Shown here piece after piece: positions 1 through 64,000 of a DNA stretch of 64,000 bases (positions within the stretch are counted from its first letter, which is position 1; every line of letters begins with the position of its first letter). The translations under genes were made by a program, and so were the position numbers. Source of the stretch: a virus. The stretch lies in IMG/VR virus record IMGVR_UViG_3300009177_000720; one strand, 5' to 3'. Below the pieces are notes generated by a model. That model saw nothing but the letters and a program-made list of their open reading frames with translations. It was not told the DNA's origin and did not search any database.

Positions 1-78
1 TGCATACTTTACAAGGGTTTGTAGTGCATCCTTTAGGGATGAGGCGTTCATTTCGCCATGATTGTTAAACATATTCAT
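1..78 (-). CDS. N-terminus of probable major capsid protein (runs off window edge): MNMFNNHGEMNASSLKDALQTLVKYA...
   Basis: ATG at 78 with AGGAGA RBS upstream; open to base 1; lies directly downstream of a decoration-like gene in the head operon. Product call is positional only. Confidence 0.45.
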   Translation of the reverse strand, partial: MNMFNNHGEMNASSLKDALQTLVKYA

Positions 79-198
79 AATGTCTCCTAGTGGAATTTTT
101 TGCCAGTCTTACCAGCGACACACTCTCGTGTGATAGAGTGTTCTATGAACGTTAATCCATAAAACACTTGAACTTTATTCAGTCAGCTAATTAATCAA

Positions 199-849
199 TT
201 AGACTGGTGGGCTGAACCAGAAGGTTGCAAACGCAAACTGCTTGGTAGTGGTGTTAAGAGCCTGTACCAAGTTGCTTGGAGTGGTTACCAAAGAACCGTT
301 GGTCTCGAATCCAAGGAAACGAGCTACGGTGGTTCCAGTACCAGCGGCTGGAGTCAAAAGACCAGCAGAGGTAAAGTTAAGAGCTGCACCGATACCTAGG
401 GTAACGTTGGTTGGTTGAAGACCGGTAGTAGCGTTAGTGTCACATGCGTCAAGAGAGACGGCATATAGACCCTGCTTGTCCCAGCAAGTTACCTTGCCAG
501 AGCCAGTTGCAGTGTGAGGTCCAAGGACCGCACCGCCAGTTACCTGTTGACCAACAGTTCCACCAACAACAGAACCGAATAGGGTTCCGTATCCAGTGAT
601 ACCTTCATCGGCCAAGAACAATGGACGGTCGCTACCAGAAGTAGCTAGAGTTACAACTGGACGGTGCTCAACAGAACCGGAGTTGTCGTATCCGTCACGG
701 AATACATCATAAGCAGCCTTATCGGAGCTGGCGGCTGGGTAGCCCTTGATAGTAACAACTTCACCACCCTTAAGTAGCAAGGATGCTGCATCATAACCGT
801 CAAACTGACCTAATGGCTGAGTGCCTGGTTGCAATAGTTTTAGAGACAT
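199..849 (-). CDS. Probable capsid decoration/cement protein
   Basis: 216 aa, Gly/Thr-rich, beta-type (GSGKVTCW...GLYAV); similar to 7554..8243; next to the putative capsid gene. Confidence 0.5.
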   Translation of the reverse strand: MSLKLLQPGTQPLGQFDGYDAASLLLKGGEVVTIKGYPAASSDKAAYDVFRDGYDNSGSVEHRPVVTLATSGSDRPLFLADEGITGYGTLFGSVVGGTVGQQVTGGAVLGPHTATGSGKVTCWDKQGLYAVSLDACDTNATTGLQPTNVTLGIGAALNFTSAGLLTPAAGTGTTVARFLGFETNGSLVTTPSNLVQALNTTTKQFAFATFWFSPPV

Positions 850-979
850 TTTATTTTCCTATAATCTCAATATCACATTAACGTGATGTTGGTTACTTAC
901 ACCTTAAACTTACAAAATCTAACAAACATATTCCCTTATTACCAGATTTTGGTAAAAAAGTGATTTAAATTCCATTTAA

Positions 980-2236
980 TTATGTTGGAATTCCATATTC
1001 TTTAAGAGCGTTATCCAAATCATCATCTGGTTTGTTGGAAACCATTACATTTCCAGGGGTTTTGCTTCCTGGTGGAACTTGATAAGGAACGTTCTGATAT
1101 TCAGAGCCAAAATCTTTATTAGCCTTGGATTGGGCCGCAATTAAATCACTTGAGGCTTTTTCTTCAATTGATTTCGCATCTTTAAGCATCTTAAGAATTT
1201 CCGCAACGGAAGATTTAAATGGAGAAATAGCCCTTACTACATCTTCAAAATCATCTGCCAATAAAGAAGTCTTACCTCCAACTAAGTGAGTATCTTCAAC
1301 AAGAGAAGTTAAAAATCCCTTATCTTTGGTATGACGAGTTTTATAAGCAGTGGAACTGAAATTAGCTTCTACTTGATCCATGAAGCTAGACATATTATAA
1401 ATCAAAGACTGTAAATTCTTATAAGCTGCAAGAACGGTCTGAGTTTTTGGTTGTTGAGCAATTTGCATCAATTCAGATGCGTCTCTTGGCTTTTCTAGCT
1501 CTCTAATGGCTCCCTGGCTGGCATCATAGGCCGTCATAAATGCATTTAATCTAGCCTTTAAACCTTGTACGTCTTGTTTAAGCTCTTGATCATATTCATG
1601 ACCAACACCCCAAGAAACGCTGCTGGCTAAGAAGTCATCTAGTTCGCCCTTAAGTCTTTCAGCGTTCTGTTGCAAACCTTTATCAAGATTTGGTAAATGC
1701 TGATGAGCGTAAATAGCACCCAAAGCAACTGCCACAATGGCAACTATGGCTAAAGGGCCGATGGCCTCTTTCTTTAGTTGGCCCTGATTAACTTGCTCTA
1801 AACAAGTATCAGCCAATACACGTAGCTCATCTTGATTCTTATTATCAAGATCATTACCAATTCTAACAAGAGATAGAACTAATTCTTTTTCGGCATATTT
1901 GCGATGTGTAGATAGTCCATCTGGAGTCTTGTGAACGATATGTAAATTGATGTTTTGTCTCTCAATTTCGCTCTCAACAAGACCATTTAACTTATCATAG
2001 GAAGGAGATACCACTACGGAATTTGGGTGAGCAACTTCCATAATGTTCTTTTTATATTCCATGCTCTTTGGAGCATCTGGTTTGACGCCGTACAACGCTT
2101 CAATAGCGGAGGCATCCAAGGAGTCAGCTCTACCAGTTTGTTCTAGCTTTTTCTTAGCTTCGCTAGAATCATTGGAGATCATGCCTTTTTCTTGGGCTAT
2201 CTTGACAAAACTGTCGAAAATCTCACTTCTACTCAT
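980..2236 (-). CDS. Putative internal head/ejection protein with one hydrophobic helix
   Basis: 418 aa; AHP domain shared with 6336..7463; helical-hairpin motif; LKKEA followed by IGPLAIVAIVAVALGAIYA. Confidence 0.45.
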   Translation of the reverse strand: MSRSEIFDSFVKIAQEKGMISNDSSEAKKKLEQTGRADSLDASAIEALYGVKPDAPKSMEYKKNIMEVAHPNSVVVSPSYDKLNGLVESEIERQNINLHIVHKTPDGLSTHRKYAEKELVLSLVRIGNDLDNKNQDELRVLADTCLEQVNQGQLKKEAIGPLAIVAIVAVALGAIYAHQHLPNLDKGLQQNAERLKGELDDFLASSVSWGVGHEYDQELKQDVQGLKARLNAFMTAYDASQGAIRELEKPRDASELMQIAQQPKTQTVLAAYKNLQSLIYNMSSFMDQVEANFSSTAYKTRHTKDKGFLTSLVEDTHLVGGKTSLLADDFEDVVRAISPFKSSVAEILKMLKDAKSIEEKASSDLIAAQSKANKDFGSEYQNVPYQVPPGSKTPGNVMVSNKPDDDLDNALKEYGIPT

Positions 2237-2264
2237 TGTTTGCTCACCATAGATTAATTGTAAT

Positions 2265-2279
2265 AATATGCCCGGTTAT
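2265..2279 (-). promoter_or_regulatory. Putative late promoter motif ATAW-N4-GCATA (ATAACCGGGCATATT)
   Basis: Recurs upstream of genes at 7494, 19604, 25106 and on the + strand at 57636. Confidence 0.5.
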
Positions 2280-3379
2280 GCCACTTTTTCGGCTACGTCA
2301 TCAATAAACATGTCCACAATCTGCTTTTTGGAAGTAAAATATCTAGGGATTAAAACAATATTGTCTCCCTCTGATACTTTGTTATTTGAAACAATTCTAC
2401 TCTTTATAACTTGAAAGGCTGGAGAAGATCGAATGAGAGCTTCTTTACCTTCTAGTCCAGAATATACTTCTTTAGCAAACATAACTAACATGGTCTCAAT
2501 AGAAGACTCATTATTTGGAACAGCTTCTGCCCAAACACGATTTACATTTTTTTGTTCATTTCGGTAACTTGTATTAACTTTGAATTTAGTTTGTGTGGAA
2601 GTTGGGGCCGCTGGAGCGGTAGTTGGGGCTGCCGTATCACTAACAGGCTTTCCTTTTTGAACTGTATTGTCCAATGCGTTTGGTCTATCCAAAAACTTAT
2701 TGACCACATCACCAGCAACCATTAAACCTGCTGATGCAATAGCGATCTTAAATACCCATCCCAATACTTTACCTAATAGGTTAGCGGTTGCACCCTTACG
2801 ACTACTGAACATTGAAAAGAAAGGAGATGCAGCTTCTTTTGTAAAACTCATGCTGTCTTTTTCAAATTCAATCATTGCTAGTTTAAGAAGCTTCGCATCA
2901 CGAAATAATTGTCTGCTTGATTTCTTCTGCTCTAGCATTTGGGCGGCTTTCTCAGCTTCATCTTCAGTTGGTGCTTTATTATGCTCCTGAACAGATGATG
3001 CAACCATTCCATCAACTTCTGATGAGGAAACTTGTTTCCCACCACTTAGCGCTGACTTTAATTTATCCCAAATAGACTGAAGAATACTACCAACATCAAT
3101 ATGGAATATTCTCATAGCTAAACCAAAAAGTATTCCAAGCCAACCCAAGCCCATTGCACGAAAGGCAATGGAAATGGCGCCTGGAGCTAATAGATTTAAT
3201 AAGCTACCAGTTTTGTCTTCCGGATTAATGTTGTTGCCAACATACCCTTTAACTTTATCAATCAGTGATGAAATAGCACTACCCGCTTGAGCAGTTTTAG
3301 ACAAACCCTCATCGGATAATAGTGTTTCCACTATCATAGTATCAACTATAAAACTAATTTCACTGTTGGTGTGGGTCAT
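2276..3379 (-). CDS. Putative membrane-interacting virion protein
   Basis: 367 aa; hydrophobic segments (GAISIAFRAMGLGWLGILFGLAM; LLGKVLGWVFKIAIASAGLMVAG); LSKTAQ and FTKEAA motifs. Confidence 0.45.
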   Translation of the reverse strand: MTHTNSEISFIVDTMIVETLLSDEGLSKTAQAGSAISSLIDKVKGYVGNNINPEDKTGSLLNLLAPGAISIAFRAMGLGWLGILFGLAMRIFHIDVGSILQSIWDKLKSALSGGKQVSSSEVDGMVASSVQEHNKAPTEDEAEKAAQMLEQKKSSRQLFRDAKLLKLAMIEFEKDSMSFTKEAASPFFSMFSSRKGATANLLGKVLGWVFKIAIASAGLMVAGDVVNKFLDRPNALDNTVQKGKPVSDTAAPTTAPAAPTSTQTKFKVNTSYRNEQKNVNRVWAEAVPNNESSIETMLVMFAKEVYSGLEGKEALIRSSPAFQVIKSRIVSNNKVSEGDNIVLIPRYFTSKKQIVDMFIDDVAEKVA

Positions 3380-4983
3380 CTTTTAAACCTAATAACCTCA
3401 TTGGAACGATCTTGTAAATCGTCCAATTTTCTCATATTATCTTTGGCAATAGTAGCTTGATTACTAATAACTGCCATTTCTTGGCTATTGAAGTTTGCTT
3501 TTTCAGAAGTTGCATCGCGAGAGATGGCATATGTCTGATAGAACAATAGAATAGTAGCTTCGGTAATTTGTACAATCTTCTTTAGTGTATCAAGAAAGGT
3601 GACATATTGACGAGGCGGATCTTTTAGCCAGGTGGTAATTCCCTCTGGTCCAACTAGTAATCCAAAATTAACCTTAGACATTTTCAAATAATCTGAGTTA
3701 ATTAATCCAATTTCTTGAACTACAGCAGTTGCAGAGCTTTGGACTTGAGCGGCCTGTGGGCTCTTAGCATTTCGTGTAAGGGCCTTGTAAGCTTCAAAGA
3801 ACTGAAGGATTCTATTCAAATCAACAGCTTCCAAAGTTAGAGGCATTGCTCTGATAACAGGATCCAACATTTCTGGTGTAACCTGTCCGCCCTGACCTGG
3901 TTGTCCTCCTGGTTGCTGACCTGGCTGAGCGCCTGGTTGAGTAGTTCCAGGAGTGACAACAGCGCAAGGCTTTCCATTAGCTCCAGTTAACTTGCTACCA
4001 TATTCTTGAACAATTTTTAGATATTTAGCTGCTAGTTTGCTGTAATTAGCCTTTTGCTTATCAGCGGCGGCTCCATATTGAGCTAACCATTGTGCTCTAC
4101 GATACAGTACATTAACAGCAACACATGGGGCATCGCTATCAGCTTGCGTGGCGCTAATAGTAGTTGCTGGTTTCTTATCTACGGCTGGTAATACTACCTT
4201 CATATTGCTTAGCCAGGCCATAAATGCGCCAGAATCTGCAATGTCACTTGCTAGTAATTTGCGAGTAGCCCTATCAAAATGTGGGAATCCTCTAGTTCCT
4301 TCGAAGATGTCGCCTTCACCAAGAGTGTCACTCATAAATCCGTCTACAACATCCTTTGGATCAAATTCGGCCTTTTGTTCTGGCTTGGATACGGCATCAA
4401 CAGGTGGGCGCTGAGCAGTTACTAAATAACCATTTAGCTCACCAATCATTTTGCTCAACATCAATTTGGTAGCATTACTCTTTTCGTTATCTCTCAAATA
4501 CACCAAGTATTCGGTCAGTGCTTTAACGTTAGCAACGGCTGGTACCTTAATTGGACGGCGAGTTATTTCTTCTCTTGATCTATCGCTACGCATAGATTCG
4601 AAATCCCAAATATCTGGGTCATCTGCTTGCGTTGGATGTGCTTCGTCTGGGGACCAGGCAAATCTTTTACCTTCCCAAGTAAACTTTTTAGCAGCGCACC
4701 ACAAAATGAAGTCGCCAAGAGTTCTTAAATTCTCTGGAGTGGCAGTTAGATTGTTTGGATCGGCACCCTGCTCAAGACCTAAAGGGTTTCCTTTGGCGGG
4801 AGCATCGGCAGTGTTGTATTGTCTTTGTAGATTTGTAACTAAAGCATGAGCCGCATGATAAGTAAGAAAATCTGTAGGCGGAACGGTGCTCTTGGCTGCG
4901 TTCTGGGCCTCTTTAACTAAAGAGGTAGCGCCAGACACCAAAAGATCTTTTAGTAATTTTTTATCGTCATAGATGAAACTCAT
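3376..4983 (-). CDS. Hypothetical virion-region protein
   Basis: 535 aa; LVKEAQ near N-terminus; QPG-repeat linker; 4-nt overlap with the downstream gene. Confidence 0.6.
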   Translation of the reverse strand: MSFIYDDKKLLKDLLVSGATSLVKEAQNAAKSTVPPTDFLTYHAAHALVTNLQRQYNTADAPAKGNPLGLEQGADPNNLTATPENLRTLGDFILWCAAKKFTWEGKRFAWSPDEAHPTQADDPDIWDFESMRSDRSREEITRRPIKVPAVANVKALTEYLVYLRDNEKSNATKLMLSKMIGELNGYLVTAQRPPVDAVSKPEQKAEFDPKDVVDGFMSDTLGEGDIFEGTRGFPHFDRATRKLLASDIADSGAFMAWLSNMKVVLPAVDKKPATTISATQADSDAPCVAVNVLYRRAQWLAQYGAAADKQKANYSKLAAKYLKIVQEYGSKLTGANGKPCAVVTPGTTQPGAQPGQQPGGQPGQGGQVTPEMLDPVIRAMPLTLEAVDLNRILQFFEAYKALTRNAKSPQAAQVQSSATAVVQEIGLINSDYLKMSKVNFGLLVGPEGITTWLKDPPRQYVTFLDTLKKIVQITEATILLFYQTYAISRDATSEKANFNSQEMAVISNQATIAKDNMRKLDDLQDRSNEVIRFKR

Positions 4984-4994
4984 TATTTAGTTCC

Positions 4995-6335
4995 TTATGC
5001 TGTAGCATTGCCTCTAGAATTTGTGTTCAATACAGGTGTACTCATATCCGTTTTAGGCTTTGGTGGTACTGGAAGCGGCTCATTAGCTAAAGTATTCTTG
5101 ATATGTGTAGCTAATCCTGAAAGAACTTTAGCTATAATATCTGGATTCTTTATATCATTTTCATCATACTTAAGAGACTGCATCATAAACTGCCTAAAAG
5201 AAGCTTGGTCTTTAAAATTTGCCAATGAAAGCTGAGGAAAAGTATATGTTGCATTAGGGCTGCTTCCTTTATATGGAAGCGTTACATTGAATAAATTAGC
5301 TGCACCTAAATTGTTCATTACTGACTTATATTCTGGTTTGATTTGTCCGGGATCTTCTCCGCCCAATTTAGCCGTAATCATTGGTGATTGCTTGGAAATA
5401 GCAGCCTTATAAGCAGGATGATTAAGAACATACTTATAGAAATACTGATAAAAATATGATAGCTTATCAACTATCTCAGTGATTACTTCGGCACTCTTAC
5501 CCAGTTCTGCTTGAGATACTTTACTTAAAAACACATTGGATTTGGATGTTGCTGGATATTCTTTTACCTTAGGGATAACGCTAGCAAATCTTGCTAAATC
5601 CTTAGCCGTAAAAGTATGGCTAGCTTTTTGTGCAACCGTTCCCATAAAGGTAGTAATTTGCACCAACGCATCAGCTAGGGCATATGTATCCATGACTGCA
5701 TTTTGAGTTCTAAAATCCCAAACACCATCCGGAATTTTCTCTCCTGGTTTTGGAGAACCAATTCTTCGAAGGCCATCTAAAACATTATCCATCTCAATAT
5801 TATCAGTTGGTTTTTTATCAGCCCTATCCACAGCGTCTGGGTTTGGATCAAATTCTACTCCATGAATAGAAGAGCCATTCGTATACTGTTCGGCAATAAA
5901 GTCATTAAAATCTTTTCTAGGATCGTTCTCTACTAGAACTTCTTTGGTGACGGTCTTCTTAGGATTTTTCGGATCTGGAGCCTGGGTAAATTTAGTCTTG
6001 TAATCAACTGCAACTTTAGCAAAATTCTGAATTGACTTTTGCATTTCCTTAATTGCTGGTGCTGCACTTGGAGCAACAGCATGACCACCGCCACCACCAC
6101 CAGTATTCTGGCGTTGTTGGGCAGGTGCTGTTCCACCTAGCATATTTTCTGCTCCACCATAATCGGCCTTTGGAGCTGGTTGATTTGCGCCACCAGTATT
6201 ATTGGCGGGTGCCTTAACCGGTTGAACGGTCGCAGGACCAGTAGCACCAGGTGTAGCCTTAGCTTTACCTAGTTGTGCAAACTGAGCCTCTTTTTTTATT
6301 TCAGCTACAAGCTTTTTAAGTCTCTCATTACTCAT
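4995..6335 (-). CDS. Hypothetical virion-region protein
   Basis: 446 aa; IKKEAQ then a Gly/Pro/Ala-rich linker; DGVWDFRTQNA loosely resembles a peptidoglycan-binding DG-x-W-G-x-x-T motif. Confidence 0.6.
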   Translation of the reverse strand: MSNERLKKLVAEIKKEAQFAQLGKAKATPGATGPATVQPVKAPANNTGGANQPAPKADYGGAENMLGGTAPAQQRQNTGGGGGGHAVAPSAAPAIKEMQKSIQNFAKVAVDYKTKFTQAPDPKNPKKTVTKEVLVENDPRKDFNDFIAEQYTNGSSIHGVEFDPNPDAVDRADKKPTDNIEMDNVLDGLRRIGSPKPGEKIPDGVWDFRTQNAVMDTYALADALVQITTFMGTVAQKASHTFTAKDLARFASVIPKVKEYPATSKSNVFLSKVSQAELGKSAEVITEIVDKLSYFYQYFYKYVLNHPAYKAAISKQSPMITAKLGGEDPGQIKPEYKSVMNNLGAANLFNVTLPYKGSSPNATYTFPQLSLANFKDQASFRQFMMQSLKYDENDIKNPDIIAKVLSGLATHIKNTLANEPLPVPPKPKTDMSTPVLNTNSRGNATA

Positions 6336-7463
6336 TTAAGCCCCTGCATTTCCGCCTAGAGCGCTTCTGATTTCACTAAATAATGAATTAGCTTTATTTT
6401 TAACACTTTGCATGTAAGGTTCATCAAAATCAAATCCCGGAGAAAACTTATCATAAATTAAGTTTCCCAAACCTCGCTTCATATTATTGAGTGAGCTAAG
6501 AATTTCTGTGAACGAATTTGCTTTTCCAATAGCTGACTTTCCAAGATGTCCTGTCTTAAAGTTTCCACCAACCTCAGAAAAAGTAACTTTGCTTTGTTCA
6601 ATATCATCAACATTCTTTAATCTTTGTAACTCTAAAGCTCTTGCTTTATCAAAAGCAGATTTACATGCTTGCATATACTCACTTACGAAAGTAACTAAAT
6701 ATTCCTTACCGGTTTTAACGGCTGGTGCTACTTCTTTAGGAAATCTATCATCTGATGCTAGTTGAGCAAGTTGATCCAATAAAGTTACTACTTTACCAAG
6801 TGGTCCAATAGCTCCACCCAAAGTTTCACTGATGTATCTTGCATTTGCTCTGTTACCATCACTCCAAGGTGGGTTAGAAATTAACTTCATCTCAAGAGGA
6901 TCTGTTTTAGGAGCTGGTCCCAAATCAAGTTTGAAAGGAAGTGTTGGCCCGTAGTTTGGACGAGGCTTAGGATCAGGATAAGGTTTCCAATCTTGTCCTA
7001 AAACCATTTTCACCGCATTAACAATTTCAGCAGAAGAGGCAAGTTTACCGGTTGGCATCTTGTCAATCATTTTGATATTTTGAAGATGTTGGTCTAGAAT
7101 GGTTTCAAACACAGCTTCATCGGCATCTACGCCTTCAAGCTTGTGACTTCCCTTTGGGTGAGCCTCCTCAACCAAGTCTTCGCCCTTTTCTTTGGAAGTT
7201 TGATAAAGGGTATCGGCCTGCTTAAAGGCCATAAATTTGGTTTCAACTTCATCAGCATACTTGTCAAATCCGGCCTCTCTAAGGCCGACAGAAAGCTTAA
7301 TAAGATTAGCCGTAAGCGTAGATGAAGGGGTTAGATCGGCCTTCTTAGTAATAGAGGCAGTCTTAACAAGGTCTTGTTCCTTTACAAGGCCCTTTTCCCT
7401 TGCAACCTTCTCTAAAGAGCGCATCACAGCGGAATCTTGAAATTTTACATGCTTAAAAGTCAT
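6336..7463 (-). CDS. Hypothetical virion-region protein (AHP-domain paralog of 980..2236)
   Basis: Start moved to MTFKHV (GAGG RBS); LVKTAS, helical hairpin, EEAHPKG...KMPTG. Confidence 0.6.
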   Translation of the reverse strand: MTFKHVKFQDSAVMRSLEKVAREKGLVKEQDLVKTASITKKADLTPSSTLTANLIKLSVGLREAGFDKYADEVETKFMAFKQADTLYQTSKEKGEDLVEEAHPKGSHKLEGVDADEAVFETILDQHLQNIKMIDKMPTGKLASSAEIVNAVKMVLGQDWKPYPDPKPRPNYGPTLPFKLDLGPAPKTDPLEMKLISNPPWSDGNRANARYISETLGGAIGPLGKVVTLLDQLAQLASDDRFPKEVAPAVKTGKEYLVTFVSEYMQACKSAFDKARALELQRLKNVDDIEQSKVTFSEVGGNFKTGHLGKSAIGKANSFTEILSSLNNMKRGLGNLIYDKFSPGFDFDEPYMQSVKNKANSLFSEIRSALGGNAGA

Positions 7464-7493
7464 AAGTAGCCTCAATAGGTGGATTTATTCTAT

Positions 7494-7508
7494 AATATGC
7501 GAGATTAT
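7494..7508 (-). promoter_or_regulatory. Putative late promoter motif (ATAATCTCGCATATT)
   Basis: Intergenic copy of ATAW-N4-GCATA about 30 nt upstream of a start codon. Confidence 0.5.
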
Positions 7509-7553
7509 AGAAAGCTTCTACTAAATAAAAGAATATGCAGCTAAATTACTGCC

Positions 7554-8243
7554 TTAGAACCACAAAGCTTCAATCATTGGGTTCATTGGCGTTGGTGGGG
7601 CTGTAACCATCGCTACAGCAGGATGAACGCTGCTTGGTCTTCTAGTAGTCAAGAAGCCCGTCTCACTAACGTATAAATTAGCACGGACTGGGTATTGCTG
7701 GTTTGTTTCATACTGGTCGGTTTGAAAAAACATTCTATTAAACCAAACAGTTACTCTACCAGAACCCTGAGTGCTATCATCACCGGGAATATTAGCTACT
7801 TGATAAGTATAATTTACAATTGCTCTAATAGCATTGGGCGAGCCAGATCCTGTTAAATCGAAATTTAATGGAGTACCAGCTATGAATGTAATTACACCAT
7901 TAACAGGATTCAAAACAACGTTGACAGTGGATGTAAAGCTGCTTTTTACTATATTAGGTTTTTTTAATTCCGCTTTAATATCAATGGGAGTCACTATGCT
8001 TCCACCGGGGCCTGGGACACCAACAGCAGGAACAATAACAACTTCATTCCAAGAAACGTTGGTAAATGCTTTAGTTTTAATATCGTCAATAATACCAATG
8101 GGGGCAGTTCCGTTACTAACGGTAGCCATTACTTGATTACCAATAACAGTTAATTCAGCGATTTGACCCGGCTGAAATTCAGCGGAGGGATCGACTATAA
8201 AATTGGATGGAAGTGTATTACCTACTTGTACTAATCTTAGCAT
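7554..8243 (-). CDS. Probable capsid decoration/structural protein
   Basis: 229 aa, beta-rich; MLRLVQVG...FQPGQI...GSGRVTVW parallels MSLKLLQPG...LKGGEV...GSGKVTCW of 199..849. Confidence 0.5.
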   Translation of the reverse strand: MLRLVQVGNTLPSNFIVDPSAEFQPGQIAELTVIGNQVMATVSNGTAPIGIIDDIKTKAFTNVSWNEVVIVPAVGVPGPGGSIVTPIDIKAELKKPNIVKSSFTSTVNVVLNPVNGVITFIAGTPLNFDLTGSGSPNAIRAIVNYTYQVANIPGDDSTQGSGRVTVWFNRMFFQTDQYETNQQYPVRANLYVSETGFLTTRRPSSVHPAVAMVTAPPTPMNPMIEALWF

Positions 8244-8288
8244 GAGAATCCTTTTCTACGTATACCGCTCTCATACCTATATAACAGA

Positions 8289-9368
8289 TTAGTCGCTATC
8301 CTCAAAGGTTTCACCTGAACTACCATCGTGAATTGATGATGGTTTTTCATCAATTTCAGCATTCAAAATGTCATCAGATTGAGCATCATCCATTACAATA
8401 AGACCTTCTAAATCACCAAAATCTGGTCTTGGCTTTGGTCTGCTGGATGGTTGTCTGACAGTTGGAGGTGGCTCTTCGATGCCCTCTTCCATCATTTTAT
8501 GAGCCTTCCATTTCTTGTAAAATTCATCAAAAGATTTTGGTTGAGGAACGTCAACATTATTATCATCAGCCATATTGAATTCAGTGCCGTGATGCTTAAG
8601 GTTTTCCACCATTTTCTCTGGCGTCAATCCCTTAGTATGCCAATCACTCACTGAAAGCGGATTCTTTGGCTTATGTGGCTTTCCTCTAACATCATTATCA
8701 TCAAGCCCTAATTCTTGAGCAATGCTCTTGAAAACTAATTCATCTGGACTTGGCTTATCATCTTGCTTTGGTTGCTTGAGAAGACTTTGCATCTCAATTT
8801 CTTGACCGGGTTGAACTCCGACTGGACCAGGGTTAGCCATCCATTGAGAAACATTTTGTTGAAAATTTTCAGATTCGGATGGTCTATTCGGATCAATTGG
8901 AGCCATTGGATTCTCGATCCATGACATGAATCTCTGAGGAGAGCCCTCTGGATTCATTAATTCGGCAGCTTCTTCTTCACTCATAAGATTATGTCTACCA
9001 ATGAAAGAAGCAATTTCTTTATCAGTATATCCTAATCTTCTAAATGCAGTATTTACTCTAGCTTTAGAAAAAGCATCACCCTTACCTAATCCTTTTAGAT
9101 CGGCTTGGGTTACACCATTTTCCATCAATGATTGCATTGATGGCATCATCTTTACTTTAGTATCATGCTGAGCGGCAATTTTAGATAAAATCTGAAGAAC
9201 TTGTTCTGCCTTAGCAGTCATGCCAGCCTCTTCAAAAATTTGAGCCGCAGAATGAAGATACTCCACTGCCTGAACAAGGCTATTCATGCCTTGCTTTTTT
9301 TCATGAGAGTGTAGCTCGCGCTGCATTCCATGGATTAGCTCATTTTCGAAAAGACTTTTTTTGATCAT
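8289..9368 (-). CDS. Hypothetical head-region protein with N-terminal helical-hairpin module
   Basis: First 65 aa are clearly paralogous to the whole 9380..9607 protein; acidic Pro-rich remainder. Confidence 0.65.
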   Translation of the reverse strand: MIKKSLFENELIHGMQRELHSHEKKQGMNSLVQAVEYLHSAAQIFEEAGMTAKAEQVLQILSKIAAQHDTKVKMMPSMQSLMENGVTQADLKGLGKGDAFSKARVNTAFRRLGYTDKEIASFIGRHNLMSEEEAAELMNPEGSPQRFMSWIENPMAPIDPNRPSESENFQQNVSQWMANPGPVGVQPGQEIEMQSLLKQPKQDDKPSPDELVFKSIAQELGLDDNDVRGKPHKPKNPLSVSDWHTKGLTPEKMVENLKHHGTEFNMADDNNVDVPQPKSFDEFYKKWKAHKMMEEGIEEPPPTVRQPSSRPKPRPDFGDLEGLIVMDDAQSDDILNAEIDEKPSSIHDGSSGETFEDSD

Positions 9369-9379
9369 TATTCCTCAAA

Positions 9380-9607
9380 TTAAGAAGTCTTGCCGGAAAG
9401 CTGTTGAGCCAATCCCTGCAAGACTTCAGTTACTTCATCAGCTTGTTCGGTCATGCCGGCCTGATCAAAGATCTCGGCAGCAGCATTTAGATAATCAGCA
9501 GCTTGTGCTAGCTTACTAAATCCATGCTTATCTTCAACTTGTTTTGCAACAAGTTGCTTTTCCATCGAATGATAGATCTCGTCTTCAAAGCTGCTTTTTT
9601 TAAACAT
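9380..9607 (-). CDS. Stand-alone helical-hairpin module protein (75 aa)
   Basis: MFKKSSFEDEI...AADYLNAAAEIFDQAGMTEQADEV; paralog of the 8289..9368 N-terminus. Confidence 0.7.
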   Translation of the reverse strand: MFKKSSFEDEIYHSMEKQLVAKQVEDKHGFSKLAQAADYLNAAAEIFDQAGMTEQADEVTEVLQGLAQQLSGKTS

Positions 9608-9621
9608 AGGTTACCTCAGAA

Positions 9622-10353
9622 TTACTTCTTAGAAGAAGAGGAAGACTTAGATGCCTTCTCTTTTTCCTTGGCAGCCTTTTCCTTAGCCTTTTCCTTGTCA
9701 GCTTTTTCCTTGGCCTTAGCCTTTTCCTTAGCTGCCTTGTCCTTAGCCATTTGGGTATCACGCTTCTCTTTTTCCTTAGAAGCTTTTTCCTTGGCCTTTT
9801 CCTTAGATGCCTTATCCTTAGAATCTTTCTTGGAATCCTTTTCCTTCTTCTTGGCTTCAACAACCATAGAAGCTAGCTTCAAACTGAAAGCAGCGGATTT
9901 TTCCATTCCAACAGAGTCAAGGGCGGCAGAAGCAGTTAGCAAGCTGTCAATAGCAACATCGAAAGCTGCACTGGAATCCATGTCGTCAGCGTAAGAGCTG
10001 TCGTCAGAGTCATCCTTCTTTTTCTTGGCATCTTGGTCATCAGCACTTGCAGAGTCGCTGCTTGAAGATGAAGATTCTTCCTTCTTCTTTTTCTTAGCAT
10101 CGTTGTCATCTGCAAAGAAGCTGTCGTCAGCGCTGCTAGAATCAGAGGAGTCATCCTTCTTCTTCTTTGCATCCTGGTCGTCAGCCATAGCAGAGTCACC
10201 ACACTTGCAGGCGTCGCTTCCGCACTTTGGGCACTTTGCATCATTTTCATCTGATGCAAACTTGTATTGAGTATTGAACAAAGATTTGTGGGCTTCGCTC
10301 TTTAGAACTGCATCCATTGTTGCAGCGACAAAATCTGATACACTTTTAGTCAT
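9622..10353 (-). CDS. Highly charged low-complexity protein (possible internal DNA-binding/core protein)
   Basis: CPKC-x4-CKC; ADDxDAKKKK repeats; KEKA-rich tail; AGAGGA RBS. Confidence 0.6.
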   Translation of the reverse strand: MTKSVSDFVAATMDAVLKSEAHKSLFNTQYKFASDENDAKCPKCGSDACKCGDSAMADDQDAKKKKDDSSDSSSADDSFFADDNDAKKKKKEESSSSSSDSASADDQDAKKKKDDSDDSSYADDMDSSAAFDVAIDSLLTASAALDSVGMEKSAAFSLKLASMVVEAKKKEKDSKKDSKDKASKEKAKEKASKEKEKRDTQMAKDKAAKEKAKAKEKADKEKAKEKAAKEKEKASKSSSSSKK

Positions 10354-10382
10354 AATATCCTCTATTTATTTTGTTGTATTGC

Positions 10383-13300
10383 TTAGAACATTCTCTTGGA
10401 AGTCTTAGCAAGTGCTGCGGACAATTGAGACCAATCATCTTCTGCTGAGACAGCAGTATTGATTTCACCAGAACCAATTACGCCAACTTGTGGTAGACGA
10501 CCGGCAGTTCTACGTAGAGGTTGATGCTTTGCAACTACTCTCTTAAGAGTTTCGAAGTTTGCTTCGTTGAAGCTCATTAGCTCATCAACGTGAGCGGAGA
10601 TAACATTTCTGTCATTAGCAACTAAGCCACGGTCAACCATTTCATAGGTCATCTCGTAAGCTCTGGCCATCTTGACCTTGAACTTGTTAAGTTCTTCTTC
10701 AAGTTGAGCCTTAACGTGCTCCTTGACTAGTTCGCTTGCGAACTCAGATCCACCGTCTACTTGACCGTAGAACTTCTTGTAGTAAGAAACTGCATCCTTA
10801 TCCAAACCTTCAGCTACTAGAGCGTCCAAATCGGATGGGTCAAGCTTTCCTTCAGAAACTAGTCTGTGGATTGCTTCTGCTTCCTTACGAACCTTAGGTG
10901 GAGCCTTTGCAAGTTCCATCATAGCCTGGTTGACTTCTGGTAAGGTTTCGACCTTTCCTAGATTATCAGATGGCTTTACATCAAGTTCAGTCTGGCCATC
11001 AGCAAGCTTATCGGCTGCATCAAGCATGTCGCTAAACTTAGCGTGAGACATATCTTGAATTTCACCGTCATCTTGCTTGCCTAGTGCATCGGCAGCTAGC
11101 TTGGCACGAAGTGCGGCACGACCTTCTCTGGAATCAAAGGAAGCCTGAACAGTTACTTCGGTACCTGGCTTGACATCTAGACCCTTCTTCAACTCTTCTG
11201 GAGTTGCCATTAGGTCATTTGCGTCATCAACGGCCATGCCAGTCATTTCAGCTAATTCATCATGTGCTTCGCCCATGTGATCATTATCATCATCAGCCAT
11301 TAATTCCTTGACAGCATCCAAATCGGAGTTGGTGTCAGAAATCATGGCCATCAAGTCATCGCCATTGTTGGCGTCTAGTTCGCCTGTCATATTCTCTCCT
11401 TCAGCTAATGCTTCAAGTTCTGCTTCAATTTCTGCGCGCTTGACAATAGCTTTGGTTCCACGAGCATATTTGACGAAAGCGGTCATCAATTTGAATCCAT
11501 CTGCTACGGCAGACTTGGCTTCATTTAGCGCATCTTCAACAATAGTACCAACAAACTCTTGGTTAGAGTTAGTTACAGCGCCCTTGTCGTAAAGACCAGA
11601 GATCATGTCAAGCTCTTGTGCATGGTCATTTAGGTTAGCAACTGCTTCCTTCATGGCATGGGTAAGTGCGCCATTAAGTTCTTTTCTCAATCCGTTTAAG
11701 GTTGAGGTGCTAAAGGATGCTGCTGCGCCCATTTCTGGAGCAGAAGCGCCTTCCATCTCGCCCATTTCGGCTTGTTCACCAGTTAATGCTCTAACAGCTT
11801 CAACAAGGTCTGAACTTAGGTCTCTAACTTTTTCTGCCAAATCAGCAGCGGCTGCCTTTGGATCACCAGACTTGCCAGTGTCTTCGGCTGGAGGTGCACC
11901 TGCATCAGGAGCTGGTGCAGAAGAATCGGCTGGAGGTGGAGCACCTGCGTCAGCGGCTGGAGGTGGAGGAGCAGCCTGTGCACTCTTTACAAGTGCGGCT
12001 ACCTTCTCAACTCCACTAGTCTTTACCTTCTCAAGTAAGCTAGTTCCAAATTCCTTAGTAGCGATACTTCCGTATAGCTTGCTTGGACGACCACCAGATA
12101 GATCATTAACAGAGGCGGTTAGAATAAGTTTGTCACCACGGTAAACTTCCCAAGCACTGTCGCCTAGGTTACGGGTACCATCTTCATTGGTAGCGTAAAC
12201 GAACTTGGCACTTAATGCGGAAGCTCTACGTAGCATTTCCTTACGCTTTAACTCATCAGAGGTTTCAGCGGATTGTGGGGATGGGTGCATACCATCGACT
12301 GGGCCAACACCTGGGAATGGCTTTTGACCAACCATGTGCTTGTCGTCTCTCTCACGAAGGACGTACTCAAGCTTGTCAACTGGATACTTTGGCTTGCCTG
12401 GAGTTGGAGTTCCTGGGTTGTTGCCATCACCGTTTTGGAAGTAAGCAGTCTTGTTTTCAAGAGCTTGCTTAGCAAGGTTCACGATTGCAGAACGGCGAGC
12501 AGCTCTCTCTTCGGATTCAGCACGAGCAAGCATCTTCTTACGTTGTAGTTCGTCAGAAGGGTCGGCGGAATCTGGAGATGGGTGCATACCATCTACGGAG
12601 CCAACTTCTGGAAATGGGGATTGACCCACCATTTGCTTATCCTCTTTTTCACGAAGTTGCTCGTTGAGAGGATCTTTTGGATACTTGGCTTGACCTGGGG
12701 TAGGCTCGTTTACGCCACCAGCGCCTTGATAATAACCCTGCTTATTAATATTTGTACCTGACATATTTTCCTCTTGTTTGTTTGTAGAAGTGTTTGCTAA
12801 CTTATCCAAGCTTTCTTTCATTTGGCTCAACTTGGTCTCGATGGCCGTTGTGACCTCTCGAAGTTCAGCGATAGGGTCCACCCCTACTTCAGCGGTCGCG
12901 TATCTTGCATGTGGGGGAGCCAATCCAGAATCAGTACTTGGAATTTCCTCCAAGCCTTGATCCGATGCCAAATCATTAGTATCTTTTTCAGAAATTTTAG
13001 CAGAGGCATTAATCTCGCTTAATTTCGCAAAAGCTTTATCAACGTCTTCCTTGAACTTGGCAAGGTCGGTTGAGTTTACTGTAAATTGTGCACTGCCTCC
13101 ACCTTCATGACCTTTAGGATCATTAACAGTTAAAGTGGCGGAGAATGATAAATCTGCTATTCTGTTAAGCTCTTCTTGCTTACTCTCGACATAGCTGTTT
13201 AGTGTATTTGCAGCAGCAATAATATGTTTAATATTAGCTTTTGGATCTGCACCATTTACAACAATGGATAATTCAATTGGGTTTAAATCTACGTTAATTT

Positions 13301-13955
13301 CACCATAGCAACTCTTACGTCTCATATGGTCACAGAAGTCAGCTTCTGTACGGGCTACCTTGGCACAATCTGAACAGATGGCCTTTCCAACAGCGGTACC
13401 CATGGACACACAGTTAGAAACTCCGGTAGCTACTTGTCTTGCTAATTGTGGATACCCGGCCTTGTCTAAGGCACATAGAGCAATTACTCTCTTGAGATTG
13501 CGGTCATAATAGGTATCAACAATAAAGCCTCTTACATGATCTACTGAACTTGATTTATGATCAATGCAAAGAGGCTTTCCGACCCATTTCCTATAAGCTC
13601 TTACTAATTCTTCCTCTGGAAAGATATCTCCGTTGGAATTCTTATAAGGCTTAATGCTAGGGTCATTACTCATCCAGCGCCAAGTACCACCAGCTTTATC
13701 CCAGCCTACTTGGACAGTCTCTCCTTTAGCGTTTAGCTTTGGAGTTCCATCATCATTAAGGCAAGATGCTTCAGCGGCATGCATCATGACAGCAGAGAAG
13801 TATAAAAAGTCTTCTGCCTTTGGAGCAACCTTCTTTAGGTTGGCTGCAAACTTTTTAAAGTTCTCCAAAATTTCAGGGCTGACAGCAGGAAGACACGACT
13901 CCGTGGCCTCTACTCTGCTAATCTCAATCAGTTCACCTAGTTTTACAAATGACAT
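10383..13955 (-). CDS. Prohead (maturation) protease fused to a long scaffold-like region
   Basis: N-terminal NGDIF...GKPLCIDH...RGFIVD...VSMG...ELSIVVNGADPKA matches HK97/assemblin-fold prohead proteases (His/Ser), with a Cys/His insert; C-terminal acidic coiled coils. Confidence 0.75.
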   Translation of the reverse strand: MSFVKLGELIEISRVEATESCLPAVSPEILENFKKFAANLKKVAPKAEDFLYFSAVMMHAAEASCLNDDGTPKLNAKGETVQVGWDKAGGTWRWMSNDPSIKPYKNSNGDIFPEEELVRAYRKWVGKPLCIDHKSSSVDHVRGFIVDTYYDRNLKRVIALCALDKAGYPQLARQVATGVSNCVSMGTAVGKAICSDCAKVARTEADFCDHMRRKSCYGEINVDLNPIELSIVVNGADPKANIKHIIAAANTLNSYVESKQEELNRIADLSFSATLTVNDPKGHEGGGSAQFTVNSTDLAKFKEDVDKAFAKLSEINASAKISEKDTNDLASDQGLEEIPSTDSGLAPPHARYATAEVGVDPIAELREVTTAIETKLSQMKESLDKLANTSTNKQEENMSGTNINKQGYYQGAGGVNEPTPGQAKYPKDPLNEQLREKEDKQMVGQSPFPEVGSVDGMHPSPDSADPSDELQRKKMLARAESEERAARRSAIVNLAKQALENKTAYFQNGDGNNPGTPTPGKPKYPVDKLEYVLRERDDKHMVGQKPFPGVGPVDGMHPSPQSAETSDELKRKEMLRRASALSAKFVYATNEDGTRNLGDSAWEVYRGDKLILTASVNDLSGGRPSKLYGSIATKEFGTSLLEKVKTSGVEKVAALVKSAQAAPPPPAADAGAPPPADSSAPAPDAGAPPAEDTGKSGDPKAAAADLAEKVRDLSSDLVEAVRALTGEQAEMGEMEGASAPEMGAAASFSTSTLNGLRKELNGALTHAMKEAVANLNDHAQELDMISGLYDKGAVTNSNQEFVGTIVEDALNEAKSAVADGFKLMTAFVKYARGTKAIVKRAEIEAELEALAEGENMTGELDANNGDDLMAMISDTNSDLDAVKELMADDDNDHMGEAHDELAEMTGMAVDDANDLMATPEELKKGLDVKPGTEVTVQASFDSREGRAALRAKLAADALGKQDDGEIQDMSHAKFSDMLDAADKLADGQTELDVKPSDNLGKVETLPEVNQAMMELAKAPPKVRKEAEAIHRLVSEGKLDPSDLDALVAEGLDKDAVSYYKKFYGQVDGGSEFASELVKEHVKAQLEEELNKFKVKMARAYEMTYEMVDRGLVANDRNVISAHVDELMSFNEANFETLKRVVAKHQPLRRTAGRLPQVGVIGSGEINTAVSAEDDWSQLSAALAKTSKRMF
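12222..12749 (-). repeat. Two ~78-aa direct repeats within the protease-scaffold (approx. 12519-12749 and 12222-12458)
   Basis: Both copies contain K-x-[AG]-Y-[YF]-Q...PTPG..KYP.D...DK.MVGQ.PFP.VG.VDGMHPSP.SA..SDEL.RK.ML.RA. Confidence 0.9.
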
Positions 13956-13957
13956 AT

Positions 13958-14116
13958 TTATCTCCCTGATTTCTTCATTTCTGAAGGATCAGCTTCTTCC
14001 TCAGATGTCTTGATTACTTTTTTGGATAGATCTTTAGCAGCTTTTTTCTGCGCGTCAGTCATCTCTTCGGTTTCGACAACTGATAAAATTTTTCCATCAC
14101 CGTGTTTTATAAACAT
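13958..14116 (-). CDS. Small protein, 52 aa (MFIKHGDGKILSVVETEEMTDAQKKAAKDLSKKVIKTSEEEADPSEMKKSGR); not in ORF track
   Basis: GGAGAG RBS; stop 2 nt before the protease start; fills the gap in the operon. Confidence 0.7.
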   Translation of the reverse strand: MFIKHGDGKILSVVETEEMTDAQKKAAKDLSKKVIKTSEEEADPSEMKKSGR

Positions 14117-14236
14117 CTACTCTCCAAACGGGAGCATCACAATAACTCTTAATTATAATGGATTATTGCCACAAAATTCTCATTTCCGGCAGTAACTTCA
14201 ATCATATATGTTAATATTCCCATTATAACTGAGGTT

Positions 14237-14890
14237 TTAATTACCTGATTGTGATGATTTCTCCTTGATAATGTCGTTAAGCTGATCCTGACGTTGGTTG
14301 AAAAGGTCAATAATTAGTGGTGTTTTCTCTTCAATATTCATTTGAAGATCGGTACTAACATTGTCCACCCAGCTTGTAGCTAAGATATTAGTTTGAATAT
14401 GGTTTTTAATTCTTTCATCAATAATTTCATCAATTTCTTCGCACTGCTTTTGAATATCTTCAAGCGCCTTCACTACATCTTGTGGGAAAGACTTGGCCTC
14501 TAAATCAGCAAAAAGATCGACAAGTTTATTAACCTTGACTTCTAAATCATCAATTGATGAAATAAAAGATTTCATTAATTTCAAGGTCTGAGTATCAGAT
14601 GAAAAAATCTGCATTACATTAACGCAGTTAAAAGCTGCTTTTTTGAACTTATTGAAATTATCGACGGCTTTATCTCTAAATCGTCTAATAGCAGCTCTAG
14701 CCTTCATTACTTCCTGGGGATCCATTTCTGGGTTATCCTTGAAGGGAGTCTTCATAATATCCAAATGATCAGATGCCATCTGTAGCATCTTAGCGGCATG
14801 CTCAAAATACAAAAGGGCCTGTTCTGCCTGCGTTTTCTCCGCATCAGACACATCGTAGGTCATTTGTACTGCATAAGCCTTCTTAATCAT
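14237..14890 (-). CDS. Hypothetical helical protein
   Basis: Start moved to MIKKAYAV, overlapping the upstream stop (ATGATTAA); all-helical composition. Confidence 0.65.
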   Translation of the reverse strand: MIKKAYAVQMTYDVSDAEKTQAEQALLYFEHAAKMLQMASDHLDIMKTPFKDNPEMDPQEVMKARAAIRRFRDKAVDNFNKFKKAAFNCVNVMQIFSSDTQTLKLMKSFISSIDDLEVKVNKLVDLFADLEAKSFPQDVVKALEDIQKQCEEIDEIIDERIKNHIQTNILATSWVDNVSTDLQMNIEEKTPLIIDLFNQRQDQLNDIIKEKSSQSGN

Positions 14891-15653
14891 AGATAAAACC
14901 ACCTGGGTTTGGTTCAACGGGTCCGAAGCCTCTACCACCCGCATCGTTGTCGTAAACGCCAACCATTGGAACAGTATCTTCTTCCTGAAGATCATGTTCT
15001 TTTATTGACTTGCTAGAATGATAATTTTCACGGGTTGGAGACTGATCCATAATGAAATTATACAAAGCATCCATAGGATTTTGCTTCGTAACACTTAAAT
15101 AGGGAGCAAAAGAACCCTGATGCCCCTCATCTAAGAATGAGTCTCGATTATCGCCAATGTACTCTCGTTCGTTGGAGACTATATCAGCTTTGTTCTCATC
15201 TTTCGATGGCTTACATTTTCTAATAAGCTTTTCAAAAGTTGAGATGGGTCTTGGATCAACATCTAATCCGAATCCTAAAGACTTAGCTTCTTCAATAGCT
15301 TTCTCAGGATCTTTGCCTAGATACTTGCATTGAACTAGAGCTACAGCCAAACCTGTTCGGTCTTTTCCGGCCGCACAGTGAACGTAAGTAGGGCCGCCTT
15401 CTAGAAATAACTTCTTTAGATCATGACTAAGAAACTTTAATAGAGAGTGTTTAAAATTTTCCATTTCAATAGGAAGCTCTATATGATTAATTCCTAAGAG
15501 CTTACATGCTCTATTAATTCTATCGCCAGCAATCTTATCAAGACTAACGATCTTTTTAATCCCTAATTCCTCTTTTAACCACTGAACATCTTTTGGGGAT
15601 GGGGCGCTGCCTCGGTATAGATCTTTGGTTACTTTTCTTAGCCTGTGAATCAT
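14883..15653 (-). CDS. Cys-dependent (tyrosine/dual-specificity family) phosphatase
   Basis: LYRGSAP N-terminal motif; catalytic VHCAAGKDRTG (HCxxGxxRT); acidic C-terminal extension. Confidence 0.85.
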   Translation of the reverse strand: MIHRLRKVTKDLYRGSAPSPKDVQWLKEELGIKKIVSLDKIAGDRINRACKLLGINHIELPIEMENFKHSLLKFLSHDLKKLFLEGGPTYVHCAAGKDRTGLAVALVQCKYLGKDPEKAIEEAKSLGFGLDVDPRPISTFEKLIRKCKPSKDENKADIVSNEREYIGDNRDSFLDEGHQGSFAPYLSVTKQNPMDALYNFIMDQSPTRENYHSSKSIKEHDLQEEDTVPMVGVYDNDAGGRGFGPVEPNPGGFIYD

Positions 15654-15654
15654 G

Positions 15655-16395
15655 TTATAAATTACTCACTAAGTTGTTGATAACCTCACGGACATATCTC
15701 GAATCCTGATTAAATAAAACATGTTTAACGAAGGTGATGGACTGACCAATAGCCGAAGTAGGTGGAAGATTCTTTTGCGAAATTTCATCTGCATTAAAAG
15801 CATAAAATTTTCTTCTCAAGCTCTCGATAGCCTTAGTCCTCTTCTCTAATGGAACTCTATTTAAAGTAAATCTAACAATGTCAGCTAAGTACTTACCTAC
15901 CATGACTGGATCTCCTAGCTCACTAACGGCAGCATTCTTAACTAACTTCTTCTTGACTTTAATCTTATGTTTCTTATTAAATTTAACCAAAGAATTCTGT
16001 AAAGCTACTTTCTCTGGCTTTTGAATCTTAGCCTTAACTGCTTTATCAAATTCCTTCTTAAACATAACTAAGAATAGTTTAACCTGCTCTTTAGATGCCT
16101 CTTGGCGCATTTCACGCATGATGGCAGAAAAAGAAAAATCAGTAGCACCCATTAGATCAATGACTTGCTCTTCTTCAGCATCATTATCATCCTGGTGTTT
16201 AAAATATTCTACTTGCCTTAATCTTTTGACAGCTTCTTCCTTTGAATCGGAGGTTCCTAAATTTTTACCCTTTTCAGAGAGTACACGATACTTACCTCCT
16301 GGAAGCTTCCTTATGCGGGCAAGCTTAACCAAGCCTTGTAAACAACTTTCTTCATAGTTGTTGGCTAGTTGTAGGATGGAATTGATATCGTACAT
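15655..16395 (-). CDS. Hypothetical head-region protein
   Basis: 246 aa; LVKLAR, then a short basic domain (GKYRVLSEKGKNLGTSDSKEEAVKRLRQVEYFK); LVKNAA. Confidence 0.6.
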   Translation of the reverse strand: MYDINSILQLANNYEESCLQGLVKLARIRKLPGGKYRVLSEKGKNLGTSDSKEEAVKRLRQVEYFKHQDDNDAEEEQVIDLMGATDFSFSAIMREMRQEASKEQVKLFLVMFKKEFDKAVKAKIQKPEKVALQNSLVKFNKKHKIKVKKKLVKNAAVSELGDPVMVGKYLADIVRFTLNRVPLEKRTKAIESLRRKFYAFNADEISQKNLPPTSAIGQSITFVKHVLFNQDSRYVREVINNLVSNL

Positions 16396-16401
16396 AATTC
16401 A

Positions 16402-16785
16402 TTACTTCTCAAAGCTTCTCTTAATATCTAAAGAATCCTTACTTCTGGTAAATAGGTCTTCAAAAACGCCTTTACCATCTACTTCATTAAGTCCTCTAAT
16501 AGCTCTTTCATTGATGAACATTAGTTGTCCTAATTCCATTTTCTTTCCAGCAATATAAGCGCAATTAATAACCAAACACTCTCTATAGGCAGCAACTACC
16601 TTACCAACGAATACGGCTGGATAAGAAGTAGAAATTTGCTCTGTTTTAACTTCTTCGTAAGAGTCGCCAAGATAAATTTCAATAAACTTATCTTTAAAGA
16701 CAGTTACCAAAAACTCTGCTAAGGTTTTTACCCTATCCTTATTGCATTCCTGCACTGCATCTAAAATATTTTGTTCAGTTACCAT
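16402..16785 (-). CDS. Hypothetical protein, possibly Sm/SH3-like barrel
   Basis: IEIYLG...FVGKVVAAYRECLVIN...MFINERAIRGL strand pattern; AGAGGA RBS. Confidence 0.5.
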   Translation of the reverse strand: MVTEQNILDAVQECNKDRVKTLAEFLVTVFKDKFIEIYLGDSYEEVKTEQISTSYPAVFVGKVVAAYRECLVINCAYIAGKKMELGQLMFINERAIRGLNEVDGKGVFEDLFTRSKDSLDIKRSFEK

Positions 16786-16797
16786 CGCTATGTCCTC

Positions 16798-18012
16798 TTA
16801 GATAAATTTGAGCAGGAATTTCCTGTATTGATTATTTGCAGTTTTTAAACTGATTTCTTGGTAAGATGACGTTTTATTGGTAATAAATTGGGTCTTAACT
16901 CCAATACCACCAATTTTCTTAGTAGCCGTCTTAAAAGAATCTACGACCGAGTTTGTTAATTGTTGAGCGGCCTCAAAACAAGGGGAGCTTGGTCCAGGGA
17001 TTGCACAATCGACTTCAACCACCGTACCATCCGTATGAGTGAAAGCGCGGGCCATCAATTCCTCATGTAGCGCTGAACACAAAATACGTGCAAACTCTAC
17101 TGAATCGACAAAATTTCCAGCTTCAACGCGAATTACCATATGATTAACAGGTAAGAATTTTTTGTATAGCTTCTTGTTGGTTTTCTCTGAAGCCGCGACC
17201 TGTTGTAAATAATTAGTCAAAGTACTTAAAAGACCAGGCGAAGAAACGTTAGATGGAGCGGTAGGTGCACTAGGCTTTCTAGCCATTTCATCGTACACAT
17301 TGTCTCCCTTATTCTTCTCTAGATATTTTTTAGTCCAATTATCGGCGACCATAGTGGGCTCCTGTTTTCCTGGAGCATATCCAGTTGACTCATTCATAGC
17401 CATCATAGCTTTTTGATATAATGGATTTCTTTTATTAATTTCTACTTGCTTCATCATATCACCATAAGTGATAGATCCCTTCTTATCTCTATCAAACAAA
17501 GGATTATACTTATGAGCATTGCTTTCCATAGTTGGGTCTATTTTGATACCTATGTCGTAATATTTCTTACTCCATTTATGGCCGGTCTTATCAGTAACCG
17601 TTTCAGGATTAGCTTCAATGAAAGCAGTGTTTGGATCGCCCTGTCTAATACCTGGTAGTTTTAAAGCTACTGGCCATAAATTAGCTACGTAGTATTGTGC
17701 GGCAGACTTCAATGGGCCACCATTAGTAGCAGCATACCCTTGAACTAACTTCTTCAACCAGTCCAATTGCTCTTCACCGGAAAGCTTAGTAAAATCTTCC
17801 CAAGTTCCCTTGAATTTTAGACCCTTGAGAGTGTCGGGCATGAATCCAACTAGTCCAGCTCCTTTGAATTTAGATTCATAGGCAGACGGATTCAGTCCAG
17901 ATTCTGATACCATAACAGCAATCAGATCTTCTGGCTTCATTCCTAGTTCAGAGGCTACCTGAACTAATTTGGGATAAAAATTAGGTCCTAAGTTAGCTTT
18001 GCCGGCTGGCAT
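16798..18012 (-). CDS. Lytic transglycosylase/lysozyme-like virion protein
   Basis: VASELGMKPEDLIAVMVSESGLNPSA (catalytic Glu), GAGLVGFMPDT (GLxQF-like), NPLFDRDKKGSIT; extra C-terminal domain. Confidence 0.75.
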   Translation of the reverse strand: MPAGKANLGPNFYPKLVQVASELGMKPEDLIAVMVSESGLNPSAYESKFKGAGLVGFMPDTLKGLKFKGTWEDFTKLSGEEQLDWLKKLVQGYAATNGGPLKSAAQYYVANLWPVALKLPGIRQGDPNTAFIEANPETVTDKTGHKWSKKYYDIGIKIDPTMESNAHKYNPLFDRDKKGSITYGDMMKQVEINKRNPLYQKAMMAMNESTGYAPGKQEPTMVADNWTKKYLEKNKGDNVYDEMARKPSAPTAPSNVSSPGLLSTLTNYLQQVAASEKTNKKLYKKFLPVNHMVIRVEAGNFVDSVEFARILCSALHEELMARAFTHTDGTVVEVDCAIPGPSSPCFEAAQQLTNSVVDSFKTATKKIGGIGVKTQFITNKTSSYQEISLKTANNQYRKFLLKFI

Positions 18013-18015
18013 AAC

Positions 18016-19572
18016 TTACCCCCTAATACTCTTGACAATTTGCATTAACTGGATAGCTACACTTGGATCAGCTTTCTGAATGGTAGTAGCGTATCTCTTA
18101 ATGTAATTAGCCATTACTAATGGTGATTCATTTGCCATACTTTCAAGAGACTCATAAAATCTCTTGTGCATGTTAGCCTTAGATGTTTGACTCTCTCTCA
18201 TTACACGAGCCAAATTAGAACCACCCAATTCTTCAATTTCTCCGGCACTTGGAGGGGGCTCACTCATCATTGGGGCTGGAGCCAAATCGGTTGGATGGGA
18301 GTCTCTTGGAGCTACACCGGAGTGTTGAGATGGTGGTTGTGAAAGAGCTGGAGCAGGAGAAATTTCTGTATCTCTAATTGAGCCTTGTGGGAGAGAAGGC
18401 ATTCCACGCATTGTTGATGGTGGTTGAACACCAGCGGCAGGCATAGTTGGCTGATAAACCATCGGCATATCAGAAGGTGGTCCGGTACGAACAGTTTGTG
18501 GCGCACTTCCAGGAGGTAAAGTTTTGCGTTGAATTAAATCAAATGGAATGCTGCTGACTGGTTTATAACTTTGAGTTTTTGGATCCCATATTGCAGAGGA
18601 TGGTCCCTGATTTAGGGTCTTTGGCTTAGATGATGGTACATGCACAGTTCCATGACCCTCTTCAACTGTAGGTGGACCATTTAGATCTTTAATGGTATCT
18701 GGAGCGCCTGGAATGCTATCTGGAACACCATCTGGAGCTTTATCTACTGGAACCTCTTGAGAGCCAAGTTCCTTATTTTCTTTCTTGTCAGTCTTTTCAG
18801 TTGGAGAAATTAATTCAACCTTCTCTAAAAAGCCTTTGACATTGGCCGTGTAGTAATCGCGGAATGTCTTATCATATCCTTGGTAGGACTTAGTAATCTT
18901 GTCGGCGGCCTTGGTGTAAGCGTCGACATTACGAGTTGAACGAGCGGAAGCCATTTCCTTCAAAGCAGATAATACCTGTGCTAACAAGCCTTCTGAACGA
19001 GCTTGTAGCATAGCAGTATCTTTCTTAAGTTTACCAACTTGCTTTGGATATCTCTTTTCCCAAGCAGCAAGGGCGCGGCCCCTCTTGGTTCCAATATTAT
19101 AAAAGAAATCCATGATGCTTGCTTCTTTAACAAGAGCGGCATTAGATTCTTTAGCAAATCTAGTTTTTAAATCTTGAAGGTGTTGCTTCTTTTCTTCATC
19201 CAAATCTTTGAAAAGGAATTCATGATGGACCTTGTCAACATCAAAAGCTAATTTTCCAATTTCTTGAACTACGTCAAAAAGCTTCTTGTGGAAACGTCCT
19301 AACTCAGCAATAGCTGACATATATTCTCTTCTATTCAAATTTGACTTAGAAGATTTAAGGAGTTCTTTTAGAGAAACTGCATCGCTGCCAGGATCGCCCA
19401 TACCAATAGAATCGCCGGCAACAAGAGACCTAATTTGGTCGTCTTTTTCTCTAAGACTTTCCATGACCCTTTGAAATTCTGGATTAAAGAATTTTTCGGC
19501 AGCAATACCGCTAACATTGGTCATTTCTCTTAATTTATTGAGAACACTTCTTCTTTGGGCAATTTTCTGCAT
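18016..19572 (-). CDS. Hypothetical head-region protein with duplicated helical unit and Pro-rich linker
   Basis: MQKIAQ and LVKEAS each open a related helical unit; long Pro/Ser-rich tract. Confidence 0.6.
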   Translation of the reverse strand: MQKIAQRRSVLNKLREMTNVSGIAAEKFFNPEFQRVMESLREKDDQIRSLVAGDSIGMGDPGSDAVSLKELLKSSKSNLNRREYMSAIAELGRFHKKLFDVVQEIGKLAFDVDKVHHEFLFKDLDEEKKQHLQDLKTRFAKESNAALVKEASIMDFFYNIGTKRGRALAAWEKRYPKQVGKLKKDTAMLQARSEGLLAQVLSALKEMASARSTRNVDAYTKAADKITKSYQGYDKTFRDYYTANVKGFLEKVELISPTEKTDKKENKELGSQEVPVDKAPDGVPDSIPGAPDTIKDLNGPPTVEEGHGTVHVPSSKPKTLNQGPSSAIWDPKTQSYKPVSSIPFDLIQRKTLPPGSAPQTVRTGPPSDMPMVYQPTMPAAGVQPPSTMRGMPSLPQGSIRDTEISPAPALSQPPSQHSGVAPRDSHPTDLAPAPMMSEPPPSAGEIEELGGSNLARVMRESQTSKANMHKRFYESLESMANESPLVMANYIKRYATTIQKADPSVAIQLMQIVKSIRG

Positions 19573-19603
19573 GATAAACCCTTCGTTTATGAAAATCCGT
19601 AAA

Positions 19604-19618
19604 CTTATGCAGGATTAT
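19604..19618 (-). promoter_or_regulatory. Putative late promoter motif (ATAATCCTGCATAAG)
   Basis: Intergenic ATAW-N4-GCATA about 30 nt upstream of the 19572 start. Confidence 0.5.
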
Positions 19619-19642
19619 CCATAAGTATAGGTATTTATACTA

Positions 19643-21514
19643 TTAGGTTGGAGGTGGAGGAGGGGCTCCGCCTGCTGGTGGGCCGCCTTCCGGTGGTGGA
19701 GGAGGTGGTGGGGGCGCTCCGCCGCCACCGCCTGGAGGAGGTGCTCCTAAATCTAATCCTGGTAATCCGCCGCCTGGAGGAGGTGGTCCGCCGCCTGGAG
19801 CTTCTCCTGGTAATGGACCTTCACCACCACCTGGTTGACCTGGCTGTCCTTCTGGCTCTGGAATTTCATCTTCCTCATCCAAAGAACGAAGAGCATTCAA
19901 ATCCATGGCCTCAAGAGCAGCCTTTTCTTTCTTATTAATAGCAATTTGAATTGCTTCTTTGCGCATTTTACGGACTTCGTCTTCAAATTCTAATCCAAGA
20001 GAACGATACAAAGTATGCAAAGAGGCTCTTTTAGCTGCGTCTTCACCCTGGGTCAAAGTCACAAGACCGTTGATATAATCGCCAGCATCAAACAATGACA
20101 TGTGGTTCCAATCAATATCTGGAACGATCAATTGCTTTTCTCCACCCGAATAGTCGTAAAATCCTTGAATCTTAGAGATTGGGGCAAAAATCTTTCTTTT
20201 AAGCCAGGTTGACATCATGTTACGGAATTGCATGTAACGCTGTCTCAAAACGTCAAGAGCCACACCACCGTTCGCATAAGTAGTATCAGCACCCCCGTCC
20301 ATAAGAACAGGTGGAACTTGTAAGCCCACATAAATTTCTTTAATGATTTGAGTAATGTCACCAGAAATGTCATAGATGCCTTGGCCATATCCAACACGCT
20401 CAACAGCTACGCCGGCATGGGTAAAGATCTTAAAATCTTTATCATATTGAGCTTCCTCGAAAACGTTTCTCCAGGCTTCCAAGTCAGCGAAAGTTGGATG
20501 CAATCCATCAGGACCATCCGTACCAACCTTGACCAAAGTAAGCGGATTAATCATGTTGTCTGCTTGTGCGTACTTCGATTCACGCAACTTGTCGAAAAGC
20601 ATCAACTGACGGAAAATACAGACTGGCAGACCGGTTCCACGAATTTCGTAAGGGCTAATTCTACGGGCCAAATGAGAAACATGGAAATTGTCAAGCGGGA
20701 TATTTTCGCCACGCTTAACAGAATCAATGATGTGATTGTTGAGTTGCTTGCGTTGTTCAATATCAGTTGGTCTATTGGAGAAAACAATCTTCTTCAAGTT
20801 TTCGTCAGGACGTAACATGATGATTGGTTCGTTGGCAACAACAGTACGCTTAACAATCATGTAGTCTGGGTTTTGAATAAGAATCCTGCTCCATTTACCA
20901 CGGCTTTCATCAAGCTCAGCATAAACGAATGATTCACCAAGAAGCCAATACTCTTGGGCAATTTGGACACAAATATTCATCAAATCAATTTCTTCAATCA
21001 TGTCATTGAAGAATTTTTCGATGTCTTTGTTAGGACATTTGATATTTAATTTGCTAATTGGGTAAGTACTGTGTAAGTTAATTGCGTTGTGAACGAAAGG
21101 GTTCAAAGCATAAAAACTACGGCACCAAGCGTTGATAGTAGCTCTATCACGTGGAAGGTTAAGGTTGGAATTTAACCAAAGAGGAGAATAAACTTCTGGT
21201 GTCTGCTTGACGGTATCGCCACTGCCACCACGAAAATTACCACCGCCACCACTGCTAACGACTTGAGCAAATTTATGAACACCGACAGAAGAAACTACGC
21301 GACCATTAGCGGTAGCAGCATTCTCTTTGTTGGAAGGTCCAGAGCCGTCTCTGAATAATCCTTCTTCTACTTCACCGGCAATACCCTGCCTTCTAATATC
21401 TGACACACTACGAGACATTAGAGAGCTAACTTGTGGTAAAGTCGATCTATTTCCCAAGTATTGTTCAGAGTTGGAGGGTCCTACCCATGTTTTCTGAGTC
21501 TTATTGATAGCCAT
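19643..21514 (-). CDS. Portal protein
   Basis: Adjacent to terminase; WCRSFYALNPFVHNAINLHSTYP, YWLLGESFVY, HLARRISPYEIRGTG, GLQVPPVLM pattern of phage portals; Pro/Gly tail. Confidence 0.8.
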   Translation of the reverse strand: MAINKTQKTWVGPSNSEQYLGNRSTLPQVSSLMSRSVSDIRRQGIAGEVEEGLFRDGSGPSNKENAATANGRVVSSVGVHKFAQVVSSGGGGNFRGGSGDTVKQTPEVYSPLWLNSNLNLPRDRATINAWCRSFYALNPFVHNAINLHSTYPISKLNIKCPNKDIEKFFNDMIEEIDLMNICVQIAQEYWLLGESFVYAELDESRGKWSRILIQNPDYMIVKRTVVANEPIIMLRPDENLKKIVFSNRPTDIEQRKQLNNHIIDSVKRGENIPLDNFHVSHLARRISPYEIRGTGLPVCIFRQLMLFDKLRESKYAQADNMINPLTLVKVGTDGPDGLHPTFADLEAWRNVFEEAQYDKDFKIFTHAGVAVERVGYGQGIYDISGDITQIIKEIYVGLQVPPVLMDGGADTTYANGGVALDVLRQRYMQFRNMMSTWLKRKIFAPISKIQGFYDYSGGEKQLIVPDIDWNHMSLFDAGDYINGLVTLTQGEDAAKRASLHTLYRSLGLEFEDEVRKMRKEAIQIAINKKEKAALEAMDLNALRSLDEEDEIPEPEGQPGQPGGGEGPLPGEAPGGGPPPPGGGLPGLDLGAPPPGGGGGAPPPPPPPPEGGPPAGGAPPPPPT

Positions 21515-21557
21515 GAATCCTCATTTATTTCCACACCCTATACTATACTTAACTAAT

Positions 21558-21566
21558 AATATATCA
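21558..21566 (-). promoter_or_regulatory. Putative promoter motif TGATATATT (extended -10-like)
   Basis: Same motif upstream of genes at 33719, 36383, 42316, 49320, 56326, 58088. Confidence 0.5.
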
Positions 21567-21591
21567 GATATTTATGTATTTATGGGCTTGG

Positions 21592-23484
21592 TTAAAACTT
21601 ACGAGGGATAAAGGCGGTCGTAACCAGTGGTTTATTACGTTGTGCGAAACTCTGCTGCTGAAGAATTGGATTATTATTAGTGAAACCCCTTGTAATGATG
21701 AACTTATATGCCAAATAGGCATTCAATAAAGCCATAAAACCGTCGTTAGGGGTACTACCCTTGACATAATGAATGGTTGGGTCAGCTCCCATCCTAGAAA
21801 TGGATGGCTTAATTTCCATGCTACAACAATGGTCAATCAGCCAAGCAACCTTTTCATAATCTCCAAAAGGAAATTTAATCATTCCCTTTTTCATTTGATC
21901 ATATAGCTCACCAATGTAAAAGTCTCTTTCAAAAACTAATTCTTTAGGAAAAGCATCCGCTGAGAACTTAATATGATCATTAACCTTATTATGAGCGCGG
22001 GAAACTAAATACTTATCGCCATAAATATTATGCAACATTGCAGAGAAGTCATTAGAATAACCAATGTCTCCAATTGCTAATTGAACACTGTATTGTCGCA
22101 TTATTTGATCAATAAGACCCTTTTTGCTTTCCATGTCATTTCTTTTGAACTTGGTAGCAAACTCAATATTTAATAAATTTGGTCCTTTGGCAGATAAGAC
22201 TACGGCCGTACTATAAGACTGTCCTGCCGCTCGTATCTTATCCGGGTTCGCTAATTGCTCTAAGTCTGCCCTAGCACCATAGTCGATTCCTAGTACCACT
22301 ATTTGCGGATTAATACTATTTCTTACTGGAACAATACGGGCCGCAAACTTCCTGTCGTCTCTGCAAAATTCTTTAATTTCTTCTGGAGTAATAGGGCTAG
22401 AATCACCTTGGAAAAATTCTCCCAAGACTTCGTTCATGAATACACGCTCGGTGTTGATTGGATGTTTACCAGGCATTTCATTATCAATGTCCTCTCTGGT
22501 AAACATTGGCATGTAAAGCTGATTAATATGAAAACCAACCATCTGGCAATCTTCATCATCTGGATCTTTAAGAGCGACCCACTTGCCACGTTCGGCGGCC
22601 TCTAGTTTGTTTTGTTCGTGTCCGCAGTGAGGGCACTTGACAATGAATCCGTGAATCCAAATCTTCTTCCAATCATCTGATCCTGGAGTATAAAGTGGGA
22701 AATGTTTATCACAACCCTCACAACCAAGATAATAGTATTGTTGGGAAGAAGTCTGCCACATCTTGTGAAAGTCAGATCCCTTGCGTCTTGGAGTTCCAAA
22801 ATAAACTTGTACTCCCTTGGATGGTCTACCATACTTGGCAGTGGTTAGAATCTTTAATGCGTTTCCAATGGCTTGACCGGTGGTCTTCTGAACTTCGTCA
22901 AAGAAAAGAATATCAGCAGTACGACCCATGATTCTGTCAGCGTCTAAACCAGTTGACTCAACCCATAAATGGTTTCCACCTTGGAACTGTTTAAAGTGCA
23001 AGGAGTCATTGGTTGCGGTTGATTGATCAAGCAAAGTCTGCATGTAAGACTTTGGTTTAGCGGCAGTCTTTTTATCCGTCTCTTGTCCCATCTGAACTGA
23101 TGATGAGATGATTTGGTTTAACTTGGTCTTAGAATAAGCAGCAGCCAATTCCAATTGAGGAAAGGCATGAATGATTCTAATTGGTGGCTTTTCACTTGTT
23201 CCAAATAATCCGCAGCCCATGAAATACATTTCAAGGGCGCTGGCCATGGTAGTGGCGCCGACCTGACGGCCTTTAACGATAATGAGCGGCTTAGAAGTTG
23301 GTTCTAGAGCTTTAATACCAATGTATCTGTAAATGTCGGCGAAAGGTTTATACCCATTGCCTCTTAACCTAAATGGCTTTCCATCAAGTGTTAAATACGT
23401 TTCGCAAAAATAAACTGGATCAAGATTCAGTAAATCTTTCTTTAATTTGTTAAATAGGTCTTTATCATTACTGCTAGCGGGCAC
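21592..23484 (-). CDS. Terminase large subunit (GpA-like)
   Basis: Walker A KGRQVGATT, Walker B ILFFDEVQ, GTP coupling motif, CEGC...CPHC zinc ribbon, GFHINQL, nuclease GIDYG and NDGFMA. Confidence 0.9.
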   Translation of the reverse strand: MPASSNDKDLFNKLKKDLLNLDPVYFCETYLTLDGKPFRLRGNGYKPFADIYRYIGIKALEPTSKPLIIVKGRQVGATTMASALEMYFMGCGLFGTSEKPPIRIIHAFPQLELAAAYSKTKLNQIISSSVQMGQETDKKTAAKPKSYMQTLLDQSTATNDSLHFKQFQGGNHLWVESTGLDADRIMGRTADILFFDEVQKTTGQAIGNALKILTTAKYGRPSKGVQVYFGTPRRKGSDFHKMWQTSSQQYYYLGCEGCDKHFPLYTPGSDDWKKIWIHGFIVKCPHCGHEQNKLEAAERGKWVALKDPDDEDCQMVGFHINQLYMPMFTREDIDNEMPGKHPINTERVFMNEVLGEFFQGDSSPITPEEIKEFCRDDRKFAARIVPVRNSINPQIVVLGIDYGARADLEQLANPDKIRAAGQSYSTAVVLSAKGPNLLNIEFATKFKRNDMESKKGLIDQIMRQYSVQLAIGDIGYSNDFSAMLHNIYGDKYLVSRAHNKVNDHIKFSADAFPKELVFERDFYIGELYDQMKKGMIKFPFGDYEKVAWLIDHCCSMEIKPSISRMGADPTIHYVKGSTPNDGFMALLNAYLAYKFIITRGFTNNNPILQQQSFAQRNKPLVTTAFIPRKF

Positions 23485-23493
23485 AGAATCCCC

Positions 23494-24144
23494 TTATTGT
23501 TTAACGGGAGTCAGAGCATAAAACGCATCGGTATTGGAAGGATCGATTTCAGAATCTGCTCCAGTATCGCGTGTACCTAGATTGGTATTCTGATCATAGC
23601 TATTTGGATTATCTACTTTAGCTTTTAGATTAAGTTTACTAACTAAACGAATCAATTTTTCATCATCCCAATCCTTGGCATCAGAAACGTCGGATTGATG
23701 AATCGATCTAATCTTTTCAATGATGGCTGGAACCGGTAGATTGCCCTTGGTATCCCTAATATAATTCTCCAAAGTCTTAGCAATTGGAGGGAACTTCTTC
23801 ATTACAACTGGAGTCATTTCTATTTTCTTATCAATGACCTGTTGCTCATCAGCAGAAGCTACTTTTTTAGCTGGAGCTTTTACATCAGAAGATCCGCTAA
23901 CTTTATCTAAGTAAGCGGTTAACCCGCTTCTTTCTTTCATGTCTTGAACGGCTGCATCAACAGAAGGAAATTTAGATTTACCATTCATGATGGAATTAAT
24001 CTGATCAAACAAGGACGCTTGTTGTCTTGGTTGGACCGCTCCCTTTTGCAAGTTCTTTTGAAACTGCTTGAGCCAGTGATCTTCTCCAATTGGTTCGTCG
24101 GCCTGTCTTGCAATCACAGGCTGGTGTCTGATGTATTTAGACAT
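23494..24144 (-). CDS. Hypothetical protein
   Basis: 216 aa ORF in operon; KKVAS motif. Confidence 0.6.
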   Translation of the reverse strand: MSKYIRHQPVIARQADEPIGEDHWLKQFQKNLQKGAVQPRQQASLFDQINSIMNGKSKFPSVDAAVQDMKERSGLTAYLDKVSGSSDVKAPAKKVASADEQQVIDKKIEMTPVVMKKFPPIAKTLENYIRDTKGNLPVPAIIEKIRSIHQSDVSDAKDWDDEKLIRLVSKLNLKAKVDNPNSYDQNTNLGTRDTGADSEIDPSNTDAFYALTPVKQ

Positions 24145-24145
24145 G

Positions 24146-25075
24146 TTATCCCTTGTAGTTTGCTGCCCAGTCCATATTGTCGCTAGAAGCTACATCTACG
24201 TCTTGGTCTGGCATGAATCCTCTGTCTTGCTTGACAGCATAGCCCATGTCAGCTAGTAGTTGCATAACTTCAGCTTGCTCACGATCATTTAGTTTATAGA
24301 ACTTAACTTGTCTTGCGTACAAGTCTTCGATATCATGTCCGCCAGAAACCATGCCGTTAATACAGACTCTGGCAACTCTGGAAATCAAAAGAGGAACAGT
24401 AACGAACACACCTTGAACGCCAGTAATCTTCTGAGCTTCTTTAACTAGTCCTTCAGAGAATTCTGCCTTCTTCTTGCGGCTCTTTTTCTTGCTGCTCTTA
24501 ACTTTATCAAGACGGTCATGCAAGCGCTCAATACCGTTATCAATGATGGAACGAACTTTTTCAATTTGATTGGCATCTAACTCACCATCGATGTCATTTC
24601 TCATGGCCTTGGAAACTTCGTTGTCTAATCTTTCAAGATAAGCAACTGCTCTCTCAAGTCCTGCGGTGTCATAACCAGAGTGCTTTGGAACGTCATCACA
24701 ACGCTCTTTAACCCATGCAATAAATCCGGTTGGACCACGCTTGGACCAATCCCATTTTTCATTCTTAGCGGCCTTAGCTGGGTCTTCATCCATGGCCTTG
24801 CTTTTATCTTCTTCAGGTTCAGATACTTCAAGAACAGGCTCTGGGTCTTCGGTTCCTGGAGGGGCGCCTGGAAGATCCATTACAATTTCTAATTCTACTG
24901 GGTGATCGGTAACTTCTACTGGAGAAAAGTCTTCTTCGTGGTGGTGATGACCGCCATGTTCTTCTGGCGAATCAACTACTTCCAAGGGGACCAATTCCAT
25001 TCCGCCACCACCCATTGGGGCGCCCATAGAAGGGTCGACAACTATTAGTTCTTGTGCTGTTGACTGTAATGACAT
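24146..25075 (-). CDS. Hypothetical head-region protein
   Basis: 309 aa; acidic/His N-terminus; LVKEAQ; GAGGT RBS. Confidence 0.6.
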   Translation of the reverse strand: MSLQSTAQELIVVDPSMGAPMGGGGMELVPLEVVDSPEEHGGHHHHEEDFSPVEVTDHPVELEIVMDLPGAPPGTEDPEPVLEVSEPEEDKSKAMDEDPAKAAKNEKWDWSKRGPTGFIAWVKERCDDVPKHSGYDTAGLERAVAYLERLDNEVSKAMRNDIDGELDANQIEKVRSIIDNGIERLHDRLDKVKSSKKKSRKKKAEFSEGLVKEAQKITGVQGVFVTVPLLISRVARVCINGMVSGGHDIEDLYARQVKFYKLNDREQAEVMQLLADMGYAVKQDRGFMPDQDVDVASSDNMDWAANYKG

Positions 25076-25105
25076 TTAGGTACCTCTAGAGTGCTTTTTC
25101 ACACA

Positions 25106-25130
25106 TGTATGCATTTATATGTAGTAATAT
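25106..25130 (-). promoter_or_regulatory. Tandem putative late promoter motifs (ATATTACTACATA / ATATAAATGCATA)
   Basis: Two overlapping ATAW-N4-RCATA copies upstream of the 25075 start. Confidence 0.45.
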
Positions 25131-25138
25131 CCGCAGTT

Positions 25139-26698
25139 TTAAATATTCCATTTATCTTCATAGATGAGACTTTCCGGTCCCAAAGTTCCATAATCTGGAT
25201 TCATTTCATCAATTATGGTATCTTCTTCTTCCGAATGGTTAAACCCATCTGGCAAGCCGTATAAATCTGAATCTTGTTCATGAGATAAGTATTTATCCAT
25301 TATTTGGCTTAATAATTCTTCATCTACCGAATCACCATCTTCCTCATAGTCGCGGCCATAATTTAAGGTAGTTGGTGGTTTACCCTCAAAGTCAGGGTAG
25401 AATAGGGGAGGCTCGCCTCCACCAATTTCGGTGGCGTGCATAAAACTGGAGTTATCTCCTAGATTTGGGAATCCAGGGAAAGTACTCATATCACCAGGTT
25501 CACCTTCAGGTCCAAGCATAAAAAGCCTCTGAAAAGAAGCGTCGTCATGCTCAGGAGGAAGGGTCTCAATTTCATCATCTATTGGAAAATCAATAGCAGT
25601 TTTCATAATTTGCGAAATTAATTCGGCACGTGCTTTGATTTGAGGATTTTTCTTGGTAATTTCCCCACTGTCCTCAATCCAGGAATCATCAGCCTTGTAC
25701 TTGTCCTTCATCTTCTTGCGCTTGGCCTTTAGAAATTCAGAGACGCTTTTATACTTTTCCATGGAGTGCCAACCGGCTCCGGGGCCGATGTGCTCGAATC
25801 CAGGGATGTCGTAAAGGTCGTAATTACGATAGAAGGGTTCCTTGAAGCGCGTTTGATTGACAATGGCTGGGTCAGACTTGTATTTTTTCTTTTTAGGAGC
25901 TGGCTCATTAACACCACCCCCGCCTTGGAAATAAGCCTGCTTTGGCATCCCCTTAGCTTTCATATAGTATGGTTGAACTACTTCGGTAATTGGAATCTCT
26001 TCCCATAAATTCATTTTGCTAATATAGAAAGCGGCCTTATCAGCATCACGATTAAATGCTTCATTCAATTTTTCAGTCATTGCTTTTTCACTAGCAATTT
26101 TAACTGAAGATGGATTTCTAGTAACGTAATCAATGATACTTTGATCAATATCAAAATCTAATTTGGAAGCTAAATAAATAGCTCTAATTACTCTATTCTT
26201 GTTAGAAGTTAAAGTAATTTCTGGAGACAAACAAGTTTTGATTTTTCTTTCCTTAATATCTTGAAAGCCTTTGTGAGTTGGATCTATTAGATTTTTAAGA
26301 TCTAAAGACAATAGTAGAGCGTTACAGGTAAAATCCCTGCTAAACATCTCTTTTTGCATCTCAGTTGGGCGAGCAATTCCTTGCTTAGCAAGAATGGCAT
26401 CAATATTTGGTACATTAAAATTGGAAGAAAAGTCCATTTTAAATGAACCAATGTAAATGGAACTATGACCATCATCATGATCTCTTCTAGTTACATTGTA
26501 TTTTTTGCCTAAAATAGTGCCGAATTCTGAAGATAAATATCCAACTGTCTTGTCACCAGTTGTAATGTCTAAATCCGAAATATTCTCCAAGTGCTTGAGA
26601 TAGCGATCTCTAGGCGTACCACCGCAGATATAGGCTTCAGATGAGCCTATTTTCTTTTGGGTATCCTGCATTTGTTGGAGAAGTTCTCGAAGTTTCAT
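25139..26698 (-). CDS. Class II (CCA-adding/poly(A) polymerase family) nucleotidyltransferase with long acidic C-terminal extension
   Basis: YICGGTPRD, DLDITT (catalytic DxD), SRDFTCNAL, IDPTHKGFQDI, NRVIRAI; extension begins with a scaffold-like peptide. Confidence 0.85.
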   Translation of the reverse strand: MKLRELLQQMQDTQKKIGSSEAYICGGTPRDRYLKHLENISDLDITTGDKTVGYLSSEFGTILGKKYNVTRRDHDDGHSSIYIGSFKMDFSSNFNVPNIDAILAKQGIARPTEMQKEMFSRDFTCNALLLSLDLKNLIDPTHKGFQDIKERKIKTCLSPEITLTSNKNRVIRAIYLASKLDFDIDQSIIDYVTRNPSSVKIASEKAMTEKLNEAFNRDADKAAFYISKMNLWEEIPITEVVQPYYMKAKGMPKQAYFQGGGGVNEPAPKKKKYKSDPAIVNQTRFKEPFYRNYDLYDIPGFEHIGPGAGWHSMEKYKSVSEFLKAKRKKMKDKYKADDSWIEDSGEITKKNPQIKARAELISQIMKTAIDFPIDDEIETLPPEHDDASFQRLFMLGPEGEPGDMSTFPGFPNLGDNSSFMHATEIGGGEPPLFYPDFEGKPPTTLNYGRDYEEDGDSVDEELLSQIMDKYLSHEQDSDLYGLPDGFNHSEEEDTIIDEMNPDYGTLGPESLIYEDKWNI

Positions 26699-26706
26699 TC
26701 ATTTGT

Positions 26707-28536
26707 TTAGGCTGGAGGTGGTGGAGCTTTCGGAGGGGCTGCTACTGGTGGAGGAGCGGCTGGGGCACCTAAGTCTTCTTCAATTTCAACTTCTGGTGTC
26801 TCTTTAGCATTACCGGCTAATTCAGCAGCTTCCTGATCTTTTCTCATCTGCTTACGAGCCTTTTCTTTTTCTTCATCAGATTGTAGCTTGTTTTTAATAC
26901 CAGCTACTTCTGGACTCTCGGGTACGTTACCGCCCTTAAGATCAACGTCCTTAGTGGATAGAGCACCACGTAGTTTTGAAAGAATATCTTCTACACGGCT
27001 AGAGATATAGTTGTTGGATTCTAGAGCTTTGTTTTGAGCTTCAGAAAGAGATGGGAAATAAGATGCTAATCCCTTGCTGTCTAACATCATATCTACAAGA
27101 GCTAGTCTTCTAGGAATTTCTCTAACTTTAAATACCTTAGCCAAGTCTTCTAACTCAGCTACGATATCGGAGATGGAAACATTAGCCATCATAGAGTCCA
27201 TCTTAGCGTTAAAGTCGCCACCACCCGTATCCGTCTTTTCACCTTCTGGTGGGGCGGTAGGGGCAGCAATTTCATCTTCTGTTACTTCAATAGGCTCTTC
27301 TGCAACCTCTGGAGCGGCAGGCTCTTCAGCGGCAGGTGGGGCCACTGGTGCTGGATTTAGTGGAGCTGGTGCAGGAGTAGTCGTCATTGGTTCAGCAGCC
27401 TGAGCCTCTGTAACTAGTAACTCATCATCCGCTTCGTTAACCTCAAGAGAATCTTCAACCTCTAAATCATCTTCTACCTTGCTGTCATCGCTTGGAGAGA
27501 AGTTTACCTTTTCCAATCCCTTTAGGAATTTTTCAATTCCAGGAGGCGCACTCTTCTCGCTTTGAGGCATGGTAACATTTCCATCTGGTTGAGCTGGGGT
27601 ACCAGCACCGCCTGATGGGACGCCTGGATTTCCGGCCCCGGTTGGATCTGGTGGTGGCGTTGGAGTTGGAGCTTGGGCTACAGAATATAGAACGCCAGCA
27701 GCTTTAGTAAAACCTTGTTTGATTAAAACATTAGCCTGACGGATAATCATATCTTCATACAATCTAGTAGAAGAACTAATCTTATTTACCATTTGAATTT
27801 TCTTCTTAAGTTGATAAATAGATTCTAATAGACTTTCAAATTCTTTTCCTGCGAATAAGTGGCCGTCTTTAGAACGAAGCAATTTTTCGGCAGAGTCTAA
27901 ACGACCAATAATTTTGTTTCTTTGCTTCTCAATGATGTCTCTTCTTTCAGACTCATCAGTAGCGCGACTCTTGGCAAAATCGATATCTGCTCCGGAAACT
28001 TCAGGGGCAGGGGCAGGCGACTTATCTGCATCGATAGGTAGGGCATATCCTGGAAGTTCTGGATTTTGGTACCACTTTTTTGGACCAGACTCCTCGAACC
28101 ATAGTTGTGCAAATTTATACTTCATATGATCTCCCGCCTCATAGAATTTAACCCAGTTAAGAAAATCAAAAGTTTCCATGACATTCCAACCAGAAGTTAC
28201 TCTGCGAATAGCTGTTACTCTGTTTTCGCCAGACTTTTCTTTACGGTAGATATCACTAATGGCCTGTAACCACTTCTGGGTGTCATGCTGTCCAGGGACG
28301 TGCATGTACACCTCTGTGTTTGGATAAGCCTTTCTTTTGCTAAAATCCAATCGTGGAATTGATTCAGGATCAAACTTTCCATAATCAATACCATATTGAT
28401 CAAAAAATTCCATTAACTTTTCAAGTTTAGGCTGCATCTCCTCCGTCACCTCTAATTCTTTATCAGAATAAGGGCGCTTGGCCAAATCTGGTTTTGGCGG
28501 ATCCTGTAGTTTTGAAAAGCGATTGATGGAACTCAT
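26707..28536 (-). CDS. Hypothetical head-region protein
   Basis: 609 aa; two hairpin-like motifs; YKFAQ, YSVAQ and LVTEAQ each precede Pro/Glu-rich linkers. Confidence 0.6.
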   Translation of the reverse strand: MSSINRFSKLQDPPKPDLAKRPYSDKELEVTEEMQPKLEKLMEFFDQYGIDYGKFDPESIPRLDFSKRKAYPNTEVYMHVPGQHDTQKWLQAISDIYRKEKSGENRVTAIRRVTSGWNVMETFDFLNWVKFYEAGDHMKYKFAQLWFEESGPKKWYQNPELPGYALPIDADKSPAPAPEVSGADIDFAKSRATDESERRDIIEKQRNKIIGRLDSAEKLLRSKDGHLFAGKEFESLLESIYQLKKKIQMVNKISSSTRLYEDMIIRQANVLIKQGFTKAAGVLYSVAQAPTPTPPPDPTGAGNPGVPSGGAGTPAQPDGNVTMPQSEKSAPPGIEKFLKGLEKVNFSPSDDSKVEDDLEVEDSLEVNEADDELLVTEAQAAEPMTTTPAPAPLNPAPVAPPAAEEPAAPEVAEEPIEVTEDEIAAPTAPPEGEKTDTGGGDFNAKMDSMMANVSISDIVAELEDLAKVFKVREIPRRLALVDMMLDSKGLASYFPSLSEAQNKALESNNYISSRVEDILSKLRGALSTKDVDLKGGNVPESPEVAGIKNKLQSDEEKEKARKQMRKDQEAAELAGNAKETPEVEIEEDLGAPAAPPPVAAPPKAPPPPA

Positions 28537-29294
28537 AACTCGTTGATTTTCTTGTTGATGGTTTCGTTAAGGAGTTTTGCTTCGGCAAGCTTCATTTCTT
28601 GTGAAGGTGCTGTTTCAGGGGTTGGAGGCTTCAATTTGGACATTTTTTCATTAAAAACTTCCAAAAAGTACATAGAAGTCTCTAAATCCATCTGAGACAA
28701 AACTTCTTTGATTACATCATGAAATACAGAAATATGCTGATCTACGACCTGCAAAGTCACGTTATGTTGAATAATTTGGTCAGGAGTGCGCCCTTCCTTC
28801 CATTTATGATACTTATCCAATAAGTTACCCAAAGCATCAATGTATTCAATCAATACACGCTCAACCTTGGTATTAATATCGTTTGGATTATCCTGCACAA
28901 TATCATAAATTTGGGCAACACGAGCCTCAACATTGATGGCCATCTTAGCCATAATGGTATCAATATCTAATTCGTTATTGGCAATCTTTACTAAAGCATC
29001 TTTATACGATGGATTACTCTTAACAGCCAAATCTAATTGATCGGTTGAATTGGTAGTAATAGCTCCCTTTACTTTTGAAAGGTCTTGCATTACATCATTA
29101 TAAAAATCCAAATAAGTATTTTGGAATGACTTAATCAGTTTTTCTGATAAAACAAATTTAGCTTCGCTAACGTTTGTGTACTTTGCTTTTAACCAATCAT
29201 GGATATCGGTTGGTGAGCTACCAATTACCAACTTAGAGATAATTTCGTCTTTATCTGGATGCTCCAGAATTTTCTTGTAAGTTAGTTTGCTCAT
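28533..29294 (-). CDS. Hypothetical protein; candidate terminase small subunit
   Basis: N-terminal HTH-like segment (HPDKDEIISKLVIGSSPTDIHDWL) followed by helical oligomerisation-type region. Confidence 0.35.
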   Translation of the reverse strand: MSKLTYKKILEHPDKDEIISKLVIGSSPTDIHDWLKAKYTNVSEAKFVLSEKLIKSFQNTYLDFYNDVMQDLSKVKGAITTNSTDQLDLAVKSNPSYKDALVKIANNELDIDTIMAKMAINVEARVAQIYDIVQDNPNDINTKVERVLIEYIDALGNLLDKYHKWKEGRTPDQIIQHNVTLQVVDQHISVFHDVIKEVLSQMDLETSMYFLEVFNEKMSKLKPPTPETAPSQEMKLAEAKLLNETINKKINEL

Positions 29295-29303
29295 TTAATT
29301 CCT

Positions 29304-30014
29304 TCATGGCTTATTATATCCTAATCTGCCTTCACGGGTATCAAAGATGGCATGATAAGGAACATTAAGACCTTGAGTCTGTTGAGCAACATCACCACCA
29401 GGAACCTTAGCTCCGTTATTTAATTCAAAACCGGTTTCAAAGTTGTAAGACTTCTTATCTAATTCGCATTGCCACATGTGCTCGCCTACGCGCGCAATCT
29501 GGACGCCTGGATGATCTGGACAGTATCTAGTGCTCAAAGGAGCCTCTAAAATATCGTACTGCTTGGTCATTTGGCTCTTATCAATTGCTTTTTCTGATTC
29601 GCCAATCTTATTGGTATCGTGAAGCTCTTTACGAGGATTCTCGTACTTCTTCTTTAACTCTTCGGTTCTAGCGTCTAACAAATCCTTGCGACCTTCAACT
29701 GGAGGAGCAGCAATAGATAGAAGTAACTCATCTAGAACGGAAGCTTGCTTTTTAAGAGCTGGGTCACCAGAGGCATCAAAGGCCGCAGCTAGGGCAGCAA
29801 TTTCTTCAATGGCTTGTGGGGTAATTTTGGACTCTTCAGGTGGTTCCATTTCGCTGACTTGTTCAGCAGCGTTCTTTAATAGAGCGGCAGCTAGAACACA
29901 AGATTCAGCTACAACCTTCATGCTACCCTCGTGGTATTCGGCTAGCAGGACGGCTTCATTGTTTGGGCTTTCCAACCAGGAAGCGATTGCGCTTAACATT
30001 TCAGAAATTCTCAT
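29304..30014 (-). CDS. Hypothetical protein with helical hairpin and C-terminal Cys/His motif
   Basis: IAALAAAFDASGDPALKKQASVLDELL; LSTRYCPDHPG...WQCELD. Confidence 0.6.
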   Translation of the reverse strand: MRISEMLSAIASWLESPNNEAVLLAEYHEGSMKVVAESCVLAAALLKNAAEQVSEMEPPEESKITPQAIEEIAALAAAFDASGDPALKKQASVLDELLLSIAAPPVEGRKDLLDARTEELKKKYENPRKELHDTNKIGESEKAIDKSQMTKQYDILEAPLSTRYCPDHPGVQIARVGEHMWQCELDKKSYNFETGFELNNGAKVPGGDVAQQTQGLNVPYHAIFDTREGRLGYNKP

Positions 30015-30017
30015 CGT

Positions 30018-30983
30018 TTACTCCTCTCCCTCATCAACACCTTCTTGTTTTTGCTTCTTTCTCTCATGCATCTGCTTGCTCCATTCTTCCTCAGGAGGAA
30101 GTTGGTTTAGCTGTTGCTGAGCCTGCTCTTCGGGTGCTTCAAATAAAGGAGCATTAGTGGCCATTCGTTCGGCATGTTCTTTAAAAATTTGTGCAAGCTG
30201 CATTTTGACTGAAGCTTCATCCCTAGGAGAATGACCTCTCTTTAAGGCGTTAATAACGGTATGAATCTGTTCCTTAAATGAAGGGTCATTTTCAAAAGCA
30301 ATTCTCCAGTCATCATTTGATTGAATACCAAACTCCAAACCATATTGTCTAATAAATGGAGTAATATCATATTCAGACAACGGGGCCCTACGTGGCTTCA
30401 ACCTTGGTCTGTCGTAAGTTCTGTACTCATTCTCAGCATCTTCAATGGCTTCTTCTGATTTTCCAGATTCCATCATCTTTAATTTATTTAGATTAAAGAG
30501 TCCATCAGAAATAATACCGTAAAGATTAATTAAACCAGTTCTAGCCTTGGCGTATTGTCCACCCTTTTGTCTTTCGTCATGTTTCTTAGCTGCTGGGACT
30601 AAAAAGTAAACCAACATAGAAACAGATGGAAAATCTTGCTTTCCTCTATCATCAGCCTTCATTTGGCTATCAATAAGGGCTTTCATTTCACGAAACTTAG
30701 CTCTTAGAGTCTTTAAATCAACAGTAGCTTGATTTACTTTAAGAACGTCAATCGTATTAAGTAAAGATTTAGTAAAGTTGTAACCTGCTTCGGCTAACTT
30801 TTCATCAGGCGTGTTGGCGCCGGCCACTCCTGATTCGGCACAAGAGCGAAGGATATTAAATCTTTTATTAGCAATTTCCCATAGCTGGGTAATAGAACGG
30901 CGAACATCGCCTTCAATCTCTTCAGGCTTAGCGGCGACCTTGTATTTGTACGCTAACAGTTCGGCTAACCTAATCATTTTCAT
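30018..30983 (-). CDS. Hypothetical protein
   Basis: 321 aa ORF; YKVAA near N-terminus. Confidence 0.6.
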   Translation of the reverse strand: MKMIRLAELLAYKYKVAAKPEEIEGDVRRSITQLWEIANKRFNILRSCAESGVAGANTPDEKLAEAGYNFTKSLLNTIDVLKVNQATVDLKTLRAKFREMKALIDSQMKADDRGKQDFPSVSMLVYFLVPAAKKHDERQKGGQYAKARTGLINLYGIISDGLFNLNKLKMMESGKSEEAIEDAENEYRTYDRPRLKPRRAPLSEYDITPFIRQYGLEFGIQSNDDWRIAFENDPSFKEQIHTVINALKRGHSPRDEASVKMQLAQIFKEHAERMATNAPLFEAPEEQAQQQLNQLPPEEEWSKQMHERKKQKQEGVDEGEE

Positions 30984-30986
30984 AGA

Positions 30987-32600
30987 TCACCCGAAGATTT
31001 TAGAGTTATTGAAAACGGCTCCTTCGTAAGTTTCATCCATTCCTCTACGATAAAGTGGTCTGCAATTTCCATCCTTATCTTGGTATACCTTGTGAGCTGG
31101 TAGGCCGGTATGGGCACAAACAGGGTGCTCACTAGTAGAGGTCTTAATCATATGGGAACACTTAGATGGTGCGGAAGCTTCCTTCTTGTTGCCAGACAAA
31201 CCCTGCATCAACAACTGGAATCCAGTTGCATAAGCCTTGGTGTCACCTGATCTAGACAATACATTTAAGGCATCTTCAGCCTTTTCGTTATTTCCCTCAG
31301 CAAGAGCGGTTCTTAGGTTGTTAAGTACATCACTTGGCTTCAATCCAAATAATGGAGAAGCAGCAGCGGCAGCCTTGAAGTCACTAGCGTTGTTAACATA
31401 CAAACCGTTAACGCCATCAGCATTAAATGGAGCAACAGTTCCGTTGCATAGCATTACACTTGGCTTTACTACTTTACCTTCGGCAACCTTGACTGGAACA
31501 GTAAATCCAACTCTGCCAGCATCAAGAGCAACGCTGTAGAAAATAGTAGCATCATCACTCTTGGTGACTGTTACTTGTGGATTCTTGTGACCATAACCAG
31601 TTAGCTCTCTGATAATGTATTCTCTTGCAACCTTGACCTTATCGGCTCCAAACTGCCATGCAGCCTGTCCGTAAGGAGAAGTAAATTGCTTTTCAAAAGA
31701 AACGAACTCATCATACTTTGGAAGTTCAACTTCCTTAGCGGATGCTTCGGCAACCTTTTGTCCAACGATTTGGTTGGTGAAAAATTCAGACTTGCCCTGA
31801 CGGGTAGCGGTTAGCTTGGTTAATGCAATCTCTGCATCGCTAATCTCTCTATTCTCGGAGGCAGCCTTGGTTAGAACAGACAAAATACCAGTGGCATTCA
31901 TCTTTAGCTTGGTGCCAGCTTGGGTAGTTAAGTAAGTCTTGATATTGGTGTGATTTAGTTCTTGTGGGCCAGTGTTACCCATGAAAACAGAAGCTTCAAC
32001 AACTTTGTTATCTGGTGTTTCAACTGGAATATAAAGACTAGTGACACCCTTTGGAGTCTCATAGTCAGCTTTGATAACAAGGAACTTATCGTTACCATCA
32101 TCGACTGCAATTGCAGTTGGTTTCAAGTTCCAGGCATCCAAAGAACTAGCCACTGAGGCTAATGCTTTGTTAGCTAACTGTTGGGAGTACATCTTCAATG
32201 GAGCATGCTTATCAAAAACACTATTAAGTGCATTGGCAAGAACGGCATCGCCAACTTCGAAAGGATTAACTTCCTTGGTGGCCTCATCACGCTCAAAAAT
32301 TTGTGGGGTAGCTAGCTCAGTCATAGTGCCAAGTTCGTTTTGAAATAATTCAGCGAACTTAGTATTACGAGAATGTAGCTTAGTGTAGAGGGCTTTCAAT
32401 TCAGCCTTACGAATAAACAAAGTGTTATTAGCTGCCATCTTTCCAATTACTCTGGACATGGCGCCAATGGTTTGATCACCTGGATAGGCATCAACGGCCT
32501 TGGCCAACTTTGCCGCTAGGATTGGAGTAGCAATTCTCTCATTGTCTTCCACTGACTTAGCTAGAGAACCTACTAATTGTTGTATTTTGTCGAGGCTCAT
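30987..32600 (-). CDS. Hypothetical virion-region protein
   Basis: Start moved to MSLDKI (AGGTG RBS); two related alpha/beta units; Cys/His C-terminus after KKEAS. Confidence 0.6.
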   Translation of the reverse strand: MSLDKIQQLVGSLAKSVEDNERIATPILAAKLAKAVDAYPGDQTIGAMSRVIGKMAANNTLFIRKAELKALYTKLHSRNTKFAELFQNELGTMTELATPQIFERDEATKEVNPFEVGDAVLANALNSVFDKHAPLKMYSQQLANKALASVASSLDAWNLKPTAIAVDDGNDKFLVIKADYETPKGVTSLYIPVETPDNKVVEASVFMGNTGPQELNHTNIKTYLTTQAGTKLKMNATGILSVLTKAASENREISDAEIALTKLTATRQGKSEFFTNQIVGQKVAEASAKEVELPKYDEFVSFEKQFTSPYGQAAWQFGADKVKVAREYIIRELTGYGHKNPQVTVTKSDDATIFYSVALDAGRVGFTVPVKVAEGKVVKPSVMLCNGTVAPFNADGVNGLYVNNASDFKAAAAASPLFGLKPSDVLNNLRTALAEGNNEKAEDALNVLSRSGDTKAYATGFQLLMQGLSGNKKEASAPSKCSHMIKTSTSEHPVCAHTGLPAHKVYQDKDGNCRPLYRRGMDETYEGAVFNNSKIFG

Positions 32601-32621
32601 TTTCAGCACCTATTCCGTATG

Positions 32622-33080
32622 TTATACTAACTCAGGGTATTTATCTAATACCAATTTTTTAGCTGATTCTGGCAATTGATTCAAAAGAGCTTTGACCAGC
32701 TTCTTATTGGTAGCCAACTTAGCAGGCAAATATTCTGGAACTTTTGAAACTTCACTAGAAGGAATGCCCAACTTATTGGAAGCTACCCTTACGATTGGGT
32801 CTCCCTTGTAATACACCTGTAGCTCGCCAGCAGTCTTGCTAACTAGTACTTCCCAGTGGTTGGCAGTCTTCTGCTCTTCCTCTGGTTGGTATAAGGCTAC
32901 AATGTACTCGCCATCTTCAGCGCTTTGTACTTGCCATAAATCGGCGGCTTTATCACTGTCCTTGAATCTAACAATGTCAAAAGCAACGGTCTCAAGACGG
33001 TCTTTTACATCGCTGAGTCTGTAAGCCCTCTTGTAGATCTTGTTCTCCAAACCTGAGTAATCTATCGAAAATTTTGACAT
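32622..33080 (-). CDS. Hypothetical protein
   Basis: Start moved to MSKFSI (GGGAGA RBS); first gene after the terminator. Confidence 0.6.
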   Translation of the reverse strand: MSKFSIDYSGLENKIYKRAYRLSDVKDRLETVAFDIVRFKDSDKAADLWQVQSAEDGEYIVALYQPEEEQKTANHWEVLVSKTAGELQVYYKGDPIVRVASNKLGIPSSEVSKVPEYLPAKLATNKKLVKALLNQLPESAKKLVLDKYPELV

Positions 33081-33181
33081 TACATCTCCCATTAAACAGA
33101 ATATGCCTTACATAGATAAAGAAATATTGATACGATTATAGACTTTATTTCGGCCCAAGGGGTACTAATAAGTCCATTTTT

Positions 33182-33224
33182 AAACAAAAATAAAGGGTGT
33201 ACCCTATTCAAAGGATACACCCTT
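33182..33224 (-). terminator. Intrinsic terminator separating replication and head regions
   Basis: AAGGGTGTA...TACACCCTT stem followed on the minus strand by TATTTTTGTTT. Confidence 0.75.
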
Positions 33225-33244
33225 ATAACATTTTAGTATTTGAT

Positions 33245-33685
33245 TTACCAGCGCTCGTCTCTTAAATCTCTCATCTTGACCAAGATTTCTTTGATTTTAT
33301 CATCATTTTCAATAATCTTGCGGATTTTCTTTCTAGCCCCACCATAAATCTTCTTACCATTCTTGTAATCAACGTTTCCGTTAAGCGACTTGGTAATAGA
33401 ACTTTGATTGACATTTAGCATTTTGGCTATTTCCATCTGAGTATATCCATCGGCATATAATCTGATGACTTCTCTTTGTCTTGGAGTTAATAAAGTATCA
33501 ACTACGCGCCAAAACTCTTTCTTTAACTGCTCTTCTAGCTCCATGAGCCCTTCATTGTATTCAAATGGATTAAGTCTGGCTGAGATACTGTCCTCGTTGC
33601 AAAAAGACTCAAGCATGTCATTTGAGCAAACAGTTTCTAATAATACCCATTGATACTTATCTGATCGATTTTTTCTACGTTCCAT
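33245..33685 (-). CDS. Sigma-70 region 4 / LuxR-type HTH protein
   Basis: LTPRQREVIRLYADGYTQMEIAKMLNVNQSSITK; no recognisable region 2. Confidence 0.75.
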   Translation of the reverse strand: MERRKNRSDKYQWVLLETVCSNDMLESFCNEDSISARLNPFEYNEGLMELEEQLKKEFWRVVDTLLTPRQREVIRLYADGYTQMEIAKMLNVNQSSITKSLNGNVDYKNGKKIYGGARKKIRKIIENDDKIKEILVKMRDLRDERW

Positions 33686-33718
33686 TTATACTCCACAGTA
33701 AAGACTAGACTGAATCAG

Positions 33719-33727
33719 AATATATCA
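33719..33727 (-). promoter_or_regulatory. Putative promoter motif TGATATATT
   Basis: Intergenic, 33 nt upstream of the sigma-like gene. Confidence 0.5.
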
Positions 33728-33759
33728 ATAATTAAGTGCCGAAAATTTAACTTAAAATT

Positions 33760-34527
33760 TTAACCCTTAATGTCAAAAGACACTGACTCATCACCAGTCT
33801 TTGTAAAGTACTCGTCGATGTCTTTGTAACTTTCTGGTAAGTAAAAATTTTGAATATTGGCTAATTTACCGAATTTTTCGACAATGCGTTTCCTCCCCTT
33901 TTCCCCGGCTTCATCATTGTCCAACAACAAAAATATGTTATCGGTGTATCTGCTAATGACAGAAAATTGATAGGAAGTCATATGAGAATTACCCAAAGCT
34001 ACAATATTGGTAAATCCCTTCTCTACAGCTTTTATCACATCAAATTGACCCTCTACTATATAGACACAATCTTTCTCTATAATAGATTGTTTATTCTCGT
34101 ATAAACCAAATAATAGATTACCCTTCTTAAAAGCATTGGTCTCTGAGGTATTCTTATACTTGGGTATTTTCAATGCCTTCCATTCTGGCTCAGGCATCAT
34201 GGTACGACCTACCAAGGCTACCACTTCACCATAAACGTTACGGAAAGGCATAATGAGAGGGTGATGCTCAAAATAGCACATAGGAATGCTGCGCGGGCAT
34301 AAGGAATCTTCTATAGTCTTGTAATATAAGAGTTTTTCTTTACAAAGAGTATCTTCCCCTACCATATCAGTTAGGGCTCGAAGGTTCTTCATTCCAGGAA
34401 AGTAACCAAACGCAAAACGCTCTTGACTTTCAAGAACTAGTCGAGAGTCCAAGTACTCTTTGCAGTCTTGAGCTTCTGGAAAGTTGTTAAGAAGATATCT
34501 GCAAGATTCTACAATTTTATCTAACAT
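33760..34527 (-). CDS. dnaG: DNA primase catalytic core (TOPRIM), lacking the zinc-binding domain
   Basis: YLDSR...FGYFP, IMPFRNVYGEVVALVGR, PKYKNTSET, IVEGQFDV, LLDNDEAG, KDIDEY. Confidence 0.85.
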   Translation of the reverse strand: MLDKIVESCRYLLNNFPEAQDCKEYLDSRLVLESQERFAFGYFPGMKNLRALTDMVGEDTLCKEKLLYYKTIEDSLCPRSIPMCYFEHHPLIMPFRNVYGEVVALVGRTMMPEPEWKALKIPKYKNTSETNAFKKGNLLFGLYENKQSIIEKDCVYIVEGQFDVIKAVEKGFTNIVALGNSHMTSYQFSVISRYTDNIFLLLDNDEAGEKGRKRIVEKFGKLANIQNFYLPESYKDIDEYFTKTGDESVSFDIKG

Positions 34528-34544
34528 GCTGCTTCCTTCGATGC

Positions 34545-34883
34545 TTAAACGTCTTTATCAGTCGTTCGCAGCTTGTCTTTTAACATATTCTTGAATATCG
34601 GACTTAGGTTATCAAGCGGCTGAGAGCAAGCTCCACACACTATATCGTCCTGCACCAGCTTCGGGCGCTCTTCTCTCCCGCATTTAGCACATTTAACGGC
34701 GAAAGGCTTAGCTTTCTTCTGCCTAAATTGCTTCATGCTCTTCATCTGTACTTTAACAAAGTGTGTAATGTTAGTGATTTCACCGTCACACAAGGAGCAG
34801 TAGACTTTGTTATCTTGCGGGTCTAAATAGGGTTCTTGTATCTTACCGCATCCTTTATTTGTGCAAAAAGTAGAGAACGGCAT
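34545..34883 (-). CDS. Double zinc-ribbon protein
   Basis: CTNKGC, CSLC, CAKC, CGAC. Confidence 0.65.
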   Translation of the reverse strand: MPFSTFCTNKGCGKIQEPYLDPQDNKVYCSLCDGEITNITHFVKVQMKSMKQFRQKKAKPFAVKCAKCGREERPKLVQDDIVCGACSQPLDNLSPIFKNMLKDKLRTTDKDV

Positions 34884-34885
34884 AA

Positions 34886-35824
34886 TTATCCTTTATTGTC
34901 CAGAATATCAATTAACTTACTGACATCTTTGGGGTAAGTAACGTCCAGAATGACTTTTTGATCTCCTTGACCATTGACACCTAAACGCGGGATAATTACC
35001 TCATCCTTGTTTTTGGATTTAGGTTTAATATCCACTTCTTTGCTTCCTAGAATAGTTTTAACGGATTTCTTGCACCCTTTAAGGGCTTCCAGGAGAGAAA
35101 TCTCTAAAGAAGATACCACCTGATTACCATCTAAACGAAGACCCGGCTCCGGGGTAACCGTCAAGTGTAAATGAACATCTGTATGCTGTTCTATCTGTCC
35201 CATAAAGAAACCAGCGAAATTACCCATTCCGCTTAGGCGTAAAACATTTCCAGTCTGAACGCCTCCTGGAATGGATACGTTAATAGAAGCTTCGGCATCC
35301 AGTATTCCGTCAGTTTTACAATACGTGCATGGATCAGTTTGCATTCTTCCATAACATTTATCACAGGTCTGAATCATTACAGTATTCCCCTGACGAGACA
35401 CTACCTGTCCACGACCCCCACACTTATCACAGCCATTGTTTCTGGTAATTTGGCCTTGACCATTACAAGACGGACATTTGGTCTTTCTAGTAAACTTAAA
35501 TTCTTTCTTACAGCCTAAGATAGAATCTTTAAATGAAATAGTAGTGTGTATTGGAATGTTTTCTGGTTGAATGAAAACTTGCTGGCCATTAAATGGATTA
35601 TGAATACCATTCTGCTGCCAATGCTGCGCTTCACGGTCAGTACTCTTTCCAGAAGAGACTACCTGATATGCCTCATTGATCTTCTTGAACTTGTCCTCAG
35701 CACCCGCTTCCTTGTTTACATCAGGGTGGTACTTCTTAGTAAGTTCGCGATACTTTTTCTTAGCCTCTTCCGGGGTAGCCGTCTGAGGTATTTCTAAGAT
35801 TGAGTAGGCTTCCTTAAGATTCAT
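34886..35824 (-). CDS. dnaJ: DnaJ (Hsp40) chaperone
   Basis: J domain with HPD and FKKINEAY; CxxCxGxG repeats; C-terminal domain; G/F region reduced. Confidence 0.9.
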   Translation of the reverse strand: MNLKEAYSILEIPQTATPEEAKKKYRELTKKYHPDVNKEAGAEDKFKKINEAYQVVSSGKSTDREAQHWQQNGIHNPFNGQQVFIQPENIPIHTTISFKDSILGCKKEFKFTRKTKCPSCNGQGQITRNNGCDKCGGRGQVVSRQGNTVMIQTCDKCYGRMQTDPCTYCKTDGILDAEASINVSIPGGVQTGNVLRLSGMGNFAGFFMGQIEQHTDVHLHLTVTPEPGLRLDGNQVVSSLEISLLEALKGCKKSVKTILGSKEVDIKPKSKNKDEVIIPRLGVNGQGDQKVILDVTYPKDVSKLIDILDNKG

Positions 35825-36375
35825 TTCTTTTTACCCTTGCGCTTCACTTTTCCGGTCAATACAAAGGCGTAATATAACGCGACAGCTACGCCGTCAGCCA
35901 TGTCAAAACTTTCAACTTTGACGGTTCCCTTTTTATTAACCTCGTAAGGGAATGTAATTCCTAAATGTTTGGCGACAAGTTCAGGCATATCTTCTTTTTT
36001 TGGCAAATCCTTGCCGGTCTTTAACCCATGCCTTATAGTCATTACGCTAAACAACTCGGGAGAAGATTTCAAATAATCATAAGCGCACAAACCTATCATA
36101 CGATTAAATGTTGTTAACATTATAATAGTCTTGGCTGTGCTCTTACCCTGCATGAACTGAATGATATCTTCAATCCCAATATAATCAGGTTTTACTTTAT
36201 CAATAATAGATTGAATCTTATCTCTTGTATCAACAATACGTTCAATGATAGTTCCTTTCTTAGCAGGCTTCAAATAAGAAGCGCCAACAAAACGAATATC
36301 ATTATTGTCTAATTCTAATACGCAATATCCAATAGTAGTAGAAGAAACATCGAACCCTAGTATCCTTTTAACCAT
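35821..36375 (-). CDS. RuvC-like Holliday junction resolvase
   Basis: ILGFDVSSTTIGY, PDYIGIED, DMADGVAVA; start moved to MVKRIL. Confidence 0.8.
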   Translation of the reverse strand: MVKRILGFDVSSTTIGYCVLELDNNDIRFVGASYLKPAKKGTIIERIVDTRDKIQSIIDKVKPDYIGIEDIIQFMQGKSTAKTIIMLTTFNRMIGLCAYDYLKSSPELFSVMTIRHGLKTGKDLPKKEDMPELVAKHLGITFPYEVNKKGTVKVESFDMADGVAVALYYAFVLTGKVKRKGKKK

Positions 36376-36382
36376 ACTGGGT

Positions 36383-36391
36383 AATATATCA
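36383..36391 (-). promoter_or_regulatory. Putative promoter TGATATATT, 7 nt before the ATG (leaderless geometry)
   Basis: TGATATATT-ACCCAGT-ATG with no Shine-Dalgarno. Confidence 0.5.
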
Positions 36392-36396
36392 AATAG

Positions 36397-36428
36397 AAAG
36401 AGATCCAAGAGTTAACCTGGATCTCTTT
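36397..36428 (-). terminator. Perfect 11-bp hairpin, probable terminator after the SSB gene
   Basis: AAAGAGATCCA-N10-TGGATCTCTTT. Confidence 0.7.
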
Positions 36429-36447
36429 TAAGGTTTAAGCCTGTAGA

Positions 36448-37164
36448 TTAGGCGTTATCAGCATTGTAGGCTGGGAAAGATTCATTCAAATCTTCATCAT
36501 CCGTCATGCTAACTGCTGGAGCCTTGGCTGGAGCAGCCTTAGCGGTAGCAGCTTTCTTGCCTGCGGCTGGAGCACTATCAGTGGTAAGACCATTGATCTT
36601 GTCCAATCTCTTCTGAACCAAGTCAGCAGTTGGAGGGGTCACTCTACGCTTTAGGTCGTCCAAATCAGCTTCGTCCTTGATCTTTTGATCAGCAGCGGAC
36701 AAAGGCTCCTTGGAAATAGGTTGTACAGAGTAGTAACCAGTTGCTCCACCGTTCTTGTCAACGACAATATCGATGTCATACTTGGTTGGATCTCCCCAAC
36801 GTTGGGTGTTTCTGGCAAGCTTTCTAATCTGTGAAAAGACTGCGAAAGAAATGTCAAGAATCTTATAGGTACCGGTCTTGCGACTGATGACTCCAATTAA
36901 CCAACGTGGCTTAGCTTTATCGCCCAAATCGCAGAGTGGGCAGCTACCGTGAATTGCGGAACAGTTTACTTTCTGTCCGAAACCAGGGTCACCTTCCTTC
37001 TTGTACTTATGTACAAGGTACTGGAAAGGTTGGGTAACGAGTCTCATCTCGTTAGAGCCCTCTTCCAAACGAAGGAAGAGATCCTTGCTGTTAGTGTTCT
37101 TCTTACCCTCAGAACCTGGGAAAACGTCATCATTCCAAGAAACTTCACCAAATGTACTAGTCAT
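36448..37164 (-). CDS. Single-stranded DNA-binding protein (T4 gp32-like)
   Basis: FLRLEEGSNEMRLV, H...C...CPLC zinc ligands, GDPTKYDIDI, acidic C-terminus. Confidence 0.7.
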   Translation of the reverse strand: MTSTFGEVSWNDDVFPGSEGKKNTNSKDLFLRLEEGSNEMRLVTQPFQYLVHKYKKEGDPGFGQKVNCSAIHGSCPLCDLGDKAKPRWLIGVISRKTGTYKILDISFAVFSQIRKLARNTQRWGDPTKYDIDIVVDKNGGATGYYSVQPISKEPLSAADQKIKDEADLDDLKRRVTPPTADLVQKRLDKINGLTTDSAPAAGKKAATAKAAPAKAPAVSMTDDEDLNESFPAYNADNA

Positions 37165-37248
37165 GTTATTCTCCTGTTATCTATTCTTTTTGTACGCTAA
37201 GGTACTTTTACTTATTAACAATATCGGACCGTTATTTATCTCTGCACA

Positions 37249-37563
37249 TTATCGTGCGAATCTAACGAAACGTGTACGACTATGATCTGTGGTACGACCG
37301 AATCTTACGCCGATTCCTCGGTTACGGAGTCGATTGACCACTCTATTGATTACGATTCTGAGTGCACCTGGAGAGCCCGGTAGAATCGTGCGTTGCTTCT
37401 TGCTCAAAACTCTGTTTAAAGCTGTAATCAACCCACTCATCGTTCCAGTCCAGATACCACCAGATTGTCTTTCAATGACCGAAGTAATGCCACGAAAAAT
37501 TACGTTATCAACGTCATTAATTGTGGAATTTCTACGAACACTTATCTTACTATTATATGCCAT
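37249..37563 (-). CDS. Small basic protein, possibly winged-helix DNA-binding
   Basis: Arg-rich; WTGTMSGLITAL...LPGSPGALRIVINRV...LRNRGIGVRF. Confidence 0.5.
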   Translation of the reverse strand: MAYNSKISVRRNSTINDVDNVIFRGITSVIERQSGGIWTGTMSGLITALNRVLSKKQRTILPGSPGALRIVINRVVNRLRNRGIGVRFGRTTDHSRTRFVRFAR

Positions 37564-37584
37564 TTTATTGCTCTCTTTCTGTAT

Positions 37585-37920
37585 TTATCTAACCAAAGTT
37601 GATGGTTTATTTGCATTGAAAACTAAGCTTCTAATGCTTAGAATACGATGCCATGGAAACATCATTTCTATTCGAGAGTCTAAAGGAGCAGAAGTAACAA
37701 CTTCTACATAAGTCTTTACCAACTCTTCTTCCGAAAGGTCAGAAAAGTATCCCTTTACCTGAACAAAGCCCTCTAATAGATCTGGTTTATCAAGCGCAAT
37801 AAAATGCATTGCTTTCTTACCAGCAGGGTTCAAAAGAGTTACCAAATAACAAGGCTTCATTGCAACCTTGCCAACTTGTGGCAATCCTACTGAACTTACT
37901 GCAAAATCTTTCTCCGGCAT
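37585..37920 (-). CDS. Hypothetical protein
   Basis: 111 aa ORF coupled to recA. Confidence 0.55.
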   Translation of the reverse strand: MPEKDFAVSSVGLPQVGKVAMKPCYLVTLLNPAGKKAMHFIALDKPDLLEGFVQVKGYFSDLSEEELVKTYVEVVTSAPLDSRIEMMFPWHRILSIRSLVFNANKPSTLVR

Positions 37921-37921
37921 T

Positions 37922-39085
37922 TTACTTACCTTTCTTTGCCTTCTTCTTCTCTTCAGCGCTAGCTAACATTTCAGCTTTTTTAGCTTCTTGTTCTTGACGC
38001 TTTGCTTCCATCTTTGCATCGCGTGCTTCATTGATTTTCATCAATAATTCATCGGCCAATGCTTGATCATCTTTAATTGCTTCTTGCAACTTTGGAAGAC
38101 CAACCCATTTTCTGTCGCCATACTCATGAGTTACTGTGGAAGTTTTGACAATTACGCCGTAATCTACTGCTAGCACGGCGATTTCTTCGTGTCTGTCTAT
38201 AACACCGATTCCAAAGTTTACTTTGAATTCGCACTTGCGTGGCCACGGACCGAACTTAGATTTTTCAATCGTAGCGCGCATCACGTGTCCAATCTTTTGC
38301 TCTTTCTCATCTAGAATCTGCTTATCCTTTGCTTGAGAAGCTTCGAAATAAACGTTAGCTGACAAGAAGTGAGCATAGCTATTACCACCAGAGAAAGTGT
38401 GATCAGATCCATATGGATCCATTCCATCTTTTTTATGGTTGATGAAGATGAATGGGACTTGAGATTTATTAGCCTCAAGAGAAAGCTTGCGGAAAGTTGT
38501 TGTAAGGAATCGAGCAAGCAAAGACATATTCATCTTACCAACTCTAGAAACATCTTCTCCTGGTGGCATAATAGCACCAATGGAGTCAACAACTACCATA
38601 TTAACATTGATATCCCCGGCCGTCACTAAATCAAGTAATCCATCTTTGGACTTACCAACTAATTCGTGGGTCTTCTTATCTTCCTTAGGGACACCTAAAA
38701 TCATTTCGAAGCATTTACGACCAATAACGGCAGTTTCTTGATCTACAAGAATGATACGAGTAGTATCGAGACCCAAAGTCTCTGCCCAATTAGGGTCGAA
38801 AGTTCCTTCAGCATCAACCCACATTTGTTGGGCGGCCGGATCATCAGACTGAGCCTCTTTAATGGCAAGCATAGCCATCAAAGTCTTTCCAGAACCAGTA
38901 GGACCGTAATACTGAAATAATCTTCCTTTTGGCAAGCCACCTGAAGACAACACATCATCGAGCATCAATGAGCCCGTAGATGTAACGGGTAACTTCTTGC
39001 CCACAGTTTCGTGAGCCATTCTGAAATCTAATTGCTCTTCCGATTCGGCATAACTTTTGAAAAACGCTTCTAGTTTATTCGACAT
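37922..39085 (-). CDS. recA: RecA/UvsX recombinase
   Basis: STGSLMLD...GGLPKGR, YGPTGSGKT, VDAEGTFDP, VVVDSIGA, FIFINH, KSKFGPWPR; start moved to MSNKL (GGGAGA RBS). Confidence 0.92.
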   Translation of the reverse strand: MSNKLEAFFKSYAESEEQLDFRMAHETVGKKLPVTSTGSLMLDDVLSSGGLPKGRLFQYYGPTGSGKTLMAMLAIKEAQSDDPAAQQMWVDAEGTFDPNWAETLGLDTTRIILVDQETAVIGRKCFEMILGVPKEDKKTHELVGKSKDGLLDLVTAGDINVNMVVVDSIGAIMPPGEDVSRVGKMNMSLLARFLTTTFRKLSLEANKSQVPFIFINHKKDGMDPYGSDHTFSGGNSYAHFLSANVYFEASQAKDKQILDEKEQKIGHVMRATIEKSKFGPWPRKCEFKVNFGIGVIDRHEEIAVLAVDYGVIVKTSTVTHEYGDRKWVGLPKLQEAIKDDQALADELLMKINEARDAKMEAKRQEQEAKKAEMLASAEEKKKAKKGK

Positions 39086-39096
39086 TTTATCTCCCA

Positions 39097-39609
39097 TCAT
39101 TCGTAGCCTTCGGGAACCCTCTCGCTTGCCGTGCCCTGACTATATCCGAGGACGGTGCGCCTTAGTCCCTGTGCAATATCTTTAAAATGATGATGAGCTT
39201 TCACCAAAATTTCATATTTGCGTTCAAGGACAATTTTGCTTCCCTTAGCTTTTCCTAGTTTAATATTTAACTGTTCTACTTCTGGCGATGCTTCTCCGGC
39301 CCATTTCTTCATATCCACGGTTGTCCTGGATCCATCGGGCGCTTGATAATCTCTTGCCACACTGTTTTTTGTACTATTAACTTTTGCTTCTAGATATGCT
39401 ACTGTCTTTACCATTTTTCCTAAGTATTCCGTTAGGATATCTGCACCTCTTAATGCTTGCTGCTGTAACAATTCAGCATGGGCTAAATCGATAGCGTCAG
39501 TTTCCTGAAGCGTTCCCAACACTTGCTGAATTTCGGTGAGGTCGAAATTCATGAAATCTTCCTCTAATTCAGTACCCAAAAAATCACCAAGTCTTACCTG
39601 TTGGCTCAT
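39097..39609 (-). CDS. Coiled-coil protein, possible UvsY-like recombination mediator
   Basis: 170 aa, all-helical, overlaps the recA leader; size and pattern resemble UvsY. Confidence 0.4.
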   Translation of the reverse strand: MSQQVRLGDFLGTELEEDFMNFDLTEIQQVLGTLQETDAIDLAHAELLQQQALRGADILTEYLGKMVKTVAYLEAKVNSTKNSVARDYQAPDGSRTTVDMKKWAGEASPEVEQLNIKLGKAKGSKIVLERKYEILVKAHHHFKDIAQGLRRTVLGYSQGTASERVPEGYE

Positions 39610-39665
39610 ATCGTTCTTCCTTGTCTAATAATATAATCAGTTGAACTTTTTCTCGACAAATATAA

Positions 39666-39968
39666 TTACTTGTCCTTCAATTTTTCTTTCATCTGTTGGC
39701 AGACCTCGTCCACCTGTCGATGCATTAATCGCAAATGCTGATGTTGCATTAAACTCATCAAAAATAGGAATACTTCGAAGCTAGTTCGAAACTTAGATGG
39801 TGGCCTTAAAAAGATAATAATCCCGGCCGCATCTGTTTCAAAAAGATCGATAAAAAGGTCTTCGCCTTTATTGGTAGCAGTAGTATAAGACTTGACGATT
39901 TTTTCATACATCGTCCATTCGTCTTCAGTTACTTCTACTCTTTTATTGTCAATAATTTTAATGGGCAT
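39666..39968 (-). CDS. Hypothetical protein
   Basis: 100 aa ORF in operon. Confidence 0.55.
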   Translation of the reverse strand: MPIKIIDNKRVEVTEDEWTMYEKIVKSYTTATNKGEDLFIDLFETDAAGIIIFLRPPSKFRTSFEVFLFLMSLMQHQHLRLMHRQVDEVCQQMKEKLKDK

Positions 39969-39988
39969 AACTTACCACCCTATCCAAT

Positions 39989-40858
39989 TCAAGATCTTGA
40001 AAATGAGCCCTTAGCTCCCGTCGCTATATTCTTTCGGGATTGAGCTACCTTCGACTGAAGGCGCTGCAAATGAGCGGCATCCTTGGCATTGTATTCACCA
40101 CTAGAACCGCCGCCTTGTTTAGCTGCGGCTGCTGCCAAATTGGCTTGAAGAATGTAATCACCACCAGGCAAATCATCATCGATATCAGAATCAATTGATG
40201 AGGCAACTTCACCACCCGCAATCATTTGCTGAAATTCAGCAATGGCTTCTGGATCAGCATTAGCTAACATATCGGCTGGAAGCATCATACTTCCACCACT
40301 AGAGTCTGTTAGGGCTGGTGAGCCGGCTTTTTTGATTTGCTGTGCCATCTTTTTAAGATGTTCAGTCTTTTCTGTTGGGGACTGAAAGGACTGTGGGACG
40401 TTGGGACCTTGCTGTTGTTGACTGGCAGGGTTGTTTTTAATAACTTCGGCTCTTTTAAAGAAATCGTTTGTTTTCTCTTCAGATTGAATCTTCTGAGCTA
40501 CGACCTCCTCTTCCCCAGCTTCGGTCTTTACCTTGACGGTAAACTTTTGGTTTTGAGCTTCTTTTTTGGCCTGGAACTCTTTTTCGTCTTCTACTTTTCG
40601 AAGTTCCTTCAACATCTCCTTTGGCATATACTTACCAATGTTAGGAGAGTCTGTTTTAATATAGTTGTGATTAGATAGCATCCAATCATTCAATTGATCT
40701 GGGTATGCTTGTAATGCATCCATGGTTTCACGTAAAGAAGAAAACAAATTCTTTAGGTGTTCTTCCATAATATGCTTGCCACAAAATGGGCACACATTAA
40801 TATCAATAGCGTGAGTCCATTGTGGATTAATCTCAATTTCACAAGATATACATTTCAT
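39989..40858 (-). CDS. Zinc-ribbon protein
   Basis: N-terminal CISC...CPFCG. Confidence 0.6.
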   Translation of the reverse strand: MKCISCEIEINPQWTHAIDINVCPFCGKHIMEEHLKNLFSSLRETMDALQAYPDQLNDWMLSNHNYIKTDSPNIGKYMPKEMLKELRKVEDEKEFQAKKEAQNQKFTVKVKTEAGEEEVVAQKIQSEEKTNDFFKRAEVIKNNPASQQQQGPNVPQSFQSPTEKTEHLKKMAQQIKKAGSPALTDSSGGSMMLPADMLANADPEAIAEFQQMIAGGEVASSIDSDIDDDLPGGDYILQANLAAAAAKQGGGSSGEYNAKDAAHLQRLQSKVAQSRKNIATGAKGSFSRS

Positions 40859-41298
40859 TTATCTACTCTCCAAAATTTAGGAGGTTTACGAGGGCTAGCA
40901 TTCTTTACCATAGACTTGAATCTAGTATACTCTTGACCAAGAGCGTCACTCAAGCTTTCTGTAAAACACCCAGAAAGCTCGGCGGCCCATTCGTTGATTC
41001 GGTTCCCAGACTTAGACTTTATATCATCAACTGTCTTTCTGAGGCGGTAGATGCTTAGTGGGAGCGCGTTTTTATCTGCGATGTAATTAGTTGTAATAAA
41101 ACCTGTTGCAGACAACAAATCTGCATCATTATTGTGCTGAGCAAATTCGTATAATTTTTGTAGTCTTAATTCCGTTTTGGTTGGATCCAAACTCTTATGA
41201 GTGATTGCATAAGGAGATTCCTGAACTTCTTCATTCGAAGCTTTAATGTCCTTAATACTTCCTCTATCAGAACGCTGTTTAACGGTTCGAATTGCCAT
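40855..41298 (-). CDS. Hypothetical protein
   Basis: 147 aa; overlaps both neighbours. Confidence 0.55.
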   Translation of the reverse strand: MAIRTVKQRSDRGSIKDIKASNEEVQESPYAITHKSLDPTKTELRLQKLYEFAQHNNDADLLSATGFITTNYIADKNALPLSIYRLRKTVDDIKSKSGNRINEWAAELSGCFTESLSDALGQEYTRFKSMVKNASPRKPPKFWRVDK

Positions 41299-42209
41299 TA
41301 TTTTCTACCTAGGTGTTTAGATGGTTTTCTTCCACGCTTTGGTTTCTCTGCAATTTCAGATACCTTAGCAACGGTCTCAAGTTCTTTTTGAGTTGGCTGG
41401 AAACTGGCCGCATAGATAGCTGGTATTGCTGCACCACCTACCGATGCATTTAAACATACTGAATTGGTAGCAAATGTTCCTCCCAAAGCTGCATCGGATG
41501 CACTAAGAGAAAAACTGCTGGGGGCAGGGTTTGTAGAGCCGGTATAGTTGAATTGTTGTGGAGTTAAATCAACGCTTCTTGCAACCACACCCCCAGCAAT
41601 ATTATCATAGGTCATTACAGTTAATGACCCTGTATTAGGCGCACTAATCGTAGAAGATAAATCTTTCATTAAGTCTTCTACTTCTGGAGTTTCAGTAGGA
41701 CTAAGGGGGACACCTACCTCTACACCAACTTTATTAATTTCTTCAGCTAGTTCCTGAACTGTAAGGTCATCCGCTTTAGCCATCAAATTATCTAAATCGT
41801 CTGGCTGAGCCACAAACATATTTGGCTTAGGCTTTTCTCCTTTTGGTTTAAGGAACTGTTGAAAATGCTTTTGAACTTCCTCTGACTTTGGCTTGTTCCT
41901 AGAGTATCTTGGGCCATCAAAATGAGTATTAGGCTTCAAGCTATAATTAGAAAGAATCCAAGCAGCAAAGTCCTCAATTGAGGCATTGTTTTTACTTAGC
42001 TCAACCGTCTTCTTAAGAACAGTTGACATTACATCATTATGGGTATTACCTGCCATTTGAGTCTCCGAGGGGTCATTGTCGTCTGGCACAATAATCGTAC
42101 CAGAATCAGATTGGTACGCATTTGCAAGACGTGGATCACCAGCCTTAAACCAGCGCCAGGCGGTTAAGTAAGAAATGCCTTGTTTATCTGCCCAATCTTT
42201 TAACTTCAT
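41298..42209 (-). CDS. DNA-binding protein with IS607-type MerR HTH and C-terminal AT-hook-like motif
   Basis: MKLKDWADKQGISYLTAWRWFKAG...YQSDSGTIIV; KPKRGRKPSK; GAGGAA RBS at the revised start. Confidence 0.65.
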   Translation of the reverse strand: MKLKDWADKQGISYLTAWRWFKAGDPRLANAYQSDSGTIIVPDDNDPSETQMAGNTHNDVMSTVLKKTVELSKNNASIEDFAAWILSNYSLKPNTHFDGPRYSRNKPKSEEVQKHFQQFLKPKGEKPKPNMFVAQPDDLDNLMAKADDLTVQELAEEINKVGVEVGVPLSPTETPEVEDLMKDLSSTISAPNTGSLTVMTYDNIAGGVVARSVDLTPQQFNYTGSTNPAPSSFSLSASDAALGGTFATNSVCLNASVGGAAIPAIYAASFQPTQKELETVAKVSEIAEKPKRGRKPSKHLGRK

Positions 42210-42315
42210 GACTTTATTCCTCGTTATGCATAGATTGTATATACAAATTATATCATCTATTTCATTTTTCACTTAAATCGTGGTTTTGCCCCAATTTTAT
42301 TATTATCTGATATCG

Positions 42316-42324
42316 TATATATCA
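42316..42324 (-). promoter_or_regulatory. Putative promoter motif TGATATATA overlapping the dnaE stop
   Basis: Copy of the recurrent YGATATATW motif. Confidence 0.4.
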
Positions 42325-45300
42325 ATCGTCCTCGTTTTCTTCGTCCAAATCGATAAGCCCTTCGTCATAGAGCATATCCTCGACTCTTTCCAGTAAAGAC
42401 TGTTTTCCAGGGGTTACGGAGTCTTTTTCCTTAGCTTTGGCCTTAGCTTCCTTCAAATTAACCTTCTTGGCTTTTAGGTCGGCAGGTAAGGCAGGGATCA
42501 TAGACAAATCATATAAATTGTCCAGGATGACTCCCATGTCATCTTCATAGCTATTGGTGTTACCCGAGAAGCAGAGGGCAAGCCCAGTGTCAAATTCTGC
42601 CTTGCTATGGACTTCTTTGATGCGCTGCTGAACCGTAGCCCAACGATCCGGGAAGATTGTGCAGGAGCACTGGTCACCGTTCTTATCCTCGATAACGGCC
42701 TTGATCATAGACTGACCATAATACTTACTAGTCTCTTTTTTGACCTTGAACTCAAAGTAATCTCGGATGATTCCTTTAACAGGAGATACCTTAGTTTTAT
42801 CTTTAGCTTTTTTGATTTCATAGACAGTTACATGGTCATCTTTGAAAAACTTACCATAAGCATCAGCCGGCTTACAAGTAAATGATTCTCCCAAATAGAA
42901 TTGTTCCAAAGCATATAGCTCGGAAAGTTTCCAATCAGGTTCAGATGGCCAAGGATATACAAACTCTTCTACAGACGGATCGTGCTTCTTGAGCCAGACT
43001 TGTAGCTTCTTGCGATAGTCTGAACAGTACAAATAGATTAGCTTGCGTGGAATCTTAAAAGAATCCATTGCTCCGGCTGCCGCTAGGGCTTGAATACTAT
43101 TAGCTCTAACCTTCTTAGAGTCTACTCTGGCCATAAAATCAAAGAAGCTTTTGAATGGTCGTTTCTCAATAATATCTTTGATGGCGTCTTCGCCTACGAA
43201 TTTGAGAGCGTCAAGTCCAGTAAGAAGTTTGTTGCCATCCGAAATAGTGTATGTTAGCTGGGATGAATTAACATCAGGCGGCAATAGCTTGACCTTATGT
43301 TTCCTAAGCTCTTTCTTTATCTTTTCAATGTTACTCTTGGCGTCAGGAGCGTTGGACTTAACTTCTGCCATCAAATTGGCAAGAAGGAATTCAACGGGAT
43401 AGTGCCCCTTGAGATAAGCAGTCTTATAGCCGGTCATCGAATACAGCACAGCGTGAGAGACGTTGAAGCCGTAGCCCTGGAACTTATCTACAACTTCATC
43501 CCAAATTCTCTTGGCAATTTCTTCATTAACGCCCTGCTTGACAGCATCGTTAATGAATTCGGTTCTCCAAGCTTGTGCTTTCTTGGGATTTTTTCCCTTC
43601 TCTTTAGTAAGCTTACGCAAACGATCGGCAGAGTGAAGACTCCAACCAGCTACGTCCTGAGCAAGATACATAAGACACTCTTCGTACAAACCAAAGCCAT
43701 AAGTACTATTGAATGCCCTTCCCAATTTAGGATGCAACAATGACATTTTCTTCTCACCATTTCTGGTTTTGATGAAGTCATTACGCATATCGCGAGCAGA
43801 TGGACGAGCCAAAGCGTTAATATTGGCAAGGTCATTAATGTTACCTGGTTTGATTCTGCGGCATAGATCAATTGTACCTGCACTGGTTCCTAACTGAAAT
43901 ACGCAGAATGTATCGCCGCTAGTGATTAGATCATATGATTCTTTATCATAGACATCGTAGTCAAGTGGGTCAGGAGGAACTTCCTTGCCGCGCTCTTTGA
44001 TGATTTTATAGGTTTCACCAATGATATCTAGAGTGGAAAGTCCAAGAGTATCCATCTTGACCAGGCCGTTTTCTTCGGCCTTATCCTTATCGTACTCGAT
44101 AGCAAGGGCGCCATCTTTATCTTTTCTAAGTGGTACTAATCCAGTCAGCGGTCTAGCAGAGATAATGATACCTCCGGCGTGCGTAGACCAGGCCCTGTAT
44201 TTTCCACAGATGTCTTTGTACTTAGCAAATTCCGGATACTTCTTTGCATACTCTGCAAAAAGTGGAACTTTAATTAAAGCCTCATCGATAGAATGAACAT
44301 CGGAAGGGATACAATCAGCAACATCGTTACCGATTCTAATAGCTTCTTCCTTAGAACCACCGATCTCACAAGAGCGCGCGATGTCTCTCGCATATACTTT
44401 TGGTGTAATGGTATTTACGTTAGATACGTGAGCCACATGGTCTTCACCATATTTTTTACGCAAATATTCTTGCACACGTGCACGCCCGGATGGGGCAAAG
44501 TCCGTATCAATGTCAGGAAAGCTTGACTTTTCTTTATTATGGAATCTGGCAAAGATAAGATTATACTTAATCGGATCAGCTTGGTGAATTCCTAACAAGA
44601 ACCCAATCAAAGATCCTCCGACAGAGCCTCGACCATCACCAACGGCAATGTCATTCTTTCTGGCCCAATCGATGAAGTCGGCCACAATAAGCATGTAGCT
44701 GGAGAAGCCGTGAAACTCAATAACGTCTAATTCTTCAATAAGACGTTGTTCATACTGGGCGCGATTCTCTGGGCAGAGACCTTTGATACGGGCATCAAAG
44801 AATTTCTCACAATGGTAGCGAAGAAATAACTTATCTTCATCTAATCCTTTGATGGAGTCAGATTGACGAGACACCCAATCACTAAAATCTGCGTAGTCGG
44901 GCTCATCTTTGACAGGGAATATAGGAAGCTCCTTTCCAGAAGGATTGGAGAATTTCGGATCAATCCAGTCAGGCTTTTCGCATAGATCAGCGAAGTAAAT
45001 GCTGTTCGCACAGATTTCCTTACCAAACTCTTCACCATAATTTCTCGCAAAGAAAGCCTCAACCTCTTCGCCTGTCTTGAGATAAAACTCTGGTACAGGG
45101 TACTTTAACCTAAAATTAGAATGCTTGGGTTGATGCGAACCAATTGCCAGAAACACATCGTGAGTATCATGATCTTCTTTTTTAAGATAATGAGTGTTAC
45201 ACGCAGGGACAACCTTGACCCCATGAGCCTTGCCCAACTCAATCAAACGTCTATTTAAAAACTGCTGGTCGATCTCATCGTTAAAGATATTCGAACCGCG

Positions 45301-45834
45301 CTTCATATTGTTGGGTTGAACCTCAAGTCCAAGATTATCCCCGAACAATGCTTTCAAACGAAGAAGGGTTTGCCCAGCTTCTTCAAATTTCTTGTTCATC
45401 AACAGTTGATTGATGATACCGTTACCGCACGCGGTCAAACAGATTAGACCATCAGCATGCTGCGCCAGCAACTTCCAATCAATGATTGGATATACTCTCT
45501 TACCCATAAGAGAGCCTTGGTCGAATCCCTTTTTGTTCAGAGTTAGCAGGTTACGATAACCTACCGCATTCTTTGCCAGTAAGACTACGTGGCGTAGTCT
45601 TTCGATATTGGTTATGTCATCTACGAAGTAACACTCACACCCAATGATTAGCTTTACACCGGTATCTCTGGAAGCCTTTAGCGAGTCCCAGGCACCAGCC
45701 AATGTGCCGTGATCAGTTACCGCAATGGCAGGTTGACCTAATTCTTTAGCTCTTTGAAAGAGAGCCTTTGGAGAAATGATAGAGTCGAGAATAGAAAAAT
45801 CGGTTTGATTATGTAATGAGACAAAATCAGTCAT
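42322..45834 (-). CDS. dnaE: DNA polymerase III alpha subunit (family C)
   Basis: PHP domain (AVTDHG), GRGSVGGSL, FPDIDTDF, HAGGIII, KMDTLGL, YGFNVSHA, OB fold; no intein-size insert. Confidence 0.95.
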   Translation of the reverse strand: MTDFVSLHNQTDFSILDSIISPKALFQRAKELGQPAIAVTDHGTLAGAWDSLKASRDTGVKLIIGCECYFVDDITNIERLRHVVLLAKNAVGYRNLLTLNKKGFDQGSLMGKRVYPIIDWKLLAQHADGLICLTACGNGIINQLLMNKKFEEAGQTLLRLKALFGDNLGLEVQPNNMKRGSNIFNDEIDQQFLNRRLIELGKAHGVKVVPACNTHYLKKEDHDTHDVFLAIGSHQPKHSNFRLKYPVPEFYLKTGEEVEAFFARNYGEEFGKEICANSIYFADLCEKPDWIDPKFSNPSGKELPIFPVKDEPDYADFSDWVSRQSDSIKGLDEDKLFLRYHCEKFFDARIKGLCPENRAQYEQRLIEELDVIEFHGFSSYMLIVADFIDWARKNDIAVGDGRGSVGGSLIGFLLGIHQADPIKYNLIFARFHNKEKSSFPDIDTDFAPSGRARVQEYLRKKYGEDHVAHVSNVNTITPKVYARDIARSCEIGGSKEEAIRIGNDVADCIPSDVHSIDEALIKVPLFAEYAKKYPEFAKYKDICGKYRAWSTHAGGIIISARPLTGLVPLRKDKDGALAIEYDKDKAEENGLVKMDTLGLSTLDIIGETYKIIKERGKEVPPDPLDYDVYDKESYDLITSGDTFCVFQLGTSAGTIDLCRRIKPGNINDLANINALARPSARDMRNDFIKTRNGEKKMSLLHPKLGRAFNSTYGFGLYEECLMYLAQDVAGWSLHSADRLRKLTKEKGKNPKKAQAWRTEFINDAVKQGVNEEIAKRIWDEVVDKFQGYGFNVSHAVLYSMTGYKTAYLKGHYPVEFLLANLMAEVKSNAPDAKSNIEKIKKELRKHKVKLLPPDVNSSQLTYTISDGNKLLTGLDALKFVGEDAIKDIIEKRPFKSFFDFMARVDSKKVRANSIQALAAAGAMDSFKIPRKLIYLYCSDYRKKLQVWLKKHDPSVEEFVYPWPSEPDWKLSELYALEQFYLGESFTCKPADAYGKFFKDDHVTVYEIKKAKDKTKVSPVKGIIRDYFEFKVKKETSKYYGQSMIKAVIEDKNGDQCSCTIFPDRWATVQQRIKEVHSKAEFDTGLALCFSGNTNSYEDDMGVILDNLYDLSMIPALPADLKAKKVNLKEAKAKAKEKDSVTPGKQSLLERVEDMLYDEGLIDLDEENEDD

Positions 45835-45851
45835 AGCACTGTCCTGTAAGG

Positions 45852-45869
45852 TTGTGTATTATAACACAA
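45852..45869 (-). promoter_or_regulatory. Extended -10 promoter (TGTTATAAT) inside an inverted repeat TTGTGT-N6-ACACAA upstream of dnaE
   Basis: Minus strand TTGTGTTATAATACACAA, 17 nt before the ATG, with AGGA RBS in between. Confidence 0.6.
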
Positions 45870-45956
45870 TGCATATCGACTCATCCACGAGCGCTTTCAG
45901 TCTAAGGATAGACTGCGTATGCTATGTCAGGGAATACGGGTGGGATACTCTAGGTC

Positions 45957-46622
45957 TTAGAGGGACAATATAGATTTTACAACTTTTTCGTCAAGGGCCT
46001 CGGTATTATTGTATAAATAATTTATAGCCTTGAACTGATCTTTCCAAAATTGCTTGTCCTCAGCTTTTCTGGATAATAGATCTTGTAATTCAGAATAATA
46101 TATCTTTTTCTTTTTGAACAATCCGTGAGCGACCAAAGTAACTGCATCCCAGTTATCTTGAAGCTCCTGATTGATACCCTTGATTAATTTCTGCTTGTAG
46201 TTGTATCTCTTACGGCCAGGCTCAACCAAATTATATTTTTGGAAGAGAGCGGCTGCTTCGTTTATATCGCAGGAAGAACCCTCTCTTAAAAACATCGGAA
46301 ACCTATCGGAACCCGAAATCATCTTGAAATGGTGCTTTTCTGCAACTAAACCTGCGTAAGATAAGCCGATTTCGGCATGAAGTCTCTCATTAAACAAGAC
46401 AGGATCTTCGATCTCTGCAATGTCTTTAGGGTGATCATAATGAGTAAAGCCCTCGATTCTCTTGGACTTTTTGACTTCAAAGACGGAAACTGACTCAATT
46501 TTGATACAATGTAGTAGGCCATATACTGTATGTCCGGCCTCATGGTATGCTGTAGAAATTAATTCATGGGTCTCGTGAAACTTTTTCCTTATGTTTCCAA
46601 TACCTGCACTGCTGTTTGCCAT
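45957..46622 (-). CDS. Stand-alone peptidase M41 (FtsH protease domain) protein
   Basis: TAYHEAGHTV (HExxH), YAGLVAE, GSSCDINEA; no AAA or TM domain. Confidence 0.75.
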   Translation of the reverse strand: MANSSAGIGNIRKKFHETHELISTAYHEAGHTVYGLLHCIKIESVSVFEVKKSKRIEGFTHYDHPKDIAEIEDPVLFNERLHAEIGLSYAGLVAEKHHFKMISGSDRFPMFLREGSSCDINEAAALFQKYNLVEPGRKRYNYKQKLIKGINQELQDNWDAVTLVAHGLFKKKKIYYSELQDLLSRKAEDKQFWKDQFKAINYLYNNTEALDEKVVKSILSL

Positions 46623-46625
46623 AGC

Positions 46626-46910
46626 TCACCCCATTTGCTGAAGTAACACCTCCAAATCATTTAGTTTTTGGGCGCAATCAGCATGTTTGTGCTTACAATT
46701 GACGGACAATCTATCAGACCCAATTGGACCCGTCAAATTAAAGTCCGGATTATCCACATATAGGATTCCGGCTTTTGTAAAGTGAGGAGACTCAATAAAA
46801 CCATTTTTGAGAAGAAAAGCTAAGAACTCAGCGCTCAATGGGCCATCCGTTTTAAAGATAACGGCCGTTCTTCCACAGCAGGCTTGAATGGAGAACCTTT
46901 GAATTTTCAT
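46626..46910 (-). CDS. Hypothetical protein
   Basis: 94 aa ORF in operon. Confidence 0.55.
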   Translation of the reverse strand: MKIQRFSIQACCGRTAVIFKTDGPLSAEFLAFLLKNGFIESPHFTKAGILYVDNPDFNLTGPIGSDRLSVNCKHKHADCAQKLNDLEVLLQQMG

Positions 46911-46911
46911 C

Positions 46912-47229
46912 TTAATCCTTATTGTCTAATTCAACACCCTTACCCTCTAACAAGAACAAGGCGTACTTGATCTTGGCAGTCTGTACTTTCAAAGCATCTC
47001 GATAGGGTTCGGAATATTCCTTAACCAAGTCTTTAGCGCCACTCAACTTAATGTCAGCGGCCTTCTCTTGATCAATAGTATAAATATTACCTTCACAAGT
47101 AATAATTATCTTCTTCAAATCATCCACACCAGCAGCATCGGCAATATCCTTAAACTCTGGAAGCTTATCGATTACCTTTGCAAACTTCTCGGGAAACGTC
47201 ACCGGGGCTTGTCCGTCTTTCTTACTCAT
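46912..47229 (-). CDS. Hypothetical helical protein
   Basis: 105 aa ORF in operon. Confidence 0.55.
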   Translation of the reverse strand: MSKKDGQAPVTFPEKFAKVIDKLPEFKDIADAAGVDDLKKIIITCEGNIYTIDQEKAADIKLSGAKDLVKEYSEPYRDALKVQTAKIKYALFLLEGKGVELDNKD

Positions 47230-47241
47230 CGTCCAATCTCC

Positions 47242-48489
47242 TTATTCAATAATCTGAACTGTCTTATTAATAAAATCTATCGTATGCTCATCTCTAATTC
47301 TAGAGAAAAGAATTTGTAGATATCCTGTCTTATTCATTTGTTCAATGACTTCATCTAATGGCTTATCGATTCTTGTCTTAGCTAAGTTTTGTTTGATGAC
47401 TTCAAAGACTTCCTGATCCGTTAATTGTGCTTCTGGATTTTCTTCTCTGATCTTGTCAAGGATAAGTGATAGCTTAACATTTCTTTCGGCTAACTCTAAG
47501 AATCTTTCCTTATCAGAATCATCAATGGCATTCCAATCCATTTGTGAATTGTGAGCTAAGTACTGCGCCTCTGATAAGCTCATCCAATTTGGAACATCAA
47601 TCTTATTATCTGCTACCAATTTAGAGGTAACTGCATTAGCAAGAGCGGCTTTGTATTTGTTTTGAATGCTGGCTGTAGCAGTCCCGCGAACGAATTCGCG
47701 GACTTCGTCCATATCTTTTCGGCCTAGTTTAGCAGCCAAAGTCTCATCCAAAGGACATGGCGTAACTTTAGATCCCATTACCAAGGTAACCTTAACATGG
47801 ACATTTTTGCCAGTCAAAGATGGTAAAGAGCCTTCCGGTACTTTTACGTCAAACTCACGGGTTTCACCCAAGGTCATTCCCAAAATGTTATCATCAAACT
47901 GACTAACATTGCTATTGCCAACGGTAAGCATTTCCCCAGTAGCGCAGAGATTTGCCACCTTCTCACCATCAACAAAACCTTCATAGTCAATAATGATGCT
48001 ATCACCGGTTTGAACAAACTCTTCTTCAGTATAAGGAGCTGCTTCACCGAATTTGCATCGTACCTCTTGTAGGATTCTTTCGCCTACAACGATTTCACTC
48101 TCTGGCTCGTGTGGCTTTGGAATTTGGAAATTGGTATAAGGCGCCAATTCAAAATTAGGCTTACTGTGCAATTCAAATTCACAAGTAAACTTTCCATCCG
48201 CTAGGAGCAAAGTATTAAAACGGGGCGGGCCATGTGGCTTAATCTTCTTTTCGAAAAGAGTATTATGGTAAGCGTCCTCAGCCAAAGCTCTCTTTAAAGA
48301 GTCTTCAATTTGAGTTCGGTAATGAACTTTAATGGCATCGAGCGAAGCTTTACCCTGACGAAACCCTGGAACAGGAGCCTTCTTAAAGTGATTAAGAATC
48401 TCACCGCGCTTATCCAAAATCTCGGCAGCATCAGCTACATAGTGAACTGTTAACTTACAAGGCTCATTTTCTGTAATTTCAATTTGCAT
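47242..48489 (-). CDS. tig: Trigger factor
   Basis: Ribosome-binding VPGFRQGK, FKBP domain (GDSIIIDYEGFVDGE...FDDNILGMTLGETREF), C-terminal SurA-like domain. Confidence 0.88.
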   Translation of the reverse strand: MQIEITENEPCKLTVHYVADAAEILDKRGEILNHFKKAPVPGFRQGKASLDAIKVHYRTQIEDSLKRALAEDAYHNTLFEKKIKPHGPPRFNTLLLADGKFTCEFELHSKPNFELAPYTNFQIPKPHEPESEIVVGERILQEVRCKFGEAAPYTEEEFVQTGDSIIIDYEGFVDGEKVANLCATGEMLTVGNSNVSQFDDNILGMTLGETREFDVKVPEGSLPSLTGKNVHVKVTLVMGSKVTPCPLDETLAAKLGRKDMDEVREFVRGTATASIQNKYKAALANAVTSKLVADNKIDVPNWMSLSEAQYLAHNSQMDWNAIDDSDKERFLELAERNVKLSLILDKIREENPEAQLTDQEVFEVIKQNLAKTRIDKPLDEVIEQMNKTGYLQILFSRIRDEHTIDFINKTVQIIE

Positions 48490-48499
48490 GTGGGTCCTC

Positions 48500-49288
48500 T
48501 TACCAACTTACTTCGCCATATATATTTTGATTGAAAGCTTTTGACTTTCCCTCAGGGCATCTATCTAGATAGTCACAAAAATTACATAACACAGTAGGAT
48601 TTGGTTTAAAATCTTTTTCTGTAGTCATTTGACGAACATACTCTACATATTTATCTTGCACTTGCAAGACTTCATCTTTGGTAAATTCTGTAGTAATATA
48701 TTCAAAATCATGTCTCAATAAAATGTAGGACGCCCTAACTTTTGTAATGCTGGGATCCTCTGACATTATAACGAAGGCATAGGTCAGCAATTGGAAAAAA
48801 TCATCCTTCAGATATTTTTTATTTTTGACCGTTTTGTAGTCACCAACGTGGATTACATTATCCGCATCAATCTCGATTCTGTCAATTGCTCCGTTTAAGA
48901 TAATATTTTCAGCGACCGCTAATTCAAATCTTTTTTCTACAGCAATTACATTTGCTGGAGGGGCGCCATTATTTTTCTCAATTGAGATTTTTCTCAAATA
49001 CTTATCGATGATGGCCCAACAATCTTTCTTCATTTCGGGCGTCATCTTGTCTTTATATTCGACGAGCGCTTTCTTGAAAGAATCTCCCATTACAATATTA
49101 AAGGGTAAAAGACATCCTTCTAAATATGCTTTGTGAAACTCTTCTAAAACCATATGACAGAATTTACCAAAAATATGGAAATCCCAATCTTTACGAGGTA
49201 GCTTTTCTACATAGCAATATTTGAATTTAGCTTTGCAATCAATAAATGTTTTAGTCTTACTAACAGAGACGCGAAAATCTTCTGCCAT
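48500..49288 (-). CDS. PD-(D/E)XK nuclease, Cas4/RecB-like
   Basis: SVSKTKTFIDC, FGKFCHMVLE, GAIDRI...GDYKT, QLLTYA, CNFCDYLDRC (four-Cys staple). Confidence 0.85.
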   Translation of the reverse strand: MAEDFRVSVSKTKTFIDCKAKFKYCYVEKLPRKDWDFHIFGKFCHMVLEEFHKAYLEGCLLPFNIVMGDSFKKALVEYKDKMTPEMKKDCWAIIDKYLRKISIEKNNGAPPANVIAVEKRFELAVAENIILNGAIDRIEIDADNVIHVGDYKTVKNKKYLKDDFFQLLTYAFVIMSEDPSITKVRASYILLRHDFEYITTEFTKDEVLQVQDKYVEYVRQMTTEKDFKPNPTVLCNFCDYLDRCPEGKSKAFNQNIYGEVSW

Positions 49289-49319
49289 ATTTATATCTTT
49301 TCGTTTAATGTGTAATAAC

Positions 49320-49328
49320 TATATATCG
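49320..49328 (-). promoter_or_regulatory. Putative promoter motif CGATATATA
   Basis: Intergenic, 31 nt upstream of the nuclease gene. Confidence 0.45.
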
Positions 49329-49342
49329 CTGGCAGAATTTTT

Positions 49343-50335
49343 TTAGAAAAGAACTCTTCTAGTAAATGGAAGCCATTCAAAAACAAACCCGGCGCCCGCA
49401 CGTTTGGAAAGGGCAATGCCTGCCAAATTTCCATCGAAAGAGCCCGTTGGACTGTATGGGGCGGTAGAAATAATCCACTTGTTAGTCCAAGTATCTAGAT
49501 AGTAATAAGTAATCTGATTGGTCCTTGGGTTGTAGTGGGATCTTAAGAAAGATCCGCTAACTGGAGGAGAATCTAATCCGCTGTTAAAGTAATGGTTACC
49601 ATCACGAACCTTCTCTGGATCTTCTAGAGAAAAATGCATTCTATTAATGTGTGGAGGATCATCTGGATTTTCAGTCGAAGCATCCTGGAAAATAACGAAA
49701 GCTCGTGGGTCAAATAAATTGCTGTTCTGATTAGTCGTATCAGGAGGCGGAATCTCAGGCTCTATTTTTACGTTTGCTGGTAAGGTACCTACACCAAGTC
49801 CCGTTTGCCCTTCACTATCCGTAGTAGAGTATTTAATACTATAGTTGGTACTATCATAAGGTTCATTGGTGAATGCTGCTGGATTACCATCCGCATCAAA
49901 TCCAGTAGGAGTGGATGGAAGGGCTGGATTGTTAACAGTGATTCCTGCTTGAGCGGGATTCTCAAAACCAGCGTTCGGTTGAATTGGGTTGGTACCAAAA
50001 GGATACAAATCTGGAATATTGGCCTCAGCCTGAGCGTCAGTAGCTGAACGAGGTAATCGGGCATTAGTTCCCTCAGCCATATTTGTAAGATAGGTTTCAC
50101 TTACAATTGGTGAGGAGTCTACCCCGTTGGTAGCAAGAATGTTTAAAATAACGCTGAGCTTATCGGTGGGCAAAAAGAGTGGCCCAGTATACATGGCAGA
50201 GAAAAGTGTAGGGACACTTCCGTCTAGAGTGTAAAAAATAGAAGCTGGGACATTTGTAGAAATAGCAACCGTTTTTGGAATGCCTGCTATTACTTGCTCT
50301 TCCGATGCTGTCACCGTAACACTGATAACTACCAT
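49343..50335 (-). CDS. Protein with N-terminal chitobiase/Fn3-associated Ig-like domain
   Basis: ASIFYTLDGSVPT...YTGPL signature. Confidence 0.65.
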   Translation of the reverse strand: MVVISVTVTASEEQVIAGIPKTVAISTNVPASIFYTLDGSVPTLFSAMYTGPLFLPTDKLSVILNILATNGVDSSPIVSETYLTNMAEGTNARLPRSATDAQAEANIPDLYPFGTNPIQPNAGFENPAQAGITVNNPALPSTPTGFDADGNPAAFTNEPYDSTNYSIKYSTTDSEGQTGLGVGTLPANVKIEPEIPPPDTTNQNSNLFDPRAFVIFQDASTENPDDPPHINRMHFSLEDPEKVRDGNHYFNSGLDSPPVSGSFLRSHYNPRTNQITYYYLDTWTNKWIISTAPYSPTGSFDGNLAGIALSKRAGAGFVFEWLPFTRRVLF

Positions 50336-50336
50336 A

Positions 50337-50651
50337 TTAAACCATATTTAGAAATTTTGCGTTAGGAGCGGTCATATTTTTCTTCAGCATAATGCGGTAG
50401 ATTCTATGAGCTGCTTTACGGAGCATTTTGGCTATACTAAGATAAACCTCGTCTCCTTCCCTTCTATACAAAATTATGAACCTATCGTGATAGTCCAAAT
50501 ATTCTAAATGTGGGGGAATACCCTTGTAGATGCCTTTATCGATAAGAATAAGCTTTTGCAGGGCCAAAAATATAATAGAACGGTAGAATTTTTGTTCTCC
50601 GTTGGCTACGTATTTTGGAAGAAAATCTTCCTTTAAACCCTCAATACTCAT
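50337..50651 (-). CDS. Hypothetical protein
   Basis: 104 aa ORF. Confidence 0.55.
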   Translation of the reverse strand: MSIEGLKEDFLPKYVANGEQKFYRSIIFLALQKLILIDKGIYKGIPPHLEYLDYHDRFIILYRREGDEVYLSIAKMLRKAAHRIYRIMLKKNMTAPNAKFLNMV

Positions 50652-50679
50652 CTTAGTTAGATGCCCAAATATACGTTGA

Positions 50680-51303
50680 TTACGGTTCCAACTTTATTTG
50701 TTCAGATATTTTTCTGGCCTCTTTTATAAGATCGTTTAATGTGCCGTTATTGTTGACAATGTAATTAAATTCACTGTCAAGAATTCCGTCCTGATTGGTT
50801 TCACTTACGTCGTTAATCTTGGTATGGGAATCCCTTAAAAGTCGTATCTGATAGAACCCAGCTTGATTCAAATAATCAAACTCATTACGGAATCTACAAT
50901 CAGTGACAACGACAACTTTGGTTTTCCCCTTAACTAGTTTATTAACCCTATGCTCAAGATTACGAATCCAAAGATCGGATTGATACTTACGACCAAAATC
51001 ATTTCCCAGATCAATCAGGAGCTGCCTAACAGTTAAAGGGACTCCATCCTTAAAAGCGCCGGGAATCACTTCTGCACGAAACTTAGAAGCTCCGTAAAGC
51101 CACTTGCGCGGAATTTGCGGGAATGCTAAGCGAGCCATCTTCTTGAGCGGGTCGGCAAAGGCAATGTATTTGGTACGTTCTTTAGTGCTATAGATTTTGT
51201 GTTCTAGAGTAAGTCTCTCATGAAGATGATCGACTATAAGTTTGCCTAAAGTATTCTTTCCAGAATTAGCCTTACCAGTTATTGCAATCTTATACATCCG
51301 CAC
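50680..51303 (-). CDS. Deoxynucleoside monophosphate kinase (T4 gp1-like)
   Basis: ITGKANSGKNT, FADPLK, RQLLIDLG, VTDCRFRNE, NNGTLNDL. Confidence 0.85.
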   Translation of the reverse strand: MRMYKIAITGKANSGKNTLGKLIVDHLHERLTLEHKIYSTKERTKYIAFADPLKKMARLAFPQIPRKWLYGASKFRAEVIPGAFKDGVPLTVRQLLIDLGNDFGRKYQSDLWIRNLEHRVNKLVKGKTKVVVVTDCRFRNEFDYLNQAGFYQIRLLRDSHTKINDVSETNQDGILDSEFNYIVNNNGTLNDLIKEARKISEQIKLEP

Positions 51304-51306
51304 TCC

Positions 51307-53535
51307 TTACCAAGAGGAAACAACTCTTGCTCGGGATACCATATTGATATCTTGTTCGACCAATATAGCATGCGAGAATTTATCTTTTAAACGATCGTTA
51401 TGAGTAATAATTAAGATTGTGAAGTCCTTCTGGAAAAACTTTACAATATCGGCAAAAGCGTCTACGCTTGCCTTATCTAGAGATTGATCAATTTCATCTA
51501 GTAGAAGAAACTTAATATCAGTTCCAATCATCTTCTGTAGCAAAAAGGATAGTCCTAACTTAAGGCTAAAAGCTACCGCTAGCTGCATGGCTCCCGATAA
51601 TTGTTTGTAATATCTTTCCTTACCATTGATATGGTAATTGATGTCCAAAGTATCTGCCTGGTCACCATCGCCTTTGGTTTTTTCAACTGAAAATGACAAC
51701 TGAAGCCCTGGCTTTAGTTGGGCTAATAAATTATTAGACTCGGCCTGAAGATCGTCCAGAACGTTTTGAATTATAAGATTAGGAATGCCGGTAGAGGAAA
51801 ACGCTTGAATAACAGAAGGGTAAACACTAATCTTAGATTCTAAGTCTAGTAAAGAGGTTTTAAGCTCTTCTTTCTTTTGTTTATCTTTAGTCTTTTGATC
51901 AATAGTGTGCTTAACAACTGCTTTGTTGCTATTATAGTGGCTAATTTCTTTGTTAAGCATAGCAATTTTACCCACTATAGTGGTAATTTTTGCCTTCTCT
52001 TCCTCAATCTGGGCCTTGATAGCCTTAGACTCTTCAAGCGAAGAGTTTTTAAGTTCTTCCTTTACCTGGTCCAATTCCTCAGACTTAATCTTAGCTTCAT
52101 TAGTGAATTTCTTTAGAAGCTCTGAATATTCTTCATGTAGGGCAGACTTATCCTGAATTTCTTTATTTTTAGCAGCAATTTTAGTATTAATAGACTCAAG
52201 CTGCTGCTTGGAGAGGTTCAAACTGTTGACAGTCTGTTGATGCTTAAGTATTTCGGCGTTAAGGTTTGCAATAGCCAACTTTGACTCTTGCATAGAGCCC
52301 TGGCAGTTCTTCATTTCTTCAGCGATATGTTCTTTGTGCTGGGCCCTATCCTTATCGGTCATAGGCTTACGACAATTCTTACATACACTACCACTAGGTA
52401 ATGGTATTTTTAGTTCCTCATATGCTTCCATCTTATTCTGGATGTTAACATTATTATGAGTAACCTTTTCCTTAAGGGCCGCTACTTGCTCAGAAATAAT
52501 TTCTATTTGAGAGAAATCTTTTTCAAACAGTTTAGTTTGTTCGACTTTAAGGGCCTTAATTTCGTCAATCAATTCCCGAGCAGACTTTGCTATGTTAGCT
52601 TTTTTGGATTGATACTCTTTAACTGAAGTCTCTAGTTTGGACTTCTCGGCAGAGATAGCTGTTTCTTTTAGGAGAAGGTTAGCGAACTTACTTTCGATAG
52701 CGGTGTGAGTATTCGTTAGTTCAGTAACTTTTTCTGAATAAATAGCCTGTTCAGCAGTGGCCTCTGATAATAGTTTATTCTTTTCAGCAAGGGTAGCTTC
52801 AGCCACCGCCAACTGTGATTCTAAATCAATTAGCTCGTTGTGTGGATCGCCTATATTTTCGAGCAGGACTTTCTTTTTCTCAATTTCTTTGGCAAGAGCG
52901 CTAGATTTATCTTTGGCTAGTTTTTCTAACTTAGTATAGACCAATAAATTCAAGGCTTCTTTAAGAATGCCTTTGCGCTTCTCGGGCGTGACGGTTGGCA
53001 GTCCAGCCATATCATTCTGCGGAAAGAGGGCGGTACTTACAAAAGACTTATGATTTATCTTGATAAGTTTTGCTAAATCCTTTTCGGTATCACCTGCGCG
53101 ACTACCCGACAAGTCTTTCCAATATTTTTCTACCTTCTTTTTCCCAAGAAGGGGAATTTCATGACCAGAAACAATAGTATGGTAAACTTCTTCAGTTGAG
53201 CCATCCTGGCCATTACGCTGAAGTAGGGTTAGGTCGGTACTTCCCTTTTTGGTACGCTTTCGAGAAAGACGGTACTCCTGATCGCCAATCAGGAAATCCA
53301 TAACTACTTGACATGCATCCGTATCATCCCTAATAAGGCGCTCAAGCGGGACATCAGCCTCATTAAAAAGAACATATTCAATAGCTCCAAAGATAGTGCT
53401 TTTGCCAACACCATTGGAATACATATCATTGTTTTCTTTTTGACCTACAATAAGGGCCGCACTGAACTCCGTAAAATCTATAAATCCATGCTCATAGCAT
53501 GCGAAATTTTCAATGTAGAGTCTAAGTGGTTTCAT
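51307..53535 (-). CDS. sbcC: SbcC/Rad50 (gp46-like) ATPase
   Basis: NGVGKST, coiled coil with CKNC zinc hook, LSGA signature, LLLDEID, IITH. Confidence 0.9.
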   Translation of the reverse strand: MKPLRLYIENFACYEHGFIDFTEFSAALIVGQKENNDMYSNGVGKSTIFGAIEYVLFNEADVPLERLIRDDTDACQVVMDFLIGDQEYRLSRKRTKKGSTDLTLLQRNGQDGSTEEVYHTIVSGHEIPLLGKKKVEKYWKDLSGSRAGDTEKDLAKLIKINHKSFVSTALFPQNDMAGLPTVTPEKRKGILKEALNLLVYTKLEKLAKDKSSALAKEIEKKKVLLENIGDPHNELIDLESQLAVAEATLAEKNKLLSEATAEQAIYSEKVTELTNTHTAIESKFANLLLKETAISAEKSKLETSVKEYQSKKANIAKSARELIDEIKALKVEQTKLFEKDFSQIEIISEQVAALKEKVTHNNVNIQNKMEAYEELKIPLPSGSVCKNCRKPMTDKDRAQHKEHIAEEMKNCQGSMQESKLAIANLNAEILKHQQTVNSLNLSKQQLESINTKIAAKNKEIQDKSALHEEYSELLKKFTNEAKIKSEELDQVKEELKNSSLEESKAIKAQIEEEKAKITTIVGKIAMLNKEISHYNSNKAVVKHTIDQKTKDKQKKEELKTSLLDLESKISVYPSVIQAFSSTGIPNLIIQNVLDDLQAESNNLLAQLKPGLQLSFSVEKTKGDGDQADTLDINYHINGKERYYKQLSGAMQLAVAFSLKLGLSFLLQKMIGTDIKFLLLDEIDQSLDKASVDAFADIVKFFQKDFTILIITHNDRLKDKFSHAILVEQDINMVSRARVVSSW

Positions 53536-54746
53536 TCTTTACCCTCAGCTTTGTAGGAGCTATAGATTTCCATTGCTAATTCTGTAAATGCATCCCGCAT
53601 AGTTGCATCCACGTACGTCTGTGCGTACGTTTTGATGGCGGAAGTGACATCCATCTTAGTGTCAATGGTGTTATTATTATCTCTCTTGACCAAAGCAATT
53701 TTCTTCGACTCGGAAATACCGGTCACATAGAATACGCCTTGAGAGGTCAAATAACTCTCTATAGATGATTTATTAATTGATTTAAGCTCTGGAGCAGAAA
53801 GGGATACCTCAACTCTAACAATAGACTTATCCCAAGCGTCTATTTTCTTAAGCTCTTCTAAAACATAGTTGGTACTATCTTCAGTGTCCTTTGGAACAAC
53901 GATATTTACCTTCTTAAGGTTTCTAGTAGGGAGGTGTTTAGTTGACCATATTTCAGAAGTTTCCGGATCAATCTCTTGGTGCAGACTAATATCTACGATA
54001 AACTTTTTGTGATCGGTTTCTCCGAAATTTGAAATGTCCATGCTGCCGATATGGGCAATATATGGATTTTTCTTTTTCATCACTTGGGGCTTATGAACGT
54101 GGCCCATCCAAACGTAATCGTACCCATTAAACATATCCAATGGGCAAAATAATTCGTTGGCTAGATCGTCGATTTCATCGCCAATAGGGATGGAGCCATC
54201 AATGGCCAAATGTCCAATCAAAATTTTCTTGTAAGTAATCGGAATGCCCGCTAACTCGTAGATAAGACTATCTCGTATTATCTTAACAGCTTCATCATTC
54301 GAACTTACGCCAAAGGACTTCCTATCTCGGAATGGGACCAAGGTAAAAGCACACGTACCCAACAGGATAGTGTTGATATCCTTGTACACGCTTACATTGT
54401 CTAAATCTACTTCGGCAATAATATCAAGTGGAGAAACAAAGACATTTCCACTGCGCAGCAAATCGTGATTTCCAACAATAATGTGGACGTGTACGCCGTA
54501 CACTTGACATTTCTTGAGCCAAGAGATAAATAGAGCAATCAATGATGGATGTGGTTTCGGATCCTCGAACACATCACCAGTTATGATGATGTGGTCAGCG
54601 TGGCACTCTGAAGCCTGATCCAGCGTCCAATCCAACAGGTTTATTTGGTCTGCGACCCTACTATTTAGGTTTGAGCCTACACCAGCTTTACCGATGTTGA
54701 TTCCTTTACCTAAATGCACGTCGCCAAGAATTATGGCGTGGGACAT
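53532..54746 (-). CDS. sbcD: SbcD/Mre11 (gp47-like) nuclease
   Basis: GDVHLG, TGDVFE, GNHD, GHL, MGHVHKPQ. Confidence 0.9.
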   Translation of the reverse strand: MSHAIILGDVHLGKGINIGKAGVGSNLNSRVADQINLLDWTLDQASECHADHIIITGDVFEDPKPHPSLIALFISWLKKCQVYGVHVHIIVGNHDLLRSGNVFVSPLDIIAEVDLDNVSVYKDINTILLGTCAFTLVPFRDRKSFGVSSNDEAVKIIRDSLIYELAGIPITYKKILIGHLAIDGSIPIGDEIDDLANELFCPLDMFNGYDYVWMGHVHKPQVMKKKNPYIAHIGSMDISNFGETDHKKFIVDISLHQEIDPETSEIWSTKHLPTRNLKKVNIVVPKDTEDSTNYVLEELKKIDAWDKSIVRVEVSLSAPELKSINKSSIESYLTSQGVFYVTGISESKKIALVKRDNNNTIDTKMDVTSAIKTYAQTYVDATMRDAFTELAMEIYSSYKAEGKE

Positions 54747-55357
54747 TTATATGATTTAATCTCTTCTTTCAGATATTCAACCAGGCGCCGTAACGCCTCG
54801 TTGTCTAGCTTATGTTTGAGGTTCTCGGTATCATATACCGAGCATACGTCATCAATGTGCGCTATCGCTTTTTCATCAAAATACGATCGGCGGAACTCCC
54901 TGACAGTATTGGAGAAGTCCATCATGATTTCTAATCTTTCGGAAAAATTCTCCCTATCAAGTATCTTATCTTCGTCTACATCGTCTCCGAACCACTCCAA
55001 TATCTTAAAGGCCGCTTTAGCTTTGGAAGTGTTATCCATTGCTGCTACAAGATCAGTACAGCCTACACCGGTTTTGCATCCGAAACACCAGAAAGTATTA
55101 GTGTGAGGGTAATAGTAAAAAGAGGGCGAGTTTTCACGACCTCCCTTATGAGATGGAATTGGACAAATAATCTTACGATTGCCTTCATCTAAACGAAGGC
55201 CGTAATGTTTGAATACTCGAATAATAGGAACCGTATTGGCTTTTTGAATTAGGTCTTGGTAAAAAGCTTTTCCTGGAGAAGTCGCTGAAGTATTTCCAGT
55301 CTCCCCTGGTGTCTCGCCATAGCCATCGAATCCGGTTGAATTTGATACATCGCGCAT
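54731..55357 (-). CDS. CHC2 zinc-finger protein (primase zinc-binding domain)
   Basis: CPIPSH...ENSPSF...NTFWCFGCKTG. Confidence 0.8.
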   Translation of the reverse strand: MRDVSNSTGFDGYGETPGETGNTSATSPGKAFYQDLIQKANTVPIIRVFKHYGLRLDEGNRKIICPIPSHKGGRENSPSFYYYPHTNTFWCFGCKTGVGCTDLVAAMDNTSKAKAAFKILEWFGDDVDEDKILDRENFSERLEIMMDFSNTVREFRRSYFDEKAIAHIDDVCSVYDTENLKHKLDNEALRRLVEYLKEEIKSYKCPTP

Positions 55358-55435
55358 GATTGTGAATACCTACTAAAGTTATCCTTTTCCTCAGAAATTA
55401 GAGATAGTAGAATTTCTTTAGTTATCATGGCAAAC

Positions 55436-55936
55436 TTATTCACTCTTCTTCTTAGAGTCAAGCGCTTTAGAAATTAGATCATTTAAAACGGCCGGGTCAC
55501 ATTTCTTTTCTAATTGAGTGACCATAAACTCTAATTTATTTATTTTATCTCTTTGAGCGAAACAAGTCTTCATTAACAAAGTAATCCAGCTAAGAGAACC
55601 CATGCCCTCTTTTTCATTTGGGTCATTATTGATATCAATTGCTAACTGAATCATCTGTCCTAATAGATCACGTTCCATTTCTTGTTGGAACATGTTTCTG
55701 TTTTGTGGAAGAGTTTTATCAGCTACCGCTTTGTTAAATTGAGAAGCTAAGTCAGCCGCTCTAGATTTATAGTGAGAGGCTTTCTCTTGAACTTTTTTTA
55801 CCTTGTGATCAAACTCTTCCTGAGTTGGCTTCTTAGGCATAGAGTCAAAAATTGACTTTTGAGAACTAACGTTCTTAAGACCAACTTTCTTAGAATGGCT
55901 AGAAGCCTGATCATTATCTTCTTCATCAAAAGGCAT
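55436..55936 (-). CDS. Hypothetical helical protein
   Basis: 166 aa; GAGGA RBS. Confidence 0.6.
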   Translation of the reverse strand: MPFDEEDNDQASSHSKKVGLKNVSSQKSIFDSMPKKPTQEEFDHKVKKVQEKASHYKSRAADLASQFNKAVADKTLPQNRNMFQQEMERDLLGQMIQLAIDINNDPNEKEGMGSLSWITLLMKTCFAQRDKINKLEFMVTQLEKKCDPAVLNDLISKALDSKKKSE

Positions 55937-55945
55937 AAGTCCTCA

Positions 55946-56290
55946 TTATCTTCTGGTTAGTGGTACAACGGCTCGACCTACAATTACGTATTTGTCGGCC
56001 AGTTCAACCGTGTATTTCTTTCCAATAGCAGCTTCCAAAGATGGAAGAACGGCAGTTGAATTGGTGATTAAATATAGTTTACTTGGCTCGACCACAATTG
56101 GGTGGGCATGCATGTTAACTTGTTGGTCCGGAAGGGCGAACATTTCAATGCTCTTGTCCTTAATTTCGTTCCAAATGTCACCGGCGACTGTGCCTTGCAT
56201 TTCTTGGGCAGCTTCAGCGTCACGGTCCTGTTGAGATAGGGCGGCTCTTTGTGCTAAAGTTTCGTTCGATTTATCAACCTTCTTACTCAT
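55946..56290 (-). CDS. Hypothetical protein
   Basis: 114 aa; GGAGA RBS; TGATATAT at 56326-56333. Confidence 0.6.
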   Translation of the reverse strand: MSKKVDKSNETLAQRAALSQQDRDAEAAQEMQGTVAGDIWNEIKDKSIEMFALPDQQVNMHAHPIVVEPSKLYLITNSTAVLPSLEAAIGKKYTVELADKYVIVGRAVVPLTRR

Positions 56291-56308
56291 GAAATTCTCC
56301 AGATTTAT

Positions 56309-56623
56309 TTAGGATTCAGTTCTACATATATCAGCAAATGCGCTCCTAAAGGCGCTAGTCAAAACTATACCATTAATCCTTTTAACTTCATAACCATCTT
56401 CTAATATAATAACTGTTGGAATAGATTCTATATTGAATCTCTTACATAGACCTCTAAAATGGTCTGTGTCAATGGCGAAGAAATTAATATCTTTATACTT
56501 ATCTTCCATTTTGGAAATCATAGAAAGCATTTTCTTATGATATGGCATCCAGGCACTGTAAAAATAAAACGATTGCCTTTTACCCTTAAAAGATAAATCT
56601 TCTTCTTGAGTTAAGAACTTCAT
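56309..56623 (-). CDS. Thioredoxin-fold protein lacking CxxC
   Basis: FYFYSAWMPYHKKM (WCxxC position), FNIESIPTVII..DG.EVKRING. Confidence 0.75.
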   Translation of the reverse strand: MKFLTQEEDLSFKGKRQSFYFYSAWMPYHKKMLSMISKMEDKYKDINFFAIDTDHFRGLCKRFNIESIPTVIILEDGYEVKRINGIVLTSAFRSAFADICRTES

Positions 56624-56868
56624 TAATTTCCATTGGGTTTGTTAGCTAAATTCAAAGAATTAATTAATTCATCCAGATCGCCCGGAACACTAGCCCTTGC
56701 TAATAAGGATTTAGCAATCTGTTTGGCAAGAACATCCATCTCACTGGAAAGCTCTTCTTTCGTTACAATTCCCTTGGCAATGAGAACATTTTCTAAGGAT
56801 TTAAGACGCAGAAGGGCATCTGCTAGTAACATCTGGTCTTGTAGATCATCGGAAGCTTTTTTACTCAT
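56623..56868 (-). CDS. Hypothetical protein
   Basis: Start moved to MSKKASDD (AAGGTG RBS); LENVLIAKGIVTKEEL. Confidence 0.6.
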   Translation of the reverse strand: MSKKASDDLQDQMLLADALLRLKSLENVLIAKGIVTKEELSSEMDVLAKQIAKSLLARASVPGDLDELINSLNLANKPNGN

Positions 56869-56875
56869 AAACACC

Positions 56876-57415
56876 TTATTTCGAACAGCATTTCTTATAT
56901 TTCTTTCCAGAGCCACAGATACATGGGTCGTTAGGTCCAACCTTTTTCTTATTGACTACTGGAACGGGCTTTGGAGCCATTCGGTCCATAAACAACGTAG
57001 AATTTAGGTGGTCTAGCTCGTGTTGACAGACAACCGCAATCAATCCTGTTGCCACAAAACGATGTGGAGCTACAAGATTATTGGTGATGTATACCTCTTG
57101 AAAACGAATGGTATTTTCGACACGTCCCGGAAAAGACAAACACCCCTCCTCTTTGAAAAGAGTGGGGTCAAAGCCTTGCTCAACTTTACAATTTACTAGG
57201 TTTAAAGATAGATCACTGCCCTTGCCCAATCGGATAATTGCGATATTTTTCGCGATGCCAATCTGTGGTGCAGCTAACCCAATGCCACCCTTCCCTAGAC
57301 GGTTAGCATAACTTAACTCAGCCTCTAACTTATCTATAAGAGCGCCAACTTCTTCAGGTAAAACGTCTTCACATTTTACGCGCAGAGCCTCTTCATTATT
57401 TGTAATAATCATCAC
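56876..57415 (-). CDS. def: Peptide deformylase with C-terminal SEC-C motif
   Basis: [23 protein letters not shown]; [20 protein letters not shown]. Confidence 0.92.
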
Positions 57416-57427
57416 TTACCTATATAA

Positions 57428-57631
57428 CTACTTACGCCCGCAGTTGCAGCCTCTTTTCCCGGCACGTTCGGCAGGGAAAACTATCTTTTTAAGACAAACC
57501 GAGCACTGTTTATTAACGGCCGAGCAGTCATCACATAAAACAGAAATATTAGTTAATACGACGCCTTGACAACGAATACAAGATTTGTTAGTCTGCAAGT
57601 AAGCTAGTCTAGTACAGTTTGGACATAACAT
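57428..57631 (-). CDS. Small Cys-rich protein
   Basis: CPNC, CIRC, CDDC, CSVC, CNC. Confidence 0.6.
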   Translation of the reverse strand: MLCPNCTRLAYLQTNKSCIRCQGVVLTNISVLCDDCSAVNKQCSVCLKKIVFPAERAGKRGCNCGRK

Positions 57632-57635
57632 ACTT

Positions 57636-57648
57636 ATATTCTAGCATA
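57636..57648 (+). promoter_or_regulatory. Putative late promoter motif on the + strand (ATATTCTAGCATA)
   Basis: ATAW-N4-GCATA oriented toward the only plus-strand gene. Confidence 0.5.
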
Positions 57649-57667
57649 GTAATACAGAGAGGCGACT

Positions 57668-57826
57668 ATGGACGCATTTTACCCTTTTATGCACGAACCC
57701 GAGCAGAAAAAGAAAGAAGAGATGGAACCATTACCTCTGTATATCGAGATGGAACCGCCACCACCAAAGGTGCCCGCTCAAGAAAAAGAAGACGAAAAAA
57801 GAGTAATAATCATAGAGATACTATGA
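57668..57826 (+). CDS. Small protein, 52 aa (MDAFYPFMHEPEQKKKEEMEPLPLYIEMEPPPPKVPAQEKEDEKRVIIIEIL); not in ORF track
   Basis: GAGAGG RBS 5 nt before ATG; fills the gap exactly; stop abuts the convergent gene's stop. Confidence 0.7.
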   Translation: MDAFYPFMHEPEQKKKEEMEPLPLYIEMEPPPPKVPAQEKEDEKRVIIIEIL

Positions 57827-58078
57827 TTACTCCTTGTCCTTCCTAGAATCAAGAATAGTCTTTACCTCACCAAATAGAGACTTGGCCTCGGCAAACTTCA
57901 AATAAGAATTGACGATCTCACGGACTTCACGATAGTCTTCGGCTGGATCTGAGCTATCAAGGCATGCCTGGCAAACCTTAAAGCTAGTCGTATTGATAGA
58001 AGATAGAGCTACGCTCTCCAACTCTCCTGGATCAAATTCCTCAGCACATACTATGCAATTACAGCTTACCTTGGTCAT
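57827..58078 (-). CDS. Small zinc-binding protein
   Basis: CIVC...CQAC; start moved to MTKVSC; CGATATATA at 58088-58096. Confidence 0.6.
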   Translation of the reverse strand: MTKVSCNCIVCAEEFDPGELESVALSSINTTSFKVCQACLDSSDPAEDYREVREIVNSYLKFAEAKSLFGEVKTILDSRKDKE

Positions 58079-58130
58079 GGTCAGTCCTATATATCGAGTG
58101 AGACTATATAGTATTCTGTAATATTGCATG

Positions 58131-58212
58131 GTTGGGAGGAGGAAATTATTTGATAATTTACCACTCCCAACTGTACAATTTTTGTCTGAATTGTTGATTT
58201 TGTCAACAATTC
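58131..58212. other. Two adjacent stem-loops in an intergenic region
   Basis: GTTGGGAG...AAATTAT-TTG-ATAATTT...CTCCCAAC and GAATTGTTGA-N5-TCAACAATTC. Confidence 0.65.
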
Positions 58213-58230
58213 TCTATAGTTCTACCGTAA

Positions 58231-58743
58231 TTAGGTGTTTCCCAAGAAATCATCCCAGTCACCATGCCAATGTTCCTGAGGATCAGCGACATAATTATGA
58301 GAAGAAAATGATGGGTGGGTTGGTCTTTTAAGAAGAACCATTCCAGCCTGTTCTGGCGTTCTGTCTGCCTTTTTATTGTTGCAAATCTGGCAAGAAACTA
58401 CACAGTTAGTAAAGGACGTAACACCGCCTTGCGCTCTTGGTAGAACGTGGTCCATAGTGATTTGTCCTGCCGTTAGCTTCTTGTTACAGTATTGGCAAGT
58501 GCTTTTATCTCTTTTAACTAAAGCTTTACGGCTAAAGTTTGAGTTGAAGTAATTTCGTCTAACGTGATTCTTCAACCTTAAGATAGAAGGATGCTTAACC
58601 TTTCCAGATCCCCAAACGATATAGTCTTCCCAAGCTGAGATTACCTCAACCTTGTCTTTGAACAAGAGCTTGAAGACTTTTCTTTCGGGAATGAAAGAAA
58701 GCACTTCGTAACTGGCATTTAATAAAAGGGTTTTCTTAGACAT
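58231..58743 (-). CDS. HNH endonuclease (McrA-like)
   Basis: LLLNASYE, RDKSTCQYC, TMDHVLPRAQGG, NCVVSCQICNNKK. Confidence 0.88.
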   Translation of the reverse strand: MSKKTLLLNASYEVLSFIPERKVFKLLFKDKVEVISAWEDYIVWGSGKVKHPSILRLKNHVRRNYFNSNFSRKALVKRDKSTCQYCNKKLTAGQITMDHVLPRAQGGVTSFTNCVVSCQICNNKKADRTPEQAGMVLLKRPTHPSFSSHNYVADPQEHWHGDWDDFLGNT

Positions 58744-58792
58744 AGTAGTAGCGTAATCCTTGAAAATTAAAAGGTCAAGGCCGCTTGCAATT

Positions 58793-59488
58793 CTATAATT
58801 TAGCTAGCGAAACCCTGATGTCCTCATCGTTACAGATTTCATTCCCCAAGCAAACCCAGCCGGGGCGATGTCTGCGGGCGAACAGTTCCAATCTGTTTCC
58901 TGCTGGAAACATAATATCCAATGAATCTTGCAAATCTTCTGGCTTGGCAGAGTGTCGAAGGTTCGGAGCAAAACTCACGGAACGCTGGGATTTGTTCTTT
59001 AATGACTTATATATCTTACTATTACTTACGCCTATTAAACAAATTTCGTGGGTTTGTCTAAACAATCTACCCATCCCAAAAGCTAACATCGTAGAATATT
59101 TAAACTGCCCAACTGCCGCAATAAATCTCTTAATAGCTTCAAAACGCTGCAAATTTTTTATGTCTTTAGTTAATTGCTTAGTAAAATACTTAAGCAATTC
59201 GGTTAGAGGCTGCTTCTTAGTTTTAACCCAAACATAAGTCTGTTTATGAGCAAAGCCCCAGCTCTTCATGGTATCCAAGCCTTCTTGAAGAAGGGATGAC
59301 GGTACCCAGAGAGCTAAAATGGTTCCGTTCCGAGTATCAATAAAGGGCTGCATGGGTAGCTCACGAATGTCTTTAATTGACATCACGCTGTAGTTGGCCT
59401 CCGCCCCACGCTTGACTTCGGACATTTTTAATGAATCTTTAAATGGCCAAGGAGGGTCAGCCACTATGACGCGAAATTTCTTACTCAT
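58793..59488 (-). CDS. MT-A70 family N6-adenine methyltransferase
   Basis: VIVADPPW, YSVMS, LALWV, SWGF...YVWVK, HSAKPE, LELFARR. Confidence 0.88.
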   Translation of the reverse strand: MSKKFRVIVADPPWPFKDSLKMSEVKRGAEANYSVMSIKDIRELPMQPFIDTRNGTILALWVPSSLLQEGLDTMKSWGFAHKQTYVWVKTKKQPLTELLKYFTKQLTKDIKNLQRFEAIKRFIAAVGQFKYSTMLAFGMGRLFRQTHEICLIGVSNSKIYKSLKNKSQRSVSFAPNLRHSAKPEDLQDSLDIMFPAGNRLELFARRHRPGWVCLGNEICNDEDIRVSLAKL

Positions 59489-59502
59489 ATGAATCTCTGA
59501 TG

Positions 59503-60324
59503 TTAGGACTTAATGATAACCGTTTGTAATTCAAGTGGGGATTGACTTCCATCAACTTGAATATCTTGGGTAGCCTCAAGTCTTTCTTTAGTGGTTGCTT
59601 CTAATTTTCTAATGATAATACGATAACTACCAATTCCTAAAGAAGCCATCCACTTACCAGTTCCATTGGTTCTGGTTTTTGCAATTTGTTGCATAGTAGA
59701 TAAATCAATAATTTCGACATCGGCCAAAAATAAAGACTTACCCTGGCTATTTACTACTCTCTGCATGACCGGCACCACATTCTGGCCCGGATTATTCTGC
59801 TTAGCTTGTCTTGAAGACACTTCCGCCTTAGGAGCGGGAGGAACCACAACCTCGGCTGTTACGGATGACGTGCGGCCTGGAGGTGGGTCATTGGGGTTTC
59901 TGCCAACTGGAGCTTTTGGAATCTGAGTAGGATACTTTGGAGTAACCATAGGTGAAGACTTTTGTAGGTAGACATCATCTCCTGCAAATGTTTCGGGACG
60001 AGAAGTTCTTCTAAACCCCTTGGGCTCAGTCTCTAATGGTAGGGTAGCTTCCGGAGATACTGGAATTTGTCTCTCTGAGTCTAAATCAAATCCTTGTTGG
60101 AACGGCGAAACGGTCATAGCCGGGGCACGAGTAGTGTTAACGGCTTCCACCATAATCTTCTGGGGAACGGTTGCCTGTTTTTCCAAAGTCTGTAATACTG
60201 AATTTAATTTATTAGACAGAATTTTAATATTCAAATCCTGGGCACGGATAATACTTAAAGCAACATCCAGCTTTTGCTCAAGTTCTAATAATATATCTGT
60301 TGCTTTTCGTGGTTCGGAAGTCAA
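59503..60324 (-). CDS. Protein with N-terminal coiled coil and C-terminal transthyretin/carboxypeptidase-regulatory-like domain
   Basis: VVNSQGKSLFLADVEI...TRTNGTGKW...LGIGSYRIII. Confidence 0.55.
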   Translation of the reverse strand: MTSEPRKATDILLELEQKLDVALSIIRAQDLNIKILSNKLNSVLQTLEKQATVPQKIMVEAVNTTRAPAMTVSPFQQGFDLDSERQIPVSPEATLPLETEPKGFRRTSRPETFAGDDVYLQKSSPMVTPKYPTQIPKAPVGRNPNDPPPGRTSSVTAEVVVPPAPKAEVSSRQAKQNNPGQNVVPVMQRVVNSQGKSLFLADVEIIDLSTMQQIAKTRTNGTGKWMASLGIGSYRIIIRKLEATTKERLEATQDIQVDGSQSPLELQTVIIKS

Positions 60325-60333
60325 GGTTGCTCC

Positions 60334-61026
60334 TTATTCTAAGAATACTCCAACTTTAATCTTTATTCTTTTAATAACTATTATATCATCAACAGAAGCA
60401 GGATTACCTTGAGAATATTCATGTTCTCCAAATACCAACAGCCTTGTTTGTTCTTGAATTAGATCCAACGGACCAGAACAAATTACTTCACCAGATAATA
60501 TTAGAAGATATTCTTCTTCCTCTAAATTAGAGATTATAGCAGATAATTCACTATCTGGAACGTGTTGTCTTATATCTTCTTCGGTCACAAAGACATTGTT
60601 TTGGAGCGGGCGAGCCATAACAGGTTCTTCAGGCAACCCGAGGGCGGTTGCACTAACGAACTCGTTATTATCAACCATAGTATGATTGCTGTCTACTTCA
60701 GAAAGATCATCGATAATCTCTCCATCCACACCAGACCAAGTTTGTTCTATATTGTTGCCTACATTAGGAAGTGGCCCTCGCCCTCTTCCAATAGGTGACT
60801 GCACAGCCTCAGCATAAGGTTGACGAATAGCGGGACGTGGGTTCCTCGGATTGTCCTGAGACGGAGGAGCCTGGTTCACTGAACCCTGATAATCAGGGGC
60901 CAAGGGGCTTTTGTATTCCCCAGGTTCGACACCCATAAGCTGATATTGTGGAACATATGGTTTATGTGCATCCGGCTGATTTCTAGCCGGATTTTTGTAA
61001 ACTTTTATTTTATCTTTGGTTGACAT
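60334..61026 (-). CDS. Hypothetical protein
   Basis: 230 aa; Pro-rich N-terminus. Confidence 0.55.
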   Translation of the reverse strand: MSTKDKIKVYKNPARNQPDAHKPYVPQYQLMGVEPGEYKSPLAPDYQGSVNQAPPSQDNPRNPRPAIRQPYAEAVQSPIGRGRGPLPNVGNNIEQTWSGVDGEIIDDLSEVDSNHTMVDNNEFVSATALGLPEEPVMARPLQNNVFVTEEDIRQHVPDSELSAIISNLEEEEYLLILSGEVICSGPLDLIQEQTRLLVFGEHEYSQGNPASVDDIIVIKRIKIKVGVFLE

Positions 61027-61037
61027 ATCAATTCCAG

Positions 61038-61412
61038 TTATTCTGGAGAATTATCAGATCTAGGTCTACGTGACTTGAAGGATTTCTTAGCATCACGAGG
61101 AGGTCTAGGATTATCCATCTCAACACGCTTCCTTTTCATCTCATTGCGCTTTCTCCTACGCTTGTCAGATGCCTTCTCATACGATTGTTTTTCTTTGTAT
61201 AAGGAAAGAATGCGTTCTTTTTGAACTAGTGCCCTAAATGCTCGAAGAGCTTTGTCAAAGTTGTTATTATAAACTTTAACTTCCAAGGGTTGGGCTTGCA
61301 CAGGCTCAATGTGTGCAAATTTGTCGTTGACGACGACTGGCTGCGATTCACCTCCCTTCGGTGCCTTCTTGTAGGAATTTCTCCTTGGTTTCTTATAATT
61401 ACTGTCTCTCAT
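61038..61412 (-). CDS. rpsU: Ribosomal protein bS21 homolog with N- and C-terminal extensions
   Basis: EVKVYNNNFDKALRAFRALVQKERILSLYKEKQSYEKASDKRRRKR. Confidence 0.8.
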   Translation of the reverse strand: MRDSNYKKPRRNSYKKAPKGGESQPVVVNDKFAHIEPVQAQPLEVKVYNNNFDKALRAFRALVQKERILSLYKEKQSYEKASDKRRRKRNEMKRKRVEMDNPRPPRDAKKSFKSRRPRSDNSPE

Positions 61413-61427
61413 TGCTGATGACCCGTT

Positions 61428-62744
61428 TTAACCTTTAAAGTATTTGTCAGTATTAATGGTATTACCATTATTCAAAGCATTTTTGTCTTTTACAAGACGA
61501 GTAAGCGTATTATCTATATCTTTGGTTGTTGGAGCTTTTCTATTATGAGCAATGGCTTCAAACATAGAAGATATATAAAGTTCTCTCAAATAAGCATAAG
61601 ATAGTTCATACTTCTCAGCGCATTTGGCAAGATCGCGGCACTTTTTAGTGTCGATAATATTGCCAAACCACCTCTTAAGGTATATATAAGCCATTTCCTG
61701 ATTTGGAAGAGGGATATCGAACTTTCTATCAAATCTCGATGGTCTACGAGTAATGTTGGTCTTTAGCTTCTTAACATCATTAGCTGTTGCAATAACCAAC
61801 AGACCATTCTTAGAAGAAATGCCATCCAGTAGATTCAAGAAGGTTGAGACATCAAACCCGTTCTCAATAAGAGAGTCCAAGTCTTCAATGTAAAGAAGGG
61901 ACGGGCTTTGTTCTTCTGCGTAAGAGAAGGCTTCACGCAAGGTCTCTGAATTGGCGCCGGGCATAATAGTAACCGGCTTGAAGTTGTACTCAGAGATGAT
62001 AGTTCTAATAATAGAGGTCTTACCATTGCCCGGTTGACCATATAGTAGGAATCCTCTCTTCCAAGGAATCTTCTTTTCTATATAGAAATCACGAGAAGAT
62101 AAAAAGTTCTCTACCAAATCCTTTAATTCGGTCTTAATGTCTTCTGGCAAGAATAAATCATTCCAGGTTGCATCCTTAGTGTATGGAATATCCTCTCCAT
62201 CAACCACATGAATGTGCAGGTTACTACGGTCTCTTTCTTGTACCCACGCATCAAAACTATTACGTAGCTTAAGATAAGCCTCATAATTACTTTCAGATGC
62301 AATTACAAAGAAACTGATTTCATCTTCATTCTGATTTCCCTTATGAAAGAGGGCGGCATGCAAAAACTCTACACCCCTAGCTTGAATTAGGAAAACCCCT
62401 TGTGCAAAAAACTTCTCAAGATCATGATCAGTTTTCCATGAAATGAAAGAGTCTTTATAAAGACAGGTTACGGTGATTTTGTTTTCCTCACAAAACTGCA
62501 TAAATTGTCCATCTACGATGATTCGATTATGAACAAATTTATTCAAACCCTTAGTATCTTTAAGGTGTTGCTTAAAGCAAGCCTCAGTCCAATTCATTAA
62601 ATCAATGAAATTGGCTGGTGGGCGTGGTTCTGACGGAGTCGTTACCTTGCCCTGCATTTGCTTTACTCTTTGCAAGGAAAGATTTTCTTGACGCTCTAAA
62701 TCTTCAGGAGCCAAGTAAGTTTTCGATTCAATTTTTTTATTCAT
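61428..62744 (-). CDS. AAA+ ATPase (classic AAA clade)
   Basis: RGFLLYGQPGNGKT, LYIEDLD, FLNLLDG, IATAN, RRPSRFDRK. Confidence 0.88.
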   Translation of the reverse strand: MNKKIESKTYLAPEDLERQENLSLQRVKQMQGKVTTPSEPRPPANFIDLMNWTEACFKQHLKDTKGLNKFVHNRIIVDGQFMQFCEENKITVTCLYKDSFISWKTDHDLEKFFAQGVFLIQARGVEFLHAALFHKGNQNEDEISFFVIASESNYEAYLKLRNSFDAWVQERDRSNLHIHVVDGEDIPYTKDATWNDLFLPEDIKTELKDLVENFLSSRDFYIEKKIPWKRGFLLYGQPGNGKTSIIRTIISEYNFKPVTIMPGANSETLREAFSYAEEQSPSLLYIEDLDSLIENGFDVSTFLNLLDGISSKNGLLVIATANDVKKLKTNITRRPSRFDRKFDIPLPNQEMAYIYLKRWFGNIIDTKKCRDLAKCAEKYELSYAYLRELYISSMFEAIAHNRKAPTTKDIDNTLTRLVKDKNALNNGNTINTDKYFKG

Positions 62745-62775
62745 TCGTAACAGGCTCGTTCTTTCTATTCGAAAA

Positions 62776-64000
62776 TCACGCTGCGTTTACAGATTTGAAT
62801 GGCTTGGTATTCCTGCACTTCGGAAAGGACGAACATGCCAAGAACTTCGAACCATCTGCTTTTGCCGTTCTGGTTGCCATCGGGCTACCACATTGGTCGC
62901 AAAGCAATCCTCCATGACCTAAATATGCCTTATCCAACTCTTTTTTGAATTCTGGAAAAAACTTTTTTAGCATGTCAATATGATTTACTTTACCACTTTC
63001 GATTTCATCGAGTTGATGTTCCATCTTGGCGGTGTAGTTGTAATCCATAAAAGTAAAGTACTGACTCAACTCATCAGTAATCTTTTTGCCAAGATCGGTC
63101 GCATGGTAAACATTACCCTTCTTCTCAACGTAAGTACGTGCAGTAATCTTGCTTAGAAGTTCAGCGTAAGTAGCGGGGCGACCAATGTTTCTGTTTACTA
63201 GTTCTTTGATGAGCTTATCTTCAGAAAAGCGGGGAGGTGGTTGAGTGGACTTCTTTTCCATCTTTAGTGCACCCTTACCCGTCAAGGTAACAGCGTCCCC
63301 AACAGAAACGGCAGGAATATTGATTCCTTCACCATCATCCACACCAAACATTTCTAGATAGCCCTTGTCCTTGAGCGCTTTACCGCCAGCCTTAACCTTG
63401 CATTTAGCATTGCCTTTTGGATGAGCTGTCACGGAAAGAGTATCATACACGGCCGGCGTCATTTGGCTGGCCACAAAGCTCTTCCAAATAGTCTCATAAA
63501 CAATAACTTCATCTGGATCAATAATCGCATATTGCTTTCCAGGCACCAAATCTAAATCCGTTGGATGAATACATTCGTGGGCGTCCTGGACGGCATCCTT
63601 ATTTTTAAAGGCATTTGGCTTAGATGGAGTTGCGTATTTATTAGTTTTCAACCAAGAACGAACGGCTTCGATATCTTCATCGCCAACTCTAACGGAGTCA
63701 GTTCTAATGTAGGAAACATAACCACCTTCATACAAAGACTGAGCCGCCTTCATTGTTCGTTCAGCATCAAATCCATATGTTTTTGACATAATGCGCTGTA
63801 GGGTAGAGGTAACCAATGGTGCCTGCGGACTTCTCTTTTCTTCCGAAGCTAGAACCTCAGAAATAACATAGTCCTTAGTATCAAGGGATGCCTTGGCGGT
63901 ATCAGCATCCGCTTGGTTGGTCAATTTACCCGCATACTTAGCCACAAAGCTTTCACCCTTGGCAGTCGTTAGTTTAGTTTGAATAGTCCAGTAATCTTCT
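62776..64000 (-). CDS. topA: DNA topoisomerase IA (5' part outside window)
   Basis: EDYWTI, AQSLYE, SYIRTDS (catalytic Tyr), QDAHECIHPT, IGRPATY, C-terminal zinc ribbon; frame open to window end. Confidence 0.92.
   Translation of the reverse strand, partial: EDYWTIQTKLTTAKGESFVAKYAGKLTNQADADTAKASLDTKDYVISEVLASEEKRSPQAPLVTSTLQRIMSKTYGFDAERTMKAAQSLYEGGYVSYIRTDSVRVGDEDIEAVRSWLKTNKYATPSKPNAFKNKDAVQDAHECIHPTDLDLVPGKQYAIIDPDEVIVYETIWKSFVASQMTPAVYDTLSVTAHPKGNAKCKVKAGGKALKDKGYLEMFGVDDGEGINIPAVSVGDAVTLTGKGALKMEKKSTQPPPRFSEDKLIKELVNRNIGRPATYAELLSKITARTYVEKKGNVYHATDLGKKITDELSQYFTFMDYNYTAKMEHQLDEIESGKVNHIDMLKKFFPEFKKELDKAYLGHGGLLCDQCGSPMATRTAKADGSKFLACSSFPKCRNTKPFKSVNAA

Follow-up and report, generated by a model that had tools for sequence, protein, structure and literature searches.

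The prohead protease of phage T4 cuts after Glu, at (L/I)-x-E, and in both T4 and SPN3US targeting and cleavage occur together in one leader. T4 gp21, SPN3US gp245 and the proteases of phiKZ and 201phi2-1 have the gp21/assemblin fold, and their genes lie between those for the portal and the capsid protein. Their presumed substrates are the enzymes themselves, the capsid protein, the portal and numerous internal head proteins, which mostly lose N-terminal propeptides, with a short motif recurring in many unrelated head proteins. Herpesvirus assemblin (UL26/UL80-type) shares this fold, lies N-terminal to its scaffold, from which it releases itself, and cuts at M and R sites of the form (V/L)-x-A↓S; such sites, e.g., YVKA↓S, carry Lys or Asn at P2. 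The SPN3US protease also cuts after Glu (A-X-E) and favours Val at P4 as well as Ser at P1′ (PMC10052503). In Bacillus phage G, N-terminal sequencing has placed the mature start of the capsid protein such that 282 residues are reduced to 255 (PMC5646251 Table 1).

The window analysed here is a 64,000-nucleotide stretch of the viral record IMGVR_UViG_3300009177_000720. Its source is an uncultured huge phage, a relative of Bacillus phage G, with a genome of roughly 450 kb as judged from complete relatives; one relative of the clade was binned with a Bacteroidota MAG. A head-assembly module fills the left 33 kb of the window, and all of its features described below lie on the minus strand. Near-identical hexamers in different genes had been listed in a first-pass annotation of the window and proposed as prohead protease sites. 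All the listed hexamers are present in the genes named, although YKFAS, YKFAQ, KKEAS, LVTEAQ, PKQAY and NKTAY are looser variants, and some of the listed hexamers are probably structural or chance matches. We read the motif, a hydrophobic residue-x-Lys(Arg)-x-Ala(Gly) followed by Gln, Ser or Ala, as the sequence that the prohead serine protease preferentially recognizes and cleaves, after the Ala or Gly, with a probability of about 0.6.

The motif is real, specific to the head module and under selection. A count on either side of 33.2 kb against shuffled controls had been set beforehand as the test. Proteins to the left contain 21 matches to [LFIVM]-x-K-x-A-[QSA] against 4.5±2.1 expected, a number reached in 0/1000 whole-protein shuffles, while the right (replication) half contains 2 against 3.1 expected. 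The form LVKxA occurs 8 times (0.43 expected), and unbiased enumeration of gapped triplets gives L.K.A as the top triplet outside low-complexity sequence (24 vs. 6.6, p = 1.6e-7). Enrichment needs a hydrophobic P5, a basic P3 (K, 51 vs. 21.6 expected; R, 17 vs. 8.9) and Ala at P1. Each of nine relatives has 12–18 sites where about 4 are expected; pooled, their head-side genes have 129 against 34.7, and the genes downstream of the capsid gene 1 against 1.7. A complete relative of 446 kb has 21 sites in its head module where 5.3 are expected, and the remainder of its genome is approximately at expectation. In the window, and across the whole genome of the complete relative, the motif keeps to the head module.

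The proteins of the head half are richer in Ala than the others (9.2% vs. 6.9%), which favours an alternative in which the motif is a structural by-product, namely an amphipathic-helix or coiled-coil pattern of Lys/Ala/Leu-rich, scaffold-like proteins that has no recognition role. Composition-preserving shuffles, whether of whole proteins or local, nevertheless do not produce such numbers: with blocks of 10, 15 or 25 residues the expectation is about 4.8, and 21 was reached in 0/400. With E, Q, S, T, N or D at P3, patterns of the same helical phase occur about as often as expected, as does the reversed motif (5 vs. 4.4), and the preference for Gln at P1′ (9 vs. 2.3 expected) has no helical rationale.

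Conservation points the same way. Among orthologues, column conservation is 0.83 at P5, 0.49 at P4, 0.80 at P3, 0.53 at P2, 0.73 at P1 and 0.61 at P1′, against a background of 0.59, a pattern that indicates purifying selection on P5, P3, P1 and P1′ only, with P4 and P2 variable. Exposed Lys residues of a helix are expected to be poorly conserved, whereas the motif Lys is conserved above other Lys of the same proteins (0.80 vs. 0.55, p = 0.002); the motif Ala likewise exceeds other Ala of the same proteins (p = 0.003). Conservation at i, i+2 and i+4 describes no helix face and fits better with a peptide bound in extended form.

The sites are not placed at random, and their proposed position between a short leader and a linker or new domain is supported: they cluster in N-terminal leaders and where domains or linkers begin or end. 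In a count that also admits Tyr at P5, 11 of 22 sites fall within the first 65 residues (17.7% expected, p = 5e-4), and the N-terminal sites keep their position among orthologues at 23–60% identity. Proteins 980–2236 (418 aa) and 2276–3379 (367 aa) carry FVKIA↓Q (2192..2209; residues 10–15), aligned in 10/10 genomes, and LSKTA↓Q (3287..3304; residues 26–31), which is Phi-x-K-x-A in 9/10 genomes with P4 and P2 variable. LVKEA↓Q of the 535-aa protein 3376–4983 (4903..4920; residues 22–27) is found in exact register in just 1/9 by the automatic column count; by eye, Phi-x-K-x-[AG]-Q lies within a few columns in 7/8 orthologues of 22–33% identity, mostly with Gly at P1. IKKEA↓Q (6282..6299; residues 13–18 of the 446-aa protein 4995–6335) precedes a Pro/Gly/Ala-rich linker, and Phi-x-K-x-[AG] is kept in 7/9 of its orthologues at 26–34% identity. 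LVKTA↓S (7353..7370; residues 36–41 of the 379-aa protein 6336–7475) is kept in 8/10 genomes, again with P4 and P2 variable, and two further sites in 9/10: LSKIA↓A (9171..9188; residues 61–66 of the 359-aa protein 8289–9368), downstream of which the length differs between relatives, and FSKLA↓Q (9503..9520; residues 30–35 of the 75-aa protein 9380–9607). MQKIA↓Q (19555..19572; 10/10 genomes) forms the extreme N-terminus of the 518-aa protein 18016–19572, whose start is genuine, with an upstream stop and a ribosome-binding site.

Internal sites lie at boundaries between conserved and unconserved sequence, or ahead of Pro/Ala or Gly linkers. The same 518-aa protein has LVKEA↓S at residues 147–152 (19117..19134; 10/10 genomes), with K, E and A conserved over 70 loci and the upstream residues unconserved. 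In the 246-aa protein 15655–16395, LVKNA↓A (15928..15945; residues 151–156; 10/10 genomes) keeps K, A and A over 49 loci. LVKEA↓Q of the 309-aa protein 24146–25075 (24431..24448; residues 210–215; 8/10 genomes) is followed by conserved and preceded by unconserved sequence in 51 loci. The 236-aa protein 29304–30014 has LLKNA↓A (residues 45–50) and LKKQA↓S (residues 87–92) within 29739..29882, both in 10/10 genomes. The portal, 33% identical to that of phage G (gp14), contains VHKFA↓Q at residues 79–84 (21263..21280; 8/10 genomes), followed by a Gly-rich stretch and then the conserved portal core; over 80 loci its K, A and Q are conserved and P4 and P2 vary. The phage G portal has MAKQA↓A at residues 16–21, likewise before a Gly-rich stretch. 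Strict matches that lack conservation among orthologues include site 649 of protein 10383, site 150 of protein 9622 and site 314 of protein 3376.

The presumed enzyme is the N-terminal part of a 1190-aa protease-scaffold polyprotein (10383..13955), which matches phrog_18299 (head maturation protease) at residues 106–214. Like the T4 and SPN3US proteases, it is encoded between portal and capsid protein. The protease is followed by a coiled coil, two repeats of ~78 aa, a Pro/Ala linker, and helical and acidic C-terminal domains. Clustering at 50% identity divides the family into >200 clusters, almost all of them of fused forms 1100–1600 aa long. The protease domain (residues 1–245; 13221..13955) shares 34% identity with phage G gp19 and has invariant His133 (nt 13557–13559) and Ser184 (nt 13404–13406), the latter being the VSMG serine already singled out in the first-pass annotation. 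An assemblin-related fold had also been suggested, and the domain indeed models as the T4 gp21/herpesvirus assemblin fold: the AF2 model (pLDDT 81) aligns in VIA-align with T4 gp21 at Z 10.3, VZV protease at Z 9.9 and HCMV protease at Z 7.5, unrelated matches scoring Z 7.5 or less. Pfam peptidase models do not match the protease, which counts against our reading. This and its fusion to ~950 residues of scaffold-like sequence set it apart from the T4, phiKZ, 201phi2-1 and SPN3US enzymes. Sequence similarity to herpesvirus assemblin was not detectable; the arrangement with the protease ahead of the scaffold is the same, and self-release is predicted here too.

Conserved motif sites punctuate the polyprotein. 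FKKFA↓A (13842..13859; residues 33–38), upstream of the catalytic core, is kept in 10/10 relatives and found in 85% of 118 diverse polyproteins; its aligned counterpart in phage G gp19 is LVKTA↓A at residue 41, and it is a candidate N-terminal self-processing site. LNRIA↓D (13152..13169; residues 263–268; 9/10 relatives) lies directly past the protease domain, its counterparts having Lys at P3. LDKLA↓N (residues 383–388) and INKQG↓Y (residues 403–408), together at 12732..12809, mark the start of the first scaffold repeat and are kept in 10/10 and 8/10 relatives. Directly ahead of the Pro/Ala-rich linker, LVKSA↓Q (11976..11993; residues 655–660) keeps L, K, A/G and Q in 10/10 relatives with P4 and P2 variable, and a motif is found at this position, in a poorly alignable region, in 72% of the 118 polyproteins. 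LRRTA↓G (10500..10517; residues 1147–1152; 9/10 relatives) is close to the C-terminus; its counterparts are mostly L/M-x-K-x-[AG]-G, and 48% of the 118 polyproteins have a motif there.

Some of these data favour the structural by-product. The FKKFA↓A region is helical in the AF2 model (pLDDT ~70; helix at residues 27–43), and the tandem FKKFAANLKKVA at protease residues 33–44 resembles designed coiled-coil heptads, which FKKLAAELKKIA-type sequences also match. Other conserved matches (polyprotein residues 827, 837 and 1022) fall inside conserved, probably folded domains, some of them helical. Probably not all motif matches are cut sites. As an account of the motif as a whole, set against the counts and conservation above, a purely structural origin appears quite unlikely.

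The capsid protein provides the only mapped cut in the family. In the window, 1..78 encodes the N-terminal leader of the major capsid protein (start codon 76–78), the gene running past the left edge, and LVKYA, reported here in the first-pass annotation, is confirmed by translation at residues 22–26 (nt 1–15). LVKYA↓A is invariant among nine relatives. Full-length orthologues of 337 aa are 53% identical to the phage G major capsid protein gp27 and match phrog_2522 (5e-80). The phage G protein is without the extra 41-residue leader that bears this site. Its cut maps to GRVALA↓QAM, after Ala and before Gln, and the homologous site is invariant in all nine relatives as KIALA↓QAM. A mature terminus after Ala, as had been anticipated, therefore holds for the homologous phage G protein (PMC5646251 Table 1), but VALA↓Q, which has Val/Ile at P4, Ala at P1 and Gln at P1′ in common with the motif, has no Lys at P3. 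The Lys may thus be dispensable for cutting and could serve, e.g., docking. Like the module described here, that of phage G, with homologous capsid, portal and protease, is enriched in the motif (8 sites vs. 1.5 expected, 0/1000; 2 vs. 2.2 in a control region), although its protease is a stand-alone protein of 300 aa. In gp19, LVKTA↓A lies ahead of the catalytic domain, and the tail just behind this domain carries LEKVA↓S and LLKIA↓S. No published cleavage motif for phage G was found in the literature searched.

The Lys-free capsid site also allows the Lys and the P5 hydrophobic residue to be read by a partner other than the active site. The motif would then be mainly a capsid-targeting or docking signal, recognized by scaffold, portal or the inside of the capsid shell, with cuts elsewhere or only at a simpler A↓Q. 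N-terminal clustering on many unrelated head-module proteins does resemble a T4-type capsid-targeting sequence, and the idea partly overlaps with our reading, as T4 and SPN3US leaders combine both functions. However, many of the conserved sites lie inside their proteins (polyprotein residues 263, 383, 403, 655 and 1147; protein 15655, site 151; protein 18016, site 147; protein 24146, site 210), at the borders of domains or linkers, and a targeting tag would be of little use there. The motif also flanks the catalytic domain of the stand-alone phage G protease, and conservation extends to P1′ and no further, with an Ala-Gln junction as in the mapped cut. We regard a mainly targeting role as unlikely.

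Cleavage by another enzyme, such as one of the host or a second protease of the phage, has a precedent in staphylococcal phage 80alpha, in which a host protease processes capsid and scaffold leaders. Phage G itself encodes ClpP and ClpX, both detected in virions (PMC12484599). Against this, the motif tracks the protease lineage across hosts, from Bacillus/Lysinibacillus for phage G to the uncultured clade with its Bacteroidota-binned relative, and flanks the protease domain itself. Neither Pfam nor PHROGs reveals a second protease in the head module, and no signal-peptide-like hydrophobic core was found ahead of the sites. A different enzyme is highly improbable.

Cleavage by the polyprotein protease would resemble that of assemblin in falling after Ala, before a small or polar P1′ and downstream of a hydrophobic residue. 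The herpesvirus analogy that had been drawn stands for the cut after Ala, but not for the register: Lys is at P2 in YVKA↓S and at P3 here, where P2 is variable, Gln is preferred over Ser at P1′, and many more substrates are predicted. A preference for Val at P4 and Ser at P1′ is seen as in SPN3US, whereas Ala or Gly occupies P1, Lys P3 and a hydrophobic residue P5, unlike in T4, phiKZ, 201phi2-1 and SPN3US. In cluster C mycobacteriophages (Myrna gp97, Bxz1 group), too, a protein of ~1200 aa that begins with a homologous protease domain is encoded immediately upstream of the capsid gene, the similarity being limited to ~110 residues of the protease core. The Myrna capsid site homologous to the phage G cut, IQRLG↓Q, fits Phi-x-[KR]-x-[AG]↓Q. 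In its head region the Arg form is only weakly enriched (6 vs. 2.2) and the Lys form is not (1 vs. 1.35), both of which count against our reading.

Confinement to the head module, selection, placement, the modelled fold and the phage G cut together support the motif as the likely prohead protease site; that cleavage occurs in this phage we infer from computation. Inside the assembled prohead, the protease would free itself through the sites flanking its own domain and then dice the scaffold part at sites between modules. It would next trim the leader of the capsid protein and the portal at its N-terminus, the capsid cut presumably being the work of this protease, and finally strip at least seven further proteins of the head module of short N-terminal leaders (5–65 residues), with the K-x-A sites cut at the predicted bonds. 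The leader-bearing proteins would be packaged, and are probably internal or ejected cargo. If this is true, the phage family would have a known kind of processing system with a new specificity, cutting after Ala and not after Glu as in T4-type phages.

All long ORFs of the window lie on the minus strand. Its right half (33–64 kb) carries replication and repair genes, including those for a DnaE-type polymerase, primase, RecA, DnaJ and SbcC, and its left half is a head module. This module comprises the large terminase (21592–23484, −), the portal (19643–21514, −), a 1190-aa polyprotein whose N-terminus matches the PHROG family 'head maturation protease' (10383–13955, −) and the major capsid gene (−), which has its start codon at 76–78 and is truncated by the left window edge. 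The protease gene is located between the portal and major capsid genes, as it is in nine uncultured IMG/VR relatives. Full-length orthologues of the capsid protein are 337 aa long, share 53% identity with gp27 of the cultured Bacillus phage G and match phrog_2522 (5e-80); the gene that starts at nt 78 encodes a small HK97-type capsid protein (full orthologue at L095:14326-15339:+). The portal and the protease domain share 33% and 34% identity with phage G gp14 and gp19, respectively. A megablast search with the portal region as query returned no match among deposited phages, and the clade is known from metagenomes only. IMG/VR contains hundreds of relatives on contigs whose length reaches 480 kb, and two of these contigs, of 446 and 481 kb, are rated complete. 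Given the homology to phage G, the absence of a deposited match and the huge relatives in IMG/VR, the window derives from a huge uncultured phage whose clade is related to phage G. When the cargo protein at 4995–6335 was used as the seed for related loci, only one near-identical fragment was recovered, and 40-kb head modules from nine long contigs were therefore used for comparison.

Several other genes of the head module deserve description. The 229-aa protein at 7554–8243 (−) is the most conserved of the module after the portal (83–90% identity in the nine relatives), contains no copy of the motif described below and found no match in Pfam and PHROG searches. It was considered as a capsid protein and rejected, as it shows no similarity to gp27 and the real capsid gene lies at the left edge. 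The 359-aa protein at 8289–9368 (−) was likewise rejected as a capsid protein, because its length is not constant among relatives; its first ~70 residues are paralogous to the adjoining 75-aa protein at 9380–9607 (−), and the remainder varies in length among relatives (134–312 aa). Between the portal and protease lie genes for a Cys-based (dual-specificity/tyrosine-type) phosphatase and an SLT-type transglycosylase (14883–15653 and 16798–18012, −), which may be virion-associated enzymes and carry no strict copy of the motif. A CCA/poly(A)-polymerase-type nucleotidyltransferase (25139–26698, −) is 519 aa long here, 485 aa in one relative and ~257 aa in eight others; its extra part starts MPKQA|YFQGGGGVNEP, resembling the start of the scaffold repeats of the polyprotein, INKQG|YYQGAGGVNEP.

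The hexamers that the first-pass annotation had listed as a recurrent motif are all present, and counting shows the motif to be enriched to the left of 33.2 kb. The pattern [LFIVM]xKxA[QSA] occurs 21 times on the left against 4.5±2.1 expected (0/1000 shuffles reach 21) and twice on the right against 3.1 expected. LVKxA occurs eight times on the left (0.43 expected), and the reversed motif occurs five times (4.4 expected). Shuffling within blocks of 10–25 residues leaves the expectation at ~4.8 (0/400), which rules out locally Lys/Ala-rich segments as the cause, so that the enrichment persists over the background that had been raised as a concern. In an unbiased enumeration of gapped triplets, L.K.A ranks first once Pro and Gly runs are set aside (24 observed, 6.6 expected, p=1.6e-7). 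The signal depends on a hydrophobic residue at P5, a basic residue at P3 and Ala at P1: Phi-x-K-x-A (Phi, hydrophobic) is found 51 times for 21.6 expected and Phi-x-R-x-A 17 times for 8.9. Patterns in which P5 is not hydrophobic, or in which P3 is Glu, Gln, Ser, Thr, Asn or Asp, are at expectation. P4 is often Val and P2 is variable, while P1′ is Gln (9, against 2.3 expected), Ala (9) or Ser (4).

The same distribution is found in relatives. Each of the nine relatives has 12–18 sites in its head module where ~4 are expected; when they are pooled, the genes of the fetched stretch up to and including the capsid gene have 129 against 34.7, and those downstream of it have 1 against 1.7. The complete relative of 446 kb has 21 sites (5.3 expected) in the 60 kb surrounding its head module and 30 (23.6 expected) in the remaining 387 kb. 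A second peak at 360–380 kb of that genome was attributed to chance, as it consists of scattered single matches in unrelated enzymes. Among the ten genomes, conservation alternates along the motif (P5 0.83, P4 0.49, P3 0.80, P2 0.53, P1 0.73 and P1′ 0.61, with a background of 0.59), and the motif Lys and Ala are conserved above other Lys and Ala residues of the same proteins (p=0.002 and p=0.003). In orthologues at 22–34% identity the position of the motif is kept and its surroundings are changed. Gly is tolerated at P1, as LVKEA|Q of the protein at 3376–4983 aligns with FSKKG|Q and FTKEG|Q in orthologues. The motif is therefore a real signal that is specific to head-module genes and that selection maintains. 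One might suppose that it is a by-product of amphipathic helices, and this probably accounts for some single matches, such as that within protease residues 33–44. As a general explanation it is improbable, since the controls for composition and phase speak against it, as does the strongly conserved motif Lys; the i, i+2, i+4 alternation fits a peptide in extended conformation rather than a helix face.

The positions of the sites agree with the earlier suggestion that many of them separate a short leader from a low-complexity linker or new domain. In a count that also allows Tyr at P5, 11/22 sites fall within the first 65 residues (17.7% expected, p=5e-4). Leaders with the motif 1–65 residues from the N-terminus are found on the capsid protein (residue 22) and on the proteins at 980–2236 (residue 10), 2276–3379 (residue 26), 3376–4983 (residue 22), 4995–6335 (residue 13), 6336–7475 (residue 36), 8289–9368 (residue 61), 9380–9607 (residue 30) and 18016–19572, in which the motif begins at Met1. 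The portal has its N-terminal site at residue 79, ahead of a Gly-rich stretch. Outside the motif the leaders are unrelated to one another in sequence, and the position of the leader motif is conserved in orthologues. Internal sites lie at conserved/unconserved boundaries or before linkers: at residue 147 of the protein at 18016 and residue 210 of that at 24146 the sequence is unconserved upstream and conserved downstream, and further boundary sites occur at residue 151 of the protein at 15655 and residues 45 and 87 of that at 29304.

Within the polyprotein, sites are located ahead of the catalytic core (residue 33), directly past it (residue 263), at the start of two ~78-aa repeats (residues 383 and 403), directly ahead of a Pro/Ala linker (residue 655, LVKSA|Q) and at residue 1147. 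Across 118 diverse polyproteins, the motif recurs at residues 37 (85%), 659 (72%), 841, 1026 and 1151. An AlphaFold2 model of residues 1–260 (pLDDT 81) has T4 gp21 as its best structure match (5jbl; Z 10.3, 128 aligned residues, 3.4 Å; VIA-align, 48,161 chains) and the VZV protease as its second (1vzv; Z 9.9, 114 aligned, 2.5 Å), with MCE-domain matches at Z 7.3 or less and unrelated beta-barrel matches in general at Z 7.5 or less. Foldseek placed the same families at the top with weak E-values (0.03–0.1). The predicted structure is thus that of the gp21/assemblin fold, in agreement with the first-pass annotation, which had noted that HK97-type prohead proteases share a fold with herpesvirus assemblin. 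The candidate catalytic residues are His133 (C-x-DH) and Ser184 (VSMG); an alignment of 35 sequences, with identities as low as 45%, shows no variation at either position, and phage G gp19 has both. No Pfam peptidase profile, S77, S78, S80, U35 and S21 included, matched at E<=0.01, and PDB searches with the protease domain, as a single sequence and as a profile, returned no protease, only coiled-coil noise. Since Pfam gives no match, membership among prohead proteases rests on fold, context and PHROG annotation (phrog_18299 'head maturation protease', 1e-14; phrog_2774).

The polyprotein family comprises >200 clusters at 50% identity, nearly all of them fused forms of 1100–1600 aa. Many members (P0055, P0056, P0071, P0094-P0096 and others) reach 1500–1600 aa because the protease domain contains a ~370-aa insert at about residue 105. 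Two short family fragments contain the Hint/intein Pfam domains PF05203, PF01079, PF07591 and PF14890, which suggests that inteins reside within the prohead protease gene of some relatives. Cys194, Cys197 and Cys208 are invariant within the protease domain (CxxC...C; window 13326–13376, residues 194–210) and are followed in the window by Asp209-His210; the Cys pattern recurs in phage G gp19 and may represent a zinc-binding insert in an assemblin-fold protease.

The motif is also enriched in the head module of phage G (8 sites against 1.5±1.2, 0/1000), with 2 sites against 2.2 expected in a 49-kb control region of the same genome. N-terminal sites occur at residue 5 of gp13, residue 4 of gp38, residue 16 of the portal and residue 18 of gp9. 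In the stand-alone gp19, the catalytic domain is preceded by LVKTA|A and followed by a tail with LEKVA|S and LLKIA|S, a layout that would be expected for self-processing. N-terminal sequencing showed that the phage G capsid protein is shortened from 282 to 255 residues (31.2 to 28.2 kDa; Hua et al., 2017; PMC5646251, Table 1). On gp27 the cut falls at GRVALA27|Q28AMANPIR, which gives a calculated mass of 28.17 kDa for the mature protein, and the homologous KIALA68|QAMANPIRR is invariant in nine of the nine relatives. Capsid maturation in this lineage therefore cuts after Ala and before Gln. The capsid protein of the clade has an extra 41-residue N-terminal leader with a full LVKYA|A, a leader that phage G lacks. 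The cut of the phage G capsid protein, which removes 27 residues, would be the work of the prohead protease; cleavage of the motif sites by another protease is considered very improbable.

The earlier reading of the motif as the likely prohead protease cleavage site is supported by head specificity, selection, fold and the A|Q cut of phage G. The mapped site has Val or Ile at P4 and no Lys at P3, and a cut without P3 Lys counts against the reading. A site cut without Lys could mean that the motif is a docking or targeting signal that is itself uncut. Such a role is unlikely, as sites also lie at internal boundaries and the A|Q junction is conserved. We favour, with a probability of about 0.6, Phi-x-K/R-x-A/G followed by Gln, Ser or Ala as the preferred cleavage site of the prohead protease of this lineage. 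Under this cleavage-site reading, the protease would free itself by cutting at motif sites and divide the scaffold polyprotein into pieces; it would also trim the capsid and portal proteins, and internal head proteins would lose their short leaders to it. The K-x-A sites would then be cut by this same enzyme, presumably at the bond following the P1 residue, and the leader-bearing proteins would be packaged.

A more distant counterpart is gp97 of Mycobacterium phage Myrna (L106:10701-14336), a fusion of ~1200 aa with an N-terminal domain homologous to the window protease, whose gene immediately precedes those of gp98 and the major head protein gp99. The protein is probably a protease–scaffold fusion, and its record carries the note 'tape measure', which is probably wrong. 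In the Myrna head region the motif is not enriched in its Lys form and weakly so in its Arg form (6 against 2.2); the counterpart of the capsid cut site reads IQRLG|Q.

The proposed system would work like the propeptide systems of T4 and phiKZ/SPN3US. T4-type leaders are likewise short and N-terminal, occur on several unrelated head proteins and each end in the motif of the protease. The T4 and phiKZ/SPN3US enzymes, however, cut after Glu, whereas the junction here is Ala or Gly followed by Gln, Ser or Ala. The (L/I)-x-E or A-x-E cleavage of T4 type is not matched, the mapped cut of phage G being after Ala, and Phi-x-E-x-A and related patterns are not enriched. The SPN3US protease recognises A-X-E with Val at P4 and Ser at P1′ (PMC10052503). 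With herpesvirus assemblin, the window system shares the fold, the protease–scaffold fusion and Ala at P1. Herpesvirus sites have the form (V/L)-x-A|S, P2 being Lys, Asn or Gln and a hydrophobic residue occupying P3/P4. The first-pass annotation had likened the motif to these sites, and the likeness stands for Ala at P1; it fails for the register, as Lys is at P3 rather than P2, P2 is variable, the hydrophobic residue is at P5 and P1′ is most often Gln. The motif would act as these sites do without being the same. The Phi-x-K/R-x-A/G site would thus be a new specificity in a known kind of system. To our knowledge, the specificity of the prohead protease is known in few phages, and among giant phages it is in essentially every case 'cut after Glu' (T4, phiKZ, SPN3US). 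The literature searched yielded no cleavage motif described for phage G and its relatives, nor an Ala-specific or K-x-A phage prohead protease.

A broader proposal is put forward tentatively, at somewhat less than even odds: that megaphages of the phage G type, together with a very large uncultured clade of >200 protein clusters at 50% identity, use an Ala-specific Phi-x-K-x-A|Q code, with a P1 specificity nearer to herpesvirus assemblin than to T4, that dices the polyprotein into ~8 or more pieces and marks many capsid-loaded cargo proteins for trimming. Lys and the hydrophobic P5 residue would act as a joint docking and cleavage determinant, the minimal capsid protein site VALA|Q being cut without either. 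Phage G is in culture and mass-spectrometry data on its virions already exist, which makes the motif directly testable; the searches in the 2025 phage G multi-omics paper were strictly tryptic. If the Ala-specific motif holds for the phage G lineage, mature virion proteins, and with them the set of packaged or ejected cargo, would become predictable across hundreds of uncultured genomes of ~200–480 kb. It would also provide a phage protease with the P1 preference of herpesvirus assemblin, which would bear on the shared ancestry of capsid maturation in tailed phages and herpesviruses, and a protease–scaffold polyprotein that parallels herpesvirus UL26.

Follow-up and report, generated by a model that had tools for sequence, protein, structure and literature searches.

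Do several head-assembly genes of a giant phage share a protein module, how far does such a module extend, and what could it do in the assembling head? The question is raised by a 64,000-nt stretch of the IMG/VR record IMGVR_UViG_3300009177_000720 (the window, by which we mean the whole stretch analysed), which derives from an uncultivated giant phage, and in which a helical hairpin had been proposed to recur in at least seven head-region proteins, once as a stand-alone gene. All eight strings quoted in that original prediction are indeed present in the minus-strand ORFs, and at the places, assigned to them. By sequence comparison, two to four neighbouring head-assembly genes, only a part of the original list, begin with the same predicted three-helix domain, and one of these genes consists of the domain alone.

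The clearest evidence comes from genes 9380 and 8289. The 75-aa product of 9380 (positions 9380..9607, minus strand; the short form) corresponds in the AF2 model to the entire three-helix domain, and a GAGG ribosome-binding site of its own precedes the ATG by 6 nt. The domain is found again as the N-terminus (aa 1-68; 9165..9368, minus strand) of the 359-aa product of 8289 (8289-9368; the long form), where it was delimited by BLASTP, hhalign and the conservation profile. The two proteins align with a BLASTP E of 1e-15 over 69 aa (45% identity) and an hhalign probability of 99-100%, and both match the family profile over helices 1-3 with E of 1e-35 and below. On these alignments the whole of 9380 is a clear, unambiguous paralogue of residues 1 to ~68 of 8289, and the proposal of a common helical module that occurs once by itself holds. 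Beyond the domain, the tail of the long form is poorly conserved, with a single conserved block at ~aa 240-270 and an acidic C-terminal end.

For 9380, AF2 (with a 48-sequence alignment) predicts three helices at a mean pLDDT of 79: helix 1 at aa 4-28, helix 2 at aa 30-49, a turn at Gly51-Met52, and helix 3 at aa 53-73. The hairpin that had been taken as the defining unit represents only helices 2-3; the unit proper is N-terminal, comprises all three helices over ~70 aa, and starts with a helix 1 that had not been listed. Eight positions are common to the short and long forms (Met15, Leu19, Ala36, Leu40, Ala43, Ile46, Gly51 and Leu63); these are mostly hydrophobic or small, and look like structural positions rather than a common binding surface.

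An exhaustive profile search (E<=1e-3) retrieved 716 representative clusters; among the 150 best, nearly every protein (69-382 aa) has the domain at its very start, at residue 1-7 and almost always at residue 1. Each of five related genomes of 350-480 kb carries exactly two adjacent domain copies, and the stand-alone gene is kept in the relatives, with 52 distinct short-type module sequences at the related loci. Both the short and the long subfamily are found with and without tails, and thus the domain is the constant part; since 110/131 tails fall in one cluster by BLAST single-linkage, it is not a tag that has been shifted onto many unrelated cargoes. A tblastn search with 8289, 6336 and 9380 against 50,697 phage records gave zero matches, as did a megablast of 25 kb against deposited phages, while PHROGs and Pfam searches of all cluster proteins left the module genes without a match; module profiles did not find the domain in the head region of phage G, the sole cultured relative. 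By these searches, 9380 and 8289 represent an uncharacterised, new protein family, defined by a ~70-aa N-terminal domain and found only in a metagenomic clade.

The genes lie in a recognizable head-assembly setting. Directly upstream of the module genes is the gene for a 1190-aa protein (10383..13955, minus strand) with an N-terminal prohead-protease domain (aa 106-214; phrog_18299, head maturation protease, E 1e-14), which over aa 35-248 is 33% identical to phage G gp19; the window also includes the genes for the portal and the large terminase subunit. The major capsid gene is outside the window; in relatives it is located 3' of the cluster, and its product is 55% identical to phage G gp27, relative to which the capsid protein of the clade has a conserved 41-aa N-terminal extension. 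By portal, protease and capsid protein, the clade of uncultivated huge phages that carries the domain is distant kin of Bacillus phage G. The supported domain copies are all flanked by the prohead protease gene on one side and the major capsid gene on the other, and the genes follow one another in a constant order (protease, 9622 family, short form, long form, 7554 family, 6336 family) in ~60/67 loci. Against PDB sequences, profiles of 7554 and 2276 family members gave zero matches. The cluster also contains genes for a dual-specificity phosphatase (14883-15653) and a CCA-type nucleotidyltransferase (25139-26698). The proposed confinement of the module to head-assembly genes is borne out by this conserved order and by the complete proteome of one related phage (713 ORFs), in which the pooled hairpin profile matched only the four cluster genes (the next best hit scored 4.8 bits), with no spread over non-virion proteins.

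How many other proteins carry the module depends on how one weighs a competing explanation, according to which only 9380 and 8289, perhaps with 6336, are related, and the remaining similarities reflect a generic alpha-helical hairpin signature (small residues where the two helices touch, a glycine ending helix 2, a hydrophobic residue and then a helix N-cap) with no common docking function. Several observations favour it. One 513-aa TPR-like repeat protein contains ten matches to the hairpin profile, and the sub-threshold Pfam matches are of TPR type (ComR_TPR, SNAP, TPR_6/12), all with weak E-values, the best being ComR_TPR with E 6.5e-4 in 10/48 members; among the TPR matches shown with a cut-off, none reached the Pfam gathering score. 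Fold searches point the same way: with the domain model, Foldseek found nothing at E<=0.001 in the PDB (best E>2) and only unnamed family members in BFVD, and a wide VIA-align search returned generic helices only (Z<=6.5). The hairpin therefore looks like a generic TPR-type helix-turn-helix, possibly by convergence. The resemblance to TPR_12, ComR_TPR and SNAP lies in the sequence pattern of helix 2-turn-helix 3; unlike TPR proteins, however, the proteins studied here have a single hairpin each, preceded by a long first helix, and no tandem array.

Against the generic explanation stands first of all the 6336 family, whose N-terminus (aa 5-88 of the listed ORF; 7212..7463, minus strand) probably represents the domain in diverged form. 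The most likely start is the ATG at 7461-7463, at whose Met the orthologue consensus of the family begins, rather than the TTG at 7475 chosen by the ORF lister. The relationship is recognized by the family profile only through profile-profile comparison. The N-terminal 36-aa profiles of 6336 and 9380, which cover helix 1, align start to start with P 2.4e-5 (the best reversed comparison among 210 pairs gave 2.2e-3) and with a column-shuffle z of ~6, and the hairpin gives a second match, in register with the domain, with P 0.0016-0.0046; overall, 6336 is collinear with the domain (1-63 versus 6-81). Helix 1 is, by these profile scores, the most diagnostic part for 6336. Gene 980 matches 6336 over ~280 columns (hhalign 94%, E 1e-7), with a gap opposite the hairpin of 6336, and the N-terminal profiles of the two agree with P 1.5e-8, so that aa 14-33 of 6336 have their homologue at the N-terminus of 980 (2168..2236, minus strand). 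On this alignment the two are full-length paralogues, of which 980 is without the hairpin.

In the scaffold-like protein 9622 (243 aa), the most conserved block of the family, aa 126-170 (9844..9978, minus strand), is possibly a copy of the helix 2-turn-helix 3 hairpin retained as a conserved core; AF2, at low confidence (mean pLDDT 56.6), places a helix at 126-147, a turn, and a helix at 153-174. Here the hairpin is internal, and is followed by a Lys/Glu-rich helix of ~70 aa. It is always the top non-self match, in register, with P values that depend on the profile (2.7e-4 to 0.027). The hairpin profile gives P 2.7e-4 against the 9380 family and 0.008 against 8289, with reversed controls at best 0.1 and a shuffle z of ~6.6, but HMMER E is only 0.06-0.11, and full-length profiles give a weaker signal (P 0.023-0.027), which against the domain did not improve on P 0.023 when 150 and 121 sequences were used. 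The N-terminal helix of 9622 (aa 1-27; 10273..10353, minus strand), highly conserved within its family, aligns weakly with domain helix 1 on HMMER profile positions 8-34 (domain E 2-9, not significant), so that the domain may be split in 9622 by ~100 aa of acidic/basic low-complexity sequence. The link to 9622 is insecure, since with some profiles the reversed controls score as low as P 0.002-0.007, and between-family HMMER cross-matches in general have E of 0.06-2, both points in favour of a generic signature. On the other hand, every single-family profile finds the other cluster families, correctly in register, as its best non-self matches, the scores are 6 sd over column shuffles, and the copies occur in adjacent genes and form the most conserved block of each family. 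Taking these together with the independent helix 1 match of 6336, we consider the generic explanation a real contender, though a rather doubtful one.

The remaining sites of the original list fare less well. The family profile over helices 1-3 has no significant match in 980, 26707 or 29304. The site in 29304 (29733..29801, minus strand) is marginal and was not counted as a copy: the pooled hairpin profile gives P 6e-4 (E 0.0015-0.011 in the 70-protein window set) and single-family profiles P 0.09-0.18. In 26707, the first site (27688..27747, minus strand) has P 0.012-0.018, equal to that of reversed-profile controls of the same family and thus at noise level, and the second (27058..27105, minus strand; best P 0.19) is unsupported. 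The same is true of the site in 980 (1802..1870, minus strand), which matches no profile and lies off the position equivalent to the hairpin of its paralogue 6336. Instead of at least seven proteins, we count two that are certain, one probable, one possible and one marginal, with three sites in two proteins at noise level; profile cross-detection works for 9380/8289 and 6336, is variable in P for 9622, marginal for 29304, and fails for 980 and both 26707 sites. The pattern as originally written is matched strictly only by 9622 (1/8) and in relaxed form by 2/8, while shuffles lead one to expect 0.01-0.18. In a corrected register, hydrophobic-x3-[AS]-x2-[LF]-[DER]-x2-G-[MFL]-x3-A, it fits exactly four proteins (9380, 8289, 9622 and 6336), but as it was derived from those four copies it is not an independent test. 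Three further candidates were rejected: the C-terminus of 45957-46622 (pair-HMM E 5e-4, a signal lost with a 119-sequence profile, E 2.2), the 52-aa gene 13958-14116 (consistent weak matches that hhalign did not confirm, P 0.12-0.16), and the N-terminal extension of the clade capsid protein, which resembles helix 1 by eye (hhalign only P 0.03-0.26).

A more elaborate interpretation would make the folded three-helix domain a common 'address' by which this whole clade of 350-500 kb phages brings into the prohead a scaffold-like protein, a pair of internal proteins and a paralogue with a tail. The domain would be cut off after a K-x-A site by the giant protease-scaffold protein, and the conserved tag-only gene would set the occupancy of docking sites as a built-in competitor or filler; we judge this interpretation unlikely. 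Slightly less probable again is the original form of this idea, a removable docking tag on at least seven head proteins, which the prohead protease would cleave off at a K-x-A close by, with the 75-aa protein competing for docking sites. It draws support from the placement of K-x-A, which is kept within the long-form (45/61), 9622 (50/57) and 6336 (49/52) families, and in the long form conservation ends immediately after it. In the protease-to-capsid cluster, hydrophobic-x-K-x-A occurs 29 times versus 9.8 in shuffles, a three-fold enrichment (elsewhere 43 versus 28.7), and the 41-aa capsid-protein extension of the clade contains one such site. There is also precedent for a competitor. The scaffold of P22 binds the capsid through a C-terminal helix-turn-helix. 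In 80alpha and SaPI1, the competing scaffold proteins SP and CpmB have in common a C-terminal capsid-binding element, the 'helix-and-hook', whose contacts were seen by cryo-EM (PMC5644958), so that a short helical element in two proteins docks at the same capsid-protein site, as would be required of 9380. That element is C-terminal, whereas the domain is N-terminal in 9380, 8289 and 6336 and the hairpin internal in 9622; none of these four carries the element at its C-terminal end. Moreover, of the listed sites three do not rise above noise and a fourth is marginal, and K-x-A does not behave as a part of the module: it falls 14 (long form), 10 (9622) and 16 (6336) residues after the turn glycine, offsets that differ too much for a positional element, it is absent from the stand-alone short form, and the position of the site cited in 980 is not conserved. 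It also coincides with the hydrophobic repeat of helix 3. The protease family matches no Pfam family and no solved structure, and the phage G capsid chain in the PDB, which spans residues 1-280, gives no sign of N-terminal trimming.

That the family has no part in the capsid at all, and that its members act for example as small regulators of late gene products or as their chaperones and only happen to be encoded in the head operon, as the non-structural-looking phosphatase and nucleotidyltransferase of the cluster might suggest, is very improbable, given that its place right after the protease and scaffold-like genes is constant across the clade and that the tails are low-complexity, acidic or basic, and free of enzyme domains, as is typical of scaffold and internal head proteins in T4 and phiKZ-like phages (PMC5694885).

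We give about an even chance to the reading that the domain family comprises lineage-specific prohead-core (scaffold or internal) proteins, which the domain builds into the capsid interior; a head-core role, a docking function and any proteolytic removal are what we infer. The domain would insert proteins into the inside of the assembling capsid, packing against other copies of itself, the scaffold, or the capsid protein on its inner face. The stand-alone short form would be a core subunit in its own right. The long form carries a fast-evolving, partly acidic tail behind the domain, a diverged copy most likely heads the 6336 family, and the hairpin possibly recurs as the conserved core of the 9622 family.

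This prohead-core reading can be set beside what is known of better-studied phages. Gene products 67 and 68 of T4 are very small. They are core proteins cut by gp21 (PMC5694885), and compared by description they resemble 9380 as very small products of head-module genes and scaffolding-core subunits; the difference is that gp21 cuts them into peptides. The capsid-targeting sequences of T4 and the long N-terminal propeptides of SPN3US are both believed to steer their proteins to the prohead core (PMC7411985, PMC5694885). According to PMC7411985, the T4 sequences, carried by IPI-III and Alt, are 10-20 residues long, are removed by gp21 (Mullaney and Black 1996, via PMC7411985), and are thought to work by binding the prohead core. 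By description the likeness lies in a conserved sequence at the extreme N-terminus (as in 9380, 8289 and 6336) of several differing head proteins, encoded in a head module beside the prohead protease. The unit here, however, is a domain of ~70 aa with three predicted helices rather than a 10-20-residue peptide, one gene consists of the unit alone, and removal by gp21 is demonstrated in T4, whereas the present domain is known from sequence and model. In SPN3US and phiKZ, head paralogues (gp53/gp54, gp47) have diverged overall and kept their N-terminus (PMC5694885, PMC7411985), and the SPN3US propeptides of ~110-130 aa, proposed to serve in prohead targeting, were mapped by mass spectrometry as cut after A/S-x-E (PMC5694885, PMC7411985). 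These too are giant-phage head paralogues with a conserved N-terminus, but they belong to another phage lineage with another protease, and PF12699, the phiKZ/SPN3US paralogue family A, was absent from a Pfam scan of the window proteins (E<=0.01).

How huge phages build and fill their very large heads is largely obscure except in the lineages of T4 and phiKZ/SPN3US, and that of phage G is almost without assembly genetics. What has been found here is a new protein family with a plausible, inferred role, and not a new principle. A ~70-aa domain that marks the head-core proteins of a large, purely metagenomic clade would nevertheless help to annotate hundreds of genes now called 'hypothetical', and would offer a testable candidate for a packaging tag.

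An all-versus-all BLAST comparison of 70 window proteins recovered a single relationship among the genes listed in the original prediction: the 75-residue product of gene 9380 (the short form; genes are named here by the left coordinate of their minus-strand ORF) matches residues 1-67 of the 359-residue product of 8289-9368 (−), the long form, with 45% identity (E = 1e-15). The short gene, which has its own ribosome-binding site, amounts to the whole domain, and a helical module does occur once as a stand-alone gene, as had been claimed. We fetched 80 related loci through the conserved neighbour 7554-8243 (−) and built orthologue families for each gene of the cluster. These loci show the same pair, and in five complete related genomes (350-480 kb) the search found exactly two significant copies of the domain per genome, side by side in adjacent genes. 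In the related loci the short form has ~70-75 residues and is occasionally longer, while the long form carries a poorly conserved tail. With a 48-member profile, an exhaustive search reached 716 representative clusters at a cut-off of E≤1e-3, of which 401 pass E≤1e-10. Among the 150 best-scoring clusters almost every match starts at residue 1, the proteins having 69-382 residues. No match to the domain family was found in Pfam, PHROG, PDB or deposited phages. The family is real, new, widespread and lineage-restricted.

With the family alignment as input, AlphaFold2 returns three helices (residues 4-28, 30-49 and 53-73; mean pLDDT 79), and the hairpin originally described corresponds to helix 2, a Gly-Met turn and helix 3. 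Short-type and long-type subfamilies are both found with and without tails, and single-linkage clustering by BLAST puts 110 of 131 tails in one cluster, which has short conserved blocks. The genes thus form a protein family in which the head stays constant and the tail varies; they do not represent a tag transferred to many unrelated proteins.

The spread of the module beyond this pair was examined site by site. All eight strings quoted in the original prediction are present where they were said to be; the pattern written for them fits one string strictly and two when relaxed, and misses the others. With the register shifted by one residue a single 17-residue pattern fits 9380, 8289, 9622 and 6336, which is no proof by itself because the pattern was made from the same four copies. 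Each site was therefore tested with family profiles, with reversed profiles of the same families as controls. The strongest case is that of 6336-7475 (−), whose residues are counted from an internal ATG at 7463, where its orthologues start. Its N-terminal 36 residues align start-to-start with 9380 (P = 2.4e-5, 6 sd above column shuffles; best reversed control 2.2e-3), and this pair ranks third among 210 family pairs, behind the two known paralogue pairs. In 6336 the hairpin too aligns in register (P = 0.0016 in one direction and 0.0046 in the other), collinear with the N-terminal segment; 6336 is probably a diverged copy of the domain. Gene 980 (980-2236 (−)) and 6336 are paralogues over their full length (hhalign 94%, E = 1e-7) and have the N-terminal helix in common; opposite the 6336 hairpin, 980 shows a gap. 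The site cited in 980 does not lie at the hairpin position and has no profile support. The two paralogues also have in common a conserved block containing His-Pro, and 980 has a hydrophobic, membrane-like segment near residues 160-178.

For the 243-residue scaffold-like protein 9622-10353 (−) the outcome varies with the profile. Its hairpin is the most conserved block of its family and, in every test, the best non-self match of the domain profile, in register. The hairpin-only profile gives P = 2.7e-4 (controls at best 0.1), 6.6 sd above shuffles; other profiles give P = 0.017-0.027, even with 150 and 121 sequences, and HMMER gives E = 0.06-0.11. The N-terminal helix of 9622 falls on helix 1 of the profile, not significantly. 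AlphaFold2 predicts, with low confidence throughout, a helix pair at the N-terminus, then ~85 disordered residues, the hairpin and finally a long helix of Lys and Glu. It is possible, on these alignments, that the 9622 hairpin is a copy of the domain hairpin. In the disordered middle of 9622 an Ala-Asp-Asp-x-Asp-Ala-Lys4 unit recurs in three to four copies, and a similar Met-Ala-Asp-Asp motif ends the only conserved tail block of 8289 (residues ~240-270); the two may represent a common short linear motif. At the remaining candidates, the site in 29304-30014 reaches P = 6e-4 with the pooled profile only, and both sites in 26707 are indistinguishable from the reversed-profile controls. Cross-detection by profile holds for the short and long forms, is probable for 6336, profile-dependent for 9622 and marginal for 29304, and fails for 980 and 26707.

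A complete related genome was assembled from fetched stretches (481 kb, 713 ORFs). Matches to the pooled hairpin profile are not spread over its non-virion proteins: only the four cluster genes are matched, with nothing outside them to back the 29304 site, and the next score is 4.8 bits. The full-domain profile additionally picks up a far-off 60-residue ORF (G001:343026-343208 (+); helices 2-3, E = 1e-4, 17.8 bits), possibly a third and remote member of the family, followed by the 9622 orthologue (E = 0.06). The order protease, 9622, short form, long form, 7554, 6336 is kept in ~60 of 67 loci. By the refuting condition set in the original prediction, an even spread of matches among non-virion proteins, the finding stands.

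The hairpin looks like an alpha-hairpin of generic type. A 513-residue protein of 50-residue TPR-like repeats gives ten matches to profile positions 25-53, sub-threshold Pfam matches of family members are to ComR_TPR (10 of 48), SNAP and TPR_6/12, and fold searches return only common helical arrangements. At the positions kept in both the short and the long form, residues are mostly hydrophobic or small; these positions would be structural rather than binding. Taken together, these observations make the hairpin alone weak evidence of homology, and the case for 6336 rests on helix 1. An acidic stretch near helix 1 residues 7-10 is conserved and common to the short form, the long form and 6336; as a candidate functional surface it appears preferable to the hairpin.

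The window's long ORFs are all encoded on the minus strand. Profile scans place the terminase large subunit at 21592-23484, the portal at 19643-21514 and, further along, DNA polymerase III alpha, UvsX and SbcCD; the 1190-residue product of 10383-13955 (−) has a match to a head maturation protease over residues 106-214. Compared with Bacillus phage G, the portal shows 34% identity to gp14 and the protease domain 33% to gp19; this domain matched no Pfam family and no solved structure. There is no close deposited phage at the DNA level, the relatives being metagenomic contigs of 180-480 kb. The window does not include the major capsid gene. Relatives have, after the orthologue of 199-849, a gene with 55% identity to gp27 of phage G, so that the capsid gene of the window's phage must sit just beyond position 1, and the 'head region' of the original prediction corresponds to the stretch from protease to capsid gene, along with some genes that lie upstream of the terminase. 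The capsid gene of one relative is L084 (G001:256223-257236); in two others (G004 and G005) the match is in two pieces ~1 kb apart, as if split by an inserted element. An 11-kb contig (L086, IMGVR_UViG_3300045391_002248) encodes a protein 100% identical to the 29304-30014 product and is thus probably a fragment of the window's phage.

Several neighbours deserve mention. Between the portal and protease genes, 14883-15653 (−) encodes a dual-specificity/tyrosine phosphatase domain (Pfam Y_phosphatase3, E = 1e-8), and the 221-residue product of 45957-46622 (−) matches the FtsH-type peptidase M41 domain below threshold (24.5 bits, cut-off 29.9). Residues 394-475 of the protease protein resemble residues 242-330 of a CCA-type nucleotidyltransferase, 25139-26698 (−) (45-89-residue stretch, 36-48% identity, E = 5e-7); with a weaker second match at residues 502-580, this looks like a repeat in the long C-terminal part of the protease. 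The 229-residue product of 7554-8243, which looks beta-rich by eye, exceeds all other cluster proteins in conservation by a wide margin (80-92% identity over 80 loci, mean column identity 88%); it has no match in Pfam, PHROG or PDB sequences, and the sole lead comes from Atlas, which hints weakly at decoration proteins of the lambda gpD type (score 0.84).

The K-x-A motif near the module, proposed as the site at which a docking tag is removed, is kept in place within families (long form 45/61, 9622 50/57, 6336 49/52) but is out of register between them: it lies 14, 10 and 16 residues, respectively, after the turn glycine, and thus does not make up a single column of a common module. The short form lacks it, and in 980 the cited site is not kept in place. 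In the protease-to-capsid cluster (199-13955 (−)) the pattern hydrophobic-x-K-x-A occurs 29 times where shuffles give 9.8, a three-fold enrichment; elsewhere the two figures are 43 and 28.7. Such a site is also present in the capsid protein of the clade, within a conserved N-terminal extension of 41 residues that is missing from phage G gp27. These two observations keep alive the reading of K-x-A as a putative protease cleavage site. The original prediction had correctly spotted a real family, over-extended it to at least seven proteins (980 and 26707 lack profile support, 29304 has it with the pooled profile only) and over-interpreted it as a removable tag.

Most likely, the family consists of prohead-core proteins whose three-helix domain would mediate their incorporation. 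This reading draws on the location of the genes directly behind those for the protease and the scaffold-like protein, the constant position of the domain at the N-terminus, the low-complexity charged tails, and precedents, namely the capsid-targeting sequences of T4 and the propeptides and conserved paralogue N-termini of SPN3US (PMC7411985, PMC5694885). As for the stand-alone protein, originally cast as a core subunit or a competitor, in 80alpha/SaPI1 two proteins with a common capsid-binding end can compete for one site (PMC5644958), and this competition would provide a model for the second of these roles.

Follow-up and report, generated by a model that had tools for sequence, protein, structure and literature searches.

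Little is understood of the assembly and sizing of capsids large enough for about 0.5 Mb of DNA, and the phages concerned here carry no recognisable scaffold gene. The locus discussed here lies in a 64,000-nucleotide stretch of viral DNA (IMG/VR record IMGVR_UViG_3300009177_000720), which as a whole is called the window below. Its gene belongs to an uncultured phage lineage with genomes of about 0.45-0.5 Mb, and raises the question whether a scaffold protein could be encoded inside the gene for the head protease. The initial annotation had pointed to two Shine-Dalgarno (SD) sequences within the 1190-codon reading frame, followed by in-frame ATGs at 12764 (793 aa) and 11390 (335 aa). It had likened the arrangement to lambda C/Nu3 and herpesvirus UL26/UL26.5, where a protease-free scaffold is made from an internal start. 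The coordinates, the frame and the product lengths proved correct (Table 1).

Judged from the window alone, the two pairs are only weakly unusual, and thus weak evidence. The gene contains 36 internal in-frame ATGs. Across the genes of the window, a 5-mer SD at start-like spacing precedes 10 of 407 such ATGs (2.5%), and four of these ten belong to the protease gene, at codons 398, 442, 856 and 886. The neighbouring genes commonly have an RBS of the form GAGGA-N3-7-ATG, as for example the next gene, at 10353. Upstream of the protease gene, on the same strand, lie the genes for the terminase large subunit (21592-23484) and the portal (19643-21514). A major capsid gene was not found among the downstream ORFs within the window, which were compared with phage records, PHROGs, Pfam, and gp20-gp28 of phage G. 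At the RNA level, one metatranscriptome run contains a single 230-nt contig at 12275-12504, inside the gene; it is silent on starts and may be DNA carry-over.

Table 1. Features of the protease gene, in coordinates of the window
Feature	Position	Strand	Remarks
Full ORF	10383..13955	-	1190 aa, 128 kDa, pI 4.9; a long, acidic, helical/disordered C-terminal part is fused to the prohead protease
SD of the annotated start (GGGAG)	13962..13966	-	Serves ATG 13955
Prohead (capsid maturation) protease domain	13236..13853	-	Residues ~35-240
Variable linker	12765..13235	-	Residues 241-397; helices, two beta hairpins and a disordered stretch; in the full-length product only
Internal SD 1 (A-GAGGA)	12769..12774	-	4-nt spacer to ATG 12764
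Internal start 1, codon 398	12762..12764	-	Met invariant
Duplicated module, two copies of ~80-100 aa	12222..12749	-	Y-[YF]-Q-G ... M-H-P-S-P ... K-x-M-L-x-R-A; begins a few residues past Met398
Internal SD 2 (AAGGAG)	11396..11401	-	5-nt spacer to ATG 11390
Internal start 2, codon 856	11388..11390	-	Position of the Met shifts by up to a few codons between homologs
Conserved C-terminal helical domain	10521..10928	-	Residues ~1010-1145, pLDDT ~78-87; common to all three predicted products
Predicted nested product 1	10383..12764	-	793 aa, 85 kDa, pI 4.8; without protease domain
Predicted nested product 2	10383..11390	-	335 aa, 36.6 kDa, pI 4.6; acidic disordered stretch, then the conserved C-terminal helical domain

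The protease domain and its conserved fusion

Judged by sequence, the N-terminal domain of the protein is a prohead protease. Residues ~35-240 match phrog_18299 (head maturation protease) with E=1e-14, and also PHROG 2774, a family of proteins of ~1260 aa. In tblastn searches, gp19 of phage G is matched with 34% identity over residues 35-237 (E=3e-20), and further matches fall on annotated prohead proteases of Burkholderia, Rhodococcus, Gordonia and Mycobacterium phages. D132-H133 and S184-M185-G186 are invariant in the domain, and His133 (in P-L-C-I-D-H-K-S) and Ser184 (in V-S-M-G) are unchanged across 62 homologs. The domain also contains a Cys-rich insert that resembles a zinc ribbon (C194, C197, C208 and C216).

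For a model of the protease domain (pLDDT 64), T4 gp21 (PDB 5jbl) is the top fold match with both aligners, at scores that lie in the chance range for the library (Foldseek E=0.026; VIA Z 7.1, rmsd 4.3, 127 residues). The proteases of varicella-zoster virus (Z 6.6) and then of KSHV and HCMV follow. The middling fold scores agree with the sequence evidence for the identity of the protease. T4 gp21 is thus the closest fold and Bacillus phage G gp19, a stand-alone protein of 300 aa, the closest cultured relative by sequence; both are without the 950-aa tail. Phage P2 (gpO) and mycobacteriophage Myrna (gp97, phrog_2774) also encode, just upstream of the capsid genes, one long polypeptide that has a prohead protease at its N-terminus. 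P2 gpO differs in being reported as a full-length protein only. Myrna gp97 has only the protease domain in common with the window protein and was for this reason rejected as an outgroup in the comparison of starts; inspection of gp97 itself showed no internal start that is clearly comparable.

Metagenomes from soil, freshwater and other sources contain hundreds of full-length homologs, and the contigs that carry them reach ~510 kb. For comparison, 116 viral-contig loci were reduced to 87 unique ORFs, the window's own included, with 48-80% identity to the window ORF. In every locus that is uncut by a contig end, protease and tail form a single ORF of 1100-1260 aa; longer homologs have inteins inserted in the protease part. 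A search for split forms, by HMMER with residues 398-1190 against 1.84 billion representatives, returned mostly fusions of 1100-1600 aa and found no stand-alone genes for the nested parts.

Several short matches were considered as candidates for such genes and rejected. P0220 seemingly starts at Met398, and P0233, P0236, P0249, P0255, P0261 and P0264 look like stand-alone C-terminal domains, while P0265 clusters with a member of 1180 aa. They are taken to be fragments because they come from contigs of 1-4 kb or, for P0265, cluster with a full-length protein. A scan of viral contigs with P0220 brought up one more fused ORF and nothing else.

The probable start at codon 398

The first internal start is conserved in the whole family. 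An SD and an ATG are present at this site in all 87 unique homologs, down to 48% identity, and in 85 of the 87 the SD is GAGG or GAGGA at identical spacing. In two sequences (L075 and L085) one codon is inserted at the site, and the SD is retained 7-8 nt before the ATG. GAGGA is unchanged in 37/37 sequences, while the preceding residues vary (Q/H/Y/K, E, E/D, N/T/I) and the linker has indels; E-to-D changes at the site leave it intact. All 27 non-redundant sequences tested encode Glu395 by GAG. Across all 19 conserved Glu columns the share of GAG is ~29%, and at the other 18 it ranges from 0 to 59%.

Scans of the entire gene lead to the same site. When all 36 SD-like 4-mers of the gene are considered, the one at codon 398 is alone in being kept family-wide (in at least 90% of the sequences). 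The strongest excess of synonymous identity in the whole 1190-codon alignment is found in the windows at codons 383-398. The RNA around the site is among the 3.8% least structured windows per gene, with a mean z of +1.67 (51-nt windows, median over 42 sequences). Between residues 250 and 404, only L386, E395 and M398 are invariant.

At the protein level the pattern extends beyond the comparison set. Of 230 long homologs, many of which have no more than 31-45% identity, 202 have a Met 3-14 residues ahead of A-Y-F-Q-G, and this Met usually follows E-E or E-D. The remaining long homologs appear to be mostly failures of the search pattern, and not true absences.

The internal SD is better conserved than the SD at the annotated start of the gene, found in 62 of 79 homologs. 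This comparison bears on the idea that the sites are unused relics of the fusion of an ancestral protease gene with a scaffold gene. A fusion origin is plausible, since phage G has its protease as a stand-alone gene followed by separate genes. However, an unused SD would be expected to decay, and this one has persisted in 87/87 homologs, in lineages that share only about half of their residues. We take the chance that the sites are mere relics to be close to nil.

Both internal Met residues lie between folded parts of the predicted structure. In the AlphaFold model of the full-length protein, which is of low overall quality (pLDDT 53.8), folded or helical segments are separated by disordered linkers; Met398 is placed in the predicted disordered linker 385-422 and Met856 in the predicted disordered linker 847-866. 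The model agrees with the initial annotation, according to which the starts fall at domain boundaries.

SD-like sequences within genes have been proposed to slow ribosomes, a notion that is disputed. Their exact position at domain boundaries would suit elongation pauses that aid co-translational folding of the domains, without any initiation. Yet pausing needs neither an invariant ATG at start-codon distance nor an unstructured, A-rich context with the geometry of the real RBSs of the phage, and other domain boundaries in the gene are without such a sequence. Pausing as the sole function of the sites is thus exceedingly unlikely.

The possible start at codon 856 and other in-frame ATGs

The second internal start has a narrower distribution. 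An SD with an ATG is found in 52 of the 63 sequences in its alignment column, and in 63 of 87 when a shift of up to 8 residues in either direction is allowed. In the main clade, which is ~60-80% identical to the window sequence, GGA-GA is kept in 19 of 19 non-redundant sequences; as a baseline, GGA makes up 26% of the codons over 33 conserved Gly columns. The ATG stays 4-11 nt past the SD while it shifts by one or more codons relative to the protein alignment. The Met thus moves with the SD, as is more to be expected of a start codon than of a structural Met. Apart from the site at codon 398, this is the only SD-like 4-mer of the 36 that is conserved in the main clade. The RNA context is mildly unstructured (z +0.8). 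The initial annotation had named conservation of the SDs and Mets among homologs as one way to judge both sites. The pair at codon 398 is kept without exception; that at codon 856 is kept throughout the main clade and is missing from the divergent clades (L019, L027-L038 and others).

The background of chance pairs in the homologous ORFs was estimated from the other in-frame ATGs. About 7% of these are preceded by an SD, or 11.5% once the two sites are counted in. An SD accompanies just two of the 21 conserved Met columns, those of codons 398 and 856. The two further SD-bearing ATGs of the window gene were rejected as conserved starts: at codon 442 the SD is present in 21 of 81 sequences at its column, and the column of codon 886 is not a conserved Met column. 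Around codon 856 the protein abounds in Asp, Glu and Met, so that SD and ATG pairs arise more readily by chance.

The divergent clades have pairs of their own. A conserved AAGGAG-N6-ATG heads the second copy of the repeat (Q~500). L071 and one lineage have an SD with an ATG directly ahead of the conserved C-terminal domain (Q~936). Lineages without the site at codon 856 often have an alternative pair at Q~936 or Q~969, as in L071 and the L019 group, and some pair between Q 845 and 975 is present in 76 of 82 full-length sequences. The second start may have relocated between clades. The sequence data are only suggestive in this respect, because the region Q 845-975 is itself rich in Asp, Glu and Met.

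These observations can be read in favour of a simpler scheme, in which only the start at codon 398 is used, two products are made as in lambda, and codon 856, a peculiarity of its clade, initiates rarely or never. The absence of the second site from the divergent sequences, its only mildly unstructured RNA context, and the ease with which its acidic, Met-rich surroundings yield SD and ATG pairs would all be accounted for. On the other hand, the scheme does not predict that GGA is fixed in the main clade at a site where the ATG tracks the SD and not the protein alignment, that this is the sole further conserved SD-like 4-mer there, or that lineages without it so often have a pair nearby. On this evidence, use of codon 398 alone appears unlikely.

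The two sites together also bear on the question whether the motifs E-E-x-M-S and E-G-E-x-M are protein features, such as a cleavage or recognition site of the protease or linker residues, with an incidental likeness to an SD and a start codon. T4-type prohead proteases cut after Glu. Both motifs fall within linkers, the places at which one would look for cleavage, and E395 and M398 are invariant. Because these two residues are invariant as amino acids as well, they may have a role at the protein level besides the start signal. As a full explanation, however, protein features are very unlikely. They leave unexplained why Glu395 is encoded exclusively by a minor codon (in the tested subset of 27, with the SD present in 87/87) and why GGA is fixed at codon 856. 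They also fail to explain why GAGGA survives E-to-D changes, why the extra codon in L075 and L085 shifts the residues and spares the SD, and why the Met at codon 856 floats.

Predicted nested products and known parallels

The sequence comparisons show that selection has preserved both SD and ATG pairs as nucleotide sequences and not solely as encoded amino acids, and internal initiation of translation is the simplest reading of such selection. Together with the protease domain and the conserved fusion, this supports the kinship in arrangement with lambda C/Nu3 and UL26/UL26.5 that the initial annotation had seen. A nested protease-scaffold gene of the lambda C/Nu3 type is the best explanation of the data as a whole, and we consider it likely. 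The one gene probably gives rise to three products.

In the proposed mechanism, ribosomes that initiate at ATG 13955 would make the 128-kDa protein, a protease of the T4 gp21/assemblin type tethered to an acidic helical or disordered tail. Ribosomes that bind the internal GAGGA of the same message would initiate at ATG 12764 and make an 85-kDa protein without the protease. In the clade of the window phage, the second internal AAGGAG would direct initiation at ATG 11390 and yield a 37-kDa protein, which consists of an acidic stretch and the C-terminal helical domain. All three proteins would end in one C-terminus. As this C-terminus is common, the short forms could supply most of the scaffold or core, and the scarce full-length form would co-assemble with them through it and bring the protease into the procapsid. 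A scan of 10000-14400 with the sigma-70 consensus, which does not extend to phage-specific promoters, found no internal promoter. The internal starts have bacterial SDs, so that the nesting would be translational and not transcriptional.

We infer that both sites are translated, in what proportions the products are made, and that they act as scaffold. The role of the C-terminal part as a scaffold is suggested by its position, its composition and the analogy with known systems. With a pI of 4.6-4.8 the predicted nested parts are acidic, and most of their length is helical or disordered. The conserved C-terminal helical domain is, by analogy, a candidate for the capsid-binding end. For the ~950 residues beyond the protease, no significant match to a Pfam, PHROG or PDB family was obtained, by PDB profile search or by Foldseek with the full-length model. 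The nested parts did not match known scaffold families either; the weak Atlas leads T4_CASP and Mu-like_Pro reach a score of 0.86 (below 0.9). A peptide of the duplicated module also occurs in a nucleotidyltransferase.

The divergent clades allow a bolder reading. The head gene may be programmed to yield at least three nested proteins in series, with a first internal start that is universal and later ones that have been gained, lost or moved between clades. The main clade would then have codon 856 as its additional start, and divergent clades the head of the second repeat and Q~936. Such a series would dose distinct core or scaffold layers for a very large capsid. Multi-nesting is on record for cytomegalovirus, by way of separate transcripts; to our knowledge, a translational series of this kind has not been described for any phage. 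We regard the series as possible, if on balance doubtful.

If the nested reading is correct, the scaffold of these phages is hidden within the 'protease' ORF, and automatic annotation misses it family-wide, in hundreds of metagenomic genes that are each called as one hypothetical protein. The conserved SD and ATG pairs would set exact product boundaries (85 kDa and 37 kDa) for expression, structure determination and metaproteomics. The case would offer a way into the assembly of giant capsids. It also illustrates that the conservation of synonymous codons can expose internal starts in uncultured phages.

The gene is probably a well-conserved new case of a known strategy, in giant uncultured phages and with an extra nested product. 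Nested protease and scaffold genes have been described in lambda, Mu, an archaeal virus and herpesviruses, and the window gene would extend the strategy to another deep branch of tailed viruses. In lambda C/Nu3, Mu I/Z and the Mu-like Pseudomonas phages (PMC4378225), as in the window gene, the gene for the prohead protease contains an in-frame internal SD and start. In lambda, Mu and the Mu-like phages, the shorter product is the scaffold, is made from the same message and shares its C-terminus with the protease protein. The window gene has no sequence similarity to these systems past the general fold class of the protease, and it is two to three times longer. It also probably has two internal starts in place of one, belongs to phages of ~0.5 Mb, and its nested products are predicted from sequence.

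The herpesvirus UL26/UL26.5 genes likewise fuse an assemblin-type protease to a scaffold, and their protease-free nested forms are made in excess. The arrangement is known from malacoherpesviruses as well as from vertebrate herpesviruses. Herpesviruses differ in that the nested forms arise from separate 3'-coterminal transcripts with internal promoters, in contrast to the bacterial SDs of the window gene. According to the citation of Welch et al. 1991 in the references of PMC4032930, the nested family of the cytomegalovirus assembly protein comprises four in-frame products, and more than two nested products would therefore have a precedent.

In the archaeal tailed virus HFTV1, a gene annotated as a fused protease-scaffold (gp17) has an internal in-frame start from which the scaffold (gp17.5) is made, as demonstrated by Ribo-seq and mass spectrometry (bioRxiv 10.64898/2026.09.13.751334). 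HFTV1 differs from the phages described here in its experimental basis, its archaeal host and its single internal start, and the likeness is one of arrangement.

Further candidate starts and synonymous conservation

In the divergent clades, which lack the codon-856 start, the second repeat of the nested product opens with a conserved AAGGAG-N6-ATG. Some divergent sequences also carry an SD of the GGAGA or AGGA type, followed after 5 nt by an ATG, just ahead of the conserved C-terminal domain. These extra pairs may represent lineage-specific additional nested starts. Both repeats of the nested product open with the motif A-Y-F-Q-G-G-G-G-V-N-E-P, which also occurs in a nucleotidyltransferase-like protein encoded in the window. 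Two Met codons precede the motif there, neither with an SD at usable spacing; an AAGGGG directly abuts the second ATG. In the gene under study, synonymous conservation has additional peaks with no start codon nearby, and nearly all homologs encode Gly344 with GGA.

Coordinates of features in the window and in homologous loci (L-numbers)
Feature	Location	Details
AAGGAG-N6-ATG, head of second repeat	L027, L029, L019, L028, L038: codon 487; L034: 470; L115: 474; L109: 473	
SD and ATG ahead of C-terminal domain	L027: codon 987; L071: codon 942	
Nucleotidyltransferase-like protein	25139-26698 (-)	519 aa; region of the motif: residues ~246-275
Synonymous-conservation peaks	12918-12989 (-)	codons 323-331 and 340-346 (span 323-346)
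Cys cluster C194, C197, C208, C216	13308-13376 (-)	residues 194-216; H210 close by
Mycobacteriophage Myrna gp97	L002:5839-9474	NC_011273.1; annotated 'tape measure'
Enlarged homologs	L016:6001-10698; L021:5989-10779; L085; L094	ORFs of ~1360-1600 aa
Acidic, Lys-rich ORF	13958-14116 (-)	52 aa; stop TAA 13960-13958

The protease domain and its relatives

The Cys cluster lies directly past the catalytic Ser and is kept family-wide; Myrna gp97 has it too (I-C-S-A-C ... C-Y-H). Its zinc-ribbon Pfam matches are weak; it is probably a zinc-binding insert typical for this protease subfamily. The N-terminal part of gp97 is a prohead protease domain with 34% identity to residues 106-211 of the window protein, and its gene precedes the major head protein gene, two genes upstream of it. 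The current label of gp97 is therefore likely a misannotation.

The enlarged homologs, and the homologous proteins P0069 and P0091, contain an insertion of ~370-380 aa within the protease part, and as a result the Met398 equivalent is shifted to residue 763-785. Judged by precomputed Pfam matches to intein/Hint and LAGLIDADG domains (PF05203, PF14528, PF14890), the inserts are predicted inteins within the prohead protease.

Upstream ORF and distribution of the genotype

The 52-aa ORF ends only 2 nt ahead of the protease start codon (ATG 13955), and the protease gene may therefore be translationally coupled to it. DNA near-identical to window 9300-14300, with 16 differences in 5 kb, is present in groundwater, soil and rhizosphere metagenome assemblies from several studies. 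The genotype of the window phage is thus widespread in subsurface and soil habitats.

Follow-up and report, generated by a model that had tools for sequence, protein, structure and literature searches.

A conserved peptide shared by a minimal nucleotidyltransferase gene and the prohead protease-scaffold of an uncultured giant-phage clade

A short linear motif in two head-region genes

We found that a peptide shared by a class II nucleotidyltransferase (NTase) gene and the prohead protease-scaffold gene of an uncultured giant-phage clade is a conserved short linear motif that starts three predicted disordered segments. The motif is real and under purifying selection. It was located in the window, a 64,000-nucleotide stretch of DNA from IMG/VR virus record IMGVR_UViG_3300009177_000720, and the NTase, scaffold, terminase and portal genes described below lie on its minus strand. 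One copy is in a fused gene of 519 aa that encodes the NTase body, the shared peptide, a basic segment and an acidic tail (25139..26698; open reading frame, Pfam PF01743). This copy occupies residues 253-277 (25868..25942) and reads K-x-A-Y-F-Q-G-G-G-G-V-N-E-P-x-P-x(3)-K-Y-x-x-D-P. The scaffold carries two copies, at residues 405-429 (12669..12743) and 502-527 (12375..12452), which start at positions 12743 and 12452 and lie 13.2 kb from the NTase copy. Each of the three is predicted to be disordered, and in both proteins the motif sits in predicted disordered stretches that adjoin folded parts.

The initial annotation had reported that the NTase peptide matches scaffold repeat 1, and we confirmed this by a hand count on the printed sequences, which gave 16 identities in 25 residues. 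BLASTP aligned the NTase with repeat 1 at E 3e-8 and with repeat 2 at E 1e-3, and in an all-against-all comparison of the 70 minus-strand open reading frames of the window this protein pair was the sole cross-protein match at E<0.01. A profile built from NTase homologues only recovered both scaffold copies in about 40 scaffold homologues, with i-E values down to 2.5e-8. The profile aligned to the scaffold over its positions 2-28 only, and the robustly shared stretch is only about 27-30 residues; a longer shared module of 89 residues, offered by BLASTP, was rejected, as hhalign of the part after the peptide gave a P of 0.2, which is not significant. On this comparison, residues 278-343 show no significant similarity to the scaffold. 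Codons differ at 9 of the 16 residues identical between the NTase copy and repeat 1, so conservation is at the level of the peptide and not of the DNA, and the match is not a recent copy. The data give no support for the further claim that the peptide was copied from the scaffold and not in the reverse direction.

The peptide is widely kept in relatives, and it co-occurs in the two genes, as the proposal in the initial annotation predicted. Its strict core was found in 92 of 110 long NTase homologues, and all 36 aligned scaffold homologues have two copies, in which K, Y, G, E, P, P and Y (copy 1) and K, P, P, K and Y (copy 2) are each present in 36/36. On 14 contigs that hold both genes, both carry the peptide. 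In four near-complete relatives (394-448 kb), a motif profile search matched only the scaffold and the NTase-adjacent gene and found no third peptide-bearing gene. In a survey of 1.84 billion cluster representatives, with types sorted by our own motif and length rules, nearly all of the best 150 of 180 matching clusters were either scaffold-type, with two copies, or tail-type. In two relatives (G003 and G005), the tail gene is without the peptide and the scaffold retains it. We saw no within-genome co-variation of short (G-T-E-E-P) and long (G-G-G-G-V-N-E-P) forms of the peptide; in G002 and G004, the two forms are mixed between the NTase-side and scaffold copies.

The protease-scaffold and a putative cleavage motif

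The 1190-aa protein that carries two of the copies (10383..13955) is a prohead protease-scaffold fusion. Residues 106-214 match the head maturation protease profile PHROG 18299 (E 1e-14; 36 homologues aligned), and the match is accompanied by a long acidic helical scaffold region, the C-terminal 531 residues having a pI of 4.5. In tblastn searches, the protease matched phage G gp19 and annotated maturation proteases; gp19 is the nearest cultured protease (34% identical over 203 aa), and there is no NTase near it. A search of scaffold segment 380-665 against 48,161 chains with VIA-align yielded no fold match at Z>=5, only long-helix look-alikes.

A canonical L-V-K-S-A-Q site is present in the scaffold at residues 655-660 (11976..11993), directly after a small folded domain (pLDDT ~95). 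Among the 36 scaffold homologues, its K is found in all, its Q in 35, and its P1 residue is A in 23 and G in 12. The more general L-x-K-x-A motif is enriched in head-region genes, mostly near N termini, with 16 occurrences observed against 3.0 expected (z 7.7), whereas the other half of the window has 1 against 1.9 expected. The shared peptide opens with K-x-[AG], the core of this motif, with K at P3 and A or G at P1, and the same alternation at P1 is seen in the L-x-K-x-[AG]-Q site of the scaffold. The initial annotation had named K-Q-A|Y as a cut site, and this fits in part. K at P3 and A/G at P1 agree with the enriched core, in which the K is invariant in the scaffold site, but the NTase copies have no consistent hydrophobic residue at P5, and they carry Y at P1', where canonical sites have Q, S or A.

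A minimal class II nucleotidyltransferase

Residues 1-250 of the fused protein (25949..26698) form the NTase body, which was assigned class II head and neck domains on the basis of an AlphaFold2 model, Foldseek and motifs. Pfam PF01743, the PolyA_pol head domain, matches residues 22-153 with 42.2 bits against a cut-off of 23, and we collected more than 300 homologues. The model has pLDDT >90 over the NTase body, is confident to residue ~250 and drops below 50 at residues 255-261, which bears out the earlier description of the peptide as directly following the catalytic body. Foldseek matched CCA- and A-adding enzymes with E 6e-10 over ~240 columns of these 340-440-residue enzymes, and the top matches are all class II.

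GG..RD and DxD are invariant in NTase homologues and SRDFTCN nearly so, and in 59 aligned homologues G26, G27, R30, D31, D42 and D44 of motif A are invariant; judged from these alignments, the enzyme keeps its catalytic residues. In class II enzymes, RRD of motif B serves in ribose recognition, EDxxR of motif D is the amino-acid template that reads CTP and ATP, and the body and tail domains of CCA- and A-adding enzymes hold the acceptor/T arm of tRNA. Motif B of the phage enzyme reads S-R-D-F-T-C-N in all listed homologues but one, which retains R-D but not the first R of RRD. The EDxxR position reads S-N-K-N-R, with the Arg alone retained, and 71 of the 120 NTase-bearing proteins listed have the pattern T-[ST]-N-[KR]-N-R. 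The tRNA-binding body and tail domains are absent, as the confident fold stops at ~250 and NTases encoded by separate genes in relatives are 250-259 aa long. Since these domains are missing and EDxxR reads S-N-K-N-R, the name CCA-type given in the initial annotation applies to the fold only. Like the class II tRNA nucleotidyltransferases (CCA-, CC- and A-adding enzymes and bacterial poly(A) polymerase; PDB 4wby, 1vfg, 6qy6 and 1miv), the phage enzyme has the head and neck fold, the motif A carboxylates and the RDF-x-N of motif B. Unlike them, it has ~250 residues and no body or tail domain, whereas they have 370-440 residues; EDxxR and RRD are replaced by S-N-K-N-R and SRD; and its gene is in the head operon and not among tRNA genes. 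A canonical enzyme of 425 aa is encoded separately in one relative.

The motif begins a tail protein that is often encoded separately

The peptide is the N terminus of a separate tail protein, which in many relatives has its own gene. Behind the peptide, the rest of a basic module (residues 278-343, 25670..25867; conservation 0.60-0.71) is kept in NTase-linked tail proteins and, together with the peptide (residues 251-343), has a pI of 9.44. The remainder (residues 344-519, 25142..25669) is the acidic tail that had been described earlier; it has a pI of 4.05, is mostly disordered (pLDDT mostly <50) with conserved islands, and ends in a near-invariant Y-E-D-K-W-N-I that is conserved in most homologues. 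In many relatives, an NTase gene of 250-259 aa ends just inside an overlapping gene that opens with the peptide, and in 33 of 57 IMG/VR loci sampled the NTase is such a separate protein without the motif. The tail being its own gene, the enzyme in these relatives is not covalently tagged. The placing of the peptide on the enzyme in the initial annotation is thus right for the fused gene in the window, but the peptide belongs to the tail protein. Stand-alone tail genes begin 2-4 residues ahead of the K, so K-x-A is kept.

Fusion or fission occurred at least 2-4 times at this junction, which lies exactly at the motif, and a tree rooted at its midpoint suggests that the genes were split at first. 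Given this and the 33 split loci, covalent tagging is a feature of a lineage and may be neutral. The second reading frames in split relatives start with ATG, GTG or TTG, overlap the stop of the first and have their own Shine-Dalgarno-like sequence, and a programmed +1 frameshift was rejected accordingly. Nor was there support for a nested tail product translated from a start inside the fused gene: Met251 is not conserved and the Shine-Dalgarno-like AAGGGG abuts the ATG. A complex prediction of residues 1-250 with residues 251-519, both with alignments, scored 0.00 and gave no answer either way.

The gene indeed lies among head genes, as first annotated. On the same strand, the second gene downstream encodes the large terminase (21592..23484; PHROG 675, E 6e-59) and the third the portal protein (19643..21514; PHROG 16240, E 2e-51), and no strong terminator was found between the NTase/tail genes and the head genes. 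The tail gene is always fused to, or directly after, a minimal class II NTase gene in a head/packaging operon with the order ~600-aa gene, NTase, tail, ~310 aa, ~220 aa, terminase and portal. This order is kept even in relatives at ~50% identity, with one extra small gene after the ~220-aa gene in three of four contexts. No major capsid protein was found, PHROGs, Pfam and ESM Atlas being empty for the open reading frame at 8289..9368 and eight other head-region frames. Megablast of 5 kb of this DNA had no match in GenBank phages, and tblastn of the NTase returned only two weak matches, in unannotated gut contigs.

A possible route of the enzyme into the prohead

Because a peptide shared with the scaffold follows the enzyme, it probably enters the head during assembly and is detached from the peptide by a cut made inside. 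We consider prohead loading and release at K-x-A|Y the best reading of these data, with a probability of about one half. The motif would act as a scaffold-type assembly and processing signal that takes the protein carrying it into the scaffold core as the prohead forms, and K-x-[AG] before Y would be a cutting site for the prohead protease. The fusion in the window puts the NTase body ahead of the motif, so the NTase would be loaded in cis and cut loose at A255|Y256; once freed, it could remain inside the prohead and later pass into the cell together with the DNA. We infer the binding to a prohead component, the cleavage, the retention in the virion and the injection, as well as the product and substrate of the enzyme, and a role against tRNA-targeting defences is speculation. 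The interpretation first given to this locus therefore survives in part: peptide conservation and the cut-site fit speak for it, whereas the ownership of the peptide, the direction of copying and the CCA-type label beyond the fold do not. A wider and more tentative possibility, which we hold to be on balance improbable, is that the scaffold-derived peptide and its disordered acidic carrier form a general, evolvable cargo slot, such that any domain placed just before K-x-A|Y is loaded, cut free and delivered into the cell along with the genome. Examples would be the mini-nucleotidyltransferase, a SET methyltransferase, a PcfJ-like domain and a J-domain.

The most serious alternative, which we regard as unlikely, is that the motif-bearing tail is a head-assembly factor or scaffold accessory that enters and leaves the prohead like the scaffold. 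The NTase would then be a cytoplasmic late enzyme coupled to it in translation only, the fusions would have arisen by chance, when 1 nt changed where the genes overlap, and been tolerated, and the enzyme would not be virion cargo. Split genes, each with its own start, are the commoner state, the fusion state has switched repeatedly, and the split NTase has neither motif nor N-terminal leader, all of which this explanation accommodates. However, fusion is not deleterious, since fused genes form a large and old clade, with 13 diverse rows together in the tree, and more than 90 fused cluster representatives were found; the constant pairing of NTase and tail genes across deep divergence points to a functional tie. 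The junction is also occupied by several further domains of an enzyme-like kind. In relatives, SET, PcfJ-like, DnaJ, DUF7919 and two unknown domains are inserted just before the motif, as expected of a removable passenger position.

It is less probable still that the peptide and the following basic stretch serve the enzyme and not the capsid, binding nucleic acid or another factor in place of the missing body and tail domains, in which case the scaffold copies would reflect a ligand common to both proteins, for instance DNA, RNA or a chaperone. The NTase does lack its tRNA-binding half, the module on its side is lysine-rich and basic, and a DnaJ-like domain is present at the junction in one relative. 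But no basic character is seen in the scaffold copies (pI 5.5 for repeat 1, with G-Q-x-K-Y-P in place of the lysine runs), the invariant residues K, Y, Q, G, E, P, P and Y make no basic patch, and the split NTase works without a covalently attached module. A chance or low-complexity match of Gly/Pro/Lys-rich sequence without shared function could be suggested by the G4 run and lysine run of the peptide, but it is refuted by the match statistics and the conservation, the invariant aromatic and proline positions lying outside these runs, and its probability is close to nil.

Comparison with known systems and implications

In T4, the internal proteins IPI-III and Alt start with a capsid targeting sequence (CTS), a leader some 10 residues long with L/I-x-E at its end; the gp21 prohead protease removes it, it is discarded, and the cargo is injected with the DNA. 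As in T4, a short peptide common to scaffold-core proteins would direct unrelated proteins, including an enzyme (Alt in T4), to the prohead. Reviews of the T4 system are PMC9026906 and PMC9958956. Unlike the CTS, the motif lies on the C-terminal side of the enzyme and begins with K-x-[AG]; the protease-scaffold has it too, and a carrier of 260 residues comes after it. The NTase has no T4-type leader: its catalytic motif begins at residue 26, with the peptide far behind it.

In herpesviruses, the UL26/UL26.5 protease-scaffold polyprotein has release and maturation sites of the form V/L-x-A|S, and a Tyr/Pro-rich scaffold motif is needed for portal incorporation. Here, too, a protease is fused to a scaffold, Ala is at P1, and a short Tyr/Pro-rich linear motif, a docking signal in herpesviruses, lies in a disordered scaffold region. 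The two differ in motif sequence and belong to different branches of the virus realm, and we know of no cargo enzyme with the Tyr/Pro-rich scaffold motif in herpesviruses. Head proteins of the MuF/SPP1 gp7 type, which are fused to polymorphic toxin domains, likewise join a conserved head-incorporation module (putative in our phage) to variable enzyme domains. In these proteins a folded, conserved module comes first and the variable part is at the C terminus, whereas in our phage the variable part is N-terminal and the carrier disordered.

Phages phiKZ, 201phi2-1 and SPN3US have large capsids with many internal proteins and enzymes that are packaged and ejected; propeptides of their head proteins are cut by the prohead protease, their ejection proteins include a virion RNA polymerase, and in SPN3US all substrates but the protease itself lose N-terminal propeptides (PMC10052503). 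A protease motif recurring in many head proteins is common to these phages and ours, but the cutting motif differs, and neither a class II NTase cargo nor a scaffold-shared peptide is described there (PMC10052503).

If prohead loading and release at K-x-A|Y are correct, the largest known phages, none of which is in culture, would follow a new addressing rule, a scaffold-shared linear motif C-terminal of the cargo, and injected proteins could be predicted straight from sequence. An enzyme that modifies 3' ends of RNA or nucleic acids would join the candidate injected effectors. Capsid-delivered enzymes and proteins help several phages win the first minutes of infection, among them Alt and IPI* of T4, the virion RNA polymerases of N4 and phiKZ, and Dar of P1. 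The peptide and protease would make a simple pair that can be tested in E. coli without phage culture and could load foreign proteins into capsids. If the cargo slot is general, pre-made enzymes would be at work on the RNA or proteins of the host within seconds of the start of infection. Should the tail instead be an assembly factor, a large phage clade would still have, in its head operon, a conserved and unannotated assembly protein accompanied by a minimal NTase.

Two apparent stand-alone scaffolds that open with the motif were left out of the evidence; P0211 is a contig-end truncation, and P0145 may be real.

Match between the nucleotidyltransferase and the protease-scaffold

The match of 16 identities in 25 residues that the initial annotation had claimed between the nucleotidyltransferase and the first scaffold repeat was recovered in full. 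The shared peptide occupies residues 253-277 of P0002, the 519-aa nucleotidyltransferase (NTase) with a tail (minus strand, window 25942..25868, within ORF 25139..26698), and copies 1 and 2 start at residues 405 and 502 of P0001, the 1190-aa protease-scaffold (minus strand, window 12743 and 12452, within ORF 10383..13955). BLASTP of P0002 against P0001 gave E values of 3e-8 for copy 1 and 1e-3 for copy 2, and when the 70 minus-strand ORFs of the window were all compared with one another by BLASTP, no other cross-protein match reached E<0.01; that the two peptides resemble each other by chance is extremely improbable. Codons differ at 9 of the 16 residues identical with copy 1, which points to selection on the peptide and not to recent copying of the DNA. 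The robustly common stretch is only ~27-30 residues long, and profile-profile comparison of the downstream parts without the peptide was not significant (P 0.2). The peptide is predicted to be disordered in P0001 and P0002 alike and adjoins folded parts: in P0002 it follows the NTase body, and in P0001 it sits between helices, ahead of a small domain (pLDDT ~95) whose end is marked by a conserved L-x-K-x-[AG]-Q site. This alpha/beta domain (residues ~580-655, window 12000-12200, between copy 2 and the L-x-K-x-A-Q site) had no structural match reaching Z 5 when scaffold segment 380-665 was compared.

P0001 joins a prohead protease to a scaffold. Residues 106-214 were matched to the PHROG family of head maturation proteases (E 1e-14), and its last 531 residues are acidic (pI 4.5). 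Nucleotide and translated searches found no cultured relative of the window phage; the closest cultured relative of P0001 is phage G gp19 (34% identity over 203 aa). The phages carrying the more than 300 NTase homologs are uncultured giant phages, many of the contigs being 200-510 kb long. The check on homologs suggested in the initial annotation showed the peptide conserved and co-occurring in the two genes. Of the 110 homologs with 380 aa or more, 92 retain K-x-[AGS]-Y-[FYW]-Q-[GN], the core in its strict form, and a profile built from the NTase side only detected both copies in ~40 homologs of the scaffold (46-77% identity to P0001). Among the 36 scaffolds aligned, copy 1 never varies at K, Y, G, E, P, P and Y, nor copy 2 at K, P, P, K and Y (36/36 each). 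All 14 contigs holding both genes have two scaffold copies, and 12 of them have the peptide in the NTase gene or the next gene. In four near-complete genomes (394-448 kb) a profile of the peptide matched no gene other than these two. A search of 1.84 billion cluster representatives returned 180 matching clusters, and nearly all of the best 150 were, by our own sorting, scaffold-type (two copies) or tail-type (one copy). A third motif-bearing class comprises P0235, P0252, P0262 and P0264 (128-179 aa; L119), small proteins from short contigs; they have an N-terminal helix, a single peptide copy and the C-terminus D-G-R-[YF]-K-K-K-K.

Fused and split genes

Many relatives encode the NTase on its own, in a gene of 250-259 aa that stops within the opening codons of the next, overlapping gene. 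This second gene carries a Shine-Dalgarno-like sequence and a start codon of its own, and its product starts M-x-x-(N)-K-x-A-Y-F-Q-G. This split type was found at 33 of 57 IMG/VR loci, and the matches listed include ~30 representative clusters in which the tail protein stands alone and has the motif at residues 3-11. By sequence, then, the peptide is the N-terminus of a tail protein, and in P0002 two genes coupled in translation are fused. On the NTase-body tree the fused or split state requires four changes, at least two of them forced by well-supported branches, and midpoint rooting places the split state basally.

The junction directly before the motif is a hot spot for other domains among the homologs and cluster matches: SET (P0265), a PcfJ-like domain with ~900 residues (P0249, and together with the NTase in P0103), DnaJ (P0206), DUF7919 (P0189) and two domains of no known family (P0221, P0228). 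In P0265, P0249 and P0221, the three with a readable neighbourhood, an NTase gene comes before and the terminase and portal genes after, as also in a distant 301-aa form. One contig (L011:5132-5710, IMGVR_UViG_3300033066_001474) has an insertion of ~580 bases after the NTase stop and ahead of the tail ORF that bears the motif, with the original tail start (M-S-Q-N-K) now continuing into unrelated sequence; the insertion may be a mobile element or intron. Another (L120) has an HNH-endonuclease-like C-terminus ahead of the tail gene.

Candidate protease site

We counted the motif [LFI]-x-K-x-A-[QSA] and took its expectation from shuffles. The minus-strand genes of the head region (window 1-33100) contain 16 against 3.0 expected (z 7.7), and the other half of the window 1 against 1.9. 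Judged from this enrichment, the motif is probably the prohead protease site, marking a dozen candidate processed head proteins. L-V-K-x-A occurs 8 times in head-region genes against 0.5 expected, and most motif copies lie 10-60 residues from protein N-termini. At residues 655-660 of P0001, K is present in 36/36 scaffolds, P1 is A in 23 and G in 12, and Q is present in 35/36. The shared peptide likewise starts with an invariant K, any residue, A or G, then Y; P5 of copy 1 is I, M or L in 34/36 scaffolds, and stand-alone tail genes retain K-x-[AG]-Y despite starting only 2-4 codons before it. Together these features make a cut after A/G plausible. The K-Q-A|Y cut proposed in the initial annotation thus fits the enriched motif at K and A/G and departs from it at P1', which is Y instead of Q, S or A, and at P5, which varies in the NTase copies; it is plausible rather than proven.

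Nature of the nucleotidyltransferase

The N-terminal part of P0002 is a class II NTase (Pfam PF01743, 42.2 bits against a cut-off of 23), and AlphaFold2 pLDDT exceeds 90 for residues 1-250 only. Foldseek aligned ~240 columns to CCA- or A-adding enzymes of 340-440 residues, indicating that the enzyme is head and neck only. GG..RD and DxD are invariant across the homologs and S-R-D-F-T-C-N is kept in all but one of those listed, whereas the templating motif EDxxR is replaced by S-N-K-N-R in P0002. These motifs suggest that the NTase is probably active, and its nucleotide and substrate specificity is not deducible from the family name. In reviews of huge and jumbo phages, CCA-adding enzymes are named only under translation or RNA repair (PMC7162821, PMC7824862). 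One 448-kb relative (G003) has a second, canonical PF01743 enzyme (C1:295333-295704, 425-aa frame, 134.5 bits) besides the mini-NTase of its head operon (46 bits), which hints that the head-operon enzyme has a different role; three other near-complete relatives have the mini form alone. The action against tRNA-targeting defences proposed in the initial annotation is speculative. Residues 251-343 of P0002, the peptide and a basic stretch, have a pI of 9.44, followed by an acidic tail (344-519, pI 4.05); the tail is mostly disordered, with islands of conservation and a near-invariant C-terminus.

Proposed role of the motif

From these computational results we favour, at a probability of about 0.5, reading the motif as a signal of scaffold type for assembly and processing, one that would carry upstream fusions into the prohead. 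Proteins starting with the motif would join the scaffold core, the head protease would cut ahead of the motif, and any part fused upstream would be carried in and freed: the mini-NTase here, and SET, PcfJ-like or J domains elsewhere. The conservation of the post-cut residues suggests that they would dock to a common partner, which may be the protease, portal, capsid protein or the scaffold itself. Alternatively, the tail protein may act in assembly, with the NTase only a coupled neighbour left out of the particle; this explanation, which we consider rather unlikely, draws its main support from how common the split form is. The peptide module might instead serve the enzyme, for example as a nucleic-acid-binding stand-in for its lost domains, but the scaffold copies are not basic and we regard this as improbable.

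The favoured signal would have counterparts. In herpesvirus UL26, too, a protease is fused to the scaffold and Ala occupies P1. The T4 capsid targeting sequence, with its processing by gp21, follows the same logic, as do phiKZ-like phages, whose head and ejection proteins bear propeptides (PMC10052503). Relative to these systems, the proposed tag would lie C-terminal to its cargo, differ in sequence and be common to the protease-scaffold itself; the long disordered carrier and the kind of enzyme are further differences.

Gene neighbourhood

The P0002 gene lies upstream of the large terminase gene by two genes and of the portal gene by three, all on one strand. The sole strong terminator found near it on the minus strand (33193-33224) is upstream of the gene. 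This hairpin, a 13-bp stem with a T-run, stands just upstream of the NTase, terminase, portal and scaffold block and probably marks the beginning of the late structural operon. No major capsid protein was identified by family, profile and atlas searches of the window's head-region ORFs. The NTase gene's neighbours at 24146-25075 (309 aa) and 26707-28536 (609 aa), both on the minus strand, are of low complexity and match no family. The first 210 residues of the 309-aa protein are very acidic, precede L-V-K-E-A-Q and are a candidate for a long propeptide, and proline runs end both the 609-aa protein and the portal. The window's terminase has 630 aa and no intein; several relatives' large terminases have 968-988 aa with intein or LAGLIDADG matches (L115:9315-12281, L116:12638-15547). 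Scaffolds of other subclades (P0145, P0167, P0195, P0205, P0251 and P0267) end in L-G-W-K or I-W-N-K. Tail proteins end in K-W-N-I, M-W-I or I-S-F, and scaffold and tail proteins may thus have a further feature in common, an aromatic anchor at the C-terminus.
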